The position numbers and the translations under genes were made by a program. This document shows positions 1-64,000 of a stretch of 64,000 nt of DNA, piece after piece. The stretch covers positions 620,001 to 684,000 of the forward strand of contig OZ237756.1 in assembly GCA_965178125.1 (NCBI GenBank), in the 5' to 3' direction. The stretch's first letter is position 1, and every line of letters begins with the position of its first letter. The notes under the pieces are model-generated. The model searched no databases. It saw nothing but the letters and a program-made list of their open reading frames with translations, and was not told where the DNA came from. The stretch is from Bilabrum cf. latius. Its lineage: Eukaryota.

Positions 1-241
1 AGCATACGAGATCTAGTAATCAATAGCAATATTGGTTCAATTGAGAGTATCAAAAAAGGTGATACAGATCAATTTGACCACTTGAAAGATAACTAAATAA
101 ATTCAATACACGTACGCGCCCAGAATTGCGGAAATATATCTTAAATAGCTATAATATTACCGCAATTTCGGGCGGTCGTATCTTAAAAGATTTTAATACA
201 TACGATATCACTTATTAAGTTTTTTATTAATAAGTCATAAT

Positions 242-3040
242 TTAATTTTGTTGTTCTAGTGGATCATTATCCTCATCAACAAATAAAGCGGGGTCTAAGT
301 CAACCTCTATCTCTTCATCGGGTAATTGAACCTCTTCATCATCAACAAATATATCTACTTCACGAGTCTTTTTCTTGTTAGACCAGATATATTCCATCTC
401 ATCGATAATATCCTAGTTAAATTCTACATCGTAATTAATTTTCTTTTTCTTACAAGTCATAAATATGTCTTTCCCAAACATTGATTTATATACTTTAAGT
501 ATTTCGTAATAAAGACCTTTATCAGTGGATAAGTCAACTTTACTTCTTCTTTGGCAGTCATACACTGTCCTATATTCATCTGTTAAGTCTTGGTCTAATA
601 CTTTCTTTTTGATATTATAATCAAGATTAGTTCTTTTAAGACCTAAAGTATCAATCATCTTATTAAGTAAGACTAATTTTCTAGAACTAGACTTAGCATT
701 GATAATATCAAACTCGCCTTTATTAATTGCTTTCACAAGTAAGTGTTTATCATCTTGTCTAAAGAATTTATTGAAATTAAATAAATTAGATAACTTACCT
801 TTATTAATAAAGTACTCTTTGTATTTGTCAATATCACCTTCATCTAAGTCTAAATATTTATTAATCTTCTTGACATTAAGACAATTAATATCAAAATTTT
901 CAAGTTGTTTTTCTTTAATGGTATCTTTGATTTCTTTATCCTTACATCTGGTGATCTTAACAGATAAATCATAAGACACGTCATAACCGGTATCAATTAA
1001 CTACTTGATCATATGTAATTTAGGGTTTGTCTTATAACAATCTACCTTGTAAAGATAATTACGATATAGTTTCTTGAATATGATTTTAACTTTGCTCATT
1101 TCTTCTTCTACTTTGTCTTCTACTTCTACCTCGTTGAAGTCGGGATATGTATCACTGACAAATTTAACTAATTCTTCGTAGTCTTTTAAAGAGGTAGCCA
1201 TAAAAGATTTAACTTGTGAAAGACTTTCATATGTGCTAGATCGTCCTTTCTAGTAATCAAAAAATATAGTGATATGTGATGGGTTTCTACATCTGTTAAG
1301 CTATTGAACCATTTGGGGAGGTGTGATAGTATGACCTTTGAAATAACCAAAGACTGGTCTAGTCATAGTGCTATCTATCCCGTAAATGACTTTAGGTGAG
1401 AAGATAATGATATCAAACATATCCATATCATAGTCTTTGTCTTCGCTTTCTGCTGTAAGTATTAAGATTTTATTTAATTTCTTATCTTTCTCGTTATCTA
1501 TAATTTTAAGACTAATTAACTCATTGATTATATCAGCTTTTGTCTTACTATCACTAGCAAGCATAAATTTCTTGTGTTTCATTAACTCATCTCTAAAAGT
1601 CTGTTCGTCATTAACAAATACAGTTTTGGTGCCCTTGAACCTGTTTCTGTCATTCCTAATATATTGATAATCTAATTTTAATAATTCTAAGAAATATAGA
1701 GCATCTTGAGATAAGTCAGCATCTGCTACTATGAACTACTTACAAGTGGTAAGAGCACGAATAAGAGTAATGAAACTCATTGGTCGCCTACCATATAAAG
1801 TCGTAGAACTTAAACAGTGTTCTAAGATACTATTAAACTCATCTAAAAAGACAATATAATCCTTAAAGTTATAATTGCTAAGACTAACAATACTTTCAGG
1901 AGTAATAACAATACTATCACCCTATTTGTATTTATGGTCTTGATAGAATTTAGTTGATTTTGGAAGACTACGCATCTATTGCTTACCTAATAAAATACGA
2001 CTAACAACTGATAAAAAGCTGTCATCTACTCTATTAAATAAATCATTAGCAGCAGTTGTCTTTCCAGAACCAGCCCCCGACTTAACGGCATAGTTGATAC
2101 CTTTCTTAAAGAATTTAATATAACGACCTTTGTCGTCAGCAGTCAAATATCTACGGTCAATCTTCTAATTGACTTTCTTGACTACTTTATTCTTGAATAT
2201 CTTGTATCGATAATATAGGCTAAGTCGTTTCTTTTCACTATCTAACTAATTAAAGAACCATTCAACACATTGAAAAGTGGAATTTTCTAATAATCGAGTA
2301 AAAATTATCTTGTTCTTAGTCGACTAATAGCTTTCTACGTCTTGTTTGCTCCATTCATCAAATATATCATATACCTTATTACCATCTACTGGATTTAAGT
2401 ATTTAGCGATATAACTTGTAGCTCTACAAACTAGATGCCAGTTATATGAATTAGAATAATACTCTTTACCTAATTGATATAAGTATTGTTTGTATTCTTC
2501 GGGTTTAATCATATAACGGTAGTCTTCAGCTGTAAGTTGTGGTGAATAGATATTTTGTAGTATGAACATCTTGACGTCAGTTGGTATTCTTTTCACGGAT
2601 GTCTTTTGTATTAGTTCGTATTTCTTACCGTTGATAGAGCTAGGAGGACACATGATAAAGCTATCATTTGTGATCACATCTATATGTTCTTTTCTATTTA
2701 CTGACCTCTTACTAAACTCTTCTTCATACTTAAAATACAAATGATATCCATTGGGAGACTTGACAGTGTAAGTATTCATCTCTTGAATAAACTTATCAAC
2801 ACTACCATATTCCGCAATAAACTTACCATTTTGAAATTCAGTTTTATTTTTCTCTTTTTCACAATCTAAGTCAAGGACAAAGAAACCTGCACGTCTTCCA
2901 GTTAGTAATCCAACATTAAGATTTGACTTTCTGGTGATAAGTTTAGTAGATTCCAAATTCTACCAAGACTTAATAAGTGGTTGTTTAGAGTTGTGAGCTA
3001 TTGAGAAATAAACAGGGTTAGATATGTGTTCGGTCGTCAT
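242..3040 (-). CDS. Prim-Pol primase fused to SF2 (UL9/origin-binding-like) helicase, 932 aa (TAG=Gln)
   Basis: ORF pieces 2324-2956, 1301-1582, 1001-1201 and 413-979 share one frame, separated only by TAG; motifs NVGLLTG..FVLDLD, GYHLYF, Walker A VKSGAGSGKTT, Walker B VFLDEF, Q-LNRCR; ends TAA. Confidence 0.88.
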
Positions 3041-3070
3041 TCTAGTATATACTATACTAAAGATAATTTT

Positions 3071-3283
3071 TTAAGTCATTTTCTAGACGCACTATTTTGG
3101 CTTAAAGGATTGAGATGGATTTTCGCGCACAACTAGAGTATTTTTAAATTTTTCAATTTCTGCTGGGGATTTCCCGATTAGTAAATAACTTATAGTCTCT
3201 TGAAACTCTATTGGTAAGTCTTGTAATTGATGTATTGGTTTATTGATAACTTGATTATTTGATTTGGTATCTATTAAATCCAT
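3071..3283 (-). CDS. Small hypothetical viral protein, 70 aa
   Basis: ATG preceded by GACTTAAA/TATAG promoter-like motif; two TAG then TAA. Confidence 0.5.
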
Positions 3284-3315
3284 TATTAATAATACTATAA
3301 TAATAAAATATATTT

Positions 3316-3525
3316 TTAAGTCTTATTTAATCCTTCTGTATCTGGTTCATCCTTAACCTGTTTTCTCTTCTAATAGTACCCCTTCCATTTCTCTTGATTC
3401 TTTTGGTAATACTTCTATTTAGCTCTTTTAATAGCTTCTTTCTTTTTGGTCTCCTATTCCTTGAGTCTTTGATAATCTTCCATAATGTCTTGAACCTATT
3501 TTAATACATCTTTAATATCTGGCAT
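3316..3525 (-). CDS. Small basic viral protein, 69 aa (MPDIKDVLK...KYYQKNQEKWKGYY)
   Basis: Open only with TAG=Gln; YY.KN..K motif shared with the Zn-finger proteins of elements 2 and 3; ends TAA. Confidence 0.55.
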
Positions 3526-4958
3526 TACTATAGTAATATACTAGATAAATCTTTAAGTTTTTAAAACTAGAAAATGACTTAAAATAAGTGGTATGAGTTA
3601 GTGAATATGTAAAATTGAATACGGGTGAGCGCCCAGAATTGCAAACATAATTTTCTTGATACTTATATATTTCCGCAATTTGGGGCGGTCATATCTGGAG
3701 ATACAATTTGGGGCGGTCATATTTATTATTAGTTATTTTAAAATATCTCGTCAAGTGGTTAAGTCTTTTTGTGATATCCCGTTAAGTGGTCAATAAAATG
3801 AACGGTAAGTCAAAAAAATTAATCAAAATAAAGAAGTAGTTGATTATTAATTATTGAAGACACCTAAGCGCCCAGAATTGCGGACATAATTTCTAGAATA
3901 CTTATATATTTCCGCAATTTCGGGCCGTCATTTCTGGACATTTAATATAGCACATACTAGAAATATCTTTATTACAAAATTACACCTCTATAAGATAACT
4001 ATGTCAAAATTAACAAAATATAAAACTCAATACACCTACGCGCCCAGAATTGCGACAATATATCTTAATATCCTAATATATTACCGCAATTTCGGGCGCT
4101 AGTATTATACTATACCATATTTAATTATCCTATATTTTCCATTTAATCTAGTGATTAATCATTTCAAAGTAATACACTTGACATAAACCAGTTCATTGAG
4201 TCATTTTTAAGTTATCCCGTTTTGTATTCCTTTATATCATATACTCAAACAAAGGACTTAAACATATTTAAAGAATTATGAAAAATAAAAATCAATACAC
4301 CTACGCGCCCAGAATTGCAGAAATATATCTTGAATAGCTATAATATTACCGCAATTTCGGGCGATAGATTAAAGGATGTATTTTTAAGGGGATACCCTTA
4401 TATTTGAAGTTTTGAAGAGATGACATATAAAAGACTTTATAAAGTGATTAATATCTCCTTCTAGTTATATTTAAATATTCAATTATTTAAGTATAGATTG
4501 ACAAGTAATAAAAAAAGAGATAAATTAAGTTGATATTAGTTTAGTTTTATTTATTAATTTAAATTTTTCATTGGAAGTATTAAAAAGACTTTAATACTTC
4601 TGTCAATCTCTTTAAGTATTTATTTAGTTATTTTCTAAAGTGGTAAATGTCAATTGATACTTAAAACCAAATCATAATATAAAACTCAATACACCTACGC
4701 GCCCAGAATTGCGAACATATATTCTTAAATGACTATATATTTCCGCAATTTCGGGCGGGCATATCCTAAGACTTAGGCTAGAGATTTACTCAACAGATTA
4801 AGTCAAATGAAGGTCTAACAGATAGACATTAACGGCGCGAAGGTATTAAATTAGGTAGATATATGAATAAATAGCGATTAAATTATTATATTCAAGTGAA
4901 GGACATAATGAAGGACTACGGCTTAAGATGTTGTAAAGTGGTTATTATTGACCTCATA

Positions 4959-5059
4959 TGTTATCCGCCAAAATGTGAAGTTATGATAACTCTATTTCTA
5001 CTATATAGTAGAAATAGAGTTTACTTATATAAAAACTACACACATTTTGGCGGATAACA
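4959..5059. repeat. Nested terminal inverted repeats of element 1
   Basis: 19-bp inverted arms 4959-4977 and 5041-5059 enclose a perfect 34-bp palindrome 4988-5021. Confidence 0.92.
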
Positions 5060-5068
5060 CGTAGGGGG

Positions 5069-5474
5069 CAGGGAGCACCGAGGACTGCTCGATTTTGTTG
5101 ACGACCCGCTCTCCGGCAGGGGAGGATTCGGCTCTCTCCACTGTTTCGGGTTCTTTGCTCTCTTCTTTGCCGCCTGCTGCGTTACCGACAGGGTGCGCGA
5201 AGCACAGGCGCTCGCCGATCGTCGGGTCTGCTCGTGCGCTTGCTGCTTCCTTGGCTCCCACTCGCGGCGGGCGGAGGTCGGCTATCTCTGCTTCCGTGAA
5301 CACGTTTCGCAGAATCATGTAGCCATCTTTTGTGTATGACTCAAGCACATCTACCGGAATCGGCGTGTACTTGCCGACCGAAGCTTCGTGCGACAAAGTC
5401 GAGCTGGATCTTGGCTTCAACGAGAGGTCGCCCGTTGCGATTGCGGCCATGACACGTGTGCAAATATGATTCAA
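5069..5474 (-). pseudogene. 5' part of a host phytanoyl-CoA dioxygenase (PhyH)-like gene, interrupted by element 1
   Basis: YTKDGYMILRNVFTEAEIADLR resembles the PhyH N-terminal motif; the frame runs directly into the viral terminus. Confidence 0.6.
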
Positions 5475-5983
5475 GCTGCTACAGCCCTGTCTGTTTTAGA
5501 GTGGGTTGCGTGAGTGCAAGCTCCAACGCGCGCTGCAATTTGGGACAGTTGCAGTTGGCACTGACGAGCTCTGCTCGAACTTGCGTTGTCCATATTGATG
5601 GTCTCGACAATGGTCTCCGCACAGCCGTGCATACTATTTCTGGCGTTTCTTTGCACAGTACTTGCGCTGAATGCCTCGGCAAGCGATCTCATTTCCGCCT
5701 TTCTGAGCCTAAAGTGCAACCAGCTGCGTTCGGGCCTAGCATGCAGCGATCAAGTGATTGCCTTCTCAGGAATTATGGTTTAAGAGTACAGCTAATGTAA
5801 CGTTTGGCGGATTCCCAGGCACGAGCACGGCTTGATTCGCCCACAATAGGGTATCTTGTGCGGAACTGGTGCCTCGGATACACCTAGACTTTGAATGCAG
5901 ACTCGGGCACCCGCGCGCACGGTGATATATTCTAGAATAGGCAAGAATTCATGATTCTGAGAGCAAGAAGCATCAGCCCAATG

Positions 5984-7787
5984 TCACAGTTCCTCGGCCA
6001 CAACGACATCCTGCTCGCCCACCGAAGCACTTGCTCCGTCCCCGTCGAGTCCTTCGCTTGTCACCGGCGACCCCAATTCCCCAAGAGGATTGTCCTGCGG
6101 ATCTAGCATGCCCCTAGCGAACTTTCGGGCGAAAACTAGAAGCAGAAGGCAGATGAGCACATACATGCCCACAGTAAGCACCTGCTCGGTCACTGAAAGG
6201 AACCTGAGGCTCGAGCGCGAACGTTCGGCAGCATCCGCCTCCGCCGCGGCGATTCTAGCGGCAGCTGTGGCTTCTTCGGTTCTTCGCCTGTGCCGGCTGC
6301 TGCCGCTTCCCTTCTTGCCCTTTCTATCCCTCCCCCTCGATCTCCGTGATGGGTCGCGCTTGCTGGACTTTGTCTTGGTCGGCGACTTCCGGATTCCGCT
6401 GCCGGCCTCTTCCCAGGCCTACCTCTCCTTGCTGTGCCTCGTATGCTTGGTTTTACTCTTACTCTTACTGTTCCCGCTCTTTGAACTAGGTTTGGGTCTG
6501 GATCTGGTCTTGGTTCCGCTTCGCCCGGTGCTGGGCGCCCTCCCGCCATCGTCCTCGCCCTCGCCCTCGTCCGATTCACCATCATCATCCTGCTGCTGCT
6601 GCCGCCCCCCTGCAGATGCTCGTGAACCAGAAGCCGCGCCCACCAGCCCGCCCAATGCTCCGATCCCATCGCCGGTCGCGCTAGCAGCCCCAGCTCTGGA
6701 GCCGTTGGTGTGACGAGTATCAAGGCCCGAGGCACCATCGCTAGAGCGGCCCGTGCCTTCCTTCTCGCTTGCACTCGTCACACCGGAGCGCGCACTGGGC
6801 AGTCGCGGCGATGCAGTCGCACTACCACTCGTACCGGTGCCTGCTTTGCTCTTCGGTGCATTAGATGACGAGTGCGAGGCCGAGGCCGAGGCCGAGGCTG
6901 TGGCTGTGGCTGAGTGCTCGGGTGCCTTTCCGTCGCTAGAGTCTGCCCTCGGGGCCGCTGCTGATGCCCTGCTGCCTGATATGGACTCGGAATTGGATTT
7001 TGATGCAATACTGTCTCCTTTCGATCGGCCCTCATGCTCTTTGGCCTTGCCCTGATCCTTGCCCTCCTCCTTGGGCATGGGCAGCACAAGCTCCGAAACT
7101 GTGCCGCACTTGCTGCACTTCCACTCCGTGCTCTTTGTAGCGAGCTCTTTCCGAATATGTTCGGGGGCCTCCACGGCGCCCACGGCTCCCTTGCCGCTCT
7201 CCTGGAAAAAGGCGCTGATGGCCAAGAGCATGCTGCTGATGCGCCAGCCCATGTCCCAGGACTCGGGGTGGTAATTCGTGATGTTCAAGCAAATCTTCTT
7301 GCCCACCTCAAATCGGCCGTTCGGGGTGAGGAAGATGAAGTCGGGCGGCTTGTGCGGGAAGTCGAGAGGCAGACGGAGCTCGCCGTGGTACGTGCCTCCT
7401 TCGAACGGGCTGTCGCCGGGACCTCGCACCGTAAAATGCCACCGAAACAGATCACCCTGCGATCAAAGTTCAAACACTAAAGCGTGCAATCGATTGGTGG
7501 TGCGCAGGCACGGCTTTCGTTATTCAGTGTGCTTGTTTTGCGGCAACAGCTCACGTCTAGGGGAGCAGCGTGGTAGTGCGGAGAGGGGTTTCGTCGCATG
7601 AGCCTAGCTTCCTGCAAGTAAGGGAGTGTGTGTGTGTTGGGGTATAGCTTGCGAGCTAAGGTTTGCAACAAGGCCACGTTGCAAGCCGGCGACATGGCTC
7701 CACACGAACATCGGACGTCTCGAGAGAACTCACGGCCATTAGCCTGCGCATAGTCACACTTGACTTTACAGTCGCTGCAGACGCCAT
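5984..7787 (-). CDS. UBE2J1: ER-anchored ubiquitin-conjugating enzyme E2 J1/Ubc6; exons 7787-7734, 7611-7555, 7456-5984
   Basis: Spliced protein MRRLMAEARL..HAAPLDGDLFRWHFTVRGP..YHG..TPNGRF..KICL..YHPESW; two GT-AG introns; TAG at 6419-6421 read through restores the C-terminal TM anchor; ends TGA. Confidence 0.88.
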
Positions 7788-7949
7788 TACGTGCGCCTAT
7801 ATCTATCAGTATCAAGCTAGTGACGGCACGAGCACGAAATCCTTTCGCCAGGTGCAAGCGGAACCACTACGACGAAAATGCGCGGCGCCACTATTTTGAA
7901 TTATTGGTGCACGTTGGGATGGCATCTCGATCGTGTCGAATTTGCCGCG

Positions 7950-9577
7950 ATGGAAGGATCAATGGCAGACCACCCCCAAGACCCCGTATCGCCAATGCAC
8001 GGTTCGTCCTCAACTGTCCGTGGCGGGCACATCCAGCTTGTGCTTGGGCCCATGTTTAGCGGCAAGTCCAGCGAACTCATGCGCCGGTGCCGCAGGCATC
8101 TGCACGCAAGTAAGGCCGTCCTGCTGATCAAATTTGCTGGCGATACTCGCTACTCGAACGATAAGATGAGTTCCCATGACAAGGTGAGGTGTGGTATGCG
8201 ATTGCATAGCTTAGAGCCTGTGTTGGCGTGGCTTTCGTGCTTGCGTTTGGATGTGCAACTGCTGCAAAGCTGACTTGATGCCGGCGCGCAAGCTTCGTTC
8301 GGATGCCTTGTATCCCAATTCAGATACGTGTTACTACAATACCAAACCATACTTTGCCGGTGCAGGTACAAATCGCGGCGGTATCGGCGCGGCAGCTGTC
8401 CGAGGTGAGTGAGCACGCCATCGACCGAGCCGAGGTCATCGGCATCGACGAGGGGCAGTTCTTCCCGGACGTCGCAGAGGCCGCCGAGCGCTGGGCGCAA
8501 GCGGGCAAAACCGTCATCATCGCGGGACTCGACGGCGATTTCCGCCGGCAGCGGTTCGGCGGCCTGGTGGACTTGGTGCCCCAGGCCGAGAGCGTGGTCA
8601 AGCTGAGCGCCATCTGCAAGGCCTGCGGGTCCGACGCGGCCTTCACGATGAGGCTGACGAGCGATGAGGCGGTCGAGCTGATCGGGGGGGCCGAGATGTA
8701 CGTGCCCGTCTGCAGGGGGTGCCACGGGGACGCAGACAGGGTCAGGAGAGCCGTGTCCATGGGGGACCGCAGGGGGATCGAGCTCGCCAAGGAGCTTGAG
8801 CTGGCGGCGGGTGCACTGCACTGCGGCGGGGGTGCTGGCCCTGCGGCGGTGCTGGGGGTGGGATGTCCCGGTGCCGGCGATGAGGAGTGTGACGAGTGTG
8901 AGGAGGGGGGGGAGAACAGCACCAGTCCAGTGGAAGGGGGGACGGGGGCCGGGAGCGGTGCCACCGTGGGGGGATCCGTCTCGCGCGGCGCCGGTTCCGC
9001 AGCGGAGGCGGCACTGTCGACGGCGGCCGGGGCGTTCGAGGACCGGCGGAACGGTTCCGCAGCGGAACAGGCGGCGCCGCGCACTCCGGCTCCTCCGACG
9101 CTGCCGCTCACGCCGGGTGTCGGCGCCCGGTCGGAGCACCGCCGGCGCCGCGCCGCGGACGGCATCCAATTGCGCGGCGCCGGTTCCGCAGACGGGAGCG
9201 AGGACGAGGATTTGCTGCAGGCGGAAGAAGAAGCCGCCGCCGCTGACGCTGCGGCAGCAGCCCAGGAGTCCTCCTCTGCTGCCCTTGCAGCTCTGCGCGG
9301 CAGCACCCTGTCCGGGGATCGAACCCCGCTGGCGGATATGCGGCAGGCAGCCGCCACTGCGACTGCAGACCCGTTGGGCTCCCGCCCCACAGGTGTGACG
9401 AGTGCGCGGGGGCCGCAGGCCGCCGCTGACGTGCGGCTTGCTATGGGCCTGCGGGGGCGTGTGGTTGCAACCGGGTCTCGCTCCAAGCGGGGAGGTGTCT
9501 CCCGCAGCAGCCGGGTGGCTACGGAAGGCGCGGACGCTTTCGTGTCCAAGGCGACGACCCGGATGAGGCTGCTGTGA
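7950..9577 (+). CDS. TK1: Type II thymidine kinase with long low-complexity C-terminal tail; intron 8184-8365
   Basis: [48 protein letters not shown]; start codon uncertain (7950/7962). Confidence 0.9.
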
Positions 9578-9854
9578 TGGGAGCAAGATGCGGGTGTGGG
9601 AGTTTGGGTGTGGGACTGTAGGGATGGGATGGGGGAGGTTTGCAATGAATATCGGTTACCTGTGTTCTTGTATCGATGGGCGTATCGCGTGGCAGATGCT
9701 ACGTGCCACGGTCTGCTCGCTCGCAAGCAACTGCTCGGGTTTGATGCCCCACCCACCGTGGCCAATGAATCGGAGCATTGCATGATCCATCCGTGTTGCT
9801 ACAAGGCTACTACTCGACCGCACATAATCGAGCTTGACTTAGTCCGGTCTCGAT

Positions 9855-12695
9855 ATGGAACTTCTGAATAAAGAGCCATTTGCCCCTGCTGCAAAGCGAA
9901 GCCTTGCGCAGCGGTACCATGCCGGCCGCCCGTTTTAGCACGCCGTCGTTGATGGACTGTTCCCAGAAAAAGTGCTGGCCAAGGCAGAGTAGGCCATCTC
10001 CACGTGCGACTTTATCAAGAAAAGGAATGATCTTTACGACTTCGAACAGACGGACGACCTAAAGAATGCCAAGAAGGGAATCCTTGCGAGGGTGCGGGAT
10101 GCTCTGTTTTCGCCGGCAGTCCGCTCGCTCGTGGAGGACGCAACTGGGATCAAAACGACAGACCAGGTTGATCTAAGCTGCGCGCGGTACGGCTAGGGCA
10201 GCCACTTGCTCTGCCATGACGACGACTTGGCAACGCGAGTAGTTGCCTTCATTCTGTACCTGGTCCCGAGCGACTGGTCCGAAGAGGACGGCGGCCACCT
10301 GGACCTCTTCGCATGCGACAAGCACTACCAACCAACGCAAGTCGCGAAGCGCATCCTGCCAAAGCGCGGATCGCTCGCCTTCTTCGGAGTGCAGACGAGG
10401 TCTCACCACCAGGTGGCAGAGGTGCTCGCAGACCACAAAAAGAGGGGCTACCGGGTATCGATCTCCGGATGGTTCCACGGAACTCCCCCGCGCAGGCCAG
10501 TGGTCAGGCCCGTGCCGGGTCCCGCATTCGTCCCTCTGCTTTGCGACCAGAACGACAGGCGAGGGACCGGCCCGGCAGCAGTACTCGGAGCCGAATACGC
10601 AGGCGCCGACGACGGCGACTCGGAATCGGACGGGGCGAGCGAAGATCTCGAGGTCTCCATCGGAGGCGGCTCGGACAGCAGCAGCAGCGGCGGCGAATAG
10701 GAAGAGGAGGAGGAGGAGGAAGAGCACCACAGAGGAGGCAGCTCGCCCAAGCGGCGGCGCCGCGATGGATCGGATCAAGCAGGTTCCGCAGGCATGGCGC
10801 AGGCCGCCGTCGCCGCCGCCGCCGCACGGCTTGCGACCGCCCCCATGCTAGGTTCCGTAACCGGCGCCGCGGTGCTCCAGCTGGCCGTCCGTCGGCTGAA
10901 CCACCCCCTGCTCCGCCGGTGGATCAGCCCCACGTACCTGCAGCCGGGCGTACTGGCGAGGTTGCAACCGGTGCTGGTGGAGAACGGCCACGTGGCACTT
11001 CCGGATTTCATCCGCCCGGACGTGTTCCGGTTTGCCAGGCGTGCTGCCGACGGGCAGCAGTGGACGCACGTGGGACCACCCTCTATGCGGCACTACAAGG
11101 TCGCTGCAGTGCCCTGCACCATGCCCGAGCATGTTCCGCAAGCCGGCGCCGCGCATGGTGCGCTCTCCGCCGCCACAGCCTCCTCCTCCTCTTCTTCCTC
11201 CTCCTCGTCATCATCACCCGGGGCATCTTCCGCCTCGGCTTCATCGGCGCGGGGCACAGCAGCAGCGTCTGGGACCCCCGACTCGGAATCGAAATCGGGC
11301 AGGTCGGTCAGGGGCGCCATCGTGGCCCTGGAATCGGACCCCGCCGCTGTGGCAGCCACTCTCCTCGCCACGGCCCACCTGGCCCGGTTGCAACCGGATG
11401 GAGCCAGCGCGGATGAGCTGCTCGAGGTGGCGTCCACCGGTGGAGTGCGCGTCCCGGCCGAACCGGGGTCGCCGCTGTCGCACTCGTCACACGGTTCTAC
11501 GAAGGCACCGGAGCCGGCCTCGATGGACGTGCCGAGGGGCAGCAGCACCACGCTGGCGCCGCGCATTTTGCCCGGGGGCGGTTCCGCACTGCCCGATCCG
11601 TTCCTGGGGCTACGCTGTTTTCTGGCGTCGAACGCCTTCGCCCAGTGGCTAGAGGTGGCGTGTTCCCTGTGGCCGGGGGCGGTGACCGGCAGCACGGTGG
11701 AGGCCCGGCGATTCGGCCCCGGTGACTATAGCATGGTGTGCGACCCATCGCTCAGGGGGAAACCGTCAAGAGTGTCGGTCACTGGGGAACAGGGTGGTGG
11801 TGAAAGTGGCGGGGATGAAGAGGGTGAGGAGGAGGAGGAGGTGGTGGATTGCAGCGGTGGGGTGATCGACGTGTGTCTGCCCCTCCAGGCGGACGACGGG
11901 CCGCTGGGTGCATCGCACGGTGGTGCACCCGCAGGAGAGGATGAGGAGGAGGACGATGATGAGGACGAGGACGATGATGAGGACGAGGACGATGATGAGG
12001 AGGAGGACGATGATGAGGACGATGATGAGGAGGAGGGGTCAGGCTCCATGGACAACGGAGGTTACGTGTCATATCTGACAAACAGCCGGGAGCTGTTGAG
12101 CGTGCCCCCAAGCGCCAACACGCTGTCCCTCGTGCTGCGGCCGGCCGACGCGGGCGTAGGTGTGACGAGTGAGGATGCTTCGAGGGGTCCGTCGAGCGGA
12201 GCTGGGGCCGGCAGGGGTAACCACGAGGATGAAGATGAAGATGAAGACAGGGGAGACGATGGGGAGGACGAGGAGGCGGTGCACTCGTTCGTGAAGTATG
12301 TGACGAGTGCGAGCGGTTGCGACAGGGTTGACGTCATGGCGCGGTTCGCGGTGGCGGGGCCGGGGGTTGGTGCCGGGGCTGAATCCGGGGATGAGGACGA
12401 AGACGAAAACGAAGACTATGCCGGTGCCGGTGCCGGTGCTGGGGGCGGTAGCGATGGCGATGACGAGGGTGACGAGTTGCCTGTGTATGGCGGTGGGTTA
12501 TTGTGCGATGTGCTGTCGTGCTCCATGCAGGGCGATGAGGGGGATGGCGATGACGATGAGGAAGAGGAGTGTGATGGTCAGGCGGACGGCGGGGACGGGG
12601 ACGAGGCAGGCAATGCCAGTGGACGTGGGTCCAGCGAGGGGGAGGTATAGTTGGCGGGGGTTGCCGGCAGGAAGAGGAAACGGACCGGCAGGTGA
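9855..12695 (+). CDS. OGFOD1: OGFOD1/Tpa1-type ribosomal prolyl hydroxylase with acidic insertions, 946 aa (5 internal TAG)
   Basis: PF-HAVVDGLF, NDLYDFEQTDDLK, LLCHDD, AFILYLVP..W..EDGGHLDLF, SHHQVAEV, RVSISGWFHG; TAG at 9936, 9990, 10194, 10698, 12648; ends RKRKRTGR-TGA. Confidence 0.88.
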
Positions 12696-12977
12696 TGTTT
12701 CTGTGTGTCGTTGGCTTCGAGTCGTGGATCGGATCAATGGTACCGTGTGACGAGCTGCAGATCGATCCCACTCAAATTCAGATTTGCCGGGCTGCATTCT
12801 CAAAGTCAACCAGCTGAATACGGCTGATATATCGACAATAGAACTGAAACGAGTCGGCTCAAATACTTGAAGATGTTAGTTTACTTCAAGTGGCCCCTAA
12901 TTTGACGCTAGTAGCCGTTCAACCCCGCCACAATCCTGGTGCTTGCCACGTTGCGATTTCTATCACCCCATCACAGG

Positions 12978-14750
12978 ATGTCGGCGGCAGTGGTGCTATT
13001 AGGCATAGCGTTGTGCTCGCAAGCGTTCGGATTTAATTATGTGCACCCGCCAGTTCCTATGTAGGACCCTGTCGCGTGCGGAGCACCGCCAGATGAGCAT
13101 TCGGATGCAACGGTGATCTGCGATCCCGACGGCCTCATGACTGGAACTGACAGGCAAACAGCCATCAAGGCCGCGAAAGCATTGTGGGAAGACGTGCAAA
13201 ACAGGTGTTCAGCAGAAGAACGAATTCCAAAGGAGCAGGGATGGACGTTTGGGAGCGTGCTCGGTTTCGGATCGGCGGGTAGCAGGCAGGAACCTACCCC
13301 AGGACACGAAATGGCGCTATACGTCATGGACAGGCTGCCTCCTGGATATTCGATCTCGCAACTTGCGCGTCAGGTGCATGACAGCTGGGGCCTGGGAGCT
13401 CCCAAGTGCGGGAACGGCGTGCTGATCGTGCTCGCTCGACTTGACAGGAAAGCTTACTGGTCCACCGGCGATGCGGCGGGGAAGGTGATGTCACAGAGCC
13501 GAATCGATGCAGCTTTGGAGAAAATGAGACCACTGCTGCGCGACAACGAGTTCAGCGCGGGCGCAGCGCTGGCAGCGTACGAGACAGCCGCAACGTTCGC
13601 TTGCGAGAGTGGTACGAAGGACGGATCGGCGCCAGATAGCATGAGCATCAACGAGCGCGAAGCAATGCAAAACGCGTGGCCTGCTTCACTAGGCCAGTAC
13701 AGCGAGCTGGCCTGCAAACGCCGATTGCCGCCAGTGGGCGTATCTTCCGGGGATGGCGACTGGATCGGCTTTGTGGTCTTTTTCGGAGTGTTCGCGCTGA
13801 TCGTGTGCTGCGTGGGCTGGGCCATCTACAGCGATCGCAAGAGACATATAGAGGAGCAGGCACAGGAAAGACAGGCCAGGGAGGTGCTCCGCAGACTGGA
13901 CGATGTGCTGGAGAATCCACCGCCGGGGCAAGCTCGTCCAGCCGGAGACAATGACGACGATGAAGATGCAACAGATGGCGCGGCGGACGTTCGCTTAGCA
14001 GCAGAGCAGGTGGCAGGCCCCCGTGGCGGTGTGTGTCCCGTGTGTCTGGAGGAGGGCCTGAAGGACGCCGAGGGCGAGCACGAGCCCATGGTGCTTCCGT
14101 GCGGGCACGTCTTCCACAAGGACTGCATCGGGGAGTGGTCCAGGGAACAACAGGAGCACGGCAGGGAGAAGAAGTGTCCCATCTGCAGGGCGTCGTATGA
14201 CGATTCGGCGGAGTCTGGGGACGAGGCCGCGGGGGAGGAGGAGGACGAAGATCCGGTGGGACGTCCTGGGATGGATGGCATGCGTAGGGGCAGGCGACAG
14301 GGAGGTCCGGGGGTGGGGCCCGGGGGAAGGCGTGGGGGCTCTGGTCGTGCGTGGCGCAGGTGGGGCCGTGGGTGGGGCGGGCGGGGTGGCGGGTCCAGCT
14401 ACGGGCGGGGTGGTGGGTATGGGTGGGGCGGCGGGTATCCGGTGTACGACGATGCATGGACCATGTTCGCTCTGAGTCGAGCTCAGCGAAGGTTCCATCG
14501 TGTGATCCCCGAGGAGAGGGTGGGGCAGTGGGCGGACAGGTGCAGGGAGGCGAGGACGAGGGGCGCGGGGGCTGCGGGTGCTGGGTCTGGTGGATTGCTG
14601 AGCGGTCAGTTCGCGTCGTTCCGTCAGGAGGTACAGGTGGAGCGGGCCCGTCGGGAGGCCGCCCGCCGGTCCTCGTCCTCGTCTAGGGGACACACGGGGG
14701 GCAGCTTCAGCGGTGGGAGGTCGTCTGGGGGGGGAGGGGGCGGGTGGTGA
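12978..14750 (+). CDS. Signal peptide + TPM domain + TM helix + RING-H2 protein, 590 aa
   Basis: Hydrophobic N-terminus recovered by reading TAG 13062; DPVACG..ICDPDG, WGLG..CGNGVLIVL (TPM); CPVCLEE..LPCGHVFHKDCIGEW..CPICR; Gly-rich GGGW end. Confidence 0.82.
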
Positions 14751-15139
14751 TGGCGGTGCCAAAATCTAGAATGGAAACCCCACACCAGATGAGGAGTGCC
14801 AGATAGTTTGGCTACTCGACATGACTACGGCTACGTATCGTTTGCGAACCGCTTGGTGGACAGAAATACAGGGCAATCCTGATGGATTGTAGCGTGTCAA
14901 TTCGGAATAAAACACATCAGGATTGTCCACGGCTGGAATGCCCAGTAGATCTAGCACACTGTATTCTGCAAATACACATTTCCGGAGCGATTCAAAAAAC
15001 AATATAGCATTTACCCTGAAGCCGTCAGTCAGAATCGAGTCCTGCCAGTGCGTCCGTTGCGAGCGATCTCCAACACTATAAATTGCCAGCGGTCATTCCC
15101 GCTCCTGACGTCCCTCCCAGCGAAATAGAGGCCTTCAAC

Positions 15140-18100
15140 ATGGCGAAGTCAGACACCATGCTGTTACAGCATCAGTGTTCGAAACTCTTGCTGGTCGAAT
15201 GCATCAAGCCCGCCGGAGGAAGAGCCTTGCTCGGATCCGGCGGATTCAGGGCTGTCTTTTGCGTGGCGATACCATCTAGAAGCACAGATGCCAAGGCCAG
15301 CGATGGCGCAATAGCGTTTGACACCATCGTTGGTAAGACTGTATTTAACTGGGGCCTCTCCGCATCCAAGCTTGAAGCCATCGACTCCCAGAAAGAGTTC
15401 GATGTGCTCACTCGCCTGCCCGAGCACCGCAACGTGGCTCGCGTCCTGTTTGAGTGCGTCCGCGAGCCTCCCCTATGGATGGTGGAGATGCTGCCTGACC
15501 CACGTTTGGTGTGCATTGACACTGACGGCGATGATGCCGATGCCGGAGAAGGAGTGCCGTCCGATGGCGCCACCCCCCTGCGGCCCCGCAAGGCCCAGAT
15601 GGTGGGCATGGAGCTGCTGCAGAGGCGCATGTGCGACCATCTGGAAATCGTGGAAGCAGATGAGCCGGGGTCCATGCCTGATGATGTGCTTGTGCAGCTG
15701 TCCAGAGACATCGCGGATGGCGTCCATCACCTGCTGCAGCACGGGGTGGTGCACCGTGACCTGAAGCTGGACAACGTGATGTGGGACTCGAAGGGGGGTC
15801 CGGAGGGGGTGGGTCGTGCGGTGCTGATCGACTTCGGGTGCTCGCTGTGCGTGCATACGGAGAAAAAAATATCACTGTTAGCTGATCCCGCTGCTGCCAC
15901 TGCTGCTGGTAGTTGTGTCAGCAGATCTTTCCCGTGTGTATCACGTATCGGTGGTTGAAGGATAACGGTGCCGGGCTGGGCGGCAATCAGGCCCATCTGG
16001 CTCCTGAGGTGCTGGACGGGTGGCACAGGGGGTCCAAACAAGGAGGTGAAGGCGAGGAGGTGCCATTCGGGAAGCAGGCGTCATGGGCGCTTGGTGTGCT
16101 GCTGCACGAGCTGGCCACGGGAGGGCGGCACCCGTTCGGGGACTGGTATCCTGGTGAGCTGCAGGACGGGAGCAAGCCTAGGTCTGGGGAGCTGGCAGCT
16201 GCATTGCATGCATGTGAGGCGCCGATGGCAGGTCAGGATATGCTATCTAAACGTCCTGGATGGTATGTTATGATCATCCGTGACCTGCTATGCGTTGATC
16301 CCGGGGACAGGATGGGAGTGCAGGAGGCCATGGATATGTTGCAATCTGGCGGAGACTCACTTAGAGGACCATCTCCAGATGCTGACATCAGCGCCCTGCT
16401 GCCTGCGTTGCTTGCCGGGGGCGAGGAGTGCGAATCAGCGGTGGTCAAGATCAGGGCGCTGGTGGATGGACTGCAACCAAAGGGGGACTGGGATGGGGTG
16501 TACCGAGTGCTTTGGCAGCTGGGGGTCGAGTCGGGACTCAACCAGGCCAATGATGCAGATACACGTGCCCGCCAGCTGCTCGAAGATGTCCGAACCGCCG
16601 TCTCGGATCACGTGCTATCAAACACAGGCGAGCTGGAGAGGATCGTGAAGTGCCTCGGCTTGGATAGGAAGATGGACCCCGAGATGGGAGCACTGTTGAT
16701 ATGGCGCGCATGTTTTAGTAACAAGAGAGCACGGCGGATCGCGTTTGCTGAAGCGGGCGCAATCGCAGGGGTGGTCGGCCTGCTTGGATCTAGAAAGGGT
16801 AGGGTGGCCGAGATTGCGGCGCGGGAGCTGTCGAGTATGGCTGTCGAATCCGAAGGCCTGAAGCAGGCCATAGTGGATGCAGGTGCGCTGCCCGCGCTGG
16901 TGGGCCTGCTTGGATCTAGCAAGGGCGAGGAGGCCGAGACGGCGGCTTGGGCACTGCTTAATATCGCAGCTGGATCATACGACCTGAGGCAGGCTATAGT
17001 AGATGCAGGTGCGCTGCCTGGGCTGGTTGGCTTGCTTGGATCCAGCAAGGGCGAGGAGGCCGAGAATGCTGCATGGGCGCTTCAAAACATTGCTAATGCG
17101 TCCAATAGCCTGAAGCGGGCTGTACTGGATGCAGGTGCGCTGCCCGGGCTTGTGGGCCTGCTTGGATCTAGCAAGGGCTTGGAGGCCGAGATTGCGGCAT
17201 GTGCGCTTCTTAATATCGCAGCAGGATCGGAGGGTATGAGGCAGGCCGTGGTGGATGCAGGTGCGCTGCCCGCGCTGGTGGGCCTGCTTGGATCTAGCAA
17301 GGGCGAGGAGGCCAAGACGGCGGCTTGGGCACTGCTTAATATCGCAGCTGGATCGGAGGGCCTGAAGCAGGCTATAGTGGATGCAGGTGCGCTGCCTGGG
17401 CTGGTGGGCCTGCTTGGATCCAGCAAGGGTTTGGAGGCCGAGCGAGCGGCATGGGCACTGCTTAATATCGCAGCTGGATCATACGACCTGAGGCAGACTG
17501 TAGTGGATGCAGGTGCGCTGCCCGGGCTGGTAGTGTTGCTTGGATCTAGCAAGGGTTTGGAGGCCGAGAAAGCTGCATGGGCGCTTCAAAACATTGCTAA
17601 TGCGTCCAATAGCCTGAAGCAGGCTGTAGTGGATGCAGAAGCGCTGCCCGGGCTTGTGGACCTGCTTGAATCTAGCAAAGGCGAGGAGGCTGAGAATACG
17701 ACATGTGCACTTCTTAACATTGCAGCTGGATCGAAGGACATGAAGCAGGCCGTGGTGGATGCAGGTGCGCTGCCTGGGCTGGTGGTGTTGCTGGGATCGG
17801 GCAAAGGCGAGGAGGCTGAAAATGCGGCGAGGGCCATTTCGAATACTGCAGCTGGATCGAAGGACATGAAGCAGGCCGTGGTGGATGCAGGTGCGCTGCC
17901 TGGGCTGGTGGTGTTGCTAGGATCGGGCAAAGGCGAGGAGGCTGAAAATGCGGCGAGGGCCATTTCGAATACTGCAGCTGGATCGAAGGACATGAAGCAG
18001 GCCGTGGTGGATGCAGGTGCGCTGCCTGGACTGGTGGTGCTGCTGGGATCGGGCAAAGGCGAGGAGGCTGAAAATGCGGCGAGGGCCATTTCGAATACTG

Positions 18101-18363
18101 CAGCTGGATCGAAGGACATGAAGCAGGCCGTTGTGGATGCAGGTGCGTTGCCCGGACTGGTGGTGTTGCTGTGTTCAAGCAAAGGCAAGGAGGCTACAAC
18201 TGCGGTGGAAGTACTGCGTTGTATCTCTTGCGGATCGGAGGGCCTGAAGCAGGCTATAGTGGATGCAGGTGCGTTGGGCCCACTGAGGCAGCTGAGGGAC
18301 TCTATCACAGGACCAACTCGCACGAGGGTACGAGCGGCTCTGCTGGTTTTGGGCGAGGCGTGA
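15140..18363 (+). CDS. Ser/Thr protein kinase (PINK1-like motifs) fused to armadillo repeats; frame change at ~15850-15925 (probable intron 15851-15921/15924, or frameshift)
   Basis: GSGGFRAV, HRDLKLDN, DFG in one frame; GGNQAHLAPE, SWALGVLLHEL in the next; about twelve 42-aa ARM repeats. Confidence 0.75.
16740..18290 (+). repeat. 126-bp coding tandem repeat (ARM repeats)
   Basis: Recurrent AIVDAGALPGLVGLLGSSKGEEAE unit; last three copies nearly identical. Confidence 0.9.
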
Positions 18364-18637
18364 TCTTCGGTAAAAGTCCATGGATATCCAATGTATCTTT
18401 GGGAAGCTAGCGGATCGGGCCCTTGTCAAGGTGCTTGTACTGCCCTTAACTGTAGTACAAGCACATGATGAGGCTACTGGTAGTACAGGCGTGGACGGGC
18501 AAGAAGAGGAGGGTGACGATGATGTCATAGGAGGTCTTGAGATACGTGACGTGGCTTGCGTCGGGGCAGGAGGTGGTGGATTGCAGGGTGCGGCGGGAGG
18601 GGCCGTAGGTCCAGCTCCGAGCGAATGCGGTGGCTGT

Positions 18638-18780
18638 GGGTGCTTGGTCTGGTGGATTGCTGAGCGGTCAGTTCGCGTCGTTCCGTCAGGAGGTACAGGT
18701 GGAGCGGGCCCGTTGGGAGGCCGCCCGCCGGTCCTCGTCCTCGTCTAGGGGACACACGGGGGGCAGCTTCAGCGGTGGGA
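18638..18780 (+). repeat. Duplicate of the 3' end of the TPM-RING gene (14576-14718)
   Basis: Near-identical ~143 bp ...TGGATTGCTGAGCGGTCAGTTCGCG...CTTCAGCGGTGGGA. Confidence 0.9.
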
Positions 18781-19010
18781 TCTGTACGGTCGTGGGAGGT
18801 CCTCGGGGGGGGGAAGGGGCGGGTTGTTAATCAGAACTCGGGAGTTGGATGTGCCATCTTGCCTGATTGCCTGAAGTACAGGCGAATCCACCTTCGTGCC
18901 AGCCGAACCCAGTGCGCGGCATCTCAGCTACGGCGCCGTGCACGCTGTGGTCCCGTTTAACTGAAGTCCGGGCATGTGCCAGTGAGGGCAGATGAATCCT
19001 CGGAGCACCC

Positions 19011-19375
19011 TAAGGGTGGGGGTGGCAGGCAGGTGCAGCGAGTGCTAGTGCAGGGCATCGTCCCCATCAGCGAGGGCACTCTAAGGGTGGGTGTGGCAGG
19101 CAGGTGCAGCGAGTGCTAGTGCAGGGCATCGTCCCCATCAGCGAGGGCACTCTAAGGGTGGGGGTGGCAGGCAGGTGCAGCGAGTGCTAGTGCAGGGCAT
19201 CGTCCCCATCAGCGAGGGCACTCTAAGGGTGGGTGTGGCAGGCAGGTGCAGCGAGTGCTAGTGCAGGGCATCGTCCCCATCAGCGAGGGCACTCTAAGGG
19301 TGGGTGTGGCAGGCAGGTGCAGCGAGTGCTAGTGCAGGGCATCGTCCCCATCAGCGAGGGCACTCTAAGGGTGGG
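19011..19375. repeat. 71-bp tandem repeat, 5 copies plus partial
   Basis: TAAGGGTGGG recurs at 19011, 19082, 19153, 19224, 19295, 19366. Confidence 0.95.
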
Positions 19376-19469
19376 CTCACCAGACGGTGGGGCCACAGCT
19401 CATAGATCAAAAAAATCTAGCGATGGAAGCCTGCTCGATCCGGATGTGGTCGTCATGCCGTTGGCATGT

Positions 19470-20085
19470 CGGATCCTGTAATGCTTGCTCGGAGTTCAGT
19501 AACAAATGTGTAGACCCACCAGTTAATGGTGCTGAGAAAGAGAGCGACGGGGCACAGGACCAGCGTCAGACTCCCGCCGCGGAGTCGCCTGGTCCACTGG
19601 GTCGCCTCCCGCGACCCCTGCCGGCACGGCCGGTGCGCCCCGTCGTCTCAGGGAAACGACTCCCTGCCGATGGGTCAATCAATTCACACAAATCACTACA
19701 TCCCCAGGCAGCCCTCTTGGCTGCCTCCCCCTTGGCCGAGTCGTGGGTGGGTGGGAGAGAAGAACGCTACTGGCTTGGGCTGCTTCTGTATTTCTTTGCT
19801 AATCCTGTCTAGCGCAGAGGCTGATCTCTCTCTTTCCCCAGTGTAGACTCGAACCGGAATGACACCTCGCCGGTCGATCACAGGATCACGCCAGTATCAG
19901 CTGAACGTTCGCGAACGAACAGCTGACCCTGCCCGGATCCTGTAATGCTTGCTCGGAGTTCAGTAACAAATGTGTAGACCCACCAGTTAATGGTGCTGAG
20001 AAAGAGAGCGACGGGGCACAGGACCAGCGTCAGACTCCCGCCGCGGAGTCGCCTGGTCCACTGGGTCGCCTCCCGCGACCCCTGC
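19470..20085. repeat. ~152-bp direct repeat pair (19470-19622 and 19934-20085)
   Basis: CGGATCCTGTAATGCTTG...CGCGACCCCTGCC present twice. Confidence 0.92.
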
Positions 20086-20582
20086 CACCTTTGATGAACT
20101 TGGGCTGCTGTGTTGCGCAGCTGTTCCAAGTATGCCCCGCCACCACTCTTGATCTGTGTCACTTGCTACCGGCTACAGCTTTCCTGAATGCTCTTGCTGT
20201 CGCGTTCACCCGCGTGGTGAGATTACTGGCCATGTAGGACCTGCAGGTCTCGACTTTTGACCAAAGTCGCCTGCTGGCAGACGTCCTCTACGATCATACC
20301 CAGCGACACACCGAGGTGTTGCCCAACTCCGGCGGGTCGCATGTGCAGCGACATCCGCCGGCCTCCTGGCTGACCGAAATGGTATCCACTCCTGACAACG
20401 CATCCAAATCTGGGTCCGTGCCCGACCTGCGGAACATGCTCTACTAGCCCCAGCTGCTGAGTATGCACCATAATCTGCGCTGCTCGCACCTGATAAGCCT
20501 GTCATCTAGCCATCCCGCATCCAATCATCCATGAATGACATCTTTGCAAGAAGGCGACCACAAGCGCCTGGACGACGAGTCG

Positions 20583-23500
20583 CACACCAGCTTAGGCCCG
20601 CCAGGCTAAGTTCAACAGCAAGGCGGCCTCTGACAGGCACACACAAGCGCCATCCAGACCAAGCAAAGCTCAAGTCTATCCACGAGGCGACTCTAAGCAC
20701 ACCCGCCCAGGCGCGCCAGGCTGACTTCAACAGCAAGGCGGCCCATGGCAGGCGCTCACAAGCGCCATCCAGACCAAGCAAAGCTCAAGTCTGTCCACTG
20801 GACGACGCGAAGCACACCCGCCCAGGCGCGCCAGGCTGACTTCAACAGCAAGGCGGCCCATGGCAGGCGCACACAAGCGCCATCCAGACCAAGCAAAGCT
20901 CAAGTCTGTCCACTAGACGACGCGAAGCACACCAGCCTAGGCTCGCCAGGCTAAGTTCAACAGCAAGGCGGCCTCTGACAGGCACACACAAGCGCCATCC
21001 AGACCAAGCAAAGCTCAAGTCTATCCACGAGGCGACTCTAAGCACACCCGCCCAGGCGTGCCAGGCTGACTTCAACAGCAAGGCGGCCCATGGCAGGCGC
21101 TCACAAGCGCCATCCAGACCAAGCAAAGCTCAAGTCTGTCCACTGGACGACGCGAAGCACACCCGCCCAGGCGCGCCAGGCTGACTTCAACAGCAAGGCG
21201 GCCCATGGCAGGCGCACACAAGCGCCATCCAGACCAAGCAAAGCTCAAGTCGATCCACTAGACGACGCGAAGCACACTAGCCTAGGCTCGCCAGGCTGAC
21301 TTCAACAGCAAGGCGGCCCATGGTAAGAGCACATAAGCGCCATCCAGACCAAGCAAAGCTCAAGTCTAGCCACTAGACGACGAGAAGCACACCAGCCTAG
21401 GCTCGCCAGGCTGACTTCAACAGCAAGGCGGCCCATGGCAGGCGCACACAAGCGCCATCCAGACCAAGCAAAGCTCAAGTCGATCCACTAGACGACGCGA
21501 AGCACACTAGCCTAGGCTCGCCAGGCTGACTTCAACAGCAAGGCGGCCCATGGTAAGAGCACATAAGCGCCATCCAGACCAAGCAAAGCTCAAGTCTAGC
21601 CACTAGACGACGAGAAGCACACCAGCCTAGGCTCGCCAGGCTGACTTCAACAGCAAGGCGGCCCATGGCAGGCGCACACAAGCGCCATCCAGACCAAGCA
21701 AAGCTCAAGTCTAGCCACTAGACGACGAGAAGCACACCAGCCTAGGCTCGCCAGGCTGACTTCAACAGCAAGGCGGCCCATGGCAGGCGCACACAAGCGC
21801 CATCCAGACCAAGCAAAGCACAAGTCTGTCCACTTGACAACGCGAAGTACACCCGCCAAGGTCCGCCAAGTTGACTTCAACAGCAAGGCGGCCCATGGTA
21901 AGAGCTCACAACCGCCATCCAGACCAAGCAAAGCTCAAGTCTAGCCACTAGACGACGCGAAGCACACCAGCCTAGGCTCGCCAGGCTGACTTCAACAGCA
22001 AGGCGGCCCATGGCAGGCGCTCACAACCGCCATCCAGACCAAGCAAAGCTCAAGTCTATCCACTAGATGACGAGAAGCACACCAGCCTAGGCTCGCCAGG
22101 CTGACTTCAACAGCAAGGCGGCCTCTGACAGGCGCACACAAGCGTCATCCAGACCAAGCAAAGCTCAAGTCGATCCACTAGACGACGCGAAGCACACCAG
22201 CCTAGGCTCGCCAGGCTGACTTCAACAGCAAGGCGGCCCATGGCAGGCGCTAACAACCGCCATCCAGACCATGCAAAGCTCAAGTCGATCCACTAGATGA
22301 CGAGAAGCACACCAGCCTAGGCTCGCCAGGCTGACTTCAACAGCAAGGCGGCCTCTGACAGGCGCACACAGGCGTCATCCAGACCAAGCAAAGCTCAAGT
22401 CGATCCACTAGACGACGCGAAGCACACCAGCCTAGGCTCGCCAGGCTGACTTCAACAGCAAGGCGGCCTCTGACAGGCACACACAAGCGCCATCCAGACC
22501 AAGCAAAGCTCAAGTCGATCCACTAGATGACGAGAAGCACACCAGCCTAGGCTCGCCAGGCTGACTTCAACAGCAAGGCGGCCCCTGGTAAGAGCTCAGA
22601 AGCGTCATCCAGACCAAGCAAAGCTCAAGTCTGTCCACTAGACGACGCGAAGCACACCAGCCTAGGCTCGCCAGGCTGACTTCAACAGCAAGGCGGCCCC
22701 TGGTAAGAGCACATAAGCGCCATCCAGACCAAGCAAAGCACAAGTCTATCCACGAGATGACGCGAAGCACACCCGCCCAGGCTCACCAGGCTGACTTCAA
22801 CAACAAGGCGGCCCATGGCAGGCGCACACAGGCGTCATCCAGACCAAGCAAAGCTCAAGCCTATCCACGAGGCGACTCTTAGCACACCCGCCCAGGCGCG
22901 CCAGGCTGACTTCAACAGCAAGGCGGCCCATGGCAGGCGCTCACAACCGCCATCTAGACCAAGCAAAGCTCAAGTCTAGCCACTAGACAACGCAAAGCAC
23001 ACCCGCCCAGGCGCACCAGGCTGACTTCAACAGCAAGGCGGCCCATGGCAGGCGCACACAAGCGCCATCCAGACCAAGCAAAGCTCAAGTCGATCCACTA
23101 GACGACGCGAAGCACACTAGCCTAGGCTCGCCAGGCTGACTTCAACAGCAAGGCGGCCCATGGCAGGCGCTCACAAGCGCCATCCAGACCAAGCAAAGCT
23201 CAAGTCGATCCACTAGACGACGCGAAGCACACCAGCCTAGGCTCGCCAGGCTGACTTCAACAGCAAGGCGGCCCATGGCAGGCGCACACAAGCGCCATCC
23301 AGACCAAGCAAAGCTCAAGTCGATCCACTAGATGACGAGAAGCACACCAGCCTAGGCTCGCCAGGCTGACTTCAACAACAAGGCGGCCCATGGCAGGCGC
23401 ACACAGGCGTCATCCAGACCAAGCAAAGCACAAGCCTATCCACGAGGCGACTCTTAGCACACCCGCCCAGGCGCGCCAGGCTGACTTCAACAGCAAGGCG

Positions 23501-24480
23501 GCCCATGGCAGGCGCTCACAACCGCCATCTAGACCAAGCAAAGCTCAAGTCTAGCCACTAGACAACGCAAAGCACACCCGCCCAGGCGCGCCAGGCTGAC
23601 TTCAACAGCAAGGCGGCCCATGGCAGGCGCACACAAGCGCCATCCAGACCAAGCAAAGCTCAAGTCGATCCACTAGACGACGCGAAGCACACTAGCCTAG
23701 GCTCGCCAGGCTGACTTCAACAGCAAGGCGGCCCATGGCAGGCGCTCACAAGCGCCATCCAGACCAAGCAAAGCTCAAGTCGATCCACTAGACGACGCGA
23801 AGCACACCAGCCTAGGCTCGCCAGGCTGACTTCAACAGCAAGGCGGCCCCTGACAGGCGCACACAGGCGTCATCCAGACCAAGCAAAGCTCAAGTCGATC
23901 CACTAGACGACGCGAAGCACACCAGCCTAGGCTCGCCAGGCATTCAACAGCAAGACGGCCCATGCCAGGCGCACACAAGCGTTCCAGGCCATGCAAAGCT
24001 CAAGTCGATCCACTAGATGACGAGAAGCACACCCGCCCAGGCCCGCCAGGCTGACTTCAACAGCAAGGCGGCCTCTGACAGGCGCACACAGGCGTCATCG
24101 AGACCAAGCAAAGCACAAGTCGATCCACGAGATGACGCAAAGCACACCCGCCCAGGCCCGCCAGGCTGACTTCAGCAGCAAGGCGGCCCATGGCAGGCGC
24201 ACACAGGCGTCATCAAGGCCAAGCAAAGCACAAGCCTAGCCACGAGATGACGAGAAGCACACCAGCCTAGGCCCGCCAGGCTGACTTCAGCCGCAAGGCG
24301 GCCCATGGCAGGCGCTCACAAGCGCCATTCAGCCAAGCAAAGCTCAAGTGTATCCACGAGACGACACGATGCTACCCACCCAGGCCCGCCAGGCTGACTT
24401 CAACAGCAAGGCGGCCTCTGACAGGCGCACACAAGCGCCATCCAGACCAAGCAAGCTCAAGTCGATCCACGAGACCAAGC
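20583..24480. repeat. 115-bp satellite, roughly 34 copies
   Basis: CTGACTTCAACAGCAAGG recurs every 115 bp (21181, 21296, 21411, 21526, 21641...). Confidence 0.95.
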
Positions 24481-24521
24481 AAACGACACCTGCACGTGCG
24501 CCATCGAGACAGAGCATACGA

Positions 24522-25096
24522 ACTGCTCGTACCAGCTGCCGAGTATGCACCACCTCGTGCTCTGCTCGCACCAGCTGCCGAGTCTGCACCACCTCGTGCT
24601 CTGCTCGCACCAGCTGCCGAGTCTGCACCACCTCGTGCTCTGCTCGCACCAGCTGCCGAGTCTGCACCACCTCGTGCCCTGCTCGCACTAGCTGCCGAGT
24701 CTGCACCACCTCGTACTCTGCTCGCACCGGCTGCCGAGTCTGCACCACCTCGTGCTCTGCTCGCACCAGCTGCCGAGTCTGCACCACCTCGTGCTCTGCT
24801 CGCACCAGCTGCCGAGTCTGCACCATCTCGTGCTCTGCTCGCACCAGCTGCCGAGTCTGCACTACCTCGTGCTCTGCTCGCACCAGCTGCCGAGTCTGCA
24901 CCATCTCGTGCTCTGCTCGCACCAGCTGCCGAGTCTGCACCACCTCGTGCTCTGCTCGCACCAGCTGCCGAGTCTGCACCACCTCGTGCTCTGCTCGCAC
25001 CAGCTGCCGAGTCTGCACCACCTCGTGCTCTGCTCGCACCAGCTGCCGAGTCTGCACCACCTCGTGCTCTGCTCGCACCAGCTGCCGAGTCTGCAT
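24522..25096. repeat. 39-bp minisatellite, about 15 copies
   Basis: Unit CTGCTCGCACCAGCTGCCGAGTCTGCACCACCTCGTGCT. Confidence 0.95.
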
Positions 25097-26849
25097 TCCA
25101 CTGTGCTCCTGGTGTCGTCATCTTGTGCATCTCCCAGACGATCGCCGAGACCGGACACCCCGTTAAAGGTCGTTAGGCGTGACCCCCGAACATGATAGGC
25201 GGGCGGGGAGTTAAACTCCTTCGCCAGGCCTAGCCATCGGTGAGCCGGGCCATCGGACCACGGGTTGCACTGTACATCGATCGAACCGCCCTTCTCACTG
25301 AGTCGAGTCGACTGAGCGTGGCCGTCACTCTGCCTGGTTGCCCAGTGCTAGAGGGTGCCACTGCCTCAGGACTCAAGACCCCGTGATCATCGAGTGTCCC
25401 GCTACCAGGTGTCTGTGGTTCTTTATGCCCGTTTACCAGCTCATCCCGGTGCGAGTCATACGATGGACGCGCAAAACTCTGTCACTTGTGGCACTTTCTG
25501 CCTGCCCACTCCTTTCTACTCGCGTCCTAGCGGACTGCACGGCGGAAGCACCGCGTCCCCGGGTGCCCGTGCTCCCCGGGTGAAGCACCCCAAACTGTCC
25601 GCGTCGTCGCCCAGACGGGCGCTGTGTGAGCCTCCTTCGTGATCGGCCCAACGCCGGAAACTACATGATTTCATTATAGGCATGTTCTGCCAGCCGCGCG
25701 CTGCCTCCCTCCTGCCTTGCGCTCCGCTGCACTCGTCAGTCGGGCCGGCGGCGTGCGGCGTGCGGCGTGCGGGGATGTCCTGCCCTGCCCCCTGAAAAAC
25801 CACCGTGTTCAACTGTGCATGGATACAGAGAAATGCTTATTGTGCTCGCTGCCTGGGGCGTGCCGTCACGAACCTGGGAAAGCGAATCGTCAATGGCACC
25901 GGCGTTTCGTTGTGCCGGCAGCGAGCAGTCACCACCCCAGTTCGGAGCGTCCGCAAGGACCGCAACCAAGCACATGACGCCTCTATCGACTGAGGTGTCT
26001 GACAATTTGAGCCATACGGTAGGGTGCCCAGCGGAGAAGTGTGTCTTGGACATGACGAATTCCAATCGGGCATGAACAATAGGCTGCCGAAATGCAGCGA
26101 AGCGTCAAAAGTAACCCACTGTTGCAGTCTCAGCCGCCATAATCCTAGCAAATACACATGTTTAATTCAGGAGACCGAATTCTCTGAAACTATAGCGTAG
26201 TTTGTCCCCTTGAAGAGGAATCGCACAGAAAGACATCGTGGCGCGTCTCAAAGCCCACCGAAGTCAGACTTGCTGGCAGCGAAGGCGCAACGAAAACTTC
26301 TAAAATAACTTGTGCCATCTAAAGCGTTCGAGTACTCAGTGCTGCGGCGCAGAGCTGCAGACTGGTCGTTGTGCCCTGAGCTGCGTGGGGGGGGACAACG
26401 GGTGGTGGTAGGTACACCAAGCGTTGAGGACGAGGGCTACGCTACGCTCGCCCCTCCTTTAAAGGCATATTTAGCAACTCAAGTGTTTTCCCTATAAACC
26501 TAGATGATTTCCCAAGGGGTTCCCCAAGAACCCCTATAGAACCCCTCTATGTACCCATTTTCAGATATAAAATTTACTCCTACGAAGTAGGGGTAAATTG
26601 AAGAATTCTAATCTTTATCCCCCTTATAAACTCTAACAGCAAAGACAGAGATGTTTTAGTAAAGTAGGAAAAAATGAAGAAATTAACCAAGTGTCAAAAA
26701 CCTCTCTGTGTTTGCTGTAGGAACGAAAGGATGAATTCCCAAGAGACCAAGAGACCAACCGAGGATTTTCCCAAGAGAACAAGGTATTTTATCAAGAGAA
26801 CAAGGTAGTTACACCAAGCGACAAACCGATGAACCGACCGATGAACCGA

Positions 26850-27340
26850 CCAAGGATTTCCCAAGGATTTCCCAAGGATTTCCCAAGGATTTCCCAAGGA
26901 TTTCCCAAGCGACTAAATTGTTCTCCGAAGCAACCAAACCGATTACCCAAGAGATGATACATTATAAGGAAAACGAAAACAAATTATAATTGTATTTTAA
27001 GTCCCTTTGGAAAAGTCCCCCAAAAATTGAGAGATTTGACAGGTCAATTATAAGAGACTTAGAAAGAATAAATATATTTTCCAATTAAAATTAAATGTTA
27101 TAATTCCAATGATGCCACCATTAAAATTAAAAGGAAAACGAAAACGTATTTTAAGTCCCTTTCGAAAAGTCCCCAAAAAACTTGTCAATTTTACAGGTCA
27201 ATTATAAGAGACTTAGAAAGAATAAATTAAGTTCCCAAGATGCTCGGGCTTTGCCCTCCGCTCTTTTGATATCTTTTTCAAAGATTAAAATTAAATGTTG
27301 TAACTCCTATGATGCCACCATAAAAATCAAAAGGAAAATA
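26850..27340. repeat. Subterminal repeats of element 2: 11-bp CCAAGGATTTC tandem (about 5x) and longer direct repeats
   Basis: Tandem at 26850-26908; AAGGAAAACGAAAAC..GGTCAATTATAAGAGACTTAGAAAGAATAAAT at ~26966 and ~27131. Confidence 0.85.
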
Positions 27341-27457
27341 AAAAACAAATTATAAATGTTTTCCAACTCCCTAATTAAAAACGCAAAAATTGATGGCCTA
27401 AAGTGGAAATGTCGTACCTTAAGCATAACTTACGTAGTCTATAGTACAACCACAAAA

Positions 27458-27697
27458 ATGGCAAAATCACAAAAGGAACTCGAGAATTACATCTTGGCGA
27501 CCAAAGAATGTCTTAAATCAGTCCCGTTTATTACAACACGAGAAGCATACGATATGGCCAAAAAGTACCTTGAATTTACAAAGACTATTATTTGGATTAA
27601 TTATGATGATGACGATGACCTGCTTGCTGACTTTGAGGAGGCTACAGATTTAAGTCAAATTGTAGTTGAATGGCACGAAAGTACCAAAACCAAATGA
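27458..27697 (+). CDS. Hypothetical viral protein, 79 aa
   Basis: ATG preceded by CGTACCTTAAG..TCTATAG motif; ends TGA. Confidence 0.6.
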   Translation: MAKSQKELENYILATKECLKSVPFITTREAYDMAKKYLEFTKTIIWINYDDDDDLLADFEEATDLSQIVVEWHESTKTK

Positions 27698-27762
27698 TTT
27701 TTTCCCAAGAATTATTTTCCCTACTTTACAAAAGTAAGGAGAATGATACAACTATATAGCAA

Positions 27763-28818
27763 ATGAGTAGCGCCTTTGAAAGAATATTACAATCCCTAAA
27801 CATTTATCCCAACAGTCGTATTGTAAATTTAATGAAACGACCAAAACGACCCAAAGGAGTAAATAGACCCCACGTAAATGTACCAGAACCTCACCAAGTG
27901 GTACAAATGGATTTATTATCATTACCCCACGACAAGAATTATAAATACGCATTAACCGCTATTGATTTACACACAAAGTAGGCCGATGCTGAACCGCTCA
28001 AAACCAAGCGTTAGAACGAAGTATTAAAGGCATCAAAAAAGATTTTCAATCGTGGAAATGTCCAGAAACCGCAGTACCGTTTGGAAATAGATAATGGAAA
28101 AGAATTCAATGCTTTACAAAGATATTTAGAAGAGACCGACGTATTTGTACGAAGAAATAAACCAGGTCGCCATCGTCAACAGGCATTAGTGGAAAACTTA
28201 AATAAAACGTTGGGAAAAGCCATATTTACCCTACAGAACGTAAATGAGTTAAATACAGGTAATGAAAGCGTAGAATGGGTGGATATGCTCCCAAACATCA
28301 TCGAAAACTATAATGAATATCAACTGGAAAAATATATGGAAGAACCACCTTTACCCCCAGAACACTTCGACTTTACGTAGTGCAAAGGAGACGCTTGTAA
28401 TGTATTGGAAGAAGGGACACGCGTAAGAATACCTTTAGAAGAACCCAGAAAGGCTACAAATTTACAGCAAAAATTATCCGGAAATTTTCGTGCTTCCGAT
28501 TTACGCTATAATCCAGAAATCAAAACGGTTACAAAAGTGTTATTAAGACCCGGACAACCACCCTTATATGTTGTGGATTAGGATGATTTAGTGGCTTATC
28601 CAAAAGAGGAATTACAGATTATCGACTTTGATAATGAGGACAATAATCGAGATGCTCAGACAATTTTTATCCCAAAAAAGATAAAATCCGAGAACGAAAC
28701 AGAATATCAAATAGAATGGAAAGATTTTCCAGAACCAGAACATTGGACGTGGGAACCAAAGAATAAAATCCAAGAAATTGCTCCTAATTTAATTTTGGAG
28801 TGGGATATAGAAAATTGA
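27763..28818 (+). CDS. Retroviral-type (rve) integrase with C-terminal chromodomain, 351 aa
   Basis: VQMDLL, EIDNGKEF, QALVENLNKTL (DDE); YQIEWKDFPE..WTWEP; internal TAG at 27979, 28012, 28378, 28579. Confidence 0.92.
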
Positions 28819-29062
28819 GATGCCCCGTATCGTACCTTAAGGATTATTTTCGTATTCTGATGCCAGAGTAAAAATTACCCAATCTCCGCCCCTCTCCTGA
28901 ACACAGAGAGGGTATGCGCGTCATCGCAAGCAATCCGTTGGCTTGGTCGCACCTTCCCGGTCGCAACCGCCATCGGAACCCAACGAGACGTTCACGCGCT
29001 CCCACTCTGGCATCAACACCGAACCCCATCCGGCGTTAGGATCATATAGTACAACAACAAAA

Positions 29063-30724
29063 ATGTCATTCACTCTGCCGACTAAAGCGTATTCGTCAAA
29101 AAGCCTTATGGACCTATGTAATGCCGGAAAACAAGAGGAATGTATTCAATACCTTAAACAATACTTCTACCGCACCCACGAGCAAGGTGGCGGGGTGTAT
29201 TTTCTAATAGCATCTGAATTAAATCGGAATAACATAAGTGATGACGAACCCCAGAAACCAGTCTGGTAGTTCCTTACGAATAAAAATATTACTGAAAATT
29301 ACCTGATTGGGGGACACTGTATATACGCGATTGTGGGCAACAAAAGAGTAAAGACTTGGTCAGCACGAGACTGGTTCTTAAATGAGAATACCGACGTATT
29401 TACGATTGTAAGAAAATTCAATTCACCTACCGTGGATTACGACAATCAAACAATTAACGTTATGGGTTCACCTATACTTACACGGGAAAACTGTGGAAAC
29501 ATAGAGGATTTATCCGAAGACGCAAAAGCAGGCGCGACTATGATTTATGAACATATCCAGAAGGTGTGGACTTCAGAAGACAAAGAATAGTGTGATTTTG
29601 TGATGAAATGGTTGGCTCACGTTATTGTGGGCGGAAAGAAGTTGGGTACAGCACTATATTTGAAATCTCCACAAGGAACTGGTAAATCGATGATTATTAC
29701 CTTCCTTATGAGAAAACTACTCGGATATACCCTTACACTATAGACGCTTACACACAAGATGCTTCAACCCGACGCCTTCAACTCAATTCTGGACGGGAAA
29801 CTATTAGTCAATTTTAATGAAATTCCAAAAGCCTCGCAAACTATTTGGGACGCCATGTAGGCAACGCTAAGAAATCTTATTACGGAAAAACACTTTTCAT
29901 GTAATGAGAAGTTTGTCAAATCCGAAAGTCGTCCCAATACATTCAATTTAATTATTGATACGAATGATAGTCCAATCAAAATCACCGAGGAAATCCGTAG
30001 ATATTGTGTTTTGGATGTGAATACATCTAAGAAAGGAGACAAAGAATACTTTACAACACTAAAACGTTTTACAGAAAATCCAGAAGTGGCTAAGGCATTT
30101 TATATGTTATTGGTTGAAATCTATGATACATCACCAGACTTTACAGGACAATTCGCACCAAAATCAAAGAATTTTTACAAAGGAATTCTTGATGGCGCAC
30201 ATCCGGTTTTAAAAATTCTAAAAGAAGAGTGGCTGGACGAAGGCAGAGATTTTAAAATGACAGTCTTGGAATTCCGCAATTATCTAAAGTAGGAACTGAA
30301 CGGTAGAGTGAAGAACCTTGGTACACCTATGATTAAAACACTATTGTCAGAGGTGGGTGTTCATTCAACGATGAACAAATAGAGAAAACAAGAATTTAAT
30401 GTGAAACACGCAGACTTACTAAAAGGCTTCCAATCTAAATTTTAGGCACTTCGTCATTCTGCTGAGATGGAAAAAGCAAAATCCGAGGTAGATGTTCTTC
30501 GAGAGTAGATAAGAGAACTACAGAAACAAGTCGCATAGCAGTAGGAAACGATTGAATAGTTGGAATTAGAAAAGGAGATTACACCGACGGAAAAAGTCCA
30601 TAAGAAAATCCAGAAACAGCTGAGTGTTGAGAATAGCATCGCTATTCAAAAATGGATAAAAGAGAACCCACCAAAGAACAAAAAAGGGAAACTTTCTAAA
30701 TTCCTCTGTAAAATTGAGAAGTGA
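29063..30724 (+). CDS. SF3/D5-like helicase, 553 aa
   Basis: WLAHVI..ALYLKSPQGTGKS (Walker A), LVNFNE, IIDTND, RRYCVLD; C-terminal coiled coil; only TAG interruptions, ends TGA. Confidence 0.87.
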
Positions 30725-30781
30725 GTGAGTTCATACCTTAAGAATAATTATCGTATTCTATAATATATTAGATACTATAGA

Positions 30782-32623
30782 ATGCCCGAAATCGATTTTA
30801 TGGAACCCCAAAGAACCAAATTGCGTCTTAATGGGAAACCAATATGGAGTATGCGATTTGAGAGCGAGGACCTTATCACCGTAAAAGATGTCTTGGAATT
30901 TATTCGTGATTACGACGATGGTGGTGAAAATCCGTTTGATGACTTTAAATTTAAGGTGAATATCAATTTTCAAGATACAGGTTGGCGAACAAGAAGCACT
31001 TGGATTACTACAGATGATTTAGAAAATCAAGATAGTTTATGGGCGGGTTACGAAGACGACGATGACGACGAATATAGAAAATTGAATTCTTTTGAACTAC
31101 TGCTTATTAGAAAGCCAGAACCAGAAGGCGGTGCTGACGAACATAACGATTGTTTATATAACGCTATAAAATAGGCTTTTCCTTTTTCAGTTGGTCGTAA
31201 GGTAAATGTAAAGAACGCAAAAGGCAAATGGAAAACTACTATTAAAAGATTGTCGAAGTCCGACCTCAAAGAACTCTTGAAAATTGGGCGTGATGACCCA
31301 ATCGATTACAGAAGAATACCAGAGATAGAAGACGAACTTGAATTACGCATTCATGTTGTAGGCGACTTTGAATACACATCTGGAAAAACTCATTTTGACC
31401 GTCTTCTAACTGTTTCATTAACAAATGGGCATTACAAGTATGTTCCCCCCATTAGTTAGAAAGAATTATTTACACCGCCGTCTAAAGAACCGTGTAGACT
31501 AATAACCCGCTTGTATCAATCCGAGAATTCTTATTTACTATTTGATGGAGACCGTGAATATCAATCAGAAGGCATTACATCGGTTTTTAAGGAGAATTTC
31601 ATCCTTGACGTTAAATCCAAGGAAGAACTACGAACAAAACACGAAGAACGGATGAAAAATGTAAGGGCTTTATCAAAGGAGACGGGTGGATATATGGATT
31701 TATCACGATTTATGTTTAGAACATCCCTATTTGTAAAGTCGTATTTCAGTAAGTTTTCCAAACTTTACCCTGCCGACCCGATTGACCAAGTTGAAGCACT
31801 ATGGATTTCTAAAGCCTCGGGTGGTGGATTGAATTGGGCAAACAAGAATACTACATTAAAAAACGCATACCAGTACGATATTAACTCATTTTATCCAAGT
31901 ATTATGAAGGGTACATTTACATTTCCGGTTAGAAGGGGTAAGTTCGTAAAATTTGAAGTACCTTCAAGTGGTTTCTATCCGTACGGCATTTTTAGGGTAC
32001 ATATTGAAAATATCAATTCTAAATTGGTACAAAAAAGAAAAAACAATTATTATACTCAATATGACATCAACCGAGCGATTGAGACGGGCGCTTAGGTGTC
32101 ACTTATTGAAGACGGAGAAGCCAACGCTTTACTTTACGATGAGACAACAAGGGTGAAGGCAAATGGACTTTTCAAAACGATGATTGAGCGATTGTACGGT
32201 TATAAAAAATAGGGATTGAAGTGTGCGAAAGAGATACTGAACAACATCTGGGGTTCTCTATGTTAGAAAAACACAATCACAAAAACACTCCGAGATGGTG
32301 ATTGTATGAATTTTAGACAATTAAAGAACGCGTATCCTAAAGCATCTGGACGACTTGTATCGGGTACACTCTATGACGAAGAGTACGATTACAAAACAGC
32401 CTACGCAAGAATAGGTCCCTTTCTGACTGGACTTGGACGAAGTAAATTGTCCAAAATGATTGAGCCATATCTTGAAAACATTCACTATGTCAATACGGAT
32501 GGTTTCATTAGTGAGAAAGAATTACCTCTAAAGTTGTCAACGAACCTTGGGGGTATGAAGTTGGAGCAATCAGGTGAATGTCAAATTATTCACAGTAAGA
32601 AGAAACTTTTTAGAAAAGATTGA
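30782..32623 (+). CDS. Protein-primed family B DNA polymerase with N-terminal TP-like and vOTU-like domains, 613 aa
   Basis: YDINSFYPS, AKEILNNIWG, YVNTDG; GGADEHNDCL and LTNGHY; five internal TAG. Confidence 0.9.
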
Positions 32624-32624
32624 A

Positions 32625-32897
32625 TTAAATAGTCTGTTTTTCCTTAAGCTTCTCAATTTCCTGTCGCAAACTATCAAGTTCATCCATTATGTTAATTTGT
32701 TCCCTTTTTGTGTCTTCCTCTTTTTTAAGCCAATCAAGGTGTTTTTTTGTTCTACAATGATGTGATTTATTGTACTTCTTATATACGCCACCACACGAGC
32801 ATTGTATCTACTCGCCAAGTTTTCCCTTATTTTTCCGGTAGTATTCACGGGCATACAGCTTATCCTGTTCTTTTCTTTCTGAATGACTGAGTGTCAT
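32625..32897 (-). CDS. C2H2-type Zn-finger protein, 90 aa
   Basis: YAREYYRKNK..IQCSCGGVYKKYNKSHHCRTKKH; one TAG; ends TAA. Confidence 0.75.
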
Positions 32898-32933
32898 TTT
32901 TGTATTCTATAGTATTATACTATAGAGTTAGAT

Positions 32934-34139
32934 TTAAGTATCGTAGGCAAATATTTTCCAAGCCTGTTTTAGGGCATTCTTCTTGGATATTCCTTTTCCT
33001 CTTAAAATGGACGCCATTTTCATAACTCTTGAACGTTTGGTTTCACACTGACATTGACCTCCAAATAATTCCAGATACATACCCGATACTGGGTCATTCG
33101 TATGCGAATGGATTTCTTTCATAATTGGTTTTCCAACTGTTTTAGTTGCTAAATCCCAACCTTCCTTAAAGTCTGTTCCAAAATCCCTTTCTGTGTTCTA
33201 CTTATGCTTTTTCTAATTTTTCATTAAGGCGTTTCTGACATCTTCCGGTAAATCATCTAAACCTCTCCCGAACCATTTGGAAAAATACCCAGCGACGTCA
33301 GTAGCAGCATTAGCCACTCTCTTAGTAAATCCCGATACACTCTTAGCAATACTCTCTACGTCCTACATAATAAATTGGTTTAAGGGTGGTGTCAAAAACC
33401 CATTTGTGCGCAGAACATCTTGGATAAATTTTTGGCAGTTCAGACTAAAAGCACGGTACTGATAAAAGTTGTATTCTCCAATTTTCTGTAAAGTGGTCTC
33501 AAATAATTCCCTTACTGTTTTCTGAGGTTTTCCATTAATATTTACTTCCATAGTTTGAGTTTTCTTGTTGGTGGAAAATCGTGGGGACAAATTAACCCTC
33601 TCATTCTTCTCAAGATAAATCTTTTTTCCACCTCCAAGGTTCAATTCTAAGGCTAAATGGAAGAAATCATTATATCCGTGTTTATTTTTTAGTTTTTTCA
33701 TTTTTCCCAAGGTTATCCAGTTGAGTAACCGATTAATCGCACCACTAATAGGGGTTCTAATTACTTTCATAGCAATGATTGTTCTATCCCCGTATTGTTG
33801 AAGATTTCTCTGGACTTCGTTTGTATTTCCATACACTACTCCACCTTTAAGCTGTTGCGCCAGCTAACTGCGCCGAGAGGGGGTGCTTCGCAAACCATCT
33901 TTTAAATATTTATGAAGTGTGTTGGATTGTGTGGATTTCTTCTTGGATTTCTTTTTGGGTTTTCCTTTTGTTCCCAGACCATCTTCAAACTTAATTGCTT
34001 TTTCAAGAGCTTCTTTAGAATAAGGATATTCACTTCTCCAAGTCCTTGTTGTTTTACTCTTTGGTTCTTTCACACTAATGTACGTCTTAACAAAACCAGA
34101 ATTCATTTTTCCGCCACTAAGTGTATAAAAACTATCCAT
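32934..34139 (-). CDS. Protein with permuted papain-like (PPPDE/LRAT-type) domain, 401 aa
   Basis: Three ORFs in one frame joined by TAG; FFHLAL..LEKN and YQYRAFSLNCQKF. Confidence 0.65.
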
Positions 34140-34164
34140 TTAGTATAGGCTTGTATTAAAAAAC

Positions 34165-34782
34165 TCATAGACGACTTCCAAGACCGAAGGTTTTCCGGAC
34201 GAATTCCTCCAGTTGCTAAAAGGATGAATAGACACAGTACTAACTCTAATGTAATCCAGCGATTAAATTCGTTCTTGAGCGTTCCACAGACAATAAGTCC
34301 CCCGATTTTTTCCCTTCACGGATTTCCTCAAAAAGACTGTGAGAAGGCACACACACAAAAATTGAACTTTCCTTAAATAAATCTTTCGCTAATTCCAACG
34401 AACCAACCATAACAATTAAACGTCTGGATTTCTTCGTGAGCCAATCCGCTTTAATTTTTTCATACACTAATCTTGATTGGGAATAATAAAAGAGGCGGTG
34501 GGTACTTTCATCACCGTCAACCAACATTTTCTCCATCTTTTGCTTTTCCTGTCCTGAAATTTGAGCATTTACACACTCGTCTAAATCAATAATTAGCGTA
34601 TCCTTATCCACCGCTTCTAGGGAACGACATAACGTAGTTTTACCGCTTCCTTTTGGAACAACCACGCACGATTTCTGTTTCTAAGTTCCGTCTTTCGTCC
34701 ACCAAGAATACAGACACTTGCTTCCTGTATAAGCTAAAGGGGCTAAAGTCCCAGCAACCATTACAGCAGTTGATACTGACAT
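34165..34782 (-). CDS. P-loop (kinase-like) protein with hydrophobic N-terminus, 205 aa
   Basis: VVVPKGSGKTTL..IIDLDE; same-length homolog at 61572-62189. Confidence 0.75.
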
Positions 34783-34837
34783 TGTTTTGATATACTATAT
34801 ACCAAGACAAATATTTATTGGTTTACCCTTTTCATAT

Positions 34838-36604
34838 TCACTGCTACAACATTGCGAGTAGTTGGTTACGAGATAAAGATTTCCCACCTGTTAAGCCCGA
34901 GCCTAACTTGGCACCTGTTAAGCCCTTGCCTTTCTTGGTAGTTTTTCGGGGTTTCCTTTGGCGACCCATTCCAGCCATTTCACCCACCATTTTAGCGGTG
35001 TCAAATACCTACTTACCATCCTTTAATACTTTTTTGAGATTGCCTTTCTTTACCCAATCAGCGGTTTTGTGTGCGAACTTTTTTAAGGCGTGTCTAATCT
35101 TTTTACCAAGACCCCTACCGTGTAGTCCGCTTAATTGACTTTCATATACTACGGGTAATTTAGAGGCGGAAAGAACATCTGCCCGTGAGATGACACCCTG
35201 CTAATACTCGAACTTAGACCCATCAATCAAATTTAATACTCCTTCGTATAATCCAATCACAACACACTACACATTATCGTAGCCCACATCATCATTATTC
35301 TTCACTCGTAGGGTTATAGACAGTTGGTTAGACCCGTTGCTACCATTTGTCTAATCCACATCTAAGCTTAAGTCCTTGGCGGGGTCAATACATAACAGAC
35401 CACCTGATAGCACCCTATCCCCGAATTTACGCATAGCCCATTCATTATATTGCTATTCAAGTCCGTTGCTTCTGGATAAGTCCCATAACTGCTGTGGCGA
35501 TGCGTCGGCGAGTAATCCACTATGGTTATTCATCTCTATACTAATTCCATCAATTGCCATGAATGTGTTTCCCTAATCTACTGAAAGGGTTGTAGGTGAG
35601 CGACGGGCAAACACAAATAAACGACTTGGAACTGAATTACTAAGCTTAATATTGTTATTGTAAAGAGTTGCTGTAGTACCTGCGGCAATTGTTGGACTAT
35701 GACTTTGGGTATACGAAGTCATCTCAAAAATATCATACGAGACCTATTTAGGAAGCACAAATCCTGTTTTAGGTGTAATCTATTCAAGGTATAGGACTGG
35801 TTCTTGGACATCTACCGACTAAATGGTAGCAGTTAAGCCCTATTGTGGAATACGAGACCACACGGTTCTACTCAGTTGAGACCAATTAATATTTAAGGAG
35901 AGTGTTTGAATTCCGTATATAGCCGTTTGTTCCTATTTACTTTCGTAGTGGAAAGGTGGACATAATACCGCCTCAGTGCATTCAAAAACAAGAACACGAT
36001 TTTGAGTTTGACCTGCGGGTACATCAGTATTATCCATTTGATACAAATTGTAAAATCCACTTCCTCGGGCTGGTTGGTCCTAAAGCACGTCCTCATACGA
36101 AGCAAGAGCGTTATTCGTAGACTAACTCATCATCGCGTATGAAGGCACATTATCGCGTCTATACACACTATCAAGGCAATTCACACGGTGGACATCATCA
36201 TCTAGTAAATGGGACAGAGCGTCCATTAGTTCGCCGTTGTTCTGGGTATAGCGAAGGTTATTAATGCCAACTGTCTATGTTGCGATGGAGCGATTAAGTG
36301 GATAGGAGCGTGGAGCATCGTAATCTGGTCTAAAGGGTGCTAGACCACCTGCGGTTTGATTATTCACGGAAAAGGTGATAGAAAATCGGCACGAGACATA
36401 GGCACGACGGCACAAACCTACACCTGAAGGCATACTAATATTCCAGTTGACCCCGCTGTTGTAGTTTCCGGCAGACCCGGAGGGGTTATATTTACGGAAA
36501 GTCCGGTTCTCATAACCTTCTTGAACTTCATACGGCTTCGGTTGTACATCTAGTGTTGCGGGTGATACTTTGACTGGCTGAAGGGCAAAGGTATTCAATG
36601 ACAT
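34838..36604 (-). CDS. Virophage major capsid protein (double jelly-roll), 588 aa
   Basis: YPLNR, NALASYED..ARG, EAVLCPPF, GIQTL, MNNHSGLLADASPQQLWDLSRSNG, GVISRADVLSA, basic Gly-rich tail; about 15 in-frame TAG, no internal TAA/TGA. Confidence 0.92.
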
Positions 36605-36709
36605 TTTTGTTTTCCTTGTATATTATATACAACGAATAAAATTCTATCACTCAGTTCTTTAGAAAAGAACGCAAACTCGTTTCTTCATAAAAGTAATACA
36701 AAACTAATT

Positions 36710-37819
36710 TCACTTCCGTTTCTAAATTAAAAACTTCACACTCACACTTCCGTGGCGTAAATAAAGAGGTCTTAGATTTGAATAATTATCTTTCCAATAA
36801 AGATTAAACTAAATCCTATCTACTGAATGTGTATCTAAAAAATCAATTTCGTGGAGAATATGGGGCTAGTATTGAAGAACCTGCTAATTCACTGTTTCTG
36901 TATCATCTAATACACAGTCCATATCCACTAATAAACTCTCGGTCCCTGAACCTGAATTCTAATCTGTATTTGTGGATTGTCCATAGGCGGATTTCTAGGA
37001 TATTGCCTCACTCCTCACTGGAAGACTTGAAGATGTGAAAACTATTCCGCGAAAAATCTAAAACTACACTAAACTCCCTCGTTCCTAGGTCATCATTAAT
37101 CTGTAGTCTCCCGTTGGGTTTCCCTCGAAGTATGCCTAAGGTTCATATTTTCCAACAGAAGAGCCATCATCGAATAAAACATTGGTTCCTAGGGTTTTGA
37201 ATAGAATACTGGCGTATAAGTCGTCATCTTGGATATCCATTCGTTCCATAGGAAAACCCGTCATCAGTTCGTTAAGGGCTTCATTCAACACTAATTTAAA
37301 TTTTTGTCCTGAGTTTTCCTCGTCGTAATCGGGATTTGCTACTAAACTGAACTTTCCATCTTTAAAGAGTAAAACCGGAACTGATGTAATATCCGCTGAT
37401 AAAGCATTCTATATGGTTTCGTTGAATAAATCAACAAAATGCTACACGGAATACATATAATAATAAGGAACAAACTACATAGGATTGGAAAAAGATGGTT
37501 GGTTTTCCCCTGTTAACTAGGGTCTCCATATAATACTTTCCGTCCATAATTGTACTCCACTTTCATCTGTAATGCTTATTCTATACACCGTTTGATTAGG
37601 ATTTGAAGATGGATTTTTCACTTTATCGGTTTCTATGTGTGGAACCCATAAAGGTATTGAATTGGTGCTTATGGAAAACCTGAACACTGACATCGTATAA
37701 TCACCAACATCCTTATCTAATAATGGCTACTTGCGGGTTTCGCTATAGGTCGCTGGTTGGAAAGTATCTTCGTTATTTCGTATGTTTGCGGTAATGTAAA
37801 ATCGGTCTGGAGAACTCAT
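36710..37819 (-). CDS. Virophage minor capsid (penton) protein, 369 aa
   Basis: YSETRK-PLL..DYTMSVFRFSI..IPLWVP; LYWKD..SVKFL C-terminus; directly upstream of MCP. Confidence 0.87.
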
Positions 37820-37875
37820 TTTACTATAGAGGCTTATAATTATGGGGTGGGTTTGATTACTTTTCTAAAGTATAA

Positions 37876-38367
37876 TTAAGATGGTGTAATAAGTGAACCT
37901 GACACTAAGGATTTCCAACTAGATGTAGAAGAACTGCCAATCGCCACATAGACATCGTTGTCGCTTCCATTATACACTAAAGCCCCCTTGAACTTTCGCT
38001 CTGGTGACGTATTAATTGGGACAGAAGCATCAGCAAGCGTTGCTCCAGCAACCTCACTCAGCCCAACGACACCCTCTTGAGAAGTCTTGAATGAACCAAC
38101 TAGTGAAATATCGCATCTTTCTCCTTCTTCGCTCATACTGAACTGACAACCAGCAGACGCTCCGTTTTTCCCAAATCGTAAAACTGTGTCTCCCCACGCC
38201 ATATATGGTTCTCCGTCCGTGAACTCAATACTTGGATTGCCTATGACTGCTCCCGTAGAGTTAGTAATTGCGGACACTTTAATTGCGTCGCTACTCACAA
38301 CATTACACGTAATAGTTTGAGACATAAGGTCTAGACTGTTCTTAGATAGAAGATTTGAAACTGACAT
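37876..38367 (-). CDS. Putative fibre/structural protein, 163 aa
   Basis: Shares LRFG.N.ASAG...S..E.G..CD with 45991-46512. Confidence 0.6.
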   Translation of the reverse strand: MSVSNLLSKNSLDLMSQTITCNVVSSDAIKVSAITNSTGAVIGNPSIEFTDGEPYMAWGDTVLRFGKNGASAGCQFSMSEEGERCDISLVGSFKTSQEGVVGLSEVAGATLADASVPINTSPERKFKGALVYNGSDNDVYVAIGSSSTSSWKSLVSGSLITPS

Positions 38368-38407
38368 TTTATAGTATATCCACAGAAATAATTTTTATCA
38401 GGTTGCG

Positions 38408-39481
38408 TCAATCTTTTCCTAAAAGATGTAATAGTTCCATAGCAACCTAATGATGAATATCTTTAGTGGTTCCTTTTACTTTCTTGGCTACATTCATTGC
38501 TGTATCATAGATAATCCTTTTTCCACCTCGTAATCCTTTTCCGGTCTTCTTCTTCTTTTTCCCTCTTGGTTTTCCTATCGGTATTCTACTTTCTTTTACA
38601 GACATAGAACCAGGTTGTGCTATTCCGTGCGGTGGAGAAAATCCGGTAAAACGTTCTACAGGTTTGCTTGCCCGTTTTCCCAAGTCCATTTTCGGCCTTT
38701 CCGTTGGACCTCCCTCGGGTCTGTATCGTTTTCCCTCTCTTTTTTTAAACATCGGCGAACCTTCCCAAAACCCGGGTGGTCTTGCGGGACTTTTCCAAGC
38801 AACTGAGGTGACTTTTTCTGTTGTTGTGTCGTCGTCGTCAATAGCTTGCCCCCTTTCTTCTCCTTGTATGCTCCTTAATAAATCATCCACTTCGCTAGTT
38901 TTACTTTTGGATGACCCACTCTGTTCTGGAAAATGTTGAAGTAAAGATTGTTGTCCATCAGTTCTCCGTGAGAACTATTGTCCCTATTCTTCTTCCAATA
39001 TCCTACTTTGTTGCTATGAAAGTGGTTGTCCTTTGGAAATCCTTTCGCGTGCTCGTCGTAAAATTTGACCTCTCTATCTCCTGTTTAAACTCTCTGTAGA
39101 ATTTTCTAATTCTCCAAAATCTTCTTGAAATGTGTTAGTTGTTGGTGTTCTCATAGGTGTTTGCTGGAAATCAATTCCCAACATTCCCTACGGTATTCTT
39201 TTTCCGGATGCGTCCTAAATAACTTTTCCTAATTCTAAGAGTTGTTTTCTATCCTCAGCTGGAACTCTCTGCAGTCCTTCGTATCCTTTCCTTTGAAACC
39301 TCTCTATGTTAACGTATTGACGGGCGAGTTGTTGCTTCATTTGTGGAGACATATTGATATTACCAACAAAATCCTTTAACGCTTTCACGGCTGGCTACAC
39401 GTTCTTTCCCTCAATAATACCTTTCATTATACCAGATATTGATTTAGATATGATTTCCTCGTTGCTTTGGTCTGCCTATTT
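38408..39481 (-). pseudogene. Large low-complexity (core-like) protein of element 2, 5' truncated at the element 3 junction
   Basis: Frame open (TAG=Gln) up to the C7 run at 39482 with no promoter or start there; weak similarity to the N-terminal part of 59448-61526. Confidence 0.6.
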
Positions 39482-40018
39482 CCCCCCCGCTACGGTAATA
39501 AATAAATTTATTCCCTTCGGTTAAGGAAACAAGTTTCAATAGTTCCAGTCCATCAGAGCTAAAGCTCTTCAGTCCGTTCCACTCCTTTTGGAGCTAGTCG
39601 CTCCAAAAGTCAAGGTGGTCCTCTTCATACTGCTACTTCATATAACTGCTTTATCCTTCTAATTATATAAAATCAATTATATATAAAACTCTATACGATG
39701 ACCATATCCATAAATTGCGTATTAGTATATGTAAGTTCTAATCAAAACGTGGATGTAGCCCTCTTGTGAAGGTGTTATGGGACTCTAGCCATTTTCTAGC
39801 CAAAAGTTCCATCACTTTATGGGACTCCATTATTCAACCTTCTAAACTACCTTCATTATACCCCCTTATCCTCGCTTATACCTTCACAAATGGAACACAC
39901 GCGCTACAGCAACTTGCTACACTCGTCATCGCAATACCACAAGCGCCACAGTTCAATACACCCCGGAACGATGACGCTGTAGGCCAGCTGATCACTTCAC
40001 CAGCCTAAAACAATAGAT

Positions 40019-40711
40019 ATGGACCGCAAGATTGAGGTAAGAATCCACAGGATAGATAATCAACATATGGAAATTGCTTTGCTGACCGTATCTGTATCTA
40101 TCGCACCGGTTTTGCTCGCCAACGCAGCTCTTCAAGCCCGACCAACGCAAGAAAACGGGAACGGAAGCGCTACTCACCTTCCAGGACACCGTACAAACCG
40201 AGAAGAACCCCAAGAAGCTTTTGAAAGCGCATTCAAGGCTACTAGGGGACATGCACCTCGTTGAGCAAACCGGGAAGTCGCTGGAGAAGGCAATTCGGGA
40301 GGCGGTCGGAGCATTGGAACCGACAGGCGTCAACTCAAAGGCTCTACTCGCTGTTATCGCTTCAATATTCCCCAAGGGGAGTCTTGACGATACCGATGCT
40401 GACTTTGACCGGATTAATGGCGTGCTGAAGATTCTACATCACGGCAGAGATTACGCGGAGACGAGGCAGACACAGGCGTTCTTGGCACAGAAAATGGCTA
40501 TCCTCAAGCCATTTCTTCCAGCATATGACATCCCATCGCTCGTTGGTGATGTTTTGGAGAAGAACCAGAAGAGGAAGCGCCGCCAAGACTTCAACAAGTA
40601 GCTTCTTCTGGAATCTGGCATCGCCGCACCAGCCAAGCGGTTTCGCGGCAATGAGAATCTCATCCAGGACTATCCCCGGACGGCGGGTTCTTAGCCCAAG
40701 ATGGAGAAGTA
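40019..40711 (+). CDS. Intron-containing hypothetical protein with NLS-like motifs; intron 40037-40127
   Basis: MDRKIE then GTAAGA...GCTGACC...CGCAG joins in frame to ORF 40221-40601; two TAG read through; ends TAA. Confidence 0.62.
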
Positions 40712-40895
40712 AGAAGGTTGAACAACCTTTTTTATTATAAATTGTCGTGTTTGTTATTGGTAGGGACACGGCTATATTGGAGTGGCCACGCTGTCGTGTG
40801 TAGCAGGGTACGAACCGTGCTTCCAGCATTGACACGGGTGGAATCCCGCATTGAAGAGCATTTCAATGTTTCATTTGTGGTCTCAGTCAATCCAA

Positions 40896-41363
40896 TCAAT
40901 CCACACGCATCACCACGTATCCATTTTGCTCGCTCGTGCTCCCGTCGTAGCTGTTTAGAAAATGTCCCAGCCCGTCCTCATCTTTACAGGCCTGAATGAG
41001 GTCGTCCCAGCGCCCCTAAGCCACTATAAATGACTTAAGAAGGGCGCTTAAAGCCTCGCTGTGGTTCGCGTCAGCGGTAGCGGTGCTTATGATATCGGCA
41101 TCGCAAGGCAGGAAGCGCGAGAGGAACGCAGGAACGAAGGAAGCAAGCGTCTCTGTAGCGTGGTCGTCCAAACGTTTGTCTGCTTCTTCTTCGGTGATAA
41201 TCTCATAGGTCTGGATTTCCTCGCCTAGCTTCACCGTGGCAGTCTCGCCGTCAAAAGATTGAAGAACCCTGTCCCACTCCTCGCCCACTGCTCCAATGTC
41301 TTCAATACCAGCAATAAGCGCCTTCATTACTTCATCATTAACATCTGTAGAAACCCCGGCCAT
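40896..41363 (-). CDS. Acidic hypothetical protein, 155 aa
   Basis: MAGVSTD...; TAG 41016 read through gives DEDGLGHFLNSYDG; ends TGA. Confidence 0.7.
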
Positions 41364-41675
41364 TGTTTTATGTGTTTTATGTGTGGTCCAGATAAATTTT
41401 GGCGTAGCACAGGTTCCGAAGATGAAGATGAGAAGGTGGTAGACGATAGCCGATTCCAGTGGTAGCAGTGAGAAGTTCCAGCACGAGGAAGTGATGAAAA
41501 TGTAGGGCAGGAGGGTATAAACTGACGGATGGAACCGCAAAGGAAGGAGAATTGGATTGAATAATTGAAGCCAGACCCATAACCCTAGCCTATAGGCTAG
41601 GGATAACCCCCACATAACCCCCCCACCTCTAAGCGTTTTTTTAAAACTCAAAAATTATAACTTAGTATTATAGAT

Positions 41676-42446
41676 ATGAACTTTAATAATTATGTCATTG
41701 AAAATCCCGTCCTAATGAAGCAGATTTATAAGGCTACAGACCATATTACAGATAGTACGCAAAAAATTTTAGAGACCATTACTACGTATGTAGATTTAGG
41801 TGGAAGGTTTTCCACGTCTAAATTAATTAATAAAAATATAGTTAGTGATATTAAAGAGAAAAAAGCCGTCAAAAAACCCAAGAAAGAAGAGAAACAGAAG
41901 ATACAACACGATAATAACGACCAGCTTGAAATTAACCAAACATACATTCTAGATAAATTTAATGACTATAAACCACAGAATAATAAAATTTATAATGATG
42001 TAGATGATTTACAACCGCCAGAATTAATTAGATAGACCGCAATAGATGAAAAATTTACCGGTATGGAGCCTGACAGTGAAAGTGAAATAAACAGCGTTAG
42101 TACCGAACAAGACTAGATAGAAGCAGAAACTGATGATGAAATGATACCTGAGGAAGAGAAAAAAATAATAGGTGATTTAATTAAATTAGAGAATCAGGAT
42201 TATAGGTATAAAGTGTCCGTAAATGGAAATGATGTATTTTTTGGTGAAATTAATTTACCCGATGTAGAGGCTCTTAAGAAATAGTTTAGCCCTCGTAAAT
42301 TACAAATTATGATTTGTAAAATTAAAAGAAATTTTAATATTAATAATAGCGATGATATAAACAGCCCTGAGTTTTGGAATAGCCGTGTATATTTGACCCT
42401 TGATGTGAAGGCCGAACACGAAAAACTACAAGATATCTATAATTAA
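41676..42446 (+). CDS. Hypothetical protein, 256 aa; C-terminus resembles that of 46566-47273
   Basis: VFFG...DINSPEFWNS versus VHFG...DYKSPAFWSR; ends TAA. Confidence 0.65.
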
Positions 42447-42809
42447 AAGCCCCTACAACTTAATAAACGGGCTAGAATTTAATAAAATATTTTAATATAA
42501 CCGCTATATTAAAATCTATACGATGGCTATATCCACAAATTGCGTATAATTATATAGTATTTCTAGCAAAACGTGGATGTAGGGCCTCTTGTGAAGGTGG
42601 TATGGGACCTTTAGATAATTTTTAAAAATAGTTCCATCACTTTAGAAGGTGTTAAAATACACCATTCATATCACAATCTATTTTTTAGGGCTAAATGGCA
42701 AAAATCACCTTTTACCTTCATTAATTATTATAGCCCCTTTAAGCCCTCTATAATTAAATATGGCGTTTAAAATAGTTTAAAAATATATTTCTAATAATAT
42801 ATATAGAAA

Positions 42810-45587
42810 ATGAATAATAAAAACCTCGTTAGTTTCCCCATCAAGCACAATCAAAAAATACCTGATGTTAAAAGCTGGCGATATCTCACCAAACCCGAGC
42901 CTAAACGATTTAATAATCAGAATATGGCTATTATCACCGGAGAAATTAATAATATAACCGTGTTTGATATTGATTCATATAAATGGAGCGATAAGAAGGA
43001 GCATTTATTCATCAAGAAATTTTCAGATGACTTTGTGAAGCGGTTCAACACATTCACGGTTAAAACAGCGGGTGGAGGGTATCATCTATATTTTAAATAT
43101 GATTAGAATATATTAACTACCACCAATAGAGATATTGACGTTGATATTAGGAATGATGGGGCTTATGTAGTGGCACCACCAAGTGGCATAAATGGGTCAA
43201 AATACGAAGTTATTAATAATGTAGAAATAAAAAAATGTCCTAAGGAGCTTTATAAATTTTATGAAAAGTATATTATTAAATCCTCTAAGAAATCCAACGT
43301 AAAAGGGGCGAGTAAAAGGATATCAAAAATTGATAATCAAGATGTGAATAACTGTATGATGAAATTCATTTTAAATGGTAAAGACTGGTCAATTATATTA
43401 AATAGACTAGATAAGAAATATTTAAATAATTATAGTGATTGGTATAAAGCAACCCTAGCGAGTAAATATTTAGGATTTAAGAAGGAATGGTAGGAGTGGA
43501 GCAAGAAGGGCAATAAATACGACTACCACAAAAATAACAAGGTGTGGAACTCTATCCATTATTTTGATAAGTTAAAAACCTTTAATTTAGTTAATTCAAT
43601 AATTTAGAATGATAAAAGTTTAAAGGCATTTGTGAAGGATAAGTATATTTCAAAGTGTTATTATCGTCCTTATGACGAGAATATTAACGGGTATACAGAA
43701 ATTAATAAACCTAAATTAGATGATATAGAGAAGCCCGAACGATTTTTTAAATATGAATATAATTATGTGGTAAAAAGTGATACAGGAACAGGTAAAACAA
43801 CAGCATTTAAGAAATACATTAAACAGGTTCAAACGCCGTTCTTATCCATTGTATCCCGTGTATGTTTAGGCACAGAGCAATACGAGAGCTTTTTAAATGA
43901 AGATATTAAATGTGAGTTCTACCAGAATAAAACTTTTGATTTTGGATAGTCTCTTATTATTACGCCGGAAAGTATCCCCCAAATTGTGAATTATGATTTT
44001 TCTAAATACATCGTATTCTTGGATGAATTCAATAGCATTATAGAGCATATATTAAGTTCTACTACGATGAATAATAATAGGGTTCTTGTATTATTTATTA
44101 TTTTAAAAATGATAAGGACGTGTAAATAGTTTATTGCTGTAGATGCTGACATATCCCAGATAGCGATGAAATTTTTAAAATGTGCTGGAGTAGAATTTAG
44201 CTTCATTAAGAATAAATATAAGCATTTTAAGGACGTAAAAGTATATTTTGAAAAAGACCAATAGAAATTTTACGATAAATTAAAAAGTGAAGATAAATTT
44301 ATACTGGCGTGTGATAGCAAGAAGAACGCAGATACATTTTATAAAATGTTATGTAAAGATGGTATAGAGGACGTTAAATTAATTACTAGTGATTTATTAC
44401 CTGATGAAGATGTGAGCTTAGATAAATATGATAAAATTATATTTAGTCCTAAAGTCATTTACGGATTAGATAGTGTAATGGAACGCCCAGTGTATGGATT
44501 ATATAAAGGAAAAACGATTCTACCGCCGTAGATGATGTAGCAACTGGCAAGATGTAGAAATCCCGAATATATGAATATATATTTTGAAGATGTAAAATCC
44601 ATTTATCCAAGATATGAGAATTTAAAGGAGGTATAGACGACCTTAAATATGGAAATTAACGCATAGACAGATTTATATACTAAATTAGAAAAATACGAAA
44701 AAAGGATAATGTAGGAGAATGATATTGACATTGATATTTTTGAGGGAGAAGATGATGAAGAGATAGCCCATAAAGCAATGATAGAGGCATCATACAAGGT
44801 TTATTTACCACTCAAGAAATTATATAATTTCAAATGTGATACATACGAAACAAATAAATATATTCATTTATAGCTTATTCTTAAAAACAGGGGTGCCGAT
44901 GTATAGGTGGATAAGGAATTACCACAACGAATGAATAAATAGCAGATGAAAGAGGCGACAATGGAGATACTACAAGAAAAGATTGATTCATTTGATGTAG
45001 AGAACGACCATATAAAAAGAAGAATTGAAATTTTAGGGCTACCAGAGACAGCCATAACGGAGGATATTAAAATGTTATTAATTGATAATTACAAATTAAT
45101 GAATTATTTTAATTATGCTAATTTCAAGAGAAAAGATAAATATAAACTAATGACAGAATTAAAGGATAGAAAGGATTTTAAGGATGAGAAAGCAAAAAGT
45201 ACAAAGAATAAAATAATCATATTATAGGAGATGTTATAGACGCTTAAATTGAATAAATTTGATTTAAGTTATACACGTAAAAATGAGAAATCCATTAAAT
45301 ATATAGAAATGGGTAAAAGATATGTAGAAGTAAGCGGGGCGAGATTATAGAAGCCAATAGAAACCGATAGTGAATTACACGGGGCAATCGTAAAATTATA
45401 TAAGTAGTTATTTGGAAATATTAAAACCTCTTGGAGTATGGGAAATAAAAAGGATAAAAAGGATAGAGAATTAAGAATTAAATTCACCAAGGAGAAAGAA
45501 TTATTTGATGAAGTTTATAAATATTAGTATCCCGAAATGAAGGACGTATACAAGGAATCCAACGAACGATTAGATTAGAATATTTAA
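42810..45587 (+). CDS. Prim-Pol primase fused to SF2 (UL9-like) helicase, 925 aa
   Basis: NMAIITG..VFDID, GGYHLYF, VKSDTGTGKTT, VFLDEF, QLARCR; colinear with 242-3040; ends TAA. Confidence 0.9.
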
Positions 45588-45645
45588 TACCTTTTTTATG
45601 TGTTTAAAATAACTTAAACATTATATATTTATATAATATATAGTG

Positions 45646-45948
45646 ATGAGCGATATTTAGAGTTCAAGCAATACATAGGAACAACCAAAAATTAATTATA
45701 TGTAGGAATATTACAAAACAAACAAAGACAAATGGAATAAAAAATATTTAGCTAGAGGAAATGAAAAAGTTAAATGCGATGTGTGTGATTGTTATTATAG
45801 AAGGAAGGACAGAACGAGACACGAACGAACGAAGAAACACCAAAAAAATCTCAAAGAACCAAAAAAGGATATACTAGAGGAATATATCAAGAAACTTAAT
45901 CAAACCCTGCTTAATAGCGGGATTAAACCACCGGAGATATCAATTTAA
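45646..45948 (+). CDS. C2H2-type Zn-finger protein, 100 aa
   Basis: EYYKTNK..KVKCDVCDC...RHERTKKH. Confidence 0.75.
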
Positions 45949-45990
45949 ATCTATCTATTTATTTATTTTTTTTATAAATAAAAAGATTTT

Positions 45991-46512
45991 TCAACCTTTA
46001 ATAACCATCCAATTAGCCGACCAATCATTAGAGGAATTACCACCCGTTAAATGAATCGTAAATCCATCGGTTCCTGCTACTACGTGGGAAAATTCAACCG
46101 GCTCACTGGCGGGGGTGATTGTAGTAATAAAAACCAAATCACTAGAAGTCATACCCGGAACACTAGCAAATTCAGTAGCACCTCCACCACTCCAATTTAC
46201 CCTTCCTTTATGCGCTACGGTGTTATTTGCTACTACTTCACCTTTTACGGTTAAATCACATTCGTGACCGTCTTCATCAAAACTCATAACTAAACCAGCA
46301 GATGCGGTATTGGCACCGAATCGTAAAGCTTGACCCGAAGTGATGTAAGAAATACCCTTACTGTCAAGATGTAATCCTGCGTTGCTAACAACTACATCAC
46401 TACTATTCACAACAGCATTTACATATAGACCACTACTATCTAATCTACCAGTTGCGACATTCTTACATTGAATAGATATATCATTAGGTTGCGATAATCT
46501 TGCTAAGCTCAT
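45991..46512 (-). CDS. Putative fibre/structural protein, 173 aa
   Basis: Homolog of 37876-38367 with a different C-terminal domain. Confidence 0.6.
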   Translation of the reverse strand: MSLARLSQPNDISIQCKNVATGRLDSSGLYVNAVVNSSDVVVSNAGLHLDSKGISYITSGQALRFGANTASAGLVMSFDEDGHECDLTVKGEVVANNTVAHKGRVNWSGGGATEFASVPGMTSSDLVFITTITPASEPVEFSHVVAGTDGFTIHLTGGNSSNDWSANWMVIKG

Positions 46513-46565
46513 TTTTTGTATATATAAATAAGAGAAAAACTAAAACTTATATCAAACCTATAATA

Positions 46566-47273
46566 TTAAACTTTCATTAATTTTTTAGCTCTATCTACGG
46601 CGTCCATAAAGCTATCTTTTAATGTTGGTTCATTCCATAATACAAACCTAGACCAAAAAGCGGGGGATTTATAGTCTTTAAAGTCTTCATTTATTGAATG
46701 TCTTTTAATATAATTTTTCTTTTTACGGTTTGCTTCCTTCTCTCCATCTTTATTATAATATTGTATAAAGTCCATATAAGGAGTACCATCATTCTTAATT
46801 CCACCAAAATGAACAGTAAACAGAATATTATTACCTTGAACTACTTTAATCATATATTTTTTATTTGATTTAGTTGATTTATATAAATTAAAAACTGGTT
46901 TAGGTCTAAATGATTTCACGTGTCCGTTATTAAATTTTTCCTTCATTGCTTCCTCTATTTCTTCCGTGTCTAATTCTCCAAAGGTTAAAGGGGTCTCTTT
47001 ATTTATTCTTTTAGTGGGTCTATATATATCTCCTTTTTCCTAATATCCCTTTTCTCCCTTCTAATTCTTCCAATCCTCTAATTTCCACCTTCTTAAATTT
47101 TTCTATGCTTCATTTAATTTAATTTTATCATATGTCCCCCCTAGTTTTTTATATGATTTAAAGTATGCTAATGAACGATAAGCTGAAGGCTTTTTATACG
47201 TTCTATTTACTTTCTCAACTGCCTGACGCCATAATTTAGGACTATTAATATAACTAGGTATATTATCATTCAT
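46566..47273 (-). CDS. Two-domain hypothetical protein of a type seen in large DNA viruses, 235 aa
   Basis: PSAYRS..YKKLGGTY..LRRW..E.W..YRPTKRI..ETPLT plus KKYM..VHFG..YIKRH..SPAFWSRFVLW. Confidence 0.7.
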
Positions 47274-47281
47274 CTATATAA

Positions 47282-47440
47282 TTAATAAAATGATAATTTT
47301 TTAATAGCGTGAGCCGTTTTCTTTCTATATTCTTCATAGAGTCTTTTATTATTTGGATTCTTCATTAATTTATTTTTTACCTTCTTTAATGCCTTCTTAA
47401 TAGCATACTAAACAAAGATATTACTAATAATATTAATCAT
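47282..47440 (-). CDS. Small basic protein, 52 aa
   Basis: ATG after TATATAAT; open with one TAG; ends TAA. Confidence 0.35.
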
Positions 47441-47467
47441 ATATTATATAATTAATAAATATTTAAT

Positions 47468-48967
47468 TCAAAGCATTAAACCGCCTTTTTTTCCTTTCCT
47501 TGATATAATTTCTTCTTTTTCATTTACGACCATTAAATCATTCTATCCGTGGATAATTAATTTCTATCCTTCTTCATTTATCTATTCTTTTTTATATTCA
47601 CCTAATTCTTTACCTACTTTAAAATTTAATCTTTTGTTAAATGTGATACTGTCGGTGTGAATTCGTATAATATGTTTAGCGTTGTTCTTATTCACTTTCT
47701 TCATCAATCGTTGTCTTCCATATGCCAGAATAAAAGGTTTCAATTTTCCCCAGCTATATTTAAAGGGTACTTTATGTTTTAAATGATAAATAAATTCTCC
47801 GTCATTATCCATTTCTACACGGTCAATATCAAATTTATCTATATTTATTTTTTTATCGTCTTTTGATGTAATTGTCTTTTTAGAGGAACTACATAATTTA
47901 CCCCATAATGAATTTAATATTTCTTTTGCTAGATATGATTTGCTTTTTAATTTGTAGAACATTGAGACATAGGATTTAAAAAGTGTTTCACTTTTGATAA
48001 ATTTATCATAGGTCATAAAATTAAATTCGTCGCTTGACATCTCTATCTCACAACCATATTTAACAAACATATTCATATCTGTAAAGACATAATAAGTAAA
48101 TTCATTTTCAAATACCTTCATCATTTGAAAGATATTCGGGTCGCATTTTCCACGGCTTACCTTACATTTATAAATCCCTATTTCGTTTTTATTATTAATC
48201 TATTTATTATCAATTGTTTTATAAATAGGATTTCCATATGGTAGTAGTGAATTAGATGACATAATGGCGGGGTAATGACTATTTATATCGTAGGTGATAA
48301 ACTCCTCATATTGTCCCTTCTTGTGATATTGAATCCCGCCACGCGTTGAACCTTCAATAAATACCGCTTCCTCTGGGGTTATATCTGGTGGGCTATCTAT
48401 CATCATATTAAACATTGTAAAGAAATGAAGGGCTGTTTGTCTGATTCCATATTTCATTACATCTAATGATGGGTTCTCGTCGTGTAATTCATCACTTGCT
48501 ATACTCAGCCTTAAGCTCCATTCTTTGATATCTTCATCCTCTGGGCATTCGTGAATGGTGTAATGAAGATAATATTTCTTTGAATGATAATCGGTTAGGC
48601 TCTCAACTCTATATTTATCTTTTTCAATTATTTCGGCTTTATCGGTTAATTTAACAACCATAGATTTATGGCACCGCACAAATAAAGGTTTCATCCTCTA
48701 GACGGCTTTAAATGAACCATCTTTATATTCTAAACAAACCCTTTTAAAACTCTTTTTTTTCCTACTTAGATAATAGACCTTTATATCGTCTTTCTCTCTA
48801 ATCTCTATATCCATTTTTAAACCTGAAACAAGTTTATAAAGGTTCTTTGTAGTTATGGGCTTACCGTTAAATACCTTTTCTAGATACTTCACGGATTGAA
48901 TGGGGTTATCATACTTTTTACCAAAGCATATATTTAATTGATTTAACACATTTTCGTAATTTATCAT
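47468..48967 (-). CDS. Short protein-primed PolB, 499 aa
   Basis: TYDINSHYPA, AKEILNSLWG, RIHTDS; three ORFs joined by TAG; ends TGA. Confidence 0.9.
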
Positions 48968-49045
48968 TTCCTATAGTATATTATATTTAATATATTTTTA
49001 AGCCATTTTAAACACATATTATAAAGTTTAAATTATAAAATGTAA

Positions 49046-49387
49046 TTATTGTTTCGGAGCAGTGAGGATTAATATAAATCTCTTCACTTGCTCATCACTT
49101 AAGAAGGTATAGCGAGAAGAAGGACTGAATAACATTACATCATCCTTTAATTTAAATGGTGAACCAGTTCGCCAGCCTATGGGGTAGAGAGAACTAACAT
49201 ACGCATCATAATTTTTTAAATGGGGCTTTTGTTTTAATAACCTCTAGATATATTTTTTTAATAAAGTCTTCATTTCTAAATCATTATATCCATCATCTGG
49301 ACGAGGAGGGAACACGAAATTATATACGGGCTTATTGTTTTTAACAAGTTGAGTTCTAACAATTTGAATATCACTTAATTTAACCAT
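49046..49387 (-). CDS. Stand-alone homolog of the pPolB N-terminal (terminal-protein-like) domain, 113 aa
   Basis: RTQLVKNNKPVYNFVF..GWRT..FILIL matches RTKLRLNGKPIWSMRF..GWRT..FELLL at the N-terminus of element 2 pPolB. Confidence 0.72.
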
Positions 49388-49479
49388 TTTTATATATATA
49401 CTATAGATATTTTATTTTTAAGCCAAATACACGCGTTTAAAATGACTTAAAGATTTTATTTTATTATAATATATATAGA

Positions 49480-50025
49480 ATGTCAAAATTTGAGAGTTAT
49501 GAACCAAGCGAATTAATGGAACTTTTAGAAGAGGGAGCCGTAAAGAAAGCCAAGAAATATATTAATCAATTCTTCTTTAAAACTTTTAAAGGGATATTTT
49601 TTAATAATACCGTAGAAGATAAATTTGAACTAGTGGATGAAGACGAATTAAATGGTTTGTATCTAACCCCTGATATGAAAACCGACAGTGCCAAAAATCC
49701 ATTTGTTCCATACATTTATATGTTTTCTAGTGAGCCCCCGATTTATTATACAGGAAATTTTGAGAGTAAAGACCCCATAATGACAATTAAAAAGAAGGAC
49801 AAACCCATCAAATATATTAATTTGTCATACGGTCAATTTATACCCGAGGAAGTAGAGGAACCAGAAGAAGAAGAAGAACCAATAAGACCCAAGAAAAAGA
49901 CTAAGAAGAGGAACAAGAAGAAACAAAAACGTGATAATAATAGAAATGTTGAGAAACCAGATGATGAAGATGATGATGAAGAAGCCTTTAGAGAGCAACT
50001 TCAAGAAGCATTAAAAGATTTCTAA
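49480..50025 (+). CDS. Homolog of the N-terminal domain of the element 2 helicase, lacking the ATPase domain, 181 aa
   Basis: YEPSELMELLEEG...YINQFFFKT..GIFF versus YSSKSLMDLCNAG...YLKQYFYRT..GVYF; ends TAA. Confidence 0.68.
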   Translation: MSKFESYEPSELMELLEEGAVKKAKKYINQFFFKTFKGIFFNNTVEDKFELVDEDELNGLYLTPDMKTDSAKNPFVPYIYMFSSEPPIYYTGNFESKDPIMTIKKKDKPIKYINLSYGQFIPEEVEEPEEEEEPIRPKKKTKKRNKKKQKRDNNRNVEKPDDEDDDEEAFREQLQEALKDF

Positions 50026-50347
50026 ATAATTTAATATTTATACTAATATTAAATATGATATCTTTATTAATAGTTGAACACCTTGACCATCTAATAAAAG
50101 GGCTAGAATATTAAAATATATATGGTTATCTCTATAATAAAATCCATACGATGGCTATATCCACAAATTGCGTATTAGTATATGTATTATTTAGCAAAAC
50201 GTGGATGGATTAGTTTTATGAAGATGATTTGATTGATAACGTATTTCTAGCCCAAAAGTTCCTTCACTTTAGAAGGTTGTAATATAGCCCCTTCTGACTC
50301 CCATCATCAATATGTTAAATATTAATTTTATCATTAATATCTAATTA

Positions 50348-50899
50348 TTATTTACCAATATGACATTTATAACAAATTGAATATTTCATATCTTTAATTC
50401 TAGACACTCCGCATTTTTTACACGCCTTTTTTCCATATTTTGTAATCGTATAACAAGACTTACAGGTTGTCCTCCAATCACCTCTAGCCATTTTACAAAG
50501 ACACACATCACATCTTTTTTCATTCCTCTTTTTTTCCTCTAACTTTTTCTATTTCTTTTCTAACTCAATATGTCTTATTCCTTCACAGTGCTTATTATAT
50601 CGGTCTCTTGCGACATCCTTTTTACATATTCCACACCACTAATATAAACATTTTTTACGAATTTGATTTTCTTTATCCTTTATCATCTACTTTATACAAC
50701 TAGAACCCACTTTAAAAACATATCCACTAGGGGTATGCTCTATTTCGTGCTCGGTTCGTATCTCGTGCCCACAAATACAATTACCCAATTTATCACCTTG
50801 AATAACGGTTGAGCCAATATGAATTAATTTCTTCTAAATGTCCACCCATTTTATATTACCGGTATGTTCCTATATTTGTTCAATACACTTTTTACACAT
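50348..50899 (-). CDS. Cys-rich multi Zn-finger protein, 183 aa
   Basis: CICGHEI...VGSSCI and several CxxC pairs; open only with TAG=Gln. Confidence 0.7.
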
Positions 50900-50905
50900 T
50901 CTCTA

Positions 50906-51720
50906 TATAATATCTATATAATATAATCTTTAAGTCATTTTAAACGCGTTATATTATAAAAAAGGGGCTTAAAAATAGACACTATAGAAATAGATGATTA
51001 TATTAATTAATATTATTAAAATATTAATTAATTAGACCGGTTAAATAGTTCTTTGGAAAGTATGAACCTACTTTGAAAAGTATGAACCAACTTCGGAAAG
51101 TATGAACCTACTTTGAAAAGTGTGAACCAACTTCGGAAAGTATGAACCTACTTTGGAAAGTATCATTCACAGGTCATATATTTATTTAATATGTATAAAT
51201 AAATAATAAAATGATTATCTAGAGACATCTATTAAATATTTGTTGAAATACGTGCCCACTATTTTATTATACTACTTCAAATGATACAGATACAGCGTCT
51301 TAAATTTATTATTTGTTTGTTTTAGACTGTCAAAACAACCATTTATATAACTTAGATATCTACTGTTTTCATCTGTGTCTTTATCCAAAACACAATCAAG
51401 TAATCCCATAGTTGTTTTCACATTTTTATAAGCGTTTAGATAATTATCATAAAAGTCTAATAGGTCTTCTAGTTCAGTTATATGATAATCTTTAGATTCT
51501 TTCTTAGTGGAGAAAATAGTGCTTTCCGTTTTCTCACGCTTTATAAAAGCCTCAGTCATTTTTTCTTCTTTTTTAAAGGCAATTTTGATTTCTTTTGATA
51601 CGAGTCTATAAAAATTGTTCATTGTATCATAATAATTATCCATTGTGTGTATAATATCTATATAATATAATCTTTAAGTCATTTTAAACGCGTTATATTA
51701 TAAAAAAGGGGCTTAAAAAT
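50906..51720. promoter_or_regulatory. Duplicated 71-bp bidirectional promoter-like block (50906-50976, 51650-51720)
   Basis: Identical copies with AAAATGACTTAAA on the minus strand and GGCTTAAAA on the plus strand. Confidence 0.65.
51215..51643 (-). CDS. Hypothetical protein, 142 aa
   Basis: ORF 51272-51643 extended through TAG to TAA. Confidence 0.6.
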
Positions 51721-51747
51721 TAATTACTATACATATTATATATAAAT

Positions 51748-52554
51748 ATGGACAAATAGAGATTTTCATTGACCTTTGGCGATGCTGGAGAGAATCATAT
51801 AGGTATGGAAATGTTAGGTGAAAGGCTCAAGGAGGGAGAAGGATTTAAAAATGAAGATTTGAAGGGGGTGATGGAGGTATGCGAGGAGAAAGGGTTTAAA
51901 TGTGAAATGATAAATTTAGATGAAGATGTAGATGAAGATTTAGGGGCTAGGGTATTAATAGTAAGGGAATTTTATAAAAAGAAGAAAATTAAAAAAGTCT
52001 TTGACGAGTTGAAGGGGTTAGAGTGGGACAAAAAGTATTTTGATAGAAGGCGGGGGAGGGTGTTAAATAAAAATGCCCGTCATAATTTAGTATTTATGAG
52101 TGATAATGAATAGAAAGAAGATTATGAAAAGGGATAGGGACGAGTATATGATGTGAATAAATTGAAAATGATGAAGGGAGTAAAGAAAAGGGTAGATAAA
52201 TATATAAAAATGGGAATGGATAGGGTAAAAAGTAAATCCAAAAGAGTAGATTACGTTATAGAGGGTAATAATTATTATGATTTGTCCCGCACAATGATAG
52301 GATTTCACGGTGATAGTGAAAGAAGGCGTGTAATATGTCTATCAGTCGGTGGTTATGATGAGCCTATGGCGTGGTGGTGGTTCAAAAATAGCAAGCCGTT
52401 ATGTGAGCCCCGTATTATTAAATTAAATAGTGGAGATTTATATATGATGAGTGAAAAGGCGGTTGGTAGTGATTGGAAGAAGAAGAAAGTGTCCACATTA
52501 AGACACAGTTTTGGGGAAAAAGGCATATAGGCGGGATTAAAAAAATATAAGTGA
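51748..52554 (+). CDS. 2OG-Fe(II) dioxygenase (AlkB-like fold), 268 aa
   Basis: TFGDAGENHIGM, NKNARHNL, EGNNYY, IGFHGDSER (HxD), LNSGDLYMMS, TLRH; ends TGA. Confidence 0.82.
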
Positions 52555-52771
52555 TTATAATAATTAATATTATTAAAATATTAGTTAATTAGACCGGTTA
52601 AATAGTTCTTTGGAAAGTATGAACCTACTTCTGAAAGTATGAACCAACTTTGAAAAGTATGAACCAACTTTGAAAAGTGTGAAACAACTTCGGAAAGTAT
52701 GAACCAACTTCGGAAAGTATCATTTACAGGTCATATATTTATTTAATATGTATAAATAAATAATAAAATGA

Positions 52772-53062
52772 TTATCTTGCCTTATGTAATTGAATAGGTT
52801 TCTTTTCTAATAGACAAACAGCCAAATAATGAAGTACAATGTCATCATCTCTATACTTATTCCTCGTCTATATAATACATTTATAGGTTGAATATTTGAG
52901 ATATAATAGCTTCTCTCTACTGTCCTTTTTTAATTGATTGGTGATTTCTATTACCTAATCACTGTTTGTAAAAATTACGGTCAAAACTCCATCAATTTCT
53001 GTCTGGATATAGACATCGTGTGTAGGCGGTAGATTCTCAATAATTTTATTTAACTTTTCCAT
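52772..53062 (-). CDS. Hypothetical protein, 96 aa
   Basis: AAAATGACTTAAA motif upstream; open with TAG=Gln; ends TAA. Confidence 0.5.
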
Positions 53063-53109
53063 TTGATATATATTAGTTAGTTAATATATATTTAAGTCAT
53101 TTTAAACGT

Positions 53110-54999
53110 TTAAGATGTGCTTAAAAGGGCCTCGAGATCGTCTGTTTTCATTGCCGCACCTCCACGCATCGTAAGTTTTCCGCCAAGTTTATTCAATTCT
53201 CCTCCACTATTTCCATATCCATAATGTGCCGCCGCTTTGCCAATAGCGCTATTGTCTCCTGTTAGACTTTTGAGTGGTCCTATATTCCTAATGGTTTTCG
53301 CTAGGTTTTTAGCCTAATCACTTTTTGCCCAATCTTTAACCTGATTCCATCCGTGTTTAAAGGCTCGTCCAATCTTAGACCAGAAACGACCTTTTCCACC
53401 CATAACATTAGCATAATTATCTAAATCCTCAAATACAGGCTAGAAACCTTTAGAACCACTTTCAGCATCACCACGTTTAGCAAGTTCAGAAAGCACTTTA
53501 GAAGGCTCAATAAGGGCGCCAGCCTCAGTATAGACACCGTTATCATTCACAAGAACATTATCATAAAACATCCATACTTTTACCTCGTATTTATCCTCAT
53601 ACGCACCATCCGCATATTTATTATAAGGGTTGAAGCACTAAAGATTAACTTTAAGATTAAATCCAGTATTTACATTAGATTGAACACCAGCAAGTGTAGC
53701 AACATCTGAAGGTTTTAAAATCATATAGCAACCAGTACCGCGGTTTCCATCACTTCCATCAATTGATGAACCATAAAAGGATGAAGGAGGAAGAGCATAT
53801 CCGTTCTTTCTACTAATTCTATATAATTCGTGTGGATTATCTACAGCCCCTAATTCCTCAGCGCTTCCATTGAGTGAGAAACCTATTCTTCTAATTGGTA
53901 AAGTTCTATTAGCCCAGTTAGGGTTATCATCACAACCAACAAGGCGGGCACATACCATAATAGCACTAGGGATACCATTCTCACGGGATAATTGATAATC
54001 AAAAGAAGTTAAAGAATTTTCAGTTGCGGATTTAGGTACAGGGACAGGCGCCTAAGACTAAAATTTAATTGTAGGCATATTATACATACAACGAGTCGGG
54101 GGGGCGTATCCACTCTAAAATTCAACTTCATCAACAAGAAGGGTCGTATTTGTTTCTCCTATAATTGACTAACCCGTTATTTTATTAATATCTCCGTTAT
54201 CTTTTGTAAAACTAGCCTTACACAGTCTTTGAATAGCATTTACGTGATAATCTAAATCAACTTGAAGGCTTCTTACACCGGTAAAATATTTAGCATTTAC
54301 ATCAACATCTGCTCCTTTTAGTGGTATAGCTTCTTGAAAATCAATAGTCCAATCAATTTGGTCTCTATTACCCGCAACGAAATCAGCATTTACAGTCGTA
54401 AAAGCATTCCCATATGCTCCACGATAACTAAAGCTATCACCGGCACTATATCCAACATCCTAACCCCAAGCTAAAGGATTTTTAAGGGTATCACTTACTT
54501 CACGATAATCACCAACAGTGTCAGGGCGTCCAACGGGTGAGATTGTGGATAAGGTTTCTTCACTGTTCATAACTTCAGTAGGTTCAGCCCATTCATAAAC
54601 TTTTACTGTAAAAGGCTATCCATTAATTGTTAAAACACCACCTTGAAGCATTTTAAAGGTAGGTAATGAATTAGTTCCAAACCTAGATTTAAGATAAGAT
54701 TGAGCGGTAATAGCATCACCTCCCGCAGTTTGAGCTGGTACTGCTTGCTCTAGTTGTAGCCTAACTGTCATACGATGACGAAGACGAATAAACCTTGATA
54801 CGGTTTTACTAGTAGGATTAACGGGGAAAGAAAGGGGAAGAAGAGAATTAGATTGATTAGATGATGGTCTAATTTCTCGGCGGGTATATTTTTGAACACC
54901 TAGTTCTGTTCCTAAACTAGCATCTTCAGGGGTTATCATTTGAAGGCTTTTAGGAGCCTTAATGCTTACTGGTAAATTCTGAACCATTTGTTGAGCCAT
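53110..54999 (-). CDS. Virophage major capsid protein, 629 aa
   Basis: NPHELYRISRKNG aligns with SPQQLWDLSRSNG of element 2; GG-rich basic C-terminal tail; single frame. Confidence 0.87.
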
Positions 55000-55070
55000 T
55001 TTTTTATATATACACTATAGATATAAATTTTTTAATATCTAAACATATTTTATAATCTTCTATAATTTAT

Positions 55071-56024
55071 TTAAAAATCTAAACTTAAATTATCGGTTTG
55101 TTTTTTAAATACTTGTTTAATGTGAGCTTCACCCCCGTTAAAATTCATTACGGGATACTTTTCATTTTGTTTATCAACCCAGTAGAACGCCATTGACACG
55201 CTCTTAAAGCTTCTATCCTTCATCATTGAATACCAGCGGTAAGGATTAGAAACATATAATATATTTTCTATTGGTGAGCTGTCATTAGGATTATACGGGT
55301 AGCTGGTTAATATAGGGGATTTATTGACGGCTATAGAGCCACCAGTAGATGATTTAGTGGTCACCAATTCTTTATTAACTGGAATATCACTTTCTACGAT
55401 AATAGATTTAACAGGGCACCAAGAATTTAAATTCGTCTATCTAGCCATAAAAACATAATCACCACTAGCAGGGGAATTATTATATGAAAGTTTAGCAAAT
55501 AAATCACTCGGTGTGGTTGTTATTCCTTCATATTCAAATTTATCAAATAAAGCAAAAGCTTCAAAATTAACAAATAAATAATAATTATCTCTAAAATCTT
55601 CAGTTGTTGATAAACTCCATTTATTATTTTCAAATTTAAAGACTGGTTTATCACCACTTGGAAGGCTTACCAAATCACAAATTCGGCTTAACTCTTCATT
55701 AAATTCATTTACAATATCCTAATATGAATAATAAAATTTAGCTTTTTTACCTAGAACTATATAATCGCCTGCTCTGGCTCCTGATGTTTTATTCTCAAGA
55801 GTAAATTTTAAATAGGTTTTACCGCTGTCATCCTAATATTCAGGTTTAAACACCGGTAGCATAAATTTATTTAAATCCATCTCTTCAACAGCCGTTAAAT
55901 AATTTTCACTTTGTTTTAATATTAAGCCTTCACGGGTTTCATTCACTACCGCCTATCTCGTCTAATTGTGGGGGACAGATGAACTAACTAAATTCAATCT
56001 TACAAATTCATCGCTATAACTCAT
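55071..56024 (-). CDS. Virophage penton protein, 317 aa
   Basis: NETREGLIL..NYLTAV..MLPVFKP; PYRWYSM..FYWVDK..HIKQVFKK. Confidence 0.85.
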
Positions 56025-56360
56025 TTTATTTATATATTAAAGCTATACAAATAAATATTTATTAATAAACCTTATCTAATATTTCATCTTGATTTTTACC
56101 CTTCACTTTTACCAATATATTTAAAAGTTTGATTGAATTTAGATGGATGAAAAATTGCCCTTCTAAAACGATGGAACTTTTCTAAATAAAAGGGCTTATA
56201 TCTTCATTTCACCTTCACAAGAGGCCCTACATCCACGTTTTGCTAGAAAACACTATAATATATACGCAATTTGTGGATATAGCCATCGTATGGATTTTAT
56301 TTTAGAGATAATCATATTTTATTATTTTATTCTAGCCCTTTTATTAGATGGTCGGAGTAT

Positions 56361-56936
56361 TCAATGTAGAAGCAACGCCACTAACTAATCAGGACTAAGA
56401 GCCATAATTTTGGATATTCTAAACATTTCATTTACAAACTAATCATTTGATAAGAAAGAAAAAGCGTTTCTTAATAGAGCCCATCTTCCACACGTAGCGC
56501 TGTTGTTAGCATAACTCTAAATCGGTTTATGATTATAATCAATTTTCCAACCTTCCATTTTCTAATCAATTAAATACTTTACCAGCGTATTTTCTTCTCC
56601 TTCTCCTTGATACAATTGGTCTCTATTAATAAATGGTTTCTATTGGTCGGGTTTTTCTCCATAGCTATCAAAGAAGTATATTATTTTGCTTGATGGTTTT
56701 CTGGTCAATGAAATGAAATGACCGTATGTGCTATTTAGTCCCGTCTTTTTATTAGGATAATAAATAATTACGCCGTCATAACCATCAAAAATATGTTCAA
56801 TAGATGAGGTCTATTTAATAATATCATCGTAAATAACTATTCTAGGTTTGTAATTCAAATGTGCTACACCTAATTTTTGAATTTCTAAAGGAGATAACGG
56901 TGTTTGGACTAGTCTATTTAAGTCGTTTATGTTCAT
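56361..56936 (-). CDS. Adenain-like maturation cysteine protease, 191 aa
   Basis: YGHF, FFDSYG, YNHKPI(TAG)SYANNSATCGRW. Confidence 0.92.
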
Positions 56937-56944
56937 TTATATAT

Positions 56945-58015
56945 TCAATAGAGAAATATTTTTTTTGTGCTAACTACATAATTATTATCAACATTAATAG
57001 CAACATAACCAAAGAGAGGGAGAGAATGAAGGGTTTTTTTAATTCGTTTTCTAGTAGGAGCGTCAAAACTTAAGACTGTTTCTAAAATATATTTTAAACT
57101 TTTAGCTGTAATTGTTTTATAAATGATATGGGTTGTAATTTCGTTCATAATGGTTCGTGTCTTCATACCGTCGCTTATTTTGTGGGTGATGTCTAAAACG
57201 CTACTTGCTGTGTGCCTTCCTGTAGTTGCTAGGATTTCCAATAAAAAATAAGCCTTTGCTTTCTGGTTCCTTTTTTTAAAGCCTTCGTAATCATCCAGAA
57301 TAAATAAATTAGGTTCAGCGGTCAATTTTTTAAAAAACTCAACATTTAATTTAAAACCTTTTTCTATTAAATCTTTCTCAGGTTTCAAATCCTCTATCTT
57401 TCTTTCAGCTTCAATAACAACATCTAAAGGTTTAGATTTCATCAAAGAAGATTTTTTATATTTAAATTCTAATTTCATTTTTTTATAATAAGCCATTTTT
57501 TCCTTATATAAAGTGTTTTCATTCTCTTTAACCAAATCATCTATATCAATGAAGGTCGCGCCTTCTCTTTTATATTTAGGGTCTTGAATTGGTGATATAA
57601 CATACATATTTTTATATTTTAATCCTCTATACATCCTTATATAATGTAAAGCTAAATGACTTTTCCCGCTTCCACTCTTACCAAATAATCGCACATATTC
57701 ACGCCCCTATGGAAAGAGCATAGGAAAAGGTAAATATTGACTATTATCTTTAATCGCAAATTCCTAAACTGACCGTATATATTCATCTTGTAATAGTTTA
57801 TGTAATTGTTCCCTTTTCTTGTCCTTATCAACGTTATATCTTACTCGGCTTTCTCCGTAATAAGATTTTAAAACATCATCTGTTATCTCTTCCGCTTTGA
57901 CGTGTTGAATATCTTTAGCGTTCGGGTCGTAATAAATAAACCGGTTCTATTGTGTTTTTTTATATTTTTGAATAGCTACAATATGGCTATTTTCCGTATA
58001 TTGTAAAGATAGCAT
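56945..58015 (-). CDS. FtsK/HerA-type genome packaging ATPase, 356 aa
   Basis: GKSGSGKS, FILDDYE, TGRH; N-terminus recovered through TAG. Confidence 0.9.
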
Positions 58016-58107
58016 TATATATAATAATAAAATAAAATAAACCATTTATTCACACGGGTTTAAAATATTAAGTTGGTTCCTTCTTCTATCCTTCCTCACA
58101 AAAAAAG

Positions 58108-58923
58108 TTATAGAGACATAATTATATTTTTAATTTCCGCCCGTGTTTTCCTATTTATGTATTGGTCAATCCACGATATTATCTTATTAATATTTGCTTT
58201 AGAATACTTTGAAAATTGTTTTATTATTTCCACATTTCCTAATGCTTTTCTCATTAGTCCTTTTAGGCTTTGAAATGATTTTGACTTCTCGCTTTGATGT
58301 CCTTTTATTCTTAGCATACTTTCTAATCGCATTCTTATGGAATATAAATATCCTAATGCTTCCCTATCAATTAAATCATTGACTCTTTTTTCATTCCTCT
58401 TCTCACCTCTTAATTTAAATAAATCCTTCAATCGTTTTAATACTTTAAAATTATTAGAACCAAAGTATTTATCTACATCTCTTATTAATCCATCTTTTAC
58501 CTCGTCCTAATCTATTTCATAATCACTTATATGATAAATTATGCTTATTTCATCTATAAATTTTCCATCAAAAGCCCAAAAATCAATTTTTAAGTATGGT
58601 TTATCTCCGCTAAATATCTATTTATAAATGGTTTTAACGGGTGTAGATATGAATGCTTTTATGGTCTTGTATTTTTTATTACCAGCTTTAACCTCAATAA
58701 AATTAACCTAACTTATAAAAACCTTTACAAATCTTATTAAACTATTTATAAATTCAGGCTCTACCCTCTAATATAAATCTATATCACTAGCAAACAAGGA
58801 ATAATAAGGAATAGCATACGAACCATTTAAAAATAAATTAGCCCCCTTCTTAAAATTCACCTCATCAAATATATCGTTCTCGTATTCATTAAAATAAGCT
58901 TGTGTCAATTCATTAATTTTCAT
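58108..58923 (-). CDS. Putative Pol-beta-superfamily nucleotidyltransferase, 271 aa
   Basis: NGSY...FASDIDLY (GS..DxD) and KIDF. Confidence 0.6.
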
Positions 58924-58980
58924 TATATATTATAAGTATGGATAAATAACAAATTATATATACCCAATATATACAATAAT

Positions 58981-59370
58981 ATGAGCGTTAAATAGAGCAT
59001 AAATGATATGACAAATAAAAGCCTTCATCATCTTGGAATAAACAGAAATGATTATAAAAAAGAAATTGATAAAATGGTTGAAGATACCGCAAACCAAATA
59101 TTAAACGCAACCACAAAAGGAAAGACAAAAGGGGGAGCTGTAAACTTTCTTGGTGGATAGCCGAACGTTCTCGCTGGAGGTCCCAATTATCTCGCTGGAG
59201 GAAAAAAGAAGGGTTCAAAGAAAGCCCCTAAAGCTAAAAAGCCCCGTAGTGCTAAATAGTTAAAGAGGGATAAATTAATGAAATGGTGCCGTCAAAAGGG
59301 AATGACTATGAAAGCCAGCAATTCCTTTATAAAGAAACACGACCTTATGAATAAGGATATTTCATTTTAA
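58981..59370 (+). CDS. Small basic core-like protein with repeated GG sites, 129 aa
   Basis: KGG, LGG, AGG, AGG followed by a Lys-rich segment. Confidence 0.65.
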
Positions 59371-59447
59371 AAGACAGCCTACCAATTGACATATTATCTC
59401 TTAAGTTTATAAATTATTAATTATATCATTAATAATATATATATACA

Positions 59448-61526
59448 ATGTCAAACAATACAATTAATGATTTACTGAAGGGTATTATGTAGAAACGGTC
59501 TAATCAACTTAGGATACAAAATGACCCACAAGTTAGATTAATGATATAGCAAGAAGAAGATGAAGCAGAAGCCAGAAGAAAAACCCTAAAAGATGATGCT
59601 TTCCTTCGTGCTAATTATGTTCCTATTGATGTTAGAATTGAAAGACAACAACAACAACAAGGAATTGAAAATATTATTAAAAATATTAAGACTATGAACG
59701 CTAAAAAAGAATTACCAATTTATCAAATAGAAAATTTACAATCATTTATAAATAGAAATCCAGATTTACCGGATAAATTAAAAAGATAGGTTGTAGATAC
59801 CATTAATAATATTAATGTAAGGTAGGTAGTAGGACCAGCAAGCGATAAGAAAAAGGTATTTGATGGAATTAAAAATATTAATATGAGATTATTTACAACC
59901 ACTAAAGCACAACGGGACGCAGTATTAGAACAATTACCAAGCGATATGAGAGGATTAAAAGCAGTTCAAATACGAAACGCTTTACGACAAGCTGGAATCA
60001 CGAAAACCCCCCAAGGATAGAATGTTTCACAATTAACAAAAGTTGATGACGCTGTTAATGCTTTATAGGATGTTTTAAATCCTCCTGAAGCCGTTCAACA
60101 ATAGCAAAGAGATGACCCGCAACCTGATAGACCTGAACCAGATAACCCGCAACCGCCACCAGAACCAAGACCAAAACCCCCTCCAACACCACAAGAAGCA
60201 TTAAGCCCAGAACTACAAGAACAAATTGAAGCACTTGAAAGAGTAGCAAACGCCAATCCTTCAAGTAGTAGAAAAGCACCAAAGAAAACCGAACTAGCAA
60301 AAATACTTAGAGAGTCAAATGTTAAAGGTGTAAAAGGACGGTCTAAAGTTGATTTTATAAAAAGTGCTTAGAAGAAATTATCAGAACTTAAACAAAAAGC
60401 ACAAGAACAAGAGGCATCACAATCATCAGGACAAGAAGAAGAAGGGGAGAACGCCAGTAGAAATTTATCAGGCTAGTTTTCAAAAGTATCACCCGCACCA
60501 GTTCCACCTAGTGGATTCTTACAAGCATCACCAGCACCACAAGGACAATCACCAGAACAAGAACAAGGACAATCACCAGAACAACAACAAAGCACATTTG
60601 GTTCTTTAGGACAATCGGTTATGGATGGTATCAGTTATTTAACAGGAAAAACAGGCTCACAACCACAAGCACCCCCCGCAGGTCAAGACAGAGGAAAAGG
60701 TGAAGCGATGGCAGTAGATGAAGATGGAGAACCTATTACAGATGAATTTGGAAGACAACTTACAGAAGTTCAATTCAGACAAAGACAAGCACAGGCAGAA
60801 CGAGATGAAGCACAAAGACAACAAGAAGAAAAAGAAAGACAAGCTAGAGAACGGAGGGGAGCCCCAGATGAAGTACCAAGAGATGGAGAAGCCGTAGAAC
60901 CAGCACAACAAGCACAACCAGCAGAACCAGCACAAGAACCAGCAGAACCACAAGAACCACAGAAAACAGATGAGGAAATAGCCAAATCAATAGGAAAATC
61001 AATAAATGCTAAAGGCAATAAAAATGAAATATTATCATAGTTAAAAGCAAGAGGAATAAATCCAACAGACGCCAGCCCAACAATTAACACTTTAAAATAT
61101 ATTGTACGAAGGCTTAAAGCCGGAGTCTTACAACCTAATTTATCAACTGATGCTGTTAGGTCCTTAGTAGCTAGAGCAAATACAGAAGGAAGAGCAACCA
61201 GAAGTGATAGAACATTAGCAAAATCAAGACTAAACGATACGGGATATGAATTAAGCGGGAAGCCTCAATGGACATATTCACCACCAGCTCAAGGTTTCGG
61301 AAATAAAGACCCTTATAATATGTTAATGAAAGCTATTAATTTAATTATTGATTAGAAAATAAAAACATAGAACAGGGGCGGTAGTTGTGGATGTGGCAAG
61401 CATAAAGGAGGACAAATTGAACAAGAATATTTTAATATAGCCGGTGGTAAAGGTAATCATAATGTGAAGGACAAGGTAAAACAAATCTTATATCAACACT
61501 TTGAAAAACTAAGATTATTAAAATAA
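59448..61526 (+). CDS. Large Gln/Pro/Glu-rich core-like protein, 692 aa
   Basis: Single frame with only TAG interruptions, including CAA CAA TAG CAA; ends TAA. Confidence 0.75.
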
Positions 61527-61571
61527 TTAGTCTATAGGATAATAATATTTTGTTTTGTATAGATATATATA

Positions 61572-62189
61572 ATGGCAGAGTTAGTAGCAACAGCAAGCAC
61601 GGTTGGTGGGGTGTTGGTTCCTCTAGGATATGCGGGATGCTTCCTTTGGAACTTATGTTCCTCACTTGCGAATCGTAAAAAATTGTGTTTAGTCCTTCCA
61701 CGAAAAGGAGGTAAAAGTTCACTTAACAAAAGTTTAACGTCTATAGACCCGAATATTCTATTAGTTGATTTAGATGAAGTCCTTAAAGTTAATGCTGACA
61801 CCAAACAGGTTTTATACCTAAACGAAGCAGAACGAAGAGGGGACTTATCAACGGCTAAATTATTAAAATTTGAACTTATGAAAAAAAGTATTGAGTCTGT
61901 AAAGAAAAATTGGTTATAGAAAGCAGAACATAGAGCAGTCTTTTTAACAAGTGATTTTGAACTAGCACAAGAAATATTCAAAAAATCCAGCATATGCGTA
62001 GCTATACCCAGCGATAAACTGTATAGCAAAATCCATAAAGATTTAGATAATGAAGATAAGGATGTAGCAAGACATTCACGAGCTGAATTTTTGAAAAGTT
62101 TTAACCCTAATGAGTATAGCGTGTATAATACGTTTGAAGGGCTTTCATAGATGGTTATGTCAGTCTATAATATGACCTACAGAGTGTAA
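61572..62189 (+). CDS. P-loop (kinase-like) protein, 205 aa
   Basis: LVLPRKGGKSSL..LVDLDE; homolog of 34165-34782. Confidence 0.75.
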
Positions 62190-62225
62190 TTATTTGAATA
62201 TTATTAAAATATAAATTAATAATAT

Positions 62226-63383
62226 TTATTTAGTCTTATTATTAAAATTATCCTTTAGAGTTTTTGATATATTTTTAGCCGGCTCCGTTGTTATCTTCCA
62301 TTGAATTAAATATTCATCTTGTCCCTCTTGATTCTTTCTTCTCTTTATTATTTTACCTATATCATTCTAATATTTTCTTTTAGTAGCCTCATCAACATAT
62401 GAATCTTTCCATTTAACCCTGTATGTATTATTTTTATTCTTTCTTATCAATTTTTCAATTATAAATATATCTTGTGCTTTATTCTCGTATGGTTTAGATG
62501 CTAATAACAACTAATCTCTATTAAAGTATGTATAGGGTATGCCCTCAATTTTATATAATGGGGGGTTATCTGGTTTTATTATTACTCTTTCAATTTTATA
62601 AGGCTTTACGCTATATTTAATATCTCCCGCCCTAAATGCTCCGGTCTCCTTTATCCCTTCTATACTTCTAGGATAATCTAATCCTATTCTTACCATTTCA
62701 CCCTCATTTAATACATCACATACTTCACCCTAACATCTAGGCGGTATATATGGTAGATTCTCCCTTTTCTTATTCAACATTTCCTATCTTGTTTTATAAC
62801 GCTCGTTTAATATCTCCCTCAACTTTGGTATTAAATGTCTCCAGTTCGTAATAGTTGTCCCCGTTCTTATCTCCTATGAATTCAAATAATAAAATATAGC
62901 TCTCCCTATTTCCTCATTCAATCTCTCCACCAAAGCCATCTACGATTTACGCTTCACTCTTGAAAATATATGCTCTATCTTATTCTTCTTTAGATATTCT
63001 TTAAATAATTCATTATCAAATTCTCCCCCTTTATCTGTTCGTATCATTTTAGGTTTCATTAAATAATTTCTTTTATAGATTTTTTGAAAAGCTTTTATCA
63101 CATCCTCCGCCCCTCTATCCTTTAACTCTTCAAAATCTAACGCTAACCCGCTCGTATCTATCACAACTAATAAATATTTTGAATCGTTCTTGGTAGCGTA
63201 AGGGAGATACAATAAATCAGCCTATTGGATAAGCCCCTCTTTAGTAGGTTTATAATATTTAACATAATTCAATCCTTTCGGTTTCTTTATCGGCTTCATT
63301 AAATCGTTCGTGATAGACTTCGTATTAAATCCAAAACTTGACTCATTAATATCATTATCTTTTTTCTTTCCTCTCTTACTCAT
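62226..63383 (-). CDS. rve integrase with chromodomain-like C-terminus, 385 aa
   Basis: IQ(TAG)ADLL, RTDKGGEF, (TAG)MALVERLN; YRVKWKD and YLIQWK. Confidence 0.92.
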
Positions 63384-63423
63384 TATATATATTAATTGAT
63401 TTTAATATTTATAAATTAATTAT

Positions 63424-63795
63424 TCACGGATTAAATAATTTATTAATAGCTTCATTCGTTTTAATGTGCTCCTTGGTGTCTCTTATCTCCTAATGGATAT
63501 CAACCAACTTTAATTTTTCTTTCTTAGTGAGTCCGTTCATCCTTCCCTTCAATTCTTTTAAAGTTTTCATATAAGGGGCTATAGCTTCTGCTTTCTTTTT
63601 GCTCACCTCTTTATATTCCACATTAAGAGCGGTTAATTTACTATTCACTTTATTTTTTAATTCTGTCTCTTTTATTTTTAGTTGCTTTAACTTTTGTTCT
63701 AATTCACGATTGGTCTTCTTAAAGTCTTCTACAATATCAAGAAATTCATTCTTTAACTTTGAGCGGGTATTAATCACTTTTTGTAATTTATCCAT
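63424..63795 (-). CDS. Coiled-coil protein, 123 aa
   Basis: Heptad-rich ORF extended through one TAG to TGA. Confidence 0.6.
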
Positions 63796-64000
63796 TTATA
63801 TATAATTACTAGATATTTTTTTTATTTTTTTTAAACTTCATTTTAACTCTTTGTAATTCTCGTGCTATTTCTAATTCCATCAATCCCCTTATTATTCTGC
63901 CATCGTGATAATCCTAAGATGAACAATGAATCAAATCATTCTAAACTGCCGGTAAAGGTATTCTATACATCAATTCATATTTAATAATCTCAAGCGTTAT

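Follow-up and report, generated by a model that had tools for sequence, protein, structure and literature searches.

In-frame TAG is probably read as glutamine in both the host genes and the endogenous virophages of a GC-rich genome

Introduction

Does UAG still end translation in the 64-kb window (the whole stretch of DNA analysed here, 64,000 nucleotides), where ordinary host genes contain in-frame TAG codons and are flanked by AT-rich regions? The survey text of PMC11687900 gives a handful of lineages with a UAG-only nuclear reassignment: Iotanema, Protocruzia, some phyllopharyngeans, a rhizarian (Leu) and Scotinosphaera (Ser). A sequence-only reading of the window had claimed that its host genes use TAG for Gln and keep TAA and TGA as stops. 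We find it highly likely that UAG is a sense codon, most probably for Gln, while UGA and UAA stay stops, in host genes and endogenous virophages alike. This matches a code of the NCBI table 15 type, as in Iotanema.

Results

TAG codons lie inside three host genes

In the UBC E2 gene (Table 1), we found a single in-frame TAG at 6419-6421, 145 codons 5' of its TGA, and a hydrophobic C-terminal tail anchor is encoded downstream of it. In the OGFOD1-like gene there are five in-frame TAGs (9936, 9990, 10194, 10698 and 12648). The third, at 10194, is within a PF13661 match that covers the whole profile (1-98 of 98, E 2.4e-30). Four TAGs precede the Ofd1_CTDD domain. Conservation extends past TAGs to the 'LLCHDD' block that binds Fe and to the Ofd1 domain at the C-terminus. 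In the TPM-RING gene, the single TAG (13062-13064) is flanked by a signal-peptide-like start and the TPM domain. The sequence-only reading had placed TAGs in these three genes, and we recovered all of them (5 + 1 + 1) with no in-frame TAA or TGA. The thymidine kinase gene (7878..9577) and the protein kinase/Armadillo ORFs are without in-frame TAG.

TGA terminates 6/6 host ORFs, as the earlier reading had stated for host genes, and TAA terminates 0/6. Across these six ORFs (3425 codons, within the ~12 kb of host coding DNA covered by the analysis), the in-frame counts are TAG 7, TAA 0 and TGA 0; reading these ORFs in the other two frames gives TGA 127, TAG 50 and TAA 21. The probability that 7/7 in-frame stops would be TAG by chance is ~ 0.25^7 = 6e-5. 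The host genes have a GC content of 59-70%, and TAG makes up 7/103 (7%) of their Gln-type codons.

Table 1. Host genes, introns and virophage genes in the 64-kb window.
Feature	Position (nt)	Strand	Matches and remarks
Virophage element 1, cut at window start: primase-helicase	242..3040	-	PF09250; 11 TAG; stop TAA
UBC E2 (UBE2J/Ubc6-like), last exon	5984..7456; ORF 5984-7429	-	PF00179 E 7.8e-9; stop TGA 5984-5986
UBC E2 intron	7456-7553 (or 7457-7554, cut shifted one base)	-	98 nt, GT..AG, upstream exon beyond; joint 7455>7554
Thymidine kinase, two ORF pieces	7878-8273, 8303-9577	+	PF00265 E 8e-15 and 1.4e-38; TGA end
OGFOD1/Tpa1-like 2OG oxygenase	9855-12695	+	PF13661 E 2.4e-30, PF10637 E 3.3e-20 (TAG=Q translation); stop TGA 12693-12695
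TPM-RING 5' UTR intron	12875..12976	+	102 nt, GT..AG; joint 12874>12977
TPM-domain/TM/RING-finger gene	12978-14750	+	PF04536 E 6e-13 and RING families; stop TGA
Protein kinase + Armadillo-repeat gene	15020..18363 (ORFs 15020-15958, 16225-18363)	+	PF00069, PF00514; both ORFs stop at TGA
Virophage element 2	27670..39427	.	Pfam matches with TAG=Q; ORFs open only if TAG is sense
Element 2 rve-chromo integrase	27670-28818	+	
Element 2 DUF5906 helicase	29063-30724	+	
Element 2 pPolB	30782-32623	+	
Element 2 ORF	32934-34139	-	
Element 2 ATPase-like	34165-34782	-	
Element 2 MCP	34838-36604	-	15 TAG
Element 2 penton	36710-37819	-	15 TAG
Element 2 ORF	38408-39427	-	
Virophage element(s) 3	41676..63383	.	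Pfam matches; homologues and Gln inference
Element 3 primase-helicase	42810-45587	+	20 TAG
Element 3 PolB-like	47468-48967	-	
Element 3 MCP	53110-54999	-	9 TAG
Element 3 penton	55071-56024	-	
Element 3 ORFs	56361-58923	-	
Element 3 ORF	59448-61526	+	
Element 3 ATPase-like	61572-62189	+	
Element 3 rve integrase	62226-63383	-	

The TAG codons are kept in contigs of other public runs

In contigs from runs X5, X6 and X7, which come from two further studies, all covered host TAGs are kept and no other letters appear. The X5 contig covers 9813-10670 and 10831-11164 of the OGFOD1-like region, and X5, X6 and X7 contigs span the UBC E2 last exon and TPM-RING from 12977. Across four runs from three studies, the contigs agree at every covered TAG site. 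The joints of the UBC E2 intron (7455>7554) and of the TPM-RING 5' UTR intron (12874>12977) are present in X5, X6 and X7 and absent in X1. Because the TAGs are retained in these contigs and the GT..AG splices are found only elsewhere, we conclude that they are neither errors nor introns. The splice joints suggest that the X5-X7 contigs derive from transcripts, so that UAG would be present in mature mRNA; the type assigned to these runs is itself a guess by the software ('RNA?', and 'probably DNA' for X5).

The host genes support a sense reading and do not fix the residue. When we aligned the OGFOD1-like protein with 13 homologues, there were zero gaps at the TAG positions, and the three testable TAG columns were variable (P/R/K; D/E/Q/N; D/E/P/Y/A). 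The remaining four host TAGs are in low-complexity or linker stretches. Thus, the part of the earlier claim that makes host TAG a sense codon is borne out by the three genes and the other-run contigs, while its Gln part draws no support from the host columns themselves.

The AT-rich flanks are virophages whose genes are open when TAG is sense

The AT-rich flanks of the host genes, a larger data set that the sequence-only reading had not drawn on, are endogenous virophages with a Sputnik-type MCP and penton. The MCPs, of the double jelly-roll type, match PF21915 (E 8e-25) and PF22031 (E 1.6e-27), and the pentons match PF21507 (E 3e-9 and 5e-7). A profile of alignment A3, which joins the element 2 MCP and three relatives (P0015-P0017), matches Sputnik V20 (PDB 3j26) with E 2.7e-48 and the mavirus MCP with E 2e-9. 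Two ORFs that are candidates for a packaging ATPase and a cysteine protease (56945-58045, 56361-56936) have no Pfam match at E 0.01.

Under the standard code, the AT-rich regions hold 10.2 kb in ORFs of at least 150 aa, the longest being 254 aa. With TAG as sense this becomes 36.7 kb with a longest ORF of 943 aa; with TAA or TGA as sense the longest ORF is 315 aa or 260 aa, respectively. The 24 virophage ORFs contain 166 in-frame TAGs, which make up 166/478 (35%) of their Gln codons, and end in TAA (13) or TGA (11). Of the stops claimed earlier, TGA is therefore seen in both gene sets and TAA (13/24) in virophage genes only. Virophage Pfam domains run across TAGs, and when TAG is read through, the genes are tightly packed without overlaps. 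Taking host and virophage genes together, 173/173 in-frame stops are TAG, with no TAA or TGA in 30 ORFs and no frameshifts required. ORF calling treated TAG as sense and would overlook any TAG terminators, which in part accounts for the lack of genes ending in TAG.

Six pairs of paralogues in the window share 23-36% identity, and their TAG partners are N (11), E (10), S (9), K (8), Q (7) and others; we dropped this comparison as a test of the residue, at identities too divergent to fix it.

Virophage homologues point to Gln

To assign the residue, we ran a Codetta-like test on 28 TAG columns in two virophage primase-helicases against 147 homologues. TAG was assigned to Q with +16.5 log-odds, the next residue being K at -14.6, and 46/46 control codons were assigned correctly. 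In some TAG columns Q is found in 144/144, 142/144 or 137/147 homologues, and the TAG columns of the element 1 primase-helicase include invariant Gln. The Q result was stable with homologues limited to ranks 51-149 or 101-149. Mean Q frequency was 0.18 in TAG columns and 0.16 in CAA columns, as compared to 0.01-0.04 in GAA, AAA, AAT and TAT columns. One database homologue, P0014, is translated with TAG=Q and others may be too, so Q is possibly inflated in close relatives but not in the deep invariant columns.

The MCP and primase-helicase protein ends agree with the ends of their homologues. A TAG two codons upstream of the MCP stop aligns within the homologues' C-termini, so even a TAG near the end of the gene is read as sense.

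In 5/5 related metagenomic virophage loci, the MCP gene has 3-6 in-frame TAGs and no TAA or TGA, and these relatives have long ORFs only when TAG is sense. Among related virophage MCPs, TAG swaps with CAA/CAG codons; at 23 MCP columns with TAG, the partner codons were Q in 11 distinct cases, E in 4 and N in 4. We found no relative among IMG/VR viral contigs scanned with the MCP or among GTDB genome contigs, whether scanned with OGFOD1 or the MCP alignment, and tblastn of the GenBank phage collection with the MCP gave no match. A tRNA scan was empty for both the window and the metagenomic loci L001-L005, and an Rfam search of the window gave no matches.

Discussion

Endogenous viral elements commonly look degraded, and many stop codons are described in them in Bellas et al. 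(2023; PMC10120064). If the window held decaying pseudogenes or degraded viral insertions, the TAGs would be random nonsense mutations, and host TAG columns that are not Gln-specific would fit this. However, it is already contradicted by the restriction of all 173 in-frame stops to TAG in 30 ORFs without frameshifts, by TAGs at invariant-Gln columns, by conserved catalytic motifs 3' of TAGs and by independent metagenomic relatives with the same TAG pattern, and we regard it as extremely unlikely. Just as hard to credit is that the TAGs arose as errors of sequencing or assembly, or that they belong to introns or edited positions absent from the mRNA. Although misassembly can create stops in endogenous viral elements, as PMC10120064 and PMC8547959 describe, four runs from three studies show no other letters at covered TAGs, the two real introns show as joints away from TAGs, and protein alignments pass the TAGs ungapped.

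Recoding might instead be limited to the viruses, with a suppressor tRNA from the virophage or its giant virus and a host that keeps the standard code. The higher TAG share of Gln codons in virophage than in host genes (35% vs 7%) is in line with this, and tRNAs including an ochre suppressor are described for some virophages in Paez-Espino (2019; PMC6905037). Yet in three ordinary host genes the conserved or anchoring parts are reached only if TAG is read through, and neither the three elements nor L001-L005 yielded a tRNA gene, which makes virus-only recoding very unlikely. There is a little more room for TAG being sense with another or a double meaning, either a host residue other than Gln or a codon that is stop or sense depending on context, as in Condylostoma and karyorelictids, since the host columns leave the residue unfixed and ORF calling with TAG as sense would miss TAG terminators. 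We nevertheless consider this improbable: in virophage genes Q is ahead of all other residues by >30 log-odds units, the TAG two codons before the MCP stop is read, and the genes pack tightly without overlaps when TAG is read through.

We therefore favour UAG as a Gln codon shared by host and virophages. Host ribosomes translate the virophage genes, and from this we infer that the host, too, reads TAG as Gln. In this explanation, a tRNA-Gln with anticodon CUA would decode UAG in the host, host eRF1 would be altered so that UAG is no longer recognised, and TAG would be a rare Gln codon in GC-rich host genes and a major one in AT-rich virophage genes.

The closest match in code is Iotanema spirale (Fornicata), where Panek et al. 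(2017; PMC5304391) describe a nuclear code with UAG as Gln and UAA and UGA as stops. There too, UAG alone is reassigned to Gln and both other stops are kept; however, UAA ends 104/119 genes there, while here TGA ends 6/6 host ORFs and the host genes are 59-70% GC. This different stop usage and GC make an organism other than Iotanema likely. McGowan et al. (2024; PMC11687900) describe a UAG that is split from UAA and codes for Gln in Protocruzia tuzeti and two lineages of phyllopharyngeans, but those are ciliates, to which nothing in the window appears to point. In Streblomastix strix, endogenous viral elements use the UAR = Gln code of their host, according to Bellas et al. (2023; PMC10120064). 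Those integrated Polinton/virophage-type elements likewise share a variant host code, but their code reads TAA as well as TAG as Gln and they fall in the metamonad MCP group, whereas here TAG alone is recoded and the MCPs are Sputnik-type; in further contrast, the window virophages have free-standing metagenomic relatives. Code-15 bacteriophages (crAss-like and others), as presented in PMC9523058, also have viral genes with TAG as Gln; their code is unlike that of their hosts and they often rely on phage tRNAs, whereas in the window host genes follow the code of the viral ones and the tRNA scan gave no viral tRNA.

The sequence-only reading had likened the genome to those of Cafeteria-type flagellates. 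The EMALEs of Cafeteria burkhardae resemble our elements: they too are AT-rich virophages that encode an rve integrase together with pPolB or a primase-helicase, and the flagellate genome that holds them is GC-rich. The window MCP profile A3, however, is far nearer to Sputnik V20 (E 2.7e-48) than to the mavirus MCP (E 2e-9). EMALE ORFs are mostly intact, and a variant code is not mentioned in the portion of Hackl et al. (2021; PMC8547959) that we drew on, so C. burkhardae is unlikely as host. Halocafeteria was rejected on its GC of 46.8%. The thymidine kinase is closest to a EukProt entry (58% identity), with Anaeramoeba and parabasalids (43-54%) and animals (48-57%) next; these matches are not informative on host taxonomy. 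In a search of the main texts of open-access papers, neither a virophage clade with TAG-only recoding nor a GC-rich host of this kind came up, and neither appears in the parts of PMC6905037, PMC9952930 and PMC11502894 that we drew on.

A rare code change is very probably common to a host and its integrated virophages. A further independent UAG-only case, GC-rich and ending its genes mostly in TGA, is relevant to how UAG can part from UAA. Gene calling with the standard code would shred these virophages and give a false look of degradation, although they are apparently intact. The giant-virus catalogue in PMC13524828 presents all confirmed giant-virus isolates as coming from standard-code hosts; a variant-code host rich in apparently intact virophages points to a tractable system for asking how viruses and their parasites follow a change in the host code. 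More tentatively, and leaning slightly against it at present, we raise the possibility that a lineage without a previously reported variant code independently reassigned UAG to Gln and that a whole virophage clade, integrated and in several metagenomes, is committed to this code with TAG as about one third of Gln codons, as would be its giant viruses by implication. If true, the code would act as a host-range barrier in a three-level system of host, giant virus and virophage, and the host lineage could be traced in the environment through TAG-recoded virophage contigs.

TAG is read as sense in the host genes

The window, examined together with public sequencing runs and database relatives, is a mosaic by GC content. 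A GC-rich block (about 60-65% GC) lies at roughly 6.0-26 kb, between AT-rich blocks at 1-5.9 kb and 26-64 kb, where GC is 28-41%. Five genes are found in the GC-rich block when TAG is taken as an amino acid, and the in-frame TAGs of the oxygenase, the E2 and the TPM-RING protein lie exactly where the sequence-only reading, which took TAG as Gln and TAA and TGA as stops, had placed them. In the 3425 host codons, we found 7 in-frame TAG and 0 TAA or TGA; the other two frames of the same ORFs contain 127 TGA, 50 TAG and 21 TAA. TGA is the stop in 6/6 host ORFs.

Features of the window and their positions
Positions	Strand	Feature	Details
5984-7429 + upstream exon	minus	UBC E2, C-terminal hydrophobic anchor	1 in-frame TAG: 6419
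7455>7554		joint in X5, X6, X7	98 nt skipped, GT..AG on minus strand
7878-9577		thymidine kinase	ORF 8303-9577 carries the C-terminal extension
9855-12695		OGFOD1/Tpa1-like oxygenase	5 in-frame TAG: 9936, 9990, 10194, 10698, 12648
12874>12977		joint in X5, X6, X7	102 nt skipped, GT..AG
12978-14750		TPM-domain/TM/RING (TPM-RING) protein	1 in-frame TAG: 13062
14201-14824, 18374-18874		duplicated stretch	
15020-18363		kinase-Armadillo protein	Armadillo region 16225-18363
19005-25095		satellite DNA	
19005-19375		satellite	71-nt unit x5.2
20571-24475		satellite	115-nt unit x34, 90% matches
24523-25095		satellite	39-nt unit x14.7
27670-37819		within virophage element 2	
34838-36604		virophage reading matched by P0014	
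39680-39819, 42461-42667, 50092-50294, 56138-56346		140-200-nt repeat	both orientations, 74-82% identity
51748-52554		ORF of virophage element 3	PF13532, E 7e-4

With TAG read as Gln, OGFOD1 gives a full PF13661 match (profile 1-98 of 98, E 2.4e-30) across its third TAG and an Ofd1 C-terminal domain (E 3.3e-20) downstream of four TAGs. The alignment with 13 homologues is gapless across the three N-terminal TAGs, and an invariant 'LLCHDD' block follows them. In these homologues the OGFOD1 TAG columns contain P/R/K, D/E/Q/N and D/E/P/Y/A; they do not single out one amino acid for TAG in the host.

Several other features of the GC-rich block were observed. Satellite DNA makes up about one third of it, and a duplicated stretch lies immediately 3' of the TPM-RING and Armadillo gene ends, its two copies having long strings in common in their ORF translations. 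The thymidine kinase is extended at its C-terminus by about 280 aa. Among hits of matching length, the best are long thymidine kinases of a EukProt entry, Anaeramoeba and parabasalids; the thymidine kinase hits point to no particular host lineage. At least 10 tandem repeats of near-identical sequence form the Armadillo region; several encode identical protein, pointing to recent expansion or to gene conversion.

Virophage genes identify the amino acid

The sequence-only reading was right about TAG as sense in host genes, yet it overlooked the virophage data of the AT-rich blocks, which are the decisive set. Under the standard code, these blocks have 18 ORFs of at least 150 aa (10.2 kb in total, longest 254 aa); with TAG alone as sense, there are 35 ORFs (36.7 kb, longest 943 aa), and the longest ORF is 315 aa with TAA as sense and 260 aa with TGA as sense. 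The 24 AT-rich ORFs that we listed are virophage genes, among them Sputnik-type major capsid proteins (MCPs; PF21915, E 8e-25; PF22031, E 1.6e-27), penton proteins (PF21507), rve-chromodomain integrases, a protein-primed PolB, a DUF5906 helicase and Prim-Pol primase-helicases. With TAG as sense, these genes are closely packed without overlaps. Their 9985 codons include 166 in-frame TAG, 261 CAA and 51 CAG, and they stop at TAA (13) or TGA (11).

To score the amino acid, we aligned both window copies of the primase-helicase with 149 homologues from a library of 1.84 billion proteins. The two closest were then omitted, leaving 147, and all amino acids were evaluated at those TAG columns, 28 in number, whose occupancy reached at least 60%. 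Gln scored +16.5 log-odds and the runner-up, Lys, –14.6; the same procedure correctly assigned 46/46 ordinary codons with at least 8 columns each. Gln still scored +8.2 with homologues ranked 51-149 only and +5.9 with those ranked 101-149 only. Mean Gln frequency was 0.18 at TAG columns and 0.16 at CAA columns, compared to 0.01-0.04 at GAA, AAA, AAT and TAT columns. The public 481-aa protein P0014, encoded on a 19.5-kb contig, matches the TAG = Gln reading of its window counterpart at 100% of the 480 residues searched. An automated gene caller had thus already applied this model to the public contig, and counting Gln in close database relatives carries a risk of circularity. The deep invariant Gln columns are free of this concern; single TAG columns have Gln in 144/144, 142/144, 137/147 and 80/147 homologues. 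On these alignments, the virophage genes settle TAG as Gln.

Beyond the code, element 2 has a Sputnik-like MCP alongside mavirus-like replication and integration genes (rve-chromodomain integrase, protein-primed PolB). A profile of its MCP with three relatives matches Sputnik V20 (3j26) at E 2.7e-48 and the mavirus MCP (6g43) at E 2e-9. One element 3 ORF has a weak match, under the Pfam cutoff, to an AlkB-like 2OG-Fe(II) oxygenase. In the virophage elements, copies of the 140-200-nt repeat occupy non-coding gaps and may be a common regulatory or terminal sequence.

Related virophages in metagenomes share the pattern

Scanning JGI metagenome contigs with the MCP alignment, we found five loci at 48-59% identity. 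At each of them, the MCP gene contains 3-6 TAG in frame and 0 TAA or TGA. Only with TAG as sense do long ORFs emerge; they stop at TAA or TGA, and GC is even at 44-48% without a GC-rich flank. We also compared the MCPs at the codon level, which is free of any translation assumption, counting distinct partner codons once per column. Across the 23 columns with TAG in at least one sequence, the partners were Gln (CAA/CAG) 11, Glu 4, Asn 4, Thr 3, Ser 3 and others 1-2 each. At one such column, four loci have TAT (Tyr) where the window has TAG.

Alternative explanations

Random decay would also leave stop codons in frame, and the mixed residues at the OGFOD1 columns allow it; if the host stops were random nonsense mutations, finding TAG at 7/7 would have p ~6e-5, and we consider decay improbable. 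An apparent TAG could also arise from sequencing or assembly errors, from introns or from editing. When contigs of four public runs were placed on 5900-15100, those of X1 crossed intergenic DNA and introns, like genomic DNA, and those of X5, X6 and X7, from two other studies, were gene-sized with two common joints not in X1. The type of X5-X7 is unrecorded (the automatic guess is 'RNA?', and for X5 'probably DNA'); the joints resemble spliced cDNA, and from them we infer transcript status. At the TAGs of E2 and TPM-RING and the N-terminal ones of OGFOD1, contigs of X5, X6 and X7 show 0 other letters, and none of these TAGs is lost at a joint. Thus, the TAGs are real and not spliced out, and they are unedited if these contigs are cDNA, which leaves this explanation little room.

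The host columns by themselves would allow TAG another meaning, or two. In the virophages, a TAG two codons upstream of the MCP stop aligns within the homologues' C-termini, indicating that TAG is read as sense even beside the 3' end; together with the Gln scores, this makes another meaning unlikely. A suppressor tRNA supplied by the virus has a parallel in the ochre-suppressor tRNA that Paez-Espino et al. reported in a virophage and read as a possible sign of recoding in hosts (PMC6905037). We found no tRNA genes in the 64-kb window or in the five loci, and we give viral supply a small probability.

A probable common code for host and virophages

Virophage proteins are translated by host ribosomes. 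The decoding of TAG must therefore come from the host, and its meaning in virophage genes would carry over to the host's TAG-containing genes. TAG makes up 7/103 of Gln-type codons in the GC-rich host genes as compared to 166/478 in the AT-rich virophage genes, a contrast consistent with truly synonymous codons under mutational bias. The interpretation of the sequence-only reading is supported, with Gln demonstrated in virophage genes and inferred for the host, and with TAA seen as a stop only in virophage genes. The mechanism would be a tRNA-Gln(CUA) together with an eRF1 lacking UAG recognition.

The code proposed here is that of NCBI table 15, described for Iotanema spirale (PMC5304391) and also for Protocruzia and two phyllopharyngean ciliate lineages (PMC11687900). 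In Iotanema, UAA ends 104/119 genes (PMC5304391); in contrast, the window host is GC-rich with TGA stops only, so it is likely another organism. C. burkhardae is also an unlikely host, since its EMALE ORFs are mostly intact and a variant code is unmentioned in the available text of PMC8547959; Halocafeteria differs in its GC of 46.8%. Endogenous viral elements of Streblomastix strix share their host's TAR = Gln code (PMC10120064), the one precedent we found for such elements sharing a host variant code. A giant-virus catalogue reports giant-virus MAGs that are better annotated under variant codes but traces every isolate to a host with the standard code (PMC13524828). The main texts of open-access papers that we searched describe neither a TAG-only virophage clade nor a GC-rich host with a UAG = Gln code.

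Taken together, the simplest reading is one nuclear code for host and virophages, with UAG = Gln and UGA and UAA as stops, and its interest is heightened by a co-adapted virophage clade that is found in the environment too.

Follow-up and report, generated by a model that had tools for sequence, protein, structure and literature searches.

Three virophage-class elements and a TAG-glutamine code apparently shared with the host in a 64-kb stretch of Bilabrum cf. latius

The window analyzed here is a 64,000-nt stretch of Bilabrum cf. latius DNA (assembly GCA_965178125.1, contig OZ237756.1, positions 620,001-684,000, forward strand). It contains, in order, element A (1-5050), host DNA, element B (26387-39870), a 1.76-kb unit, and element C (41676-64000). 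The host chromosome (5984-26000) has about 60% GC and encodes a thymidine kinase (8303-9577), an OGFOD1-like oxygenase (9855-12695), a TPM/RING protein (12978-14750), a kinase (15140-15958), and an Armadillo-repeat protein (16225-18363), with a 115-bp satellite at about 20450-24100 and a 39-bp tandem array at 24400-25200. Element A (minus strand) is of virophage type and low in GC (about 30%); the window start cuts it and leaves its end portion, and GC rises to the host level near 5100, to its right. It encodes a PrimPol-helicase (242-3040; 932 aa, 11 in-frame TAG; Prim-Pol 8.9e-14) that is 36% identical to that of element C over 821 aa, and only small ORFs at 3040-5050. Element A lies outside the interval (26387-64000) covered by an earlier, sequence-only reading of this DNA.

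Element B is about 13.5 kb long with approximate ends, has 37-40% GC, and begins with a non-coding flank rich in repeats (26.4-27.4 kb); all 10 of its ORFs are open when TAG is read as glutamine. On the plus strand are an integrase (27670-28818; 5 TAG) matching rve (6.8e-10) and a C-terminal Chromo domain (5.8e-06), both over the Pfam cut-offs; a DUF5906/VapE-like P-loop helicase (29063-30724; 11 TAG; DUF5906 2.4e-15) 57% identical to its orthologue in metagenome locus L005; and a protein-primed PolB (30782-32623; 613 aa, 5 TAG; DNA_pol_B_2 2.3e-06, 27.2 bits, cut-off 25.8), whose L005 orthologue has the same length and 61% identity over 611 aa. The minus strand encodes a putative 401-aa protein (32934-34139; 4 TAG), which adjoins the capsid module, occurs in relatives (44-46% identity to L005 and L004 proteins of 306/367 aa), and matched no Pfam family in the profile search. 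Next to it are a 205-aa P-loop protein (34165-34782) conserved across B, C, and every metagenomic relative; the major capsid protein (34838-36604; 588 aa; Sputnik_MCP_1st 8.1e-25, MCP_V20_C 1.6e-27), aligned to Sputnik V20 (3j26, 2.1e-30) over residues 24-490; the penton, or minor capsid, protein (36710-37819; 369 aa, 15 TAG; V18-19 3.2e-09, 36.5 bits, cut-off 27), 53% identical to its L005 orthologue; and a 163-aa protein with a 339-aa basic protein (37876-39427). The model of the 205-aa protein was poor (pLDDT 59); its weak fold matches resemble small nucleotide kinases, none reached E<=0.001, and they gave no support to a packaging-ATPase role. The N-terminus of the 163-aa protein matches a 173-aa protein of C and, weakly, 20 residues of a 381-aa protein of L005, and the 339-aa protein shares homology with a portion of an L005 protein of 477 aa. 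By eye, the start of a 278-aa protein of L004 resembles the 163-aa protein. B has neither a packaging ATPase nor a protease, 2 of the 4 virophage core genes, both present in its closest relatives. A 187-bp insertion (28858-29044, 58% GC), present in this copy only, interrupts a conserved promoter motif 18 nt ahead of the helicase start; the insertion-free joint (28857 to 29045) was present in contigs of all 4 sequencing runs compared. Because its bin lies far above its neighbors in summed contig depth, the insertion is probably a host repeat.

The 1.76-kb unit between B and C (39868-41628, about 50% GC) has two ORFs that matched no Pfam family, and it forms its own contig in the assemblies of other runs. 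On either side of the unit is a copy of a repeat of about 190 nt (39679-39842 and 42504-42667); further copies lie at 50132-50294 and, in inverted orientation, at 56205-56364. Element C is at least 22 kb long (28-35% GC), its right end probably lies beyond the window, and all 22 of its ORFs are open with TAG as glutamine. Its PrimPol-helicase (42810-45587; 925 aa, 20 TAG; Prim-Pol 7.2e-16, PriCT_2 3.2e-06) is on the plus strand, and the genes that follow are on the minus strand. PolB (47468-49387; 28% identical to L005 PolB, 7e-26) is in two ORFs, a body (47468-48967, 499 aa) and an N-terminal domain (49046-49387, 113 aa), 78 nt apart with four TAA/TGA stops in the spacer. The major capsid protein (53110-54999; 629 aa, 9 TAG) is of a divergent lineage: its MCP_V20_C match (0.0036) was under the cut-off, among solved structures it comes closest to the mavirus capsid (6g45, 6.1e-08, residues 92-615), and the best full-length sequence among its 54 relatives is 32% identical. 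The penton (55071-56024; 317 aa, 5 TAG) matched V18-19 at 5.3e-07 (29.2 bits, cut-off 27). A CE-clan cysteine protease of the adenain/Ulp1 type (56361-56936; 191 aa, 6 TAG) has His73, Asp90, and Cys149 invariant across a 3-sequence alignment, and its predicted structure (pLDDT 75.5) had 22 PDB matches at E<=0.001, including the adenovirus protease (1nln, 1.1e-04). A candidate packaging ATPase (56945-58045; 366 aa) has Walker A and B motifs read from the sequence; it had no Pfam match or PDB sequence match of its own, and is weakly homologous (1e-05) to a 300-aa ATPase of L004 with a Pox_A32 match under the cut-off (9.5e-04); the assignment is weak. The integrase (62226-63383; 7 TAG) has an rve core (5.8e-11) and a Chromo match under the cut-off (1.8e-04). 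The profile and structure searches that the sequence-only reading had proposed for capsid, penton, ATPase, and protease recovered capsid and penton in B and C, and protease in C.

A short conserved AT-rich motif lies immediately 5' of the ATG in nearly every viral gene. A 17-mer was found in 9 copies (0.47 expected), confined to A and C, and for 8 of these a listed ORF begins directly downstream. In B and L005, the helicase and PolB genes are both preceded by a conserved B-type motif that ends in TATAGTA. The elements represent at least two very divergent virophage lineages, and their gene content joins Sputnik- or mavirus-type capsid genes to a mavirus/Polinton-type module (rve integrase, protein-primed PolB, helicases).

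The sequence-only reading had described nearly every long viral gene between 26387 and 64000 as rich in TAG read as sense, with about 15 in the B capsid gene. This observation was confirmed and extends to the third element at 1-5050: at least one in-frame TAG was present in 30 of 33 viral ORFs of A, B, and C, and the B capsid gene has exactly 15. In-frame TAG under the glutamine reading numbered 68 in B (10 ORFs), 99 in C (22 ORFs), and 11 in A (1 long ORF). When the elements were re-annotated in the style of table 15, as had been suggested, coverage by ORFs of at least 150 aa rose from 0.22 under the standard code to 0.84 (B) and 0.81 (C) with TAG as sense; no comparable gain was seen in B or C when TAA or TGA was made sense instead. 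Stop-to-stop ORFs of at least 300 aa in B numbered 7 with TAG as sense and 0 with the standard code, TAA as sense, or TGA as sense; the corresponding numbers for C were 7, 0, 2, and 0. Viral genes end in TAA or TGA. Off-frame, TAA plus TGA occur at frequencies of 0.055 (B) and 0.096 (C) per codon, and the chance of a frame free of both is about 3e-15 for 588 codons and about 3e-41 for 925 codons. Gene lengths in B match those of metagenomic orthologues (capsid 588/587 aa, PolB 613/613, helicase 553/547, penton 369/375, P-loop 205/206), so the absence of in-frame TAA/TGA is not due to the ORF definition. The divided PolB of C qualifies the earlier statement that in-frame TAA/TGA and frameshifts were absent from the genes translated. 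Standard gene calling does fragment such genes, which the earlier reading had expected standard annotation to miss; JGI/IMG splits a related capsid gene into pieces of 109-150 aa.

Comparison with homologs indicates that viral TAG is read as glutamine. At 206 TAG positions aligned across 10 gene families, the opposite residue was Gln 62 times (30%), Glu 21 times, and Lys 19 times, a profile matching that of the canonical codons CAA/CAG (Gln 28%, Glu 11%, Lys 10%), and Gln fitted better than any other residue, by 59 log-likelihood units. Within the codon alignment of the capsid gene, TAG was opposite CAA/CAG in 10 of 23 TAG columns and shared in 3. When this copy of B was compared with near-identical copies in other sequencing runs, 2 of the 25 synonymous differences were TAG to CAG. 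The viral genes hold 178 TAG, 56 CAG, and 284 CAA, with 0 in-frame TAA in 11,114 codons. TAG makes up about one third of viral Gln codons, near the base-composition prediction (TAG/CAA/CAG shares: B, 0.33/0.49/0.18 observed and 0.38/0.38/0.24 predicted; C, 0.36/0.58/0.06 and 0.41/0.41/0.18).

The host also appears to read TAG as sense, judging from two genes of the 64-kb window with in-frame TAG in conserved domains, as expected of the stop-reassigned host that had been proposed. The oxygenase gene has 5 in-frame TAG, 3 within the catalytic domain, and its alignment with human OGFOD1 (4nhx, 5.3e-45) is continuous across TAG codons 28, 46, and 114. The TPM/RING gene has 1 TAG, within the Pfam-aligned N-terminus. 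The 6 host ORFs examined all terminate with TGA. No tRNA gene was found anywhere in the window, the three elements included.

In metagenomes, TAG-coded relatives were found on five contigs, with 48-59% identical capsids and the same TAG-sense code. The capsid gene has 3-6 in-frame TAG and no TAA/TGA in 5 of 5 loci, and ORF coverage of these loci rose from 0.18-0.32 to 0.72-0.90 with TAG as sense. Differences between B and its near-identical copies were 25 synonymous and 10 non-synonymous; these are the 35 in integrase, helicase, and PolB among 40 listed of 293. The dN/dS values for L005 compared to L003 were 0.14 (capsid) and 0.06 (206-aa gene). These data show purifying selection on the viral genes.

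Taken together, the data make it very probable that the window is a GC-rich eukaryotic chromosome stretch with three integrated virophage-class DNA viruses in which TAG encodes glutamine throughout. One other scenario is that the viral genes are dead and their TAG codons arose by C>T damage at CAG, through deamination or repeat-induced mutation. The presence of CAG in relatives at some B TAG sites would fit, as would the two missing core genes and the insertion in B. However, C>T change giving a TAG/(TAG+CAG) ratio of 0.76 should have converted most CAA to TAA, and all 284 CAA stand beside no TAA; relatives also carry TAG where B has CAA/CAG, the TAG/CAG exchange running both ways, and gene lengths equal to those of orthologues, the 25:10 ratio among copies, and dN/dS of 0.06-0.14 likewise oppose decay. 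This scenario is already contradicted and has virtually no probability left, in agreement with the earlier view that these are not pseudogenes. A code imposed by the virus on a standard-code host, as in TAG-recoded crAss-like and Lak phages, has a documented parallel, in that code-15 phages occur in standard-code hosts according to PMC9523058. It is very improbable here given the TAG codons within conserved domains of host genes in the 60% GC region, the lack of a tRNA gene in any of the three elements, and one code in 33 of 33 viral ORFs, with no early/late split.

Free viral DNA could also have been misjoined to host DNA during assembly. Summed contig depth for B and C was several times that of host bin 25335-26001 in 4 of 4 runs, although this is not copy number; B and C yielded neither terminal inverted repeats nor target-site duplications; and among the listed contig pieces of other runs none bridges the host-B junction, which comes from the window's own assembly. 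Against misassembly are the three different elements within 64 kb, with host DNA separating A from B, the resemblance of the GC-rich insertion in B to a host repeat, and the integrases encoded by both B and C; we consider it improbable. Somewhat less unlikely, but still not favored, is that the elements are self-sufficient Polinton-like viruses or transposons independent of a giant virus. They carry the Polinton/Maverick module of rve integrase and protein-primed PolB, the window has no sign of a helper, and some Polinton-like viruses are described as replicating without a giant virus (PMC10945749). Nevertheless, the capsid and penton proteins match virophage families (Sputnik V20 and V18/19, mavirus capsid), and the AT-rich motif 5' of ATG is placed as described for virophages using giant-virus transcription machinery (PMC10945749). 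Of the earlier claims, virophage type, TAG as glutamine, and freedom from decay stand. The description of the proviruses as intact was only partly right: the missing ATPase and protease of B, its promoter insertion, the failure to find terminal inverted repeats in B or C, and the extension of C to the window end do not agree with it.

Several known systems resemble these virophage-class elements in part. The B capsid aligns to Sputnik V20 and the penton matches V18/19; Sputnik uses the standard code and is not known to have an rve integrase or protein-primed PolB. Cafeteria and its elements also use the standard code, unlike A, B, and C; the B capsid is closer to Sputnik V20 than to mavirus, and terminal inverted repeats were not seen in B or C. 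As in the code 15 phages (crAss-like, Lak), viral TAG encodes glutamine and standard gene callers fragment the genes. In those phages, however, the phage code differs from that of the host and late-gene regulation is the proposed role of recoding, whereas here host and virus share a code that all viral genes follow. Mavirus and the endogenous mavirus-like elements (EMALEs) of Cafeteria burkhardae (PMC10945749) show likenesses, namely low-GC virophage genomes within a GC-rich protist chromosome; an rve integrase, protein-primed PolB, primase/helicase, capsid, penton, protease, and ATPase; the coexistence in one genome of several divergent types, each with its own promoter motif; and truncated and complete copies side by side. 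Endogenous Polinton-like viral elements of Streblomastix strix use their host's table 6, which the authors interpret as reflecting a long association (Bellas et al. 2023, PMC10120064), so host-coded endogenous viruses are not unprecedented. Both cases involve integrated capsid-encoding DNA viruses that follow the reassigned stop codons of a protist host. TAA and TAG are both glutamine in S. strix, the capsid there is of the Metamonada group and related to that of Trichomonas elements, and capsid genes only were analyzed; in the present elements only TAG is reassigned, the capsids belong to Sputnik/mavirus families, whole elements were covered, and the code is common to free-standing environmental relatives.

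In the favored explanation, the host would translate UAG as glutamine and keep UAA and UGA as stops, and the viral genes, made by host ribosomes, would have evolved for a long time under the host code. The elements may have entered through their rve integrases. The motifs just 5' of start codons may act as promoters for the transcription machinery of a helper giant virus. Element C has every core gene and may still be able to form particles, and B probably could not do so on its own because it has no ATPase or protease. Relatives of B in environmental DNA use the TAG-sense code, which makes the code clade-wide.

Base composition divides the window into element A (1-5050, approximately 30% GC), a host block (5100-26400, approximately 60% GC), element B (26400-39870, 37-40% GC), a 1.76-kb unit between B and C (39870-41630, approximately 50% GC), and element C (41676-64000, 28-35% GC). 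Element A resembles B and C in kind, making three such elements, and lies outside the region covered by the sequence-only reading, which had described B and C as intact endogenous virophages recoded to the TAG = glutamine code of their host. The PrimPol-helicase of A is 36% identical to that of C. Identity between the shared proteins of B and C is just 23-39%, which makes these two elements separate lineages.

Several repeats lie in the window. The host DNA just left of B holds a 115-bp satellite (20450-24100) of approximately 33 copies, most of them 86-92% alike, followed by a 39-bp tandem array (24400-25200). The left edge of B (26846-26906 and 26992-27344) has an 11-nt unit repeated approximately 6 times in tandem, together with two direct-repeat pairs of 61-93 nt; this edge varies between copies, since contigs from other sequencing runs skip parts of the region. 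A unit of approximately 190 nt occurs four times in or beside C, at 39679-39842, 42504-42667, 50132-50294, and, inverted, at 56205-56364. Two of these copies are direct repeats around a 2.8-kb segment, and the contig of one run joins 42581 back to 39777; the unit could represent a small mobile element or a regulatory cassette, or it could result from recombination. The 1.76-kb unit (39868-41628) carries two ORFs, of 153 and 239 amino acids, without a Pfam family, and is a separate contig in other runs, with a summed depth several times that of the host flank bin. Loose contig ends at 39536/39541 resembled an insertion breakpoint accompanied by a 6-bp duplication, a reading that was rejected because these ends carry the same sequence in a locally diverged form.

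Under the standard code, neither B nor C has a single stop-to-stop ORF of at least 300 amino acids, whereas each has 7 when TAG is read as sense. Reading TAA as sense yields none in B and 2 in C, and reading TGA as sense yields none in either. Coverage by ORFs of at least 150 amino acids, 0.22 in both elements under the standard code, reaches 0.84 in B and 0.81 in C with TAG as sense, compared to 0.43 (B) and 0.54 (C) with TAA and 0.43 (B) and 0.26 (C) with TGA. The probability of a 588-codon frame free of both TAA and TGA, calculated from the off-frame frequency of these codons, is approximately 3e-15. The open frames with TAG as sense are thus real and far beyond chance, and coverage, counts, and the chance estimate agree with the earlier observation of long viral genes rich in TAG but free of in-frame TAA and TGA. 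In total, 178 TAGs lie in frame in the 33 ORFs taken as viral genes, of which 11 are in A, 68 in B, and 99 in C, and 30 of the 33 ORFs have at least one; the B capsid gene, for which about 15 had been proposed, has exactly 15. The 33 genes end in TAA (20) or TGA (13), and those of B match their orthologues in length.

Comparing the three elements only with one another (23-39% identity) was too noisy to name the residue encoded by TAG, and closer relatives were needed. When ten gene families were aligned, the residue facing TAG (n = 206) was glutamine in 62 cases, glutamate in 21, and lysine in 19; for canonical glutamine codons in the same alignments, the partner was glutamine in 28%, glutamate in 11%, and lysine in 10%. 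A substitution-matrix likelihood placed glutamine ahead of glutamate by 59 units. In a codon alignment of six capsid genes, TAG occurred in 23 columns, in 10 of which other sequences had CAA or CAG; in 3 of the 23, TAG was common to B and the L002 group of metagenome loci. Contigs from four public runs contained copies 95-99% like B. Among the 40 differences listed of 293 between these near-identical copies, 25 of the 35 in the integrase, helicase, and PolB genes were synonymous, 2 of the 25 being a change of TAG to CAG, so that TAG and CAG are exchanged between near-identical copies. TAG is read as glutamine in these viruses, with TAA and TGA as stops, the pattern of translation table 15.

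The host uses the same assignment. Its 60% GC block holds ordinary eukaryotic genes, among them an OGFOD1-like gene with five in-frame TAGs, of which codons 28, 46, and 114 are inside the catalytic domain; this domain aligns with human OGFOD1 unbroken through the TAG codons (5.3e-45). A TPM/RING gene has TAG at codon 29, within its Pfam-aligned N-terminus. TAG made up 7 of 3366 codons in the host sample, or 7% of glutamine codons, compared to 31-36% in the viruses. The viral share is close to that predicted from base composition, which points to a long evolution of the viruses under this code and not to a recent arrival. All six host ORFs end in TGA; TAA as a host stop was thus not seen directly in these six. 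A protein search (Atlas) with the host thymidine kinase returned generic thymidine kinase clusters only.

These results bear on several other explanations. The TAGs could be CAG codons damaged by C>T decay in pseudogenes, but decay that had turned 76% of CAG-type codons into TAG would also have turned most CAA into TAA, and the genes keep 284 CAA codons with no in-frame TAA. The lengths of the B genes also match those of their orthologues, and selection is purifying where measurable. This explanation fails; as the sequence-only reading had proposed, the genes are not pseudogenes. Nor does a code imposed by the viruses on a standard-code host, as in code-15 phages, fit the data, because host genes have in-frame TAGs of their own and a tRNA scan of the window found nothing. 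An Rfam scan of the window also gave no hit. It could also be argued that free viral DNA was joined to host DNA by misassembly, since none of the listed contig pieces from other runs bridges the junction; this is unlikely, given that there are three elements, that host DNA separates them, and that B contains a host-like repeat. The core of the sequence-only reading, virophage-type proviruses in the TAG = glutamine code of the host, is supported.

This part of the sequence-only reading therefore stands; the word "intact" holds at best for C. Both B and C have a virophage-type double jelly-roll major capsid protein. That of B matched Sputnik_MCP_1st (8.1e-25) and MCP_V20_C (1.6e-27), Pfam families built on Sputnik V20, as well as Sputnik V20 itself (PDB 3j26, 2.1e-30). 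Element B also encodes a penton (minor capsid) protein (V18-19, 36.5 bits with a cut-off of 27), an integrase with both rve (6.8e-10) and a chromodomain above cut-off, a protein-primed PolB (DNA_pol_B_2, 27.2 bits with a cut-off of 25.8), and a helicase (DUF5906). An rve-family integrase and a protein-primed PolB, which both B and C encode, are characteristic of mavirus/Polinton-type integrating elements. Neither an FtsK/HerA-A32-type packaging ATPase nor a protease was found in B, and tblastn at E ≤ 1 detected no remnant of them between 26 and 41.7 kb, whereas the B-type metagenome loci L004 and L005 have an ATPase of 300-324 amino acids and a protease of 175-181 amino acids beside the penton gene. 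In all four runs compared, the contigs join across 28858-29044, so the B copy in this window carries a 187-bp insertion (58% GC). It lies inside the motif found ahead of the helicase and PolB genes in B and in L005 alike. The first bases of the insertion form a perfect 12-nt inverted repeat with a site approximately 40 nt from its end, and in two runs the bin that contains it has a very high summed contig depth; it resembles a miniature host transposon of high copy number. Mavirus/Polinton-type elements also have terminal inverted repeats and a short target-site duplication, but we found no inverted repeat joining the ends of B. The end of A was unlike the ends of the other elements. Because it lacks the ATPase and protease and has an insertion in a promoter motif, B is most plausibly a copy whose genes are open but which is itself defective or dependent.

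The four core genes are present in C, a candidate ATPase among them, and C is possibly complete. Its major capsid protein has the mavirus capsid as best solved relative (6g45, 6.1e-08 over residues 92-615), with a Pfam match below cut-off, and its penton protein matched V18-19 at 29.2 bits (cut-off 27). A cysteine maturation protease of virophage type was matched in C only. This 191-amino-acid protein has a CE-clan fold (model pLDDT 75.5, 22 PDB hits at E ≤ 0.001, including adenovirus protease at 1.1e-04) and invariant His, Asp, and Cys residues. Beside it, a 366-amino-acid P-loop protein is a candidate packaging ATPase from its weak homology (1e-05) to the ATPase of L004, which itself has a Pox_A32 match below cut-off. 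The 366-amino-acid protein had no Pfam or PDB sequence hit, and PDB sequence searches with the protease and the candidate ATPase gave chance-level matches only. The C integrase has rve above cut-off (5.8e-11) and a chromodomain match below it. The replication genes of C are a PrimPol-helicase and a homologue of the PolB of B and L005; PolB is in two ORFs, with the N-terminal domain separate behind a spacer with four stops. No terminal inverted repeats of C were found within the window, and its right end is probably beyond it. Accessory genes of C encode a DUF5872 protein (46566-47273, 4.9e-21) and a protein weakly like 2OG-Fe(II) oxygenases (51748-52554, 7.4e-04, below cut-off). Given the chromodomain-like C-termini of both integrases and the satellite nearby, it might be speculated that the presence of three virophage elements beside satellite DNA reflects targeting to heterochromatin.

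In B and its metagenomic relatives, a further P-loop protein of 205 or 206 amino acids adjoins the capsid module; C has it as well. The B-type proteins are 56-59% identical to one another and 30-34% identical to that of C. The protein gave a poor structural model with no fold match at E ≤ 0.001, and no Pfam family was above cut-off; it may thus be an undescribed conserved virophage gene. Its positions are 34165-34782 in B, 61572-62189 in C, 11802-12422 in L005, and 7778-8398 in L004.

Full-length relatives of the B capsid protein were present in the protein collection, and a metagenome scan added five loci whose capsid genes are 48-59% identical to that of B. In each of these genes TAG occurs in frame 3-6 times and TAA and TGA never, and ORF coverage of the loci increases from 0.18-0.32 to 0.72-0.90 only with TAG as sense. 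The contigs had no terminal repeats and no host-like flanks. An IMG/VR scan with a B-type capsid profile found one distant standard-code relative (26%), and scans with the C capsid and C PrimPol-helicase found no relatives there. For the C capsid, a word-index protein search returned none and an exhaustive search returned 54, the best full-length one being 32% identical. The related proteins are without a name in all sources, and JGI/IMG calls a related capsid gene in pieces of 109-150 amino acids, which bears out the expectation that standard annotation misses TAG-coded genes.

A TATAGTA-type motif lies 5-20 nt ahead of the ATG in almost all B genes, and the B replication genes share a longer motif that is kept in L005 despite approximately 40% protein divergence. 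Elements A and C share another motif, a 17-mer with 9 copies compared to 0.47 expected; 8 of the 9 are 30-45 nt upstream of listed ORF starts. Such short motifs close to the start codons speak only indirectly for replication in dependence on a co-infecting giant virus. An IMG/VR scan for this 17-mer gave 8 single matches, about chance level, and no contig with several copies. The endogenous mavirus-like elements of Cafeteria burkhardae are the closest system to A, B, and C, and each virophage type there is described as having a distinct motif linked to particular giant viruses (PMC10945749, in the available text). The closest precedent for the code is Streblomastix strix, where the available text of Bellas et al. 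2023 (PMC10120064) describes endogenous Polinton-like capsid genes that follow the host's table 6. The available part of a 2026 catalogue (PMC13524828) indicates that some giant-virus genomes annotate better under alternative codes, code 15 being among those tried, and includes no virophages.

Our full-text literature search found no report of a virophage-class virus with a reassigned stop codon. Endogenous virophages are already known, and adoption of the host's code is what one would expect of viruses in a recoded host. Virophage-class viruses in a reassigned-stop code would nevertheless be new, with the endogenous Polinton-like precedent in print. The UAG = glutamine clade occurs as copies in this chromosome and, in several metagenomes, as contigs. 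Virophages form in the factories of giant viruses and their proteins come from host ribosomes, and co-evolution of such a clade with its host would therefore imply giant viruses under the same code; that these elements live without a giant virus seems rather improbable to us. A host-range barrier and a recoded helper giant virus, both proposed from the sequence, are reasonable inferences. The barrier would act as a one-way firewall: a capsid gene with 15 TAGs would not be expressible in a standard-code cell, while a standard-code virus entering this host would suffer only read-through at its TAG stops. By analogy with the Cafeteria elements, C, in which all core genes may be present and putative promoters are conserved, could serve as an inducible defense against giant viruses. 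We put forward only tentatively, as somewhat less than an even chance, the combined reading of a virophage clade that co-evolved with UAG = glutamine eukaryotes and giant viruses of the same code, a one-way firewall, and an inducible defense in C. If the finding of virophage-class viruses with a reassigned stop holds, standard gene calling hides such viruses, and a TAG-coded capsid profile could retrieve recoded virophages and their helpers from metagenomes. It would also mark this GC-rich eukaryote as having a rare UAG-only reassignment and provide a three-partner system of host, virophage, and unseen giant virus in which a code change could be tested as a limit to host range.

Follow-up and report, generated by a model that had tools for sequence, protein, structure and literature searches.

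A spliced gene and its convergent neighbour in a GC-richer cassette between two integrated virophages of Bilabrum cf. latius

The window analysed here is a 64 kb stretch of contig OZ237756.1 from Bilabrum cf. latius (positions 620,001–684,000, forward strand), and coordinates below count from its first letter. Most of it is divided between host DNA and parts of three AT-rich elements, designated A, B and C, with a short GC-richer island separating B from C:

1–5058: end of element A, AT-rich, encoding a Prim-Pol protein (GC profile, ORF maps, Pfam)
5059 to ~26000: host DNA, GC-rich, ~60% (GC profile, ORF maps)
~26500–39900: element B DNA, ~38% GC (GC profile, ORF maps)
27670–39427: virophage genes of element B, encoding an rve+chromo integrase, a DUF5906 helicase, a pPolB-like protein, a P-loop protein, an MCP, a penton protein and three unknowns
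39640–39900, plus strand: copy of a repeat of ~170–250 nt, with other copies at 42461–42667, 50092–50294 and 56138–56346, all inside element C
39906–41582, no strand: GC-richer two-gene cassette, the island (GC profile; contigs of public runs X3 and X5)
41583–41602, no strand: 20-nt perfect palindrome at the left end of element C
~41600–64000: element C DNA, ~30% GC (GC profile, ORF maps)
41676–64000: virophage element C, including a Prim-Pol/helicase (Pfam) and extending past the window end

The host stretch carries intron-containing genes for a thymidine kinase, an OGFOD1/Ofd1-type oxygenase, a TPM-RING protein, a kinase-Armadillo protein and a Ubc-type E2. Only two host introns, at 8184–8366 and ~15851–15960, could be inferred for comparison. 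Element A terminates in a hairpin (4960–5058), with host DNA directly after it at 5059. When TAG is read through, the capsid genes of element B give clear Pfam matches: MCP_V20_C (E 9.5e-26) and Sputnik_MCP_1st (E 1.2e-23) for the MCP, and the V18-19 type penton family (E 3.4e-07). Its DNA_pol_B_2 match is weak and falls below the Pfam cut-off, and its 205-aa P-loop protein matches AAA_24 weakly (E 0.0028). The MCP, penton protein, pPolB and integrase of element C are paralogues of the element B proteins; the C MCP and penton protein were compared by alignment to those of B only (139/568 identical residues for the MCP and 71/298 for the penton protein). Two further ORFs of element C, 56945–58045 and 56361–56936, resemble by eye a packaging ATPase and a cysteine protease. 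Judged by their predicted proteins, elements B and C both qualify as Sputnik-like virophages, with a double jelly-roll MCP of the V20 type and a penton protein of the V18/19 type. They lie tail to tail with their integrases outermost, at 27670 on the plus strand and at 62226–63383 on the minus strand. A hairpin is predicted for the ~170-nt repeat, but 0 of 28 pairs examined are compensatory. Searches of the 64-kb window for tRNA genes (a CUA suppressor, for example) and for Rfam families returned none.

Reading the genes of the window requires a reassigned codon. Under the standard code, the AT-rich parts contain six stop-to-stop frames of at least 200 codons, compared with 24 when TAG is read through, and the frames opened in this way tile the AT-rich DNA. 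Among 29 virophage genes, 171 in-frame TAGs occur in 10,715 codons, and every gene ends in TAA (16) or TGA (13). The Pfam capsid domains extend across in-frame TAGs. The same holds on the host side, where three TAGs fall within the alignment of the OGFOD1 orthologue (Pfam 2OG-FeII_Oxy_4, E 6e-30) with human OGFOD1 (4nhx, E 2.4e-45), and the Ubc-type gene continues for ~140 codons beyond a TAG into a hydrophobic tail. Aligned residues point to glutamine. A public MCP with 97% identity, P0004, has Q in 13 of 13 aligned TAG columns; three homologues with 42–61% identity have Q in 14 of 41 TAG cells, the next most frequent residue being E (6); and in paralogue columns at TAG (n=27) the counts are Q 5, E 4 and D 3. 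Allowing TGA as a sense codon added few ORFs. Allowing TAA added 13 (6 under the standard code, 19 with TAA open); we rejected this reading, since every one of the 29 virophage genes read with TAG as sense stops at TAA or TGA. On these alignments and ORF counts, UAG is a sense codon for glutamine in both the host and the virophages of the window, and standard-code gene calling consequently breaks up every gene of the elements.

The island holds two convergent genes, the left-hand of which contains the intron:

40007–40036, plus strand: exon 1, a short leader followed by six codons from ATG 40019 to GAG 40036 (MDRKIE)
40037–40127, plus strand: intron, 91 nt, phase 0, GTAAGA...CTGAC...CAG
40128–40712, plus strand: coding part of exon 2, 194 codons and then a TAA stop at 40710–40712
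40599–40601, plus strand: first in-frame TAG, read as Gln
40692–40694, plus strand: second in-frame TAG, read as Gln, with the coding GC pattern persisting after it
40713–40806, plus strand: minimal 3' untranslated part, to which a contig of run X2 extends
40896–41363, minus strand: convergent partner gene, 155 codons, acidic product (pI 4.1), one in-frame TAG

The start codon of the spliced gene (40019–40021) has A at −3 and G at +4. Within the intron, GTAAGA begins at 40037, CTGAC occupies 40082–40086 and CAG occupies 40125–40127. CTGAC is the candidate branch point, lying 42 nt upstream of the AG, which is rather far, with pyrimidine-rich sequence between the two. The intron has a GC content of 0.44 vs 0.53 for the coding sequence, its length leaves a remainder of 1 when divided by three, and it contains a TGA (40083–40085) in the downstream frame. 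Once it is removed, what is left is a coding sequence of 600 nt (200 codons) uninterrupted by a stop; the frame stays open through 40599 and 40692 only because this genome reads TAG as Gln. If the intron is kept, ATG 40019 opens an out-of-frame ORF of just 81 codons, so splicing is required for the long protein. As many as 57 models combining an in-frame ATG, GT/AG boundaries and the open frame can be drawn within 39850–40250, and although the intron beginning at 40037 has the best donor among them, sequence alone does not single it out.

Contigs assembled from public runs provide the joint itself. Eight runs from three studies cover the stretch, none of them on record as RNA, and four (X1, X2, X3 and X5) were compared over 36000–44000. 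X1 and X2 belong to the same study and therefore count as one independent source; their RNA type is presumed, the labels being 'RNA? (probably DNA)' and 'RNA?', respectively. An X1 contig of 577 nt matches 40007–40034 and 40126–40674 with 0 mismatches, skipping 91 letters that, with the cut moved by +2, run from GT to AG and place the joint at 40036|40128. A 698-nt X2 contig has the same joined form, covering 40126–40806 preceded by 17 letters equal to 40018–40034, and it differs from the window only at 40711. The 91 nt are present in an X3 contig (39868–41628) and an X5 contig (39777–41607), both taken as genomic because these runs cover all 30 bins and include records longer than 200 kb. At 40711, X2, X3 and X5 all have G in place of A, which converts the TAA stop into TGA and keeps the stop. 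A second X1 contig (40880–41370, 491 nt) covers the neighbouring gene from 7 nt before its ATG. The 9-mer TAAAACAAT lies at 40006–40014, and the joined X1 contig starts within it, at 40007; a second TAAAACAAT lies at the start of the X1 contig of the neighbouring gene. This 9-mer matches the window five times against 1.19 expected, a count reached in 0 of 100 shuffles. The X1 and X2 contigs of both genes fall wholly on the stretch, have no unlike flanks and end near the gene limits, and the contigs of the two genes do not bridge the 3' intergenic gap. We read them as RNA-derived because they lack unlike flanks and end 12 and 7 nt before the respective ATGs, each at TAAAACAAT. Such contigs cannot give the start, end, strand or level of a transcript, and the transcript limits in the list above are therefore weak hints. 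Over 36000–39470 and 41607–44000, which include capsid and other virophage genes, no X1 or X2 contigs were found, and this says nothing about whether those genes are silent.

The joint in X1 and X2, taken with the 91 nt retained in X3 and X5, establishes that the intron is real and that the coding sequence has 200 codons. The segment 40037–40127 is thus a genuine U2-type GT-AG spliceosomal intron, in phase 0 after codon 6. An origin of the joined form in DNA, whether as an intron-less allele, a processed copy or the result of a recent 91-nt insertion in the lineage of the window, appears very unlikely. It is the reading that the X1 label, the longest X1 record (51.5 kb) and the lack of any run recorded as RNA would favour, but a DNA source fits poorly with gene contigs that lack unlike flanks and break off 12 and 7 nt from the start codons, or with contigs that differ from the window at 0–1 positions and yet separate across the 3' intergenic gap. 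A precise, frame-keeping GT..AG deletion is moreover the signature of RNA-mediated intron removal, so the segment would be an intron even if X1 and X2 were DNA. We also consider it very unlikely that the transcript is spliced without the long protein being made, as would be the case if translation began at ATG 40251 (leaving 153 codons), if the RNA were non-coding or decaying, or if the protein ended at the first TAG. Such a shorter product would accord with the lack of a homologue covering exon 2 residues before 69, the N-terminal part being matched only by the doubtful P0001 (see below), and with a protein that has no Pfam, PDB or PHROG family. Against it, both joined contigs have ATG 40019 as their first ATG, which has a good context and is in frame only once the intron is spliced out; the stop codon at 40710 is preserved, either as TAA or as TGA; and the host reads TAG as sense. 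The codon composition speaks the same way. GC at codon positions 1/2/3 is.56/.34/.68 over 40128–40250 (the 41 codons before ATG 40251),.59/.35/.61 over 40251–40598 and.61/.44/.67 over 40602–40709 (the 36 codons after the first TAG), and this coding pattern is missing from the intron (.55/.33/.43), from the 3' part (.44/.52/.32) and also upstream. The persistence of the pattern before 40251 and after the TAGs, together with the conserved stop, favours a start at 40019 with both TAGs read through.

Most of this gene structure had been anticipated. The original prediction, made from the sequence alone, placed a 91-nt GTAAGA..CTGAC..CAG intron after MDRKIE, and both the sequence and the 40036|40128 joint are borne out by the X1 and X2 contigs. 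It had also described a frame of ~194 aa interrupted by a TGA at 40083 unless spliced; both of these are present, but the in-frame TAGs at 40599 and 40692 went unmentioned and the end given, 40711, is one base short. A start at the internal ATG at 40251, which it had named as the case against itself, is disfavoured, since the preceding 41 codons share the coding GC pattern.

The product of the spliced gene has 200 codons and is basic (pI 9.67), the last 55 residues having a pI of 10.2. KRKRR and PAKRFR, the two NLS-like motifs noted originally, are both found in the translation, near the C-terminus. With TAG read as Gln, KRKRR and KRFR are spaced 17 residues apart; the linker of a textbook bipartite NLS is 10–12 residues. 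This basic KRKRR/KRFR tail suggests putative nuclear import. A single-sequence AF2 model of low confidence (pLDDT 51) contains seven helices. A search of 1.84 billion representative proteins gave two matches at E ≤0.001, P0002 and P0001. P0002 is a 78-residue fragment sharing 53% identity with exon 2 residues 69–146. P0001 is a tandem-repeat protein aligning in 8 short stretches and is considered doubtful as a homologue. No Pfam family (at E up to 10) and no PDB sequence match were found for the protein, the PHROG search gave a single weak match (phrog_29728, E 0.03), and in a word-based search 0 of 147 candidates matched. The protein is a basic, helical orphan. Our working guess is that it may be a DNA- or chromatin-associated nuclear factor.

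The convergent neighbour has one homologue, P0003, which is 68% identical over 155 aa, its full length, and has Q at the position of the neighbour's in-frame TAG. P0002 and P0003 are each encoded by a single contig of 1680 nt. Since both contigs have this length, P0002 and P0003 very probably share one contig, and the two genes are then conserved as a pair; the pair-bearing contig of 1680 nt is close to the island in length. The original prediction had proposed looking for homologues in the host and in other elements, and what the search returned was this one gene pair, P0002/P0003; for both island genes, IMG/VR viral contigs and JGI metagenome contigs gave no relative. In a BFVD search, a moderate model of the neighbour's product (pLDDT 61) hit uncharacterised phage proteins (E 5.4e-5, 28% identity), and a PHROG search gave a weak match to phrog_15770 (E 0.0027). 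Two fold searches were uninformative: against the PDB, the best Foldseek E value was 1.1, and a wide VIA-align search had a best Z of 6.0, with ArdA at Z 3.7.

The cassette measures 1.7 kb and lies between the non-integrase ends of elements B and C. Its GC content is 46–55% vs 30–40% in the flanks, in agreement with the GC-richer island of the original prediction. GC3 is 0.64 in the spliced gene and 0.57 in its neighbour; six host ORFs range from 0.60 to 0.79 and the 29 virophage genes from 0.17 to 0.39. Virophage genes have AT-rich sequence upstream, and a TATA-rich run just before the ATG is found in nearly every one of them and in neither island gene. Upstream regions of the island genes are instead GC-richer and end in TAAAACAAT, an A/C-rich leader similar to the CAAAACA-ATG type seen in three genes of element B. 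In promoter type and in composition, the two island genes are thus not of the kind found in the elements themselves. At the right border stands the element C palindrome, and the X3 and X5 contigs break off and resume at 41599–41628. The left border, at ~39900, is the end of the repeat otherwise found only inside element C. Records of X1 and X5 terminate at 39905 or depart from the window there, one X5 record passing into other AT-rich sequence; when the loose end of X5 beyond 39905 was compared with the window, a 30-mer was unmatched and a 14-mer gave four matches with two mismatches (0.90 expected). In record 22 of X5, a variant of the virophage-associated repeat leads into the island. A search for terminal inverted repeats around the island in element B found none. 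A contig search with the element B MCP as single query returned no related loci.

The presence of an intron, the GC-richer island, the missing TATA-rich motif and the host-like GC3 are consistent with a transcript made and processed by the host in its nucleus. Host-type nuclear expression of the spliced gene, as originally suggested in the form of Pol II expression, is the best reading of these features. We propose that the host machinery (Pol II and the spliceosome) would transcribe and splice the gene in the nucleus, with no use of a giant-virus-type promoter. Its small, basic, helical product may then enter the nucleus through the C-terminal KRKRR...KRFR stretch, and it may work together with the acidic protein of the convergent neighbour, the two being conserved as a pair.

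To whom the cassette belongs is a separate matter. Taken as a whole, the locus is somewhat better explained than not by a spliced, host-type gene pair in a cassette between two virophages, with a leaning towards a non-virophage origin. The single origin we rate at just under even is resident non-virophage DNA, whether of the host or of some other small insert, that became enclosed by two insertions. The phage-like neighbour, the element-B-like leader, the element C repeat at the border and the island-length contig of the gene pair all sit against this leaning. A virophage cargo seems possible at a lower level of confidence, and a separate small mobile unit rather unlikely. In its fullest form, a provirophage cargo at the right end of element B would be transcribed by Pol II, spliced and putatively serve as a module for latency or lysogenic conversion, with the replication and capsid genes awaiting giant-virus transcription factors; we regard this form as doubtful. 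It would make sense of the virophage DNA on both sides of the cassette, in the window and in the X3 and X5 contigs alike, of the X5 record that reaches the island from the repeat variant, and of an element B that without the cassette is short (~13 kb). The structural and HMM relatives of the neighbour among phages, and the leader motif common to both island genes with its resemblance to three element B leaders, would also find a place, and the intron-enriched latency genes described for the endogenous punuivirus offer a precedent (10.64898/2026.10.09.758095). However, GC3 and promoter type set the cassette apart from all 29 virophage genes, neither island gene has relatives in IMG/VR or the JGI metagenome contigs, and the island is not framed by terminal inverted repeats in element B. 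The island furthermore ends at the element C palindrome in the same way as host DNA abuts the element A hairpin at 5059. The assignment of the spliced gene to a provirophage in the original prediction is accordingly unsupported, its borders being an element C palindrome and a repeat end, and its genes lacking IMG/VR relatives. We therefore retain the spliced, host-type gene pair of leaning non-virophage origin as the preferred reading.

Several known systems resemble parts of this arrangement. In the punuivirus report, from Chlamydomonas reinhardtii, latency genes are described as enriched in spliceosomal introns, virulence genes as using a viral promoter, and the intron-bearing latency genes as expressed without virus production (bioRxiv 10.64898/2026.10.09.758095). 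As there, a gene with a host-like GT-AG intron lies here beside replication and structural genes with AT-rich viral promoters in integrated viral DNA. The scale differs: that account concerns a giant virus of 506 genes, 61 of them intron-bearing, and draws on RNA-seq, 6mA and single-cell data (10.64898/2026.10.09.758095), whereas the present case is a single intron, in a single gene of a possibly viral 1.7-kb cassette beside virophages of ~13–22 kb. Mavirus and the EMALEs of Cafeteria burkhardae share with the present elements an AT-rich integrated virophage genome with an rve integrase in a GC-rich host genome, conserved promoter motifs just upstream of ORFs, and GC-rich inserts in or beside the elements, according to Hackl et al. 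2021 (PMC8547959). The EMALE inserts are, however, 6-kb Ngaro retrotransposons with RT and YR genes, and the cassette here has neither (PMC8547959). That source states that all EMALE genes are free of introns and that mavirus provirophages are not transcribed before CroV infects the cell (Hackl et al. 2021, PMC8547959). In Halocafeteria seosinensis, virophages and PLVs are likewise reported to be clustered or nested, viral DNA acting as an insertion hotspot, and genes of the endogenous elements are reported to have very low expression; the accessible text mentions no variant genetic code and no spliceosomal intron in element genes (bioRxiv 10.64898/2026.07.28.741278). Clustered or nested insertion of this type would account for two elements flanking a short piece of other DNA. 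Introner transposons have been found in polinton-like proviruses of dinoflagellates. Blanc et al. in 2015 reportedly observed transcription of Bigelowiella provirophage genes. In the portion of the literature that was accessible, no report was found of a spliceosomal intron in a virophage gene, nor of virophages in hosts with reassigned UAG. Prophage 'morons', or lysogenic-conversion cassettes, are small autonomous units with their own promoter and deviant composition that are expressed when integrated; they are bacterial and intron-free. The likeness of the present cassette to them is valid only if the cassette is virophage cargo.

If the cassette is trapped host DNA, as the preferred reading allows, the exact gene model for two unannotated-looking orphan genes and the evidence for UAG as Gln would still be useful. 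The prevailing view, as given in Hackl et al. 2021, is that integrated virophages are silent and intron-less and are woken by the giant-virus transcription machinery. A two-tier virophage is a tentative alternative that we hold to be doubtful, in which giant-virus-type promoters serve the replication and capsid genes and a host-mimicking, spliced two-gene module is expressed when the element is integrated. Were it true, the mimicry would comprise host codon composition, a host-type leader, an intron and UAG=Gln codons, and the basic nuclear protein and its acidic partner might manage the state of the provirus or benefit the host. Should the cassette prove to be cargo, it would be the first sign of provirophages using the regulatory language of their host, as recently reported for an endogenous giant virus.

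Three Sputnik-like virophage elements lie within the 64 kb:

1-5058, element A
about 26500-39900, element B
about 41583-64000, element C

B and C are arranged tail to tail. Each has an rve integrase at its outer end, and that of B carries a chromodomain. A hairpin with arms at 4960-4977 and 5041-5058 forms the end of element A, and host DNA follows directly from 5059. The host DNA beside element B contains two tandem repeats, one of 115 nt in about 31 copies (86-98% alike) and one of 39 nt in about 15-20 copies:

20450-24100, tandem repeats in host DNA
24400-25200, tandem repeats in host DNA

These arrays are compatible with a repeat-rich, possibly heterochromatic, integration region.

A different repeat, of about 170-250 nt, is intergenic in element C and also lies immediately to the left of the island, the GC-richer two-gene cassette between B and C:

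39640-39900, repeat copy
42461-42667, repeat copy
50092-50294, repeat copy
56138-56346 (-), repeat copy

It is strongly conserved in three blocks and includes an imperfect hairpin, for which covariation was detected at none of 28 pairs; a comparison with Rfam returned no match. Contigs of the public sequencing run X1 also match the repeat copy at 39482-39905.

A conserved motif, about 22 nt long and resembling GCGTTTAAAATGACTTAAAG, is common to genes of element C (and A). It lies about 40 nt 5' of the ATG, and the same genes also carry a TATA-rich run at the ATG. The motif, which probably represents an element-specific promoter class of the giant-virus type, is found upstream of:

47468-48967
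49480
50348-50899
51215-51643
51748
242-3040

Within the island, an orphan gene of 155 codons at 40896-41363 (-), encoding an acidic product, is convergent to the intron-containing target gene. It is conserved in one other public contig (68% identity), and the predicted structure of its product bears a weak resemblance to uncharacterised phage proteins. In element B, contigs from two runs taken as genomic (X3 and X5) skip 629 nt at 38539-39169, within the gene at 38408-39427, so other B-type copies with a deleted or variant form of this gene exist. Elements B and C each contain one TAG-free gene, at 37876-38367 (-) and 45991-46512 (-) respectively, encoding proteins of about 165-173 aa. By eye, these products look related, with a common G..LRFG.N.ASAG-like motif; neither matched a known family.

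Throughout the window, TAG is a sense codon, both in host nuclear genes and in all three virophage elements, as exemplified by:

9852-10538 (+), gene reading TAG as sense
5987-7462 (-), gene reading TAG as sense
34838-36604 (-), gene reading TAG as sense

Host and virophage genes terminate at TAA and TGA, and in both the residue inserted at TAG is most likely Gln. No suppressor tRNA gene was found within the 64-kb window. Gene calling under the standard code fragments nearly every virophage gene.

Follow-up and report, generated by a model that had tools for sequence, protein, structure and literature searches.

Nuclear codes in which UAG is translated as Gln while UAA and UGA continue as stops, UAA being the primary or preferred one, are described in the abstracts on Iotanema spirale (PMC5304391) and on Hartmannula sinica and Trochilia petrani (PMC11687900). 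Reassignment of UAG alone is rare in eukaryotes, and these are the three UAG=Gln species named in that work. The locus described here appears to share with them the reassignment of UAG alone, to Gln, with UAA still a stop. It differs from these UAA-preferring codes in its use of TGA, which ends all six host ORFs (none ends in TAG) and 13 of the 29 ORFs of the integrated elements, and in its setting of a GC-rich host with short GT..AG introns and virophages; the abstracts on the three species mention no viruses.

In viruses, TAG is read as Gln in the genes of code 15 crAss-like, Lak and other gut phages, the hosts of which are summarised as using the standard code (PMC9523058, 10.1101/2021.08.26.457843). 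The likeness to the present case lies in TAG=Gln within viral genes and in the fragmentation of such genes by standard gene callers. Code-15 phages carry their own suppressor tRNA, whereas here a search for tRNA genes found none in the 64-kb window (the whole stretch of DNA analysed) or in seven related metagenomic loci (L001–L007). The host genes themselves also contain in-frame TAG, and the recoding extends over replication, integration and capsid genes alike.

Giant-virus MAGs of GVMAGs V2 are reported to annotate better under alternative codes, variant-code hosts have been suggested for them, and the confirmed giant-virus isolates are all from standard-code hosts; the word "virophage" does not occur in that paper (PMC13524828). 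Like those MAGs, as they are outlined there, the present elements are eukaryotic DNA viruses with genes that are open only under reassignment of a stop codon; unlike them, the virus is physically linked to host DNA that uses the same codon as sense. With variant-code viruses joined to host DNA, the host of recoded eukaryotic viruses becomes a testable question. No publication describing recoded virophages emerged from literature searches. The sole variant code mentioned in a Phaeocystales paper is plastid UGA=Trp, an Antarctic virus paper tested recoding for Crassvirales only, and Table S2 of a cryptophyte PLV paper (Codetta) gives "The Standard Code" for 7 of 11 hosts, with a stop-to-amino-acid reassignment in 0 of the 11 code strings.

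The window is 60%-GC eukaryotic DNA harbouring three low-GC, integrated, virophage-like (mavirus-like) elements (E1, E2 and E3). Fischer and Hackl have reportedly described mavirus-type endogenous virophages in protists such as Cafeteria. The present elements resemble these in low GC, a length of 12–22 kb within GC-rich host DNA, an rve integrase, pPolB, a Sputnik-type MCP and a penton. They are unlike them in their variant code, in the PrimPol and UL9-like SF2 helicase of E1 and E3, and in their termini: terminal inverted repeats were searched for in E2 (at its approximate limits) and in E3, and none were found. E1 and E3 extend past the window edges. The left end of E1 is beyond the window, which includes its PrimPol-helicase gene (242–3040, − strand). 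E2 (26880–39481, 38% GC) has approximate limits, taken as the points where flank-matching contigs of sequencing runs X5 and X6 end (26879, and 39482 or 39642). E3 (41608–64000, 31% GC) reaches or passes the end of the window. Contigs of runs X5–X7 placed on 25301–45300 left E2 and E3 uncovered, and none of them spans an empty site.

The genes of E2 are an integrase (27670–28818, +; Pfam rve 6.8e-10, Chromo 5.8e-6), a DUF5906 helicase (29063–30724, +; DUF5906 2.8e-15), pPolB (30782–32623, +; DNA_pol_B_2 2.3e-6), a P-loop protein (34165–34887, −), a Sputnik-type MCP (34838–36604, −; MCP_V20_C 1.6e-27, Sputnik_MCP_1st 8.1e-25), a penton (36710–37918, −), a 163-aa ORF (37876–38367, −) and two ORFs of unassigned function (32934–34139 and 38408–39427, both −); the capsid matches of E2 include V18-19 (3.9e-9). 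E3 shares with E2 the Sputnik-type capsid, rve-chromo integrase and pPolB, and with E1 the PrimPol-helicase. Its integrase is at 62226–63383 (−; rve 5.8e-11), its MCP at 53110–54999 (−) and its penton at 55071–56024 (−), with capsid matches to V18-19 (5.3e-7) and to MCP_V20_C at merely 0.0036, under the curated cut-off. The pPolB-like gene (47468–48967, −) is recognised as such only by its similarity to E2-type pPolB (28% identity, E about 1e-29). A protease-like (56361–56936, −) and an ATPase-like gene (56945–58045, −) have no Pfam match, and their BLAST matches are to virophage-contig ORFs only, with 4 standard-code loci for the ATPase-like and 3 for the protease-like gene at identities of up to 33–37%; about 12 further ORFs complete E3. 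Homologues of the MCP numbered 2273, and IMG/VR single-protein scans with the E2 and E3 MCPs returned no relative. A promoter-like 18-mer is repeated upstream of E3 genes, which may hint at giant-virus-dependent replication.

The viral ORFs use TAG as a sense codon and terminate exclusively at TAA or TGA. Across the 29 ORFs of the three elements, TAG occurs in frame 173 times and TAA and TGA not at all; 16 end in TAA, 13 in TGA and none in TAG. With TAG read as sense, the fraction of sequence occupied by ORFs of 150 aa or more is 0.89 in E2 and 0.81 in E3, compared to 0.17 and 0.22 under the standard code, 0.38 and 0.53 if TAA is read instead, and 0.39 and 0.26 if TGA is. Standard gene callers shatter the elements, their long ORFs taking in 17–22% of bases rather than 81–89%. 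Among standard-code relatives, 59 of 567 ORFs terminate in TAG and 51 of 567 in TGA. Of the 500 Gln-class codons in the viral ORFs, 173 (about a third) are TAG, with totals of 69 TAG, 101 CAA and 34 CAG in E2, and 93 TAG, 150 CAA and 17 CAG in E3. The large excess of TAG over CAG in E3, at 31% GC, is consistent with drift under AT pressure.

These counts bear on the idea that the TAG codons are nonsense mutations in viral relics undergoing decay. The elements are indeed integrated, and E2 carries an inserted 187-bp repeat (28858–29044) that is also present in contigs of other runs, but decay should yield TAA and TGA as well, above all at 30% GC, and the count is 0 of either against 173 TAG. 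The ORFs are also full-length relative to their homologues and have TAG at conserved Gln sites, so that decay is hardly credible as an explanation.

The preliminary description had noted reciprocal TAG/CAA swaps between the helicases of E1 and E3, placed at 44529–44543. This stretch does read TAG ATG ATG TAG CAA, codons 574–578 of the E3 primase-polymerase and SF2 helicase gene (42810–45587, +; 925 aa, 20 in-frame TAG, TAA terminator). The product matches Prim-Pol (7.2e-16) and PriCT_2 (3.2e-6), has 313 homologues, and is similar over its helicase portion to 9hgj, the herpesvirus origin-binding protein (profile E 4.7e-6). Its counterpart in E1 (242–3040, −; 932 aa, 11 in-frame TAG, TAA terminator; Prim-Pol 8.9e-14) is 35.7% identical across 821 columns. 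The swap lies in the motif PP*MM*QLARCR of E3 (44523–44558, +, codons 572–583; asterisks are TAG, at 44529–44531 and 44538–44540, with CAA at 44541–44543) and PPQMVQ*LNRCR of E1 (1286–1321, −, codons 574–585; TAG is codon 580, at 1301–1303). When the pair was aligned with TAG masked as X, TAG574 and TAG577 of E3 stood opposite CAA in E1, and TAG580 of E1 opposite CAA in E3; the motif TCK*F, said to have TAG in both, does so at codon 435 of E1 and codon 440 of E3. The columns of E3 codons 577 and 578 have Q emissions of 0.72 and 0.50 in a profile of standard-code relatives, and are at least 90% Q in a separate helicase alignment (A3). The alignments to PDB structures stop short of helicase motif VI, and the TAG that they cover is opposite Arg in UL9, at an unconserved position.

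The profile was built from 73 standard-code IMG/VR relatives translated straight from DNA. The protein collection writes TAG as Q, so that Q among its matches is partly circular, and the profile was run on DNA for this reason; recoding-aware callers that write Q unmarked turn database matches into circular evidence more generally. Over 26 TAG columns Gln scored 15.06 nats, followed by K (4.94), R (4.26) and E (4.19). In TAG columns the Gln log-odds averaged 0.579, in CAA/CAG columns 0.472 and elsewhere −0.360; TAG columns differ from other columns (p=1.3e-7) and show no difference from CAA/CAG columns. TAG was found in columns with Q emissions of 0.72, 0.50 and 0.49; one E1 TAG is a misfit, in an I/L column. 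The same test on 120 database homologues gave Q 15.17 and K 1.98, and for 16 of 17 residue types calibration by resampling returned the true residue in 99–100% of cases. Six IMG/VR loci that had at first seemed possibly recoded (L011, L017, L036, L048, L050 and L059) were excluded from the reference set; they proved to be standard-code, with TAG located at the ends of ORFs or in overlapping frames that are spurious. Three proteins that are 92–99% identical to the E2 helicase and have Q at 10 or 11 of its 11 TAG sites (P0271, P0276 and P0277) were not counted as evidence, given that the collection renders TAG as Q, as can be seen from JGI loci in the same protein clusters.

The swaps described between the integrases of E2 and E3 are also present. 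Codon 54 of the E3 integrase (TAG, 63222–63224, −; IQ*ADLLYLP), two positions N-terminal to the first catalytic Asp, is opposite CAA in E2 (Q*AD versus VQMD). This is the Gln of a Q-x-D motif, and the E3 TAG is opposite Q in all four standard-code IMG/VR virophage integrases compared (L056, L049, L061 and L012); the PDB integrase alignment does not extend to the site. Codon 148 (TAG, 62940–62942, −) likewise faces CAA in E2 (S*MALVE versus RQQALVE), but is opposite Ser in the PFV integrase, showing that this position is not conserved.

A closer comparison is provided by L001, a metagenomic relative that is syntenic with E2, itself TAG-recoded, and 59.4% identical in amino acid sequence across five genes. 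In these genes, 23 of 49 TAG codons of E2 were opposite CAA, CAG or TAG in L001, as were 29 of 79 CAA/CAG codons and 70 of 2311 other codons (TAG versus other codons, OR 28, p=8e-21). The commonest non-Gln residue opposite E2 TAG was Lys, at 5 of 49. Conversely, 10 of 21 TAG codons of L001 were opposite CAA, CAG or TAG in E2, so the swaps run in both directions. The environmental relatives L001–L008 are likewise recoded, and an alignment of eight E2-type helicases contains two columns in which TAG is opposite CAA or CAG in 7 of 7 relatives, one with TAG in all eight, and one reciprocal column where the window has CAA and its seven relatives have TAG. TAG of E2-type relatives also swaps with TGG (one column), GAG, AAG and others.

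An identical Gln signal would be expected in every alignment made if the code were standard and TAG were edited to CAG in transcripts by U-to-C conversion. At least 173 viral sites, as well as the host sites, would have to be edited and every TAA spared, and the pattern recurs in free-living metagenomic relatives. To our knowledge, no nuclear or viral editing system of this kind exists, which leaves editing scarcely conceivable.

A codon alignment of the paralogues within the window, proposed in the preliminary description as a check, gave a modest enrichment of Gln-class codons opposite TAG. Over seven pairs, CAA, CAG or TAG was opposite 9 of 88 TAG codons (10.2%), 17 of 123 CAA/CAG codons (13.8%) and 185 of 5289 others (3.5%); TAG differed from other codons (Fisher OR 3.1, p=0.004) and not from CAA/CAG (p=0.53). 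Most of this came from the helicase pair (7/27), with 1/8 for the integrases, 1/23 for the MCPs, and none for the pentons (0/16), pPolB (0/8) or a small ATPase-like pair (0/6). The pairs are 24–36% identical, and opposite TAG the commonest residue was N (11), ahead of E (10), S (9), K (8) and Q (7). When the E2 MCP was compared with distant homologues (about 145, at about 28% identity), its 10 TAG columns showed no signal (E 0.72, H 0.64, T 0.48, Q 0.12 nats), and three of these TAG sit where that alignment has hydrophobic or aromatic residues (L/I, V/I, Y/F). This flat result, a negative one, was taken to reflect divergence, because 7 of 14 MCP TAG were opposite Gln-class codons in the closer L001.

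Taken at face value, the MCP columns, where E and H are nominally above Q, and the paralogue pairs, where N, E, S and K outnumber it, could point to Glu, Lys, Leu or Tyr, instead of Gln, as the residue encoded by TAG, or to an ambiguous reading of TAG that is tolerated solely at permissive sites; UAG=Leu and other UAG reassignments are among those mentioned for eukaryotes (PMC5304391, PMC11687900). This is very improbable given the well-calibrated helicase test, where Gln is about 10 nats above the runner-up, the presence of TAG in high-Q helicase columns and at the Q-x-D glutamine of the integrase, and the count of 5/49 for Lys versus 23/49 for the Gln class between E2 and L001. The decisive support for TAG=Gln is from outside relatives, and the test within the window is the weaker one.

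The helicase profile of E1 and E3, together with E2 and L001, therefore bears out the proposal that TAG is a synonymous Gln codon, and it behaves as the equivalent of CAA and CAG in two unrelated element types. The accompanying suggestion of long co-evolution with this code fared less well. It draws indirect support from the saturated TAG/CAR exchange (between E2 and L001 the TAG/CAR state is randomised, with 5 shared TAG versus 4.4 expected in 52 columns), from the share of TAG among Gln-class codons and from the recoding of L001–L008, but none of this sets a time scale.

Beyond what the preliminary description covered, in-frame TAG is also found in host genes. The clear case is a single gene for an OGFOD1/Tpa1-like prolyl hydroxylase (9855–12695, +; TGA terminator; 33 homologues found), which has in-frame TAG at 9936–9938, 9990–9992 and 10194–10196 within the conserved domain, and more in low-complexity parts. 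Its exon aligns without gaps to residues 79–275 of human OGFOD1 (4nhx, E 1.2e-43), with TAG (as X) inside conserved blocks. The three columns are variable and single out no residue (K 1.46, E 1.01, Q 0.80). A second ORF (5984–7462, −; TGA terminator), which by its translated sequence may encode a UBC6-like E2 enzyme (the enzyme class, not the element), has one in-frame TAG, codon 348, ahead of a C-terminal stretch that is hydrophobic. In host genes, too, TAG is used as sense.

The sparseness of TAG in the host, where six ORFs with about 3,600 codons hold about 7 in frame, could favour a purely viral recoding, in which TAG is decoded in infected standard-code cells by a suppressor tRNA that the virophage or its helper giant virus supplies, and recoded phages of standard-code hosts are indeed documented, as summarised in 10.1101/2021.08.26.457843 and PMC9523058. 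Set against this are the absence of a tRNA gene from the 64-kb window and from L001–L007, the three TAG in the gaplessly aligned domain of the OGFOD1-like exon, the UBC6-like ORF, which reaches its hydrophobic C-terminus solely by read-through of TAG, and the count of 0/6 host ORFs terminated by TAG; viral recoding is improbable, if less remote than the alternatives above. Given the in-frame TAG of host genes and the lack of a tRNA gene in the window, the code is inferred to be that of the host, and the simplest reading is that the viruses follow it.

Very probably, then, the window is GC-rich nuclear DNA of a eukaryote in which UAG is Gln and UAA and UGA are stops (the pattern of NCBI table 15), and the elements are translated by their host. 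All three virophage-like elements would be expressed by the host translation apparatus, presumably with a tRNA-Gln(CUA) and a release factor that does not recognise UAG, and TAG codons of the host would likewise specify Gln. Under such a code a change of CAG to TAG would be a synonymous C-to-T change, by which TAG would have drifted to about a third of Gln codons in the AT-rich elements; it exchanges freely with CAA and CAG among paralogues and relatives, including at functionally conserved Gln. The residence of the elements under the variant code would be a long one. A bolder reading, advanced tentatively and with appreciable doubt, is that the organism hosts a code-isolated community of viruses, with UAG alone reassigned to Gln and stops biased to TGA, in which the code is shared by the virophages and, it would follow, by the giant viruses that help them. 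If so, the code would be a host-range barrier both ways: TAG-rich virophages could not be expressed in standard-code cells, and standard-code relatives arriving in such a host would have about 10% of their genes read through. Such a barrier would bear on the tie of virophage defence systems to host lineage, and TAG=Gln giant-virus MAGs in giant-virus catalogues would be viruses of such hosts.

The host DNA also contains a putative 110-nt GT..AG intron (15851–15960, +), read from the sequence, which would join the DFG part of a kinase (ORF 15020–15958) in frame to its APE part (ORF 15886–18363).

The GC profile separates three low-GC blocks, E1 (1 to about 4.8 kb, GC about 0.30), E2 (26 to 40 kb, 0.37–0.41) and E3 (42 to 64 kb, about 0.30), from host DNA of GC about 0.60 between about 6 and 26 kb. 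Judged by their gene content, the low-GC blocks are virophage-like elements. E2 encodes, by Pfam matches, an integrase (rve and chromodomain), a DUF5906 helicase, pPolB, a Sputnik-type MCP (E values 1.6e-27 and 8.1e-25) and a penton protein (3.9e-9). E3 carries a PrimPol-helicase, a pPolB-like gene, MCP, penton (Pfam 5.3e-7), an rve integrase and some twelve other ORFs, while E1 shows only a PrimPol-helicase before leaving the window. One E3 ORF of 692 aa (59448–61526) has a very high content of Gln and Pro (63 CAA, 12 TAG), contains low-complexity repeats and had no Pfam match.

TAG occurs in frame 173 times in the 29 viral ORFs, TAA and TGA not once, and the ORFs terminate at TAA (16) or TGA (13), never at TAG. 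Coverage by stop-to-stop ORFs 150 aa or longer was 0.89 in E2 and 0.81 in E3 with TAG as sense, compared with 0.17 and 0.22 under the standard code, 0.38 and 0.53 when TAA was reassigned as a control, and 0.39 and 0.26 when TGA was. TAG is a sense codon in these elements; TAA and TGA are not.

The residue was sought first among helicases. A query with the E3 helicase returned 313 homologues, and a profile of 120 of these gave summed scores of 15.17 nats for Q and 1.98 for K over 25 TAG columns. In JGI loci of clusters matching the E2 helicase, four or five residues given as Q by the database proteins are encoded by in-frame TAG: the large protein collection renders TAG as Q (its matches P0271–P0298 compared with metagenome loci L001–L007). 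Q in matches from this collection therefore says nothing independent about what TAG encodes, and so the helicase test was repeated on DNA. A scan of IMG/VR gave 79 loci, all standard-code on inspection, with TAG at ORF ends only, and 73 helicase ORFs were translated from them. Over 26 TAG columns Q scored 15.06 nats in this profile, ahead of K (4.94), R (4.26) and E (4.19). The mean Gln log-odds was 0.579 at TAG columns and 0.472 at those with CAA/CAG, falling to −0.360 at all others (TAG versus all others, p = 1.3e-7). TAG occupies helicase columns with Q emissions of 0.72, 0.50 and 0.49. Two positions ahead of its catalytic Asp the integrase has a glutamine that E3 writes as TAG and E2 as CAA; four of four standard-code relatives have Q there.

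For E2, a single metagenome scan yielded the loci L001–L010. Synteny between E2 and L001 extends over integrase, helicase, pPolB, penton and MCP. In L001–L008, 154 TAG fall in frame among the 14,549 codons of ORFs that are bounded by TAA or TGA and 200 aa or longer; these ORFs end in TAA (15) or TGA (14). Across an alignment of 2439 codons between E2 and L001 (amino-acid identity 59.4%), 23 of 49 E2 TAG stand opposite a Gln-class codon in L001 (CAA 11, CAG 7, TAG 5), as do 29 of 79 CAA/CAG, compared with 70 of 2311 other codons (OR 28, p = 8e-21). In the reverse direction, 10 of 21 TAG in L001 face CAA, CAG or TAG in E2. Not all comparisons point to glutamine: some TAG swaps among E2-type relatives involve TGG, GAG, AAG and other codons, and against about 145 distant homologues the 10 TAG columns of the E2 MCP gave a flat profile (E 0.72, H 0.64, T 0.48, Q 0.12), several of them being hydrophobic or aromatic. 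Against L001, 7 of 14 TAG in the MCP are opposite a Gln-class codon.

The preliminary description had reported reciprocal TAG/CAA swaps between paralogous genes of the window. Positions 44529–44543 do read TAG ATG ATG TAG CAA, and all four helicase and integrase motif pairs match that account. Its expectation of Gln enrichment opposite TAG was borne out weakly in seven paralogue pairs that are only 24–36% identical. CAA, CAG or TAG faced 9 of 88 TAG, 17 of 123 CAA/CAG and 185 of 5289 other codons (TAG versus other codons, OR 3.1, p = 0.004; TAG versus CAA/CAG, p = 0.53); in three of the seven pairs TAG had no Gln-class partner. The residues most frequently opposite TAG were N (11), E (10), S (9), K (8) and Q (7), so that Q was not the commonest. 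The broader proposal, that TAG is synonymous with Gln codons across diverged viruses, is supported by the helicase profile, the integrase and the comparison of E2 with L001. Among 52 columns that are Gln-class in both E2 and L001, TAG faces TAG five times (4.4 expected), indicating that the choice between TAG and CAA/CAG has been randomised between the two lineages. This agrees with the suggested co-evolution with the code, although 'long' comes without a time scale.

Termination also differs from that of standard-code relatives, in which ORFs of at least 200 aa (79 loci) end in TAA 457, TAG 59 and TGA 51 times. TGA ends 13 of 29 ORFs in the window elements versus 51 of 567 in these relatives (OR 8.2, p = 1.3e-6), 6 of 19 in E3 alone (31% GC, p = 0.0065) and 14 of 29 complete ORFs in L001–L008, making it about five times commoner in recoded elements. 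The release factor of a host that has reassigned UAG may underlie this excess. In E3, TAG (93) outnumbers CAG (17), which fits AT-biased drift among synonymous codons.

The GC-rich block carries eukaryotic cellular genes, including an OGFOD1/Tpa1-like prolyl hydroxylase (alignment to human OGFOD1, 4nhx, E 1.2e-43) and ORFs whose translations read as a UBC6-like E2, a thymidine-kinase-like protein, a TPM/RING protein and a kinase-ARM protein. Two frames share the kinase domain, and a 110-nt GT..AG interval (15851–15960) that joins them exactly is probably an intron. Three TAG of the OGFOD1-like exon lie inside blocks aligning ungapped to human OGFOD1, showing for this one gene that the host reads TAG as sense; the columns (K 1.46, E 1.01, Q 0.80) vary too much for the residue to be named. 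The six host ORFs whose ends were examined all terminate in TGA. Since host ribosomes also translate the integrated viruses, the host residue is presumably Gln as well. We conclude that the virophage-like integrated elements are written in a UAG=Gln code, probably common to their host.

No tRNA genes were found in the 64-kb window or in L001–L007. The elements thus differ from code-15 phages in having no encoded tRNA, and in that host exons here contain in-frame TAG. UAG-only Gln codes, with UAA as the main stop, are described for Iotanema spirale (PMC5304391) and two phyllopharyngean ciliates (PMC11687900). According to a giant-virus catalogue (PMC13524828), alternative codes improve some MAGs and every isolate has a standard-code host; virophages are unmentioned there. 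A literature search with most subscription journals outside its reach found no report of recoded virophages.

Several repeats accompany the elements. The 18-mer CGTTTAAAATGACTTAAA occurs seven times (up to 3 mismatches; 0.1 expected) between 42764 and 53108, all within E3. Five copies lie 30–47 nt upstream of start codons, those of the helicase (42810), pPolB (48967, minus strand) and ORFs at 49480, 50899 (minus) and 51643 (minus); it is absent before the capsid genes and resembles a promoter motif common to the replication module. The E1 helicase gene is flanked by two 58-nt sequences (117–174 and 4700–4757). They are mutually 71% complementary, each is palindromic within itself (CGCCCAGAATTGCG...CGCAATTTCGGGCG), and they may be ends of the element or hairpin sites. 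The host DNA adjoining E2 contains a satellite with strong AT skew (20450–24200; about 33 tandem copies of 115 bp, 86–98% alike), followed by a 39-bp tandem repeat (24400–25200, about 15 copies).

Contigs from run X4 (organism A, another sample) cover all 30 bins of 25301–45300. Some pieces are about 4% divergent from the window (41 other letters in 1108, 37 in 913), pointing to further E2-like sequence in that run. In one E2-like X4 contig, 28857 is joined to 29045, without the 187-bp piece (28858–29044) that lies just upstream of the E2 helicase start. This piece is found in contigs of runs X5–X7, which otherwise match host flanks only, and resembles a short dispersed repeat of the host that has entered this E2 copy. 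An X5 contig skips 91 nt with GT..AG ends between E2 and E3 (40034–40126); the skip is intron-like, but its shorter side fits over 28 letters only and the type of run is uncertain. An E3 intergenic repeat of 45–130 nt is present in three copies (42480–42604, 50074–50207 and 56205–56364), 81–96% alike and in inverted orientations, and one X4 contig runs through it from 42581 back to 39777.

Follow-up and report, generated by a model that had tools for sequence, protein, structure and literature searches.

Adenovirids encode a stand-alone terminal protein (TP), pTP, together with a pPolB whose N-terminal vOTU is inactivated, and the rationale that splitting off the TP makes self-cleavage unnecessary has been published for these viruses (PMC11071308, the preprint of a PNAS 2024 paper). 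As described in that preprint, a polinton of the coral Stylophora pistillata encodes its TP separately, with an active vOTU still fused to its pPolB, the pPolB of mavirus has lost most of its exonuclease domain, and helical extensions are found on the stand-alone TPs of PRD1 and adenovirids, without being treated as a defining trait of the fold (PMC11071308). Krupovic, Koonin and colleagues relate PRD1-like TPs and the D1 domains of eukaryotic pPolBs to the little-finger domain, and propose it as the origin of PRD1-like TPs; the TP and vOTU assignments in their paper are based on structural models (PMC11071308).

Here we describe a comparable arrangement in a 64,000-nucleotide stretch of DNA from Bilabrum cf. 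latius (contig OZ237756.1), referred to below as the window. We consider it probable that one of its elements, element 3, is a mavirus-type integrated element of a TAG-sense eukaryote that carries a split TP gene and a pPolB in which the protease dyad has decayed. The concept is already known, from adenovirids and from the coral polinton with its active vOTU, and is here repeated in a mavirus-type element. A literature search with term look-ups in the searchable text of four sources (PMC13215967, 10.64898/2026.07.28.741278, PMC12721341 and 10.64898/2026.10.13.758929) returned no TP split in mavirus-type elements; the supplements of the 2024 paper and of the preprints may list further splits. 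For PMC13215967 the searchable text has 0 occurrences of the split-related terms that were looked up.

Reading code and layout of the two elements

Under translation table 11 the region of interest is broken into open reading frames (ORFs) of 180, 164 and 89 aa. With TAG as a sense codon, the same region contains one ORF of 499 aa (47468–48967, minus strand, five in-frame TAG codons) and one of 113 aa (49046–49387, minus strand, one in-frame TAG codon). This reading is justified because the ORFs of at least 180 aa in the AT-rich elements (n = 25) all end in TAA (13) or TGA (12), because 24 of these 25 contain in-frame TAG (167 codons in total), and because a host gene at 9828–12695 requires six TAG readthroughs to yield a normal protein of two domains, 2OG-Fe(II) oxygenase and Ofd1 C-terminal. 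TAG is a sense codon throughout the window. Our best guess for the encoded amino acid, from alignment to relatives, is Gln, which is enriched among the residues opposite TAG (6 of 55 positions, against a background of 2.1%); at single TAG sites relatives carry Lys, Ser, Tyr or Glu.

To judge from their predicted proteins, elements 2 and 3 are virophage-type, each encoding a chromodomain-bearing rve integrase as well as Sputnik-like MCP and penton domains. In element 2 the MCP domains match at E 1.6e-27 and 8.1e-25 and rve at E 6.8e-10. The Pfam matches of element 3 are to penton V18/19 (E 5.3e-7), rve (E 5.8e-11) and, weakly and below the Pfam cut-off, MCP_V20_C (E 0.0036). For replication, element 3 also encodes a 925-aa Prim-Pol/PriCT-2 plus helicase protein, and element 2 an S3H-like helicase. 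A search for terminal inverted repeats of elements 2 and 3 found none, and element 3 may extend beyond the end of the window. AT-rich virophage-like elements lie on both flanks of a GC-rich stretch (about 0.6 GC, at about 5–26 kb) that carries eukaryotic genes for armadillo repeats, a RING finger, a thymidine kinase and a ubiquitin-conjugating enzyme. The window contains no tRNA genes.

Element 2 provides a fused comparator. The first-pass annotation of this DNA had read its pPolB as an N-terminal domain, a Gly-Gly, a Cys motif NDCL, a His motif NGHY and a polymerase, and these parts were found in that order:

30782–32623, plus strand: fused TP-vOTU-palm pPolB of element 2, 613 aa, the comparator (Pfam DNA_pol_B_2, E 2.3e-6)
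30782–31132, plus strand: TP domain of the element 2 pPolB, also a comparator
31127–31132, plus strand: Gly-Gly (GG116-117) that ends the TP domain
31151–31153, plus strand: Cys124, in NDCL122-125
31430–31432, plus strand: His217, in NGHY215-218

The same annotation placed the N-terminal domain of element 3 in a separate upstream gene, which is borne out, with TAG as sense, by the 113-aa ORF 78 nt upstream of pPolB. The features of element 3 are as follows:

49413–49424, minus strand: promoter-like motif GGCTTAAAAATA, preceded by TAAACGCGT and ending 26 nt before the ATG of the TP gene
49046–49387, minus strand: putative stand-alone TP gene, 113 aa, with the TAG at codon 48 read as sense and TAA as stop
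49109–49111, minus strand: codon of Tyr93, the candidate priming residue, within the 113-aa gene
48993–49004, minus strand: the motif GGCTTAAAAATA again, with 26 nt from its end to the ATG of pPolB
48968–49045, minus strand: spacer of 78 nt from the TP gene to pPolB, in frame with both genes, with three further TAA and one TAG
47468–48967, minus strand: pPolB of 499 aa that lacks a TP domain, with five sense TAG codons and TGA as stop
48683–48967, minus strand: residues 1–95 of the split pPolB, its N-terminal domain, in the place that the vOTU takes in fused forms
48947–48949, minus strand: codon of Val7 of the split pPolB, probable Cys position
48713–48715, minus strand: codon of Ser85 of the split pPolB, His position
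48269–48292, minus strand: motif A of the split pPolB, YDINSHYP
47900–47926, minus strand: motif B of the split pPolB, KEILNSLWG
47648–47662, minus strand: motif C of the split pPolB, IHTDS

The spacer translates on the minus strand as APKQ*LHFII*TL*YVFKMA*KYIKYNILQEMINYEN. Although the two ORFs share a frame and lie only 26 codons apart, their separation is not the work of one nonsense change, since four TAA codons (counting the stop of the first gene) stand between them.

Alignment of the upstream regions was used to compare the copies of the promoter-like motif. The window has four copies of GGCTTAAAAAT, where 0.13 would be expected, and none of 100 shuffles (0/100) reached that number; all four are inside element 3. 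Three of them, upstream of the TP gene, pPolB and a 268-aa gene, end 26–27 nt before the ATG; for the fourth (50966), the distance is 17 nt to an ATG of a short frame. A separate scan for sigma-70 promoters and terminators gave 16 sites against 15.3 expected; it was set aside as showing no enrichment and as irrelevant for a eukaryotic virus.

The polymerase encoded by the 499-aa ORF looks functional from its sequence. It has motifs A, B and C, it matches the element 2 pPolB by BLASTP at E 4e-21 and the fused forms by hhalign at E 2.3e-46 (residues 141–475), and a family profile that includes it (alignment A2, in which it is P0002) matches phi29 DNA polymerase at E 1.9e-10. P0002 taken by itself gave no polymerase match in Pfam, and PF03175 was matched by six of the ten relatives.

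The 113-aa protein and the terminal-protein domain

Pairwise BLASTP of the 113-aa protein with the fused N-terminal domain gives two colinear HSPs (E 0.063 and 0.090), which taken alone are weak and no more than suggestive. An HHalign comparison, which the first-pass annotation had proposed as a check together with structural modelling, bore out the relationship: a profile of six stand-alone proteins matched the TP domains of eight fused pPolBs with a probability of 94.8%, E 5.1e-8 and a score of 46.8, residues 1–92 being aligned with 1–88, whereas the best of 100 column-shuffled controls scored 18.4. An earlier TP profile of three sequences had given E 7.7e-6 and a score of 35.3, against a shuffle maximum of 16.9. 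The 113-aa protein has no family match in Pfam or PHROGs, and the TP profile matched nothing below E 1 among PDB sequences.

The AF2 model of the 113-aa protein, the alignment behind which included fused homologues, reached a pLDDT of 86.8 and a pTM of 0.82, with the order strand, strand, long helix, strand, strand, short helix, strand. Against BFVD, the Foldseek match ranked first was the DNA polymerase of Cafeteriavirus-dependent mavirus (617 aa; E 5.4e-3, probability 1.00, query TM 0.64), a match given for the whole entry, without target coordinates that would specify the matched part. This mavirus pPolB, the best viral structural match of the model, has TP, vOTU and PALM in one chain and resembles the fused relatives in size and organisation; element 3 differs from it in having a separate TP gene and a Cys/His dyad that is not intact.

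The closest solved fold to the model is the little-finger (PAD) domain of Y-family polymerases, as in E. coli Pol IV (4IRC, 4IR1, 1UNN). Among the PDB matches listed, 35 of 45 were Y-family polymerases or Pol IV little fingers (best E 7.8e-3, probability 0.99; query TM 0.42–0.51). The Foldseek matches of the model are modest, none reaching E 0.001. The 113-aa protein has no sequence similarity to the little-finger domain and differs from it in standing alone as a viral protein, outside any Y-family polymerase. Fused D1 domains span 110–142 aa; the 113-aa protein is limited to the core elements and, unlike the known stand-alone TPs, has no helical extensions.

TP alignment A6, made of eight sequences, is invariant at two columns only, Met1 and Tyr93, and the Tyr is present in all six stand-alone proteins. 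In the AF2 model it lies in SPSSRY, between the short helix (89–92) and the strand at 103–109, before the loop into the last strand. Tyr93 is likely to be the priming or linking residue. We know of no biochemical demonstration of protein priming for any virophage. In PRD1, adenovirus and D1 domains, the linking residue is described as lying near the loop before the last strand (PMC11071308). A Ser or Tyr at this place, with a Gly or Pro close by, is expected of a PRD1-like TP. Profile comparison with its shuffled controls, the predicted fold and the invariant Tyr together support the view that the 113-aa protein and the fused TP (D1) domain are homologous.

A different role for the protein, as a little-finger-like DNA-binding accessory in an element in which the Prim-Pol plus helicase protein starts replication and pPolB only elongates, appears improbable to us. 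The 925-aa Prim-Pol/PriCT-2 protein of element 3 would fit such a role, as would the DNA-binding little-finger domains that the model matches in the PDB, and virophages with two replication genes in another protist are discussed as possible transitional states in the text of 10.64898/2026.07.28.741278. However, the protein is homologous to what the literature treats as the TP domain and keeps the invariant Tyr, its gene lies directly upstream of pPolB, behind the same promoter-like motif, and the protein is itself conserved as one unit. We therefore retain the TP reading, with the qualification that, given the Prim-Pol plus helicase protein, protein priming may not be the sole initiation route of element 3.

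The N-terminal domain of the split polymerase

A survey of split and fused forms, also proposed in the first-pass annotation, yielded nine fused relatives, element 2 included, that are 598–660 aa long and carry GG, NDC(L/F) and HY in 9/9 cases. In these nine the GG precedes the catalytic Cys by seven residues (eight cases) or nine (one case), Cys and His are 75–93 residues apart, His and motif A 146–157, and the post-GG residue and His 83–100. Met1 of the split pPolB falls at the site of the residue after GG in 9/9 fused forms. The strings YENVL and KDGSF, to which the annotation had pointed in the matching region of the split pPolB, are found at residues 4–8 and 82–86.

To the annotation this region appeared to be without both catalytic residues, and for the His this stands. 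Residues 1–99 of the split pPolB contain zero His residues, so the loss is independent of any alignment, and the catalytic His is absent from the N-terminal domain. In both MAFFT and hhalign alignments the His strand reads CLEYKDGSFKAV against VSLTNGHYKYV, with Ser85 under the His; P0002 and P0004 share Ser85 at this position, where P0005 has Glu. For the Cys, the claim depends on the alignment. Offset from Met1 places Val7 at the Cys position, equal to the seven-residue offset of 8/9 fused forms, and the 78 residues from Val7 to Ser85 are within the fused range of 75–93. MAFFT, in two runs, instead placed Cys14 under the catalytic Cys, with most of the following helix deleted and with 71 residues from Cys14 to Ser85, outside that range, and hhalign at low stringency placed Asn6 there. 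The Cys has most likely been replaced by Val at position 7, a call that shifts with the alignment chosen.

Descent of this domain from a vOTU is a further step. For the fused forms the OTU label itself comes from the GG/NDC/HY pattern and from published structural work on the mavirus pPolB: the Pfam OTU family matched 0/10 relatives, fused ones included, and whole-protein Pfam scans and a whole-protein profile gave no OTU match. Residues 1–100 of the split pPolB matched the fused vOTU profile by hhalign at noise level (E 0.29, score 10.9); their score against the unrelated TP profile was above the vOTU score but also at the level of shuffle noise (17.8, E 0.015). In the full-length comparison, hhalign aligned the split pPolB only from residue 141 on. 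The AF2 model of residues 1–100 is poor (pLDDT 49.4), and a Foldseek search with it had no OTU chain among the matches listed (best E 0.056).

On these results the first ~95 residues of the split pPolB might be an unrelated or replaced domain and not a dead vOTU, the protease having been lost or swapped and the TP still split off. We regard this as unlikely, yet as a reading with some weight, given the E of 0.29 to the fused vOTU profile, the hhalign alignment that starts at residue 141, and the poor model without an OTU fold match. Against it, position and size fit: the start-to-His position is 85 (83–100 in fused forms) and the distance from Ser85 to motif A is 141 residues (146–157 in fused forms). 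The strand (D/N)G(S/E)(F/Y)KAV aligns with NGHY.YV in both MAFFT and hhalign. Moreover, the low-confidence model, with three helices and then four strands, has residue 7 within its first helix and begins its fourth strand at residue 85, in line with the published placement of the vOTU Cys in alpha-1 and His in beta-4 (PMC11071308). We take the N-terminal domain of the split pPolB to be a putative descendant of a vOTU.

With a dead vOTU as the preferred reading, the nearest described parallel is the adenovirid pair. In both cases the TP has its own gene, and where the vOTU would lie, the polymerase of element 3 still has a domain, one without the His and probably without the Cys. Element 3 differs from adenovirids in being virophage-type, with a Sputnik-like MCP, a penton and rve, in a TP of 113 aa without helical extensions or an insertion, and in having only ~140 residues from the His position to motif A; this interval fits exonuclease loss of the mavirus type, as described in PMC11071308. 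The Stylophora pistillata polinton, compared here from its description only, likewise has an independent split of TP from vOTU, but it is an animal polinton and keeps both Cys and His.

Conservation and origin of the split

A phmmer search with the 113-aa protein against 1.84 billion representatives returned two matches, P0018 and P0019. P0018 has 109 aa and is 61% identical to the query. P0019, a tandem-repeat protein of 1028 aa with 10 short matched stretches, was dropped as repeat-driven. A search of proteins of 59–249 aa with the TP profile added three more stand-alone forms, P0024–P0026 (112–114 aa), and two fragments of doubtful status, P0027 and P0028. The survey thus gave four further stand-alone TP clusters (P0018/P0020, P0024, P0025 and P0026; 109–114 aa). 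The six stand-alone sequences are 61–77% identical, with one pair at 98%, and all end in APK(Q/P). The pPolB P0005, 62% identical to the 499-aa protein, has the same longest contig size listed as P0018 (3763 bp), which suggests that the two are gene neighbours. A second copy of the 499-aa protein, 99% identical, is on another contig, and the relatives include six short pPolBs (P0008–P0012 and P0016). For the fused form, a query with the first 230 residues of the element 2 pPolB found only two close relatives. An unrooted tree built from the polymerase part supports the split clade at 100/100 and places it beside fused P0006 (80/95), on a long branch among fused forms. No second copy of the TP or the vOTU was found within the window. 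These sequence comparisons support the view that the split is kept in other contigs.

We also weighed whether the locus could be a pseudogene in a dead integrated copy, in which stop mutations in the linker left what only looks like a split. In favour of this, the element is integrated, both ORFs share the frame of the spacer, and the N-terminal domain is highly diverged. Yet both ORFs are intact with TAG as sense, the stand-alone proteins (the set of six, other contigs included) share length and end, and a promoter-like motif copy of its own stands before each gene. In the 62%-identical P0005, motifs A and B are kept by pattern search and a motif-C-like AHTDS by eye, and the retained half of the N-terminal domain is about as conserved as the rest (30/45 identical, by eye). 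We judge decay of this kind to be very improbable.

A split of a working gene is the reading we prefer, and it probably came about and operates as follows. An ancestral TP-vOTU-palm gene would have been broken at the Gly-Gly processing site or no more than a few residues from it. The 113-aa gene upstream would now make the TP directly, as a little-finger-like alpha/beta domain, and the downstream 499-aa gene a polymerase that starts at the post-Gly-Gly residue, each gene under its own copy of the promoter-like motif. The free TP would pair with the polymerase, and Tyr93 would take the first nucleotide, both the binding and the priming being inferred steps. We propose that the protease dyad decayed, with Ser in place of His and most likely Val in place of Cys, because cleavage was no longer needed, and that the ~95-aa domain was retained, perhaps to give the free TP a surface on which to dock.

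The conserved separate 113-aa protein, if a TP as proposed, offers a defined protein boundary and a single candidate priming residue, Tyr93. Elements 2 and 3 present a matched fused and split pair side by side in one genome, and the locus would be a further, independent instance of the published rule by which separation of the TP and loss of vOTU activity go together. We put at about even the chance that a clade of mavirus-type elements independently repeated the adenovirus change, with fission at Gly-Gly, death of the vOTU, and use of the dead domain as a docking site for a minimal TP. If so, the vOTU of these polymerases would have no essential task other than to release the TP, and the natural split would show precisely where the virophage TP ends and which Tyr primes.

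Replication modules and neighbouring genes of element 3

Element 3, one of the AT-rich virophage-like integrated elements, carries two replication modules, one being a single protein that combines Prim-Pol/PriCT-2 with a helicase, and the other the pair formed by the stand-alone terminal protein (TP) and the protein-primed DNA polymerase (pPolB). The Prim-Pol protein of element 1 is 33% identical to its element 3 counterpart.

42810-45587 (+), Prim-Pol/PriCT-2 plus helicase protein, 925 aa, element 3
47468-49387 (-), TP and pPolB pair, element 3
242-3040 (-), Prim-Pol protein, element 1
46566-47273 (-), DUF5872 protein, 235 aa, element 3 (E 4.9e-21)
51748-52554 (+), 268-aa protein, element 3

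The gene for the 268-aa protein, whose weak match to 2OG-Fe(II) oxygenases (E 7e-4) falls below the cut-off, shares its promoter-like motif with the genes for TP and pPolB.

Repeats within element 3

Repeated sequences in element 3 include an intergenic module of 85 nt (…TTTAAGTCATTTTAAACGCGT…GGCTTAAAAAT) present in two full copies that are 94% identical, a 231-nt direct repeat (94%) lying on either side of the genes for the 142-aa and 268-aa proteins, and a sequence of ~130-160 nt found at three intergenic spots, in both orientations and at 81-96% identity.

50892-50976 and 51636-51720, 85-nt module, full copies, intergenic
49413-49455, 85-nt module, incomplete copy located upstream of the TP gene
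50990-51220 and 52547-52777, 231-nt direct repeat
42480-42604, 50074-50207 and 56205-56364, ~130-160 nt sequence

The copies of the 85-nt module, together with the 231-nt direct repeat, suggest that a cassette was duplicated or inserted.

Genetic code and database relatives

In host genes (GC-rich) and virophage-like elements (AT-rich) alike, TAG is read as sense. ORFs across the window end in TAA and TGA only, and Gln is over-represented opposite TAG (6/55 residues versus a background of 2.1%). No tRNA genes were found within the 64-kb window.

9828-12695 (+), host gene, example of sense TAG

Six of the 14 pPolB relatives (P0008-P0012 and P0016) are 368-420 aa long and start downstream of the region corresponding to vOTU, the protease domain of fused pPolBs. 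They may represent additional split forms; alternatively, gene prediction with the wrong code may have truncated the ORFs. Some are carried on contigs of >14 kb.

Among viral structural matches (BFVD), the second-ranked for the AlphaFold model of the TP is A0A7D4VFN9 (E 0.033, probability 0.96). This protein from Drosophila-associated adintovirus 2, 560 aa long and labelled 'C2H2-type domain', is possibly the TP of an animal polinton-like virus in stand-alone form.

Follow-up and report, generated by a model that had tools for sequence, protein, structure and literature searches.

A TAG codon at the conserved glutamine of a clan CE virophage-type protease and a probable UAG (Gln) code in a GC-rich microbial eukaryote

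The 64-kb window and its virophage-like elements

The stretch of DNA analysed here (the window, 64,000 nucleotides in full) is a mosaic, in which a GC-rich host island is flanked by three AT-richer, TAG-recoded virophage-like elements, referred to as A, B and C (Table 1). The host island extends over about 6-26 kb of the window at 60-65% GC and holds genes of eukaryote type, coding for a thymidine kinase, an Arm-repeat protein, a RING protein, a kinase, a UBC-type protein, and an OGFOD1-like protein. Element B contains genes for an integrase, a D5-like helicase, a pPolB, a penton protein, and an MCP of Sputnik type with strong Pfam matches (Sputnik_MCP_1st, 8e-25; MCP_V20_C, 1.6e-27), and no protease ORF could be identified in this element. 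Element C contains a primase-helicase, a pPolB-like gene, an rve+chromo integrase, and a morphogenesis module, in which ATPase, protease, penton, and MCP follow one another in this order, all on the minus strand. The MCP of element C, which matches Pfam only weakly, could be aligned with the MCP of element B (score 169). The ORF of the presumed packaging ATPase lies upstream of the protease, its stop being located 8 nt before the protease ATG, and it gave no match to Pfam. Neither tRNA genes nor Rfam families were found in the 64-kb window.

The protease gene starts with an ATG at 56934-56936 and is terminated by a TGA at 56361-56363, and the C-terminus of its product is level with that of the homologue P0003. 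Six stop-like codons occur inside the frame and every one of them is TAG. The plus-strand triplet CTA at 56517-56519 corresponds to a minus-strand TAG that stands in frame as codon 140, nine codons before the Cys of the TCGRW motif (codon 149). Translation of the minus strand in the protease frame gives YNHKPI*SYANNSATCGRW around this site.

As the ORFs of element C had been called with TAG as a sense codon, ORF coverage was computed under four readings as a fair control. Under the standard code, ORFs cover 0.29 of element C, 0.23 of element B, and 0.09 of element A, and these values rise to 0.86, 0.92, and 0.56, respectively, when TAG is taken as sense. Taking TAA as sense gives 0.50, 0.39, and 0.31 for the same three elements, and taking TGA as sense gives 0.31, 0.31, and 0.09, so the ORF map closes only under the TAG-sense reading and not under a TAA- or TGA-sense reading. 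Altogether, the 31 ORFs contain 177 TAGs, evenly distributed over the length of the genes, and terminate in TAA (18) or TGA (13); for element C alone, all 21 ORFs terminate in TAA (15) or TGA (6). TAA and TGA thus still terminate. A relic of former TAG stops could be expected as an enrichment of TAG near the present stops, and there is no such signal, with TAG within five codons of the stop in 3 of the 31 ORFs against about 2.6 expected.

Table 1. Features of the window; positions are counted from its first nucleotide
Feature	Position	Strand	Basis or remark
Element A	up to ~5 kb		primase-helicase only
Host OGFOD1/Tpa1-like gene	9834..12695	+	6 in-frame TAGs; 2OG-FeII_Oxy_4 at residues 114-215, E 2.4e-30
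Element B	27600..41650		boundaries approximate; ~39% GC; TAG-recoded
Element C	41676..64000		continues past the window end; ~30% GC; TAG 97/6384 codons
MCP gene of element C	53110..54999	-	Pfam MCP_V20_C weak: E 0.0036, 17.2 bits (cut-off of 27 not reached)
Penton (minor capsid) protein gene	55071..56024	-	above the cut-off of 27 for Pfam V18-19 (Sputnik minor capsid): 29.2 bits at E 5.3e-07
Maturation cysteine protease gene, virophage type	56361..56936	-	ATG, 191 sense codons, TGA; 6 in-frame TAGs
Presumed packaging ATPase gene, 366 aa, GKSGSGKS P-loop	56945..58045	-	motif and gene position only
His73, CAT, predicted catalytic His, GHF motif	56718..56720	-	H in 149/150 homologues; invariant in alignment A1; pairs with adenain His54
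Asp90, GAT, predicted catalytic acid, FFDSYG motif	56667..56669	-	D in 145/150 homologues; pairs with adenain Glu71
TAG, residue 140, near-invariant Gln column; putative oxyanion-hole Gln	56517..56519	-	alignment column
Cys149, TGT, predicted nucleophile, opens model helix 149-158	56490..56492	-	C in 146/150 homologues; pairs with adenain Cys122
Span of the 5 other protease TAGs	56385..56813	-	codon listing
TAG, residue 42	56811-56813	-	alignment column is an insertion
TAG, residue 99	56640-56642	-	column E49/Q30 (150 homologues)
TAG, residue 125	56562-56564	-	column S63/A26 (150 homologues)
TAG, residue 166	56439-56441	-	column E58/Q40 (150 homologues)
TAG, residue 184	56385-56387	-	column E62/D19/Q10 (150 homologues)

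Family of the protease and its conserved glutamine

Searched exhaustively with HMMER, 1.84 billion representatives yielded 1174 relatives of the protease at E<=1e-3, mostly of 170-190 aa and 141 of them at E<=1e-10, and the nearest full-length relatives in the databases share only 40-45% identity with it. The query, written with X at every TAG, was aligned by MAFFT with the best 150 of these 1174 homologues. At residue 140, Q is found in 144 of the 150 sequences; three others have K, R, or E, respectively, and the remaining three are fragments with a gap, so that Q accounts for 144 of 147 residues. For the narrower alignment A1, the query was combined with 101 of the 150 listed homologues, leaving out 18 sequences among P0003-P0121 that were fragmentary or over-long, together with P0001, P0002, and P0122-P0150. 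No Gln column of A1 other than that of Gln140 reaches 90% conservation, and along the protease Gln140 stands third in the order His73, Asp90, Gln140, Cys149. The separation between this Gln and the Cys is eight residues in 124 of the 144 homologues and six, seven, or nine residues in the rest. Since the 191 codons include six TAGs and a single such column, random placement of TAG would hit the conserved Gln column with a chance of about 3%, and the placement observed is, as judged from the alignment, beyond chance.

The family of the protease could be recognized from its fold rather than from Pfam, as no Pfam family matched the query at E<=0.01 or at E<=0.1, and the models Peptidase_C5, C57, and C48 gave no match. 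Applied to 102 family members, Pfam weakly detected C5 in six, C57 in five, and C48 in four of them, with best E-values of 0.0019, 0.00027, and 4.1e-05, respectively. A search of the single sequence against the PDB returned chance matches only, and the matches of the A1 profile to PDB sequences were marginal (E 0.009-0.2) but nearly all to CE enzymes. The AlphaFold2 model computed on A1 reached a pLDDT of 95.5 and a pTM of 0.91, and Foldseek matched it to 47 PDB entries at E<=1e-3 with TM of 0.35-0.52, which by their descriptions are Ulp1/SENP/Den1 proteins, adenain, poxvirus I7L/core protease, ASFV pS273R, and bacterial CE-type deubiquitinases (OtDUB, SseL, NopD), plus RavZ. The best named viral structure match in BFVD was Sputnik V9 (B4YNE9; E 3.8e-12, TMq 0.80, TMt 0.87, rmsd 2.3), followed by adintovirus adenains and giant-virus Ulp1-like proteins. 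The profile alignment pairs His73, Asp90, and Cys149 with the corresponding residues of adenain (Table 1). On the evidence of the predicted structure, the protease is a clan CE cysteine protease of the Sputnik V9 type with His73/Asp90/Cys149 as its putative catalytic residues. In a collection of genome contigs, the single protease sequence gave 101 pattern matches, none of which was confirmed by tblastn.

The sequence-only reading had proposed that an in-frame TAG at 56517..56519 occupies the conserved Gln shortly before the catalytic Cys of an adenain/Ulp1-clan viral protease. The minus-strand translation reproduced the quoted peptide exactly, the homologue alignment places the only conserved Gln column on the TAG codon and not elsewhere, with the residue order of the clan around it, and the clan assignment was borne out by the confident model, by its clan CE matches in the PDB, and by its likeness to Sputnik V9.

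The role of Gln140 within the active site is a separate question. In Ulp1 and adenain, the Gln and the Cys are five to six residues apart, and the oxyanion residue of adenain is presumably Gln115, whereas HMMER puts Gln140 on adenain Gln112 (with one inserted residue), three residues off Gln115. Gln140 could therefore be conserved for structure or for substrate binding, while a backbone amide or another side chain makes the oxyanion hole, and the wider spacing of eight residues to the Cys, the alignment on Gln112, and the tolerance of K, R, or E at this position in three homologues would fit such an arrangement. We nevertheless regard it as unlikely, since no other Gln is conserved in the protease family, the clan order of His, Asp/Glu, Gln, and Cys is retained, and the model puts Gln140 in a loop (residues 135-148) directly before the helix that begins at Cys149. 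These three features together suggest, from sequence and model, that Gln140 is probably the oxyanion-hole residue beside Cys149, where it would stabilise the tetrahedral intermediate.

The owner of the code and the residue encoded by TAG

The code could belong to the elements or to the host, and the OGFOD1-like gene of the host island is informative in this respect. Its 2OG-Fe(II) and Ofd1_CTDD domains are joined in one ORF only by reading through TAG, and one of the TAGs (residue 121) falls within the 2OG domain as delimited by Pfam. The alignment of its product with 120 homologues shows no gap at the TAG residues 35, 53, and 121, indicating that these TAGs do not lie in introns. The columns at its TAGs are variable (P, K/R, Y); they establish TAG as sense but do not identify the encoded residue. 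The best named relative of this protein is that of Cafeteria roenbergensis, at 48% identity. All six host ORFs that were examined end in TGA; they contain eight TAGs in total, six of them in the OGFOD1-like ORF and one each in two others. Because in-frame TAGs occur in the OGFOD1-like gene, the code belongs to the host, and the recoding is a host property shared by the elements, a conclusion drawn mainly from this one host gene.

The recoding might instead be viral only, with a suppressor tRNA carried by the virophages or by a giant virus and a host that uses the standard code. TAG-recoded phages of standard-code bacteria provide a precedent, the elements use TAG much more often (97 of 6384 codons in element C) than the six host ORFs do, and the TAG at 12648, located 14 codons upstream of the TGA, could be the stop of one host ORF. 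This possibility has a very low probability in our estimation, given that the OGFOD1-like ORF requires TAG read-through between its domains as well as within the ungapped 2OG domain, that TGA terminates all six host ORFs, and that none of the three elements contains a tRNA gene; the lower use of TAG in the host is what its 60-65% GC would lead one to expect.

The residue encoded by TAG was assessed from the homologue columns of four viral proteins, namely the protease, the MCP of element B, and the primase-helicases of elements C and A. For the primase-helicase of element C, the best 120 of 286 homologues were used, and the paralogue of element A was aligned to the same set. For the MCP of element B, six of seven homologues were used, the identical P0151 being left out. 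Summed over 49 viral TAG sites in these four proteins, the log-odds were +33.2 bits for Gln, -10.2 for Lys, -23.2 for Asn, and -30.2 for Glu, which is the same ranking as for the CAA codons of the same genes, and in the controls 11 of 11 codons recovered their own amino acid. Invariant or almost invariant Gln columns occur at residue 577 of the element C primase-helicase and residue 580 of that of element A, where Q occupies 120/120 of the column in each case (best 120 of 286 homologues), together with residue 355 of the latter, where Q occupies 114/120. Across the protease and the two primase-helicases, columns with at least 80% Gln fall on seven query positions, where TAG is used four times and CAA three times, whereas overall TAG accounts for just 34 of the 1784 aligned codons in the same three proteins.

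Codon usage points in the same direction. The 21 ORFs of element C contain CAA 158 times and CAG only 17 times, beside the TAGs counted in Table 1, and a near absence of CAG together with frequent TAG is expected if TAG replaces CAG. Public data also contain this reading, as P0151 (source ENA) is identical to residues 1-478 of the element B MCP and has Q wherever a TAG is covered (13 sites), so that some public prediction already reads TAG as Gln here. P0001 and P0002, with 73% and 71% identity to the N-terminus of the protease, both end exactly before the TAG at residue 99, which is the expected output of a standard-code gene caller on a recoded relative. Paralogue pairs (A/C and B/C) were also tried as a source of TAG partner residues and were set aside, as they share about 30% identity and gave flat counts (E 9, N 9, Q 7, K 6, etc.).

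Other UAG/UAR reassignments raise the possibility that a sense TAG encodes another residue (Glu, Lys, Leu, or Tyr, for example), and UAG = Leu has been documented in a rhizarian according to the available text of PMC5304391. Within the protease, Glu exceeds Gln at three variable TAG columns (residues 99, 166, and 184; counts in Table 1), and the primase-helicase of element C taken by itself slightly prefers Lys (8.9) over Gln (7.2). Counted by the top residue across 52 TAG sites, Gln leads with 14 over Lys with 12, and some single TAGs stand in columns ruled by Arg (101/120), Leu/Ile (119/120), Lys (89/120), or Asp (79/119). As read from the alignments, the sites dominated by Arg, Leu, Lys, Asp, or Glu are variable or lineage-specific and do not outweigh the invariant Gln sites. 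We regard another residue as very improbable, in view of the summed log-odds, the almost pure Gln columns of the primase-helicases and of the protease, and the 17 CAG against 97 TAG codons in element C. That TAG stands for Gln, which the sequence-only reading had derived from the protease site, was confirmed independently by the 49 sites; the protease site alone would not fix the code. We consider it nearly certain that TAG encodes Gln at the conserved Gln of the clan CE virophage protease.

That the TAGs are true stops and the elements decayed pseudogenes, with the protease a mere string of fragments, can be dismissed for practical purposes, because, although the standard code would break the protease ORF six times and endogenous viral elements commonly decay, the frames are interrupted by TAG alone and do not close with TAA or TGA as sense, the 177 TAGs lie within 31 otherwise intact ORFs and in part on invariant Gln columns, and a host gene contains in-frame TAGs too.

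With UAG as Gln in the host, the following scheme can be proposed. The window most probably represents nuclear DNA from a GC-rich microbial eukaryote that, in its cytoplasmic translation, reads UAG as Gln and UAA and UGA as stops, presumably by means of a tRNA-Gln(CUA) and an altered eRF1 that would be encoded elsewhere in the host genome. The three AT-richer virophage-like elements are integrated around the island of host genes and written in the code of the host. The protease, by analogy with the annotation of other virophage proteases, would trim capsid proteins during virion maturation. Taken as a whole, an explanation that combines a host UAG = Gln code, recoded virophages, and a clan CE protease with a TAG-encoded oxyanion Gln is, in our judgement, highly probable.

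Implications and comparison with known systems

Read by the standard code, the protease would be truncated at codon 42, before the Cys, so that the element could be expressed only in a cell in which UAG is Gln. A near-invariant Gln of the active site, with its putative role in the oxyanion hole, that is written as TAG gives a compact and checkable proof of what UAG means here. Taken alone, the TAG in the protease is a neat diagnostic and no surprise, and the genomic context is more interesting. The site also shows that integrated virophages track the genetic code of their host. A lineage with many viral passengers allows one to ask how viruses follow a code change or are shut out by it. Standard-code gene callers fragment these virophage genes, and surveys would consequently miss or mis-size such elements.

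More tentatively, and with somewhat less than even confidence, we suggest that the window represents an undescribed case, namely a GC-rich free-living eukaryote in which UAG (Gln) is decoupled from UAA (stop), and whose endogenous virophages have been rewritten to match as an entire resident population (three within 64 kb, of at least two lineages at 30% and 39% GC). On this reading, TAG would make up about one third of their Gln codons, those of catalytic and helicase-motif glutamines among them. If this is true, the giant virus that helps these virophages must also live in the variant code, and the code itself would be a host-range barrier for the triangle of host, giant virus, and virophage.

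The protease resembles the virophage PRO of the Sputnik V9 type in its fold, in its length of about 180-190 aa, and in the position of its gene beside those of ATPase, penton, and MCP. PRO is one of the four hallmark virophage genes, and the morphogenesis gene set is as in the available portion of PMC9952930. The present gene differs from virophage PRO in that six of its codons, including that of the conserved Gln, are TAG, and in that it is without a Pfam protease match. With clan CE at large (adenain C5, Ulp1/SENP C48, poxvirus I7L C57, and ASFV pS273R) it shares the fold and the order of His, Asp/Glu, Gln, and Cys; however, the structural similarity is only 0.35-0.52 in TM, the Gln and the Cys are eight residues apart instead of the usual five to six, and the Pfam models of these families miss it.

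UAG as Gln with UAA as a stop is documented in Iotanema spirale, and the same source describes UAG-only reassignment as rare in eukaryotes and gives an account of the decoupling of UAG from UAA (PMC5304391, in its available text). More reassignments of UAG come from phyllopharyngean ciliates, as far as the available text of PMC11687900 goes. The code deduced here is of the Iotanema spirale type (the assignments are those of NCBI table 15), with TAG as Gln and TAA and TGA as stops, whereas the host here is GC-rich. TAG-recoded bacteriophages (code 15), as far as the accessible accounts describe them, likewise have viral genes full of in-frame TAG = Gln; those phages depart from the code of their host, whereas here a host gene also uses TAG as sense. 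The EMALEs of Cafeteria burkhardae, as presented in the accessible part of PMC8547959, are similar in that several low-GC virophage elements with rve integrases reside in a GC-rich flagellate genome, whereas the elements described here are in a UAG = Gln code, and the term 'genetic code' is absent from the accessible part of that paper. In the openly accessible literature that was searched, we found no paper joining virophages or polinton-like elements with a variant nuclear code. The UAG = Gln code and the protease family are thus both known from other systems, and it is their combination in one locus that appears to be new.

Arrangement of the virophage-like elements

The window holds three virophage-like elements (A, 1-5000; B, 27600-41650; and C, 41676-64000), of which B directly adjoins C. 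Since B and C differ in GC content (39% vs 30%) and the genes common to both share only about 30% protein identity, the arrangement of the three elements suggests repeated independent integrations close to one host gene island. The last clear gene in element B is separated from element C's first by a GC-richer stretch (39430-41650, 41-46%), in which the ORFs were only doubtful, with TTG or GTG starts, and gave no Pfam match, so that the B/C boundary is approximate. In element A, the lone primase-helicase ORF (242-3040) is flanked on both sides by imperfect 58-nt inverted repeats (117-174 and 4700-4757, 71% complementary), which may be the termini of a truncated element.

The host gene island

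The in-frame TAGs of the host OGFOD1/Tpa1-like gene, the last of which is located 14 codons upstream of its TGA, indicate that TAG is a sense codon for the host itself. The GC-rich host region also carries two successive tandem arrays: most copies of the 115-bp unit are 86-98% identical to the reference copy, and the 39-bp array, translated in one frame, gives a PRALLAPAAESAP-type repeat.

Features of the host region and of element C (coordinates within the window)
Feature	Position	Strand	Remarks
OGFOD1/Tpa1-like host gene	9834-12695	+	Six in-frame TAGs (residues 3, 35, 53, 121, 289, 939)
Tandem array, 115-bp unit	20450-24100		About 33 copies; GC-rich host region
Tandem array, 39-bp unit	24406-25224		About 15 copies; follows the 115-bp array, GC-rich host region
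DUF5872 protein gene	46566-47273	-	Element C accessory; E 4.9e-21
2OG-Fe(II) oxygenase-like gene (weak)	51748-52554	+	Element C accessory; E 7e-4, below cut-off
692-aa ORF	59448-61526	+	Element C; long low-complexity middle, Q/P/E-rich

Coding and intergenic sequences of element C

In element C, the 692-aa ORF contains 63 CAA and 12 TAG codons with a locally higher GC content, and matched no Pfam family. An intergenic repeat is present in three copies (42480-42604, 50074-50207 and 56205-56364), matched at 81-96% over stretches of 45-88 nt, and the third, inverted relative to the other two, occupies the unusually long gap of 337 nt from the protease stop to the penton start. A shared promoter or terminator is one possible identity of this repeat, a small mobile insert another.

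Public relatives of the protease

Two public proteins, P0001 and P0002, share 71-73% identity with the N-terminus of the element C protease (56643-56936), and the C-terminal ends of both fall exactly ahead of the position of the in-frame TAG at protease residue 99. Given where these proteins end, related recoded elements seem to be present in public data, shortened there through gene calling under the standard code.
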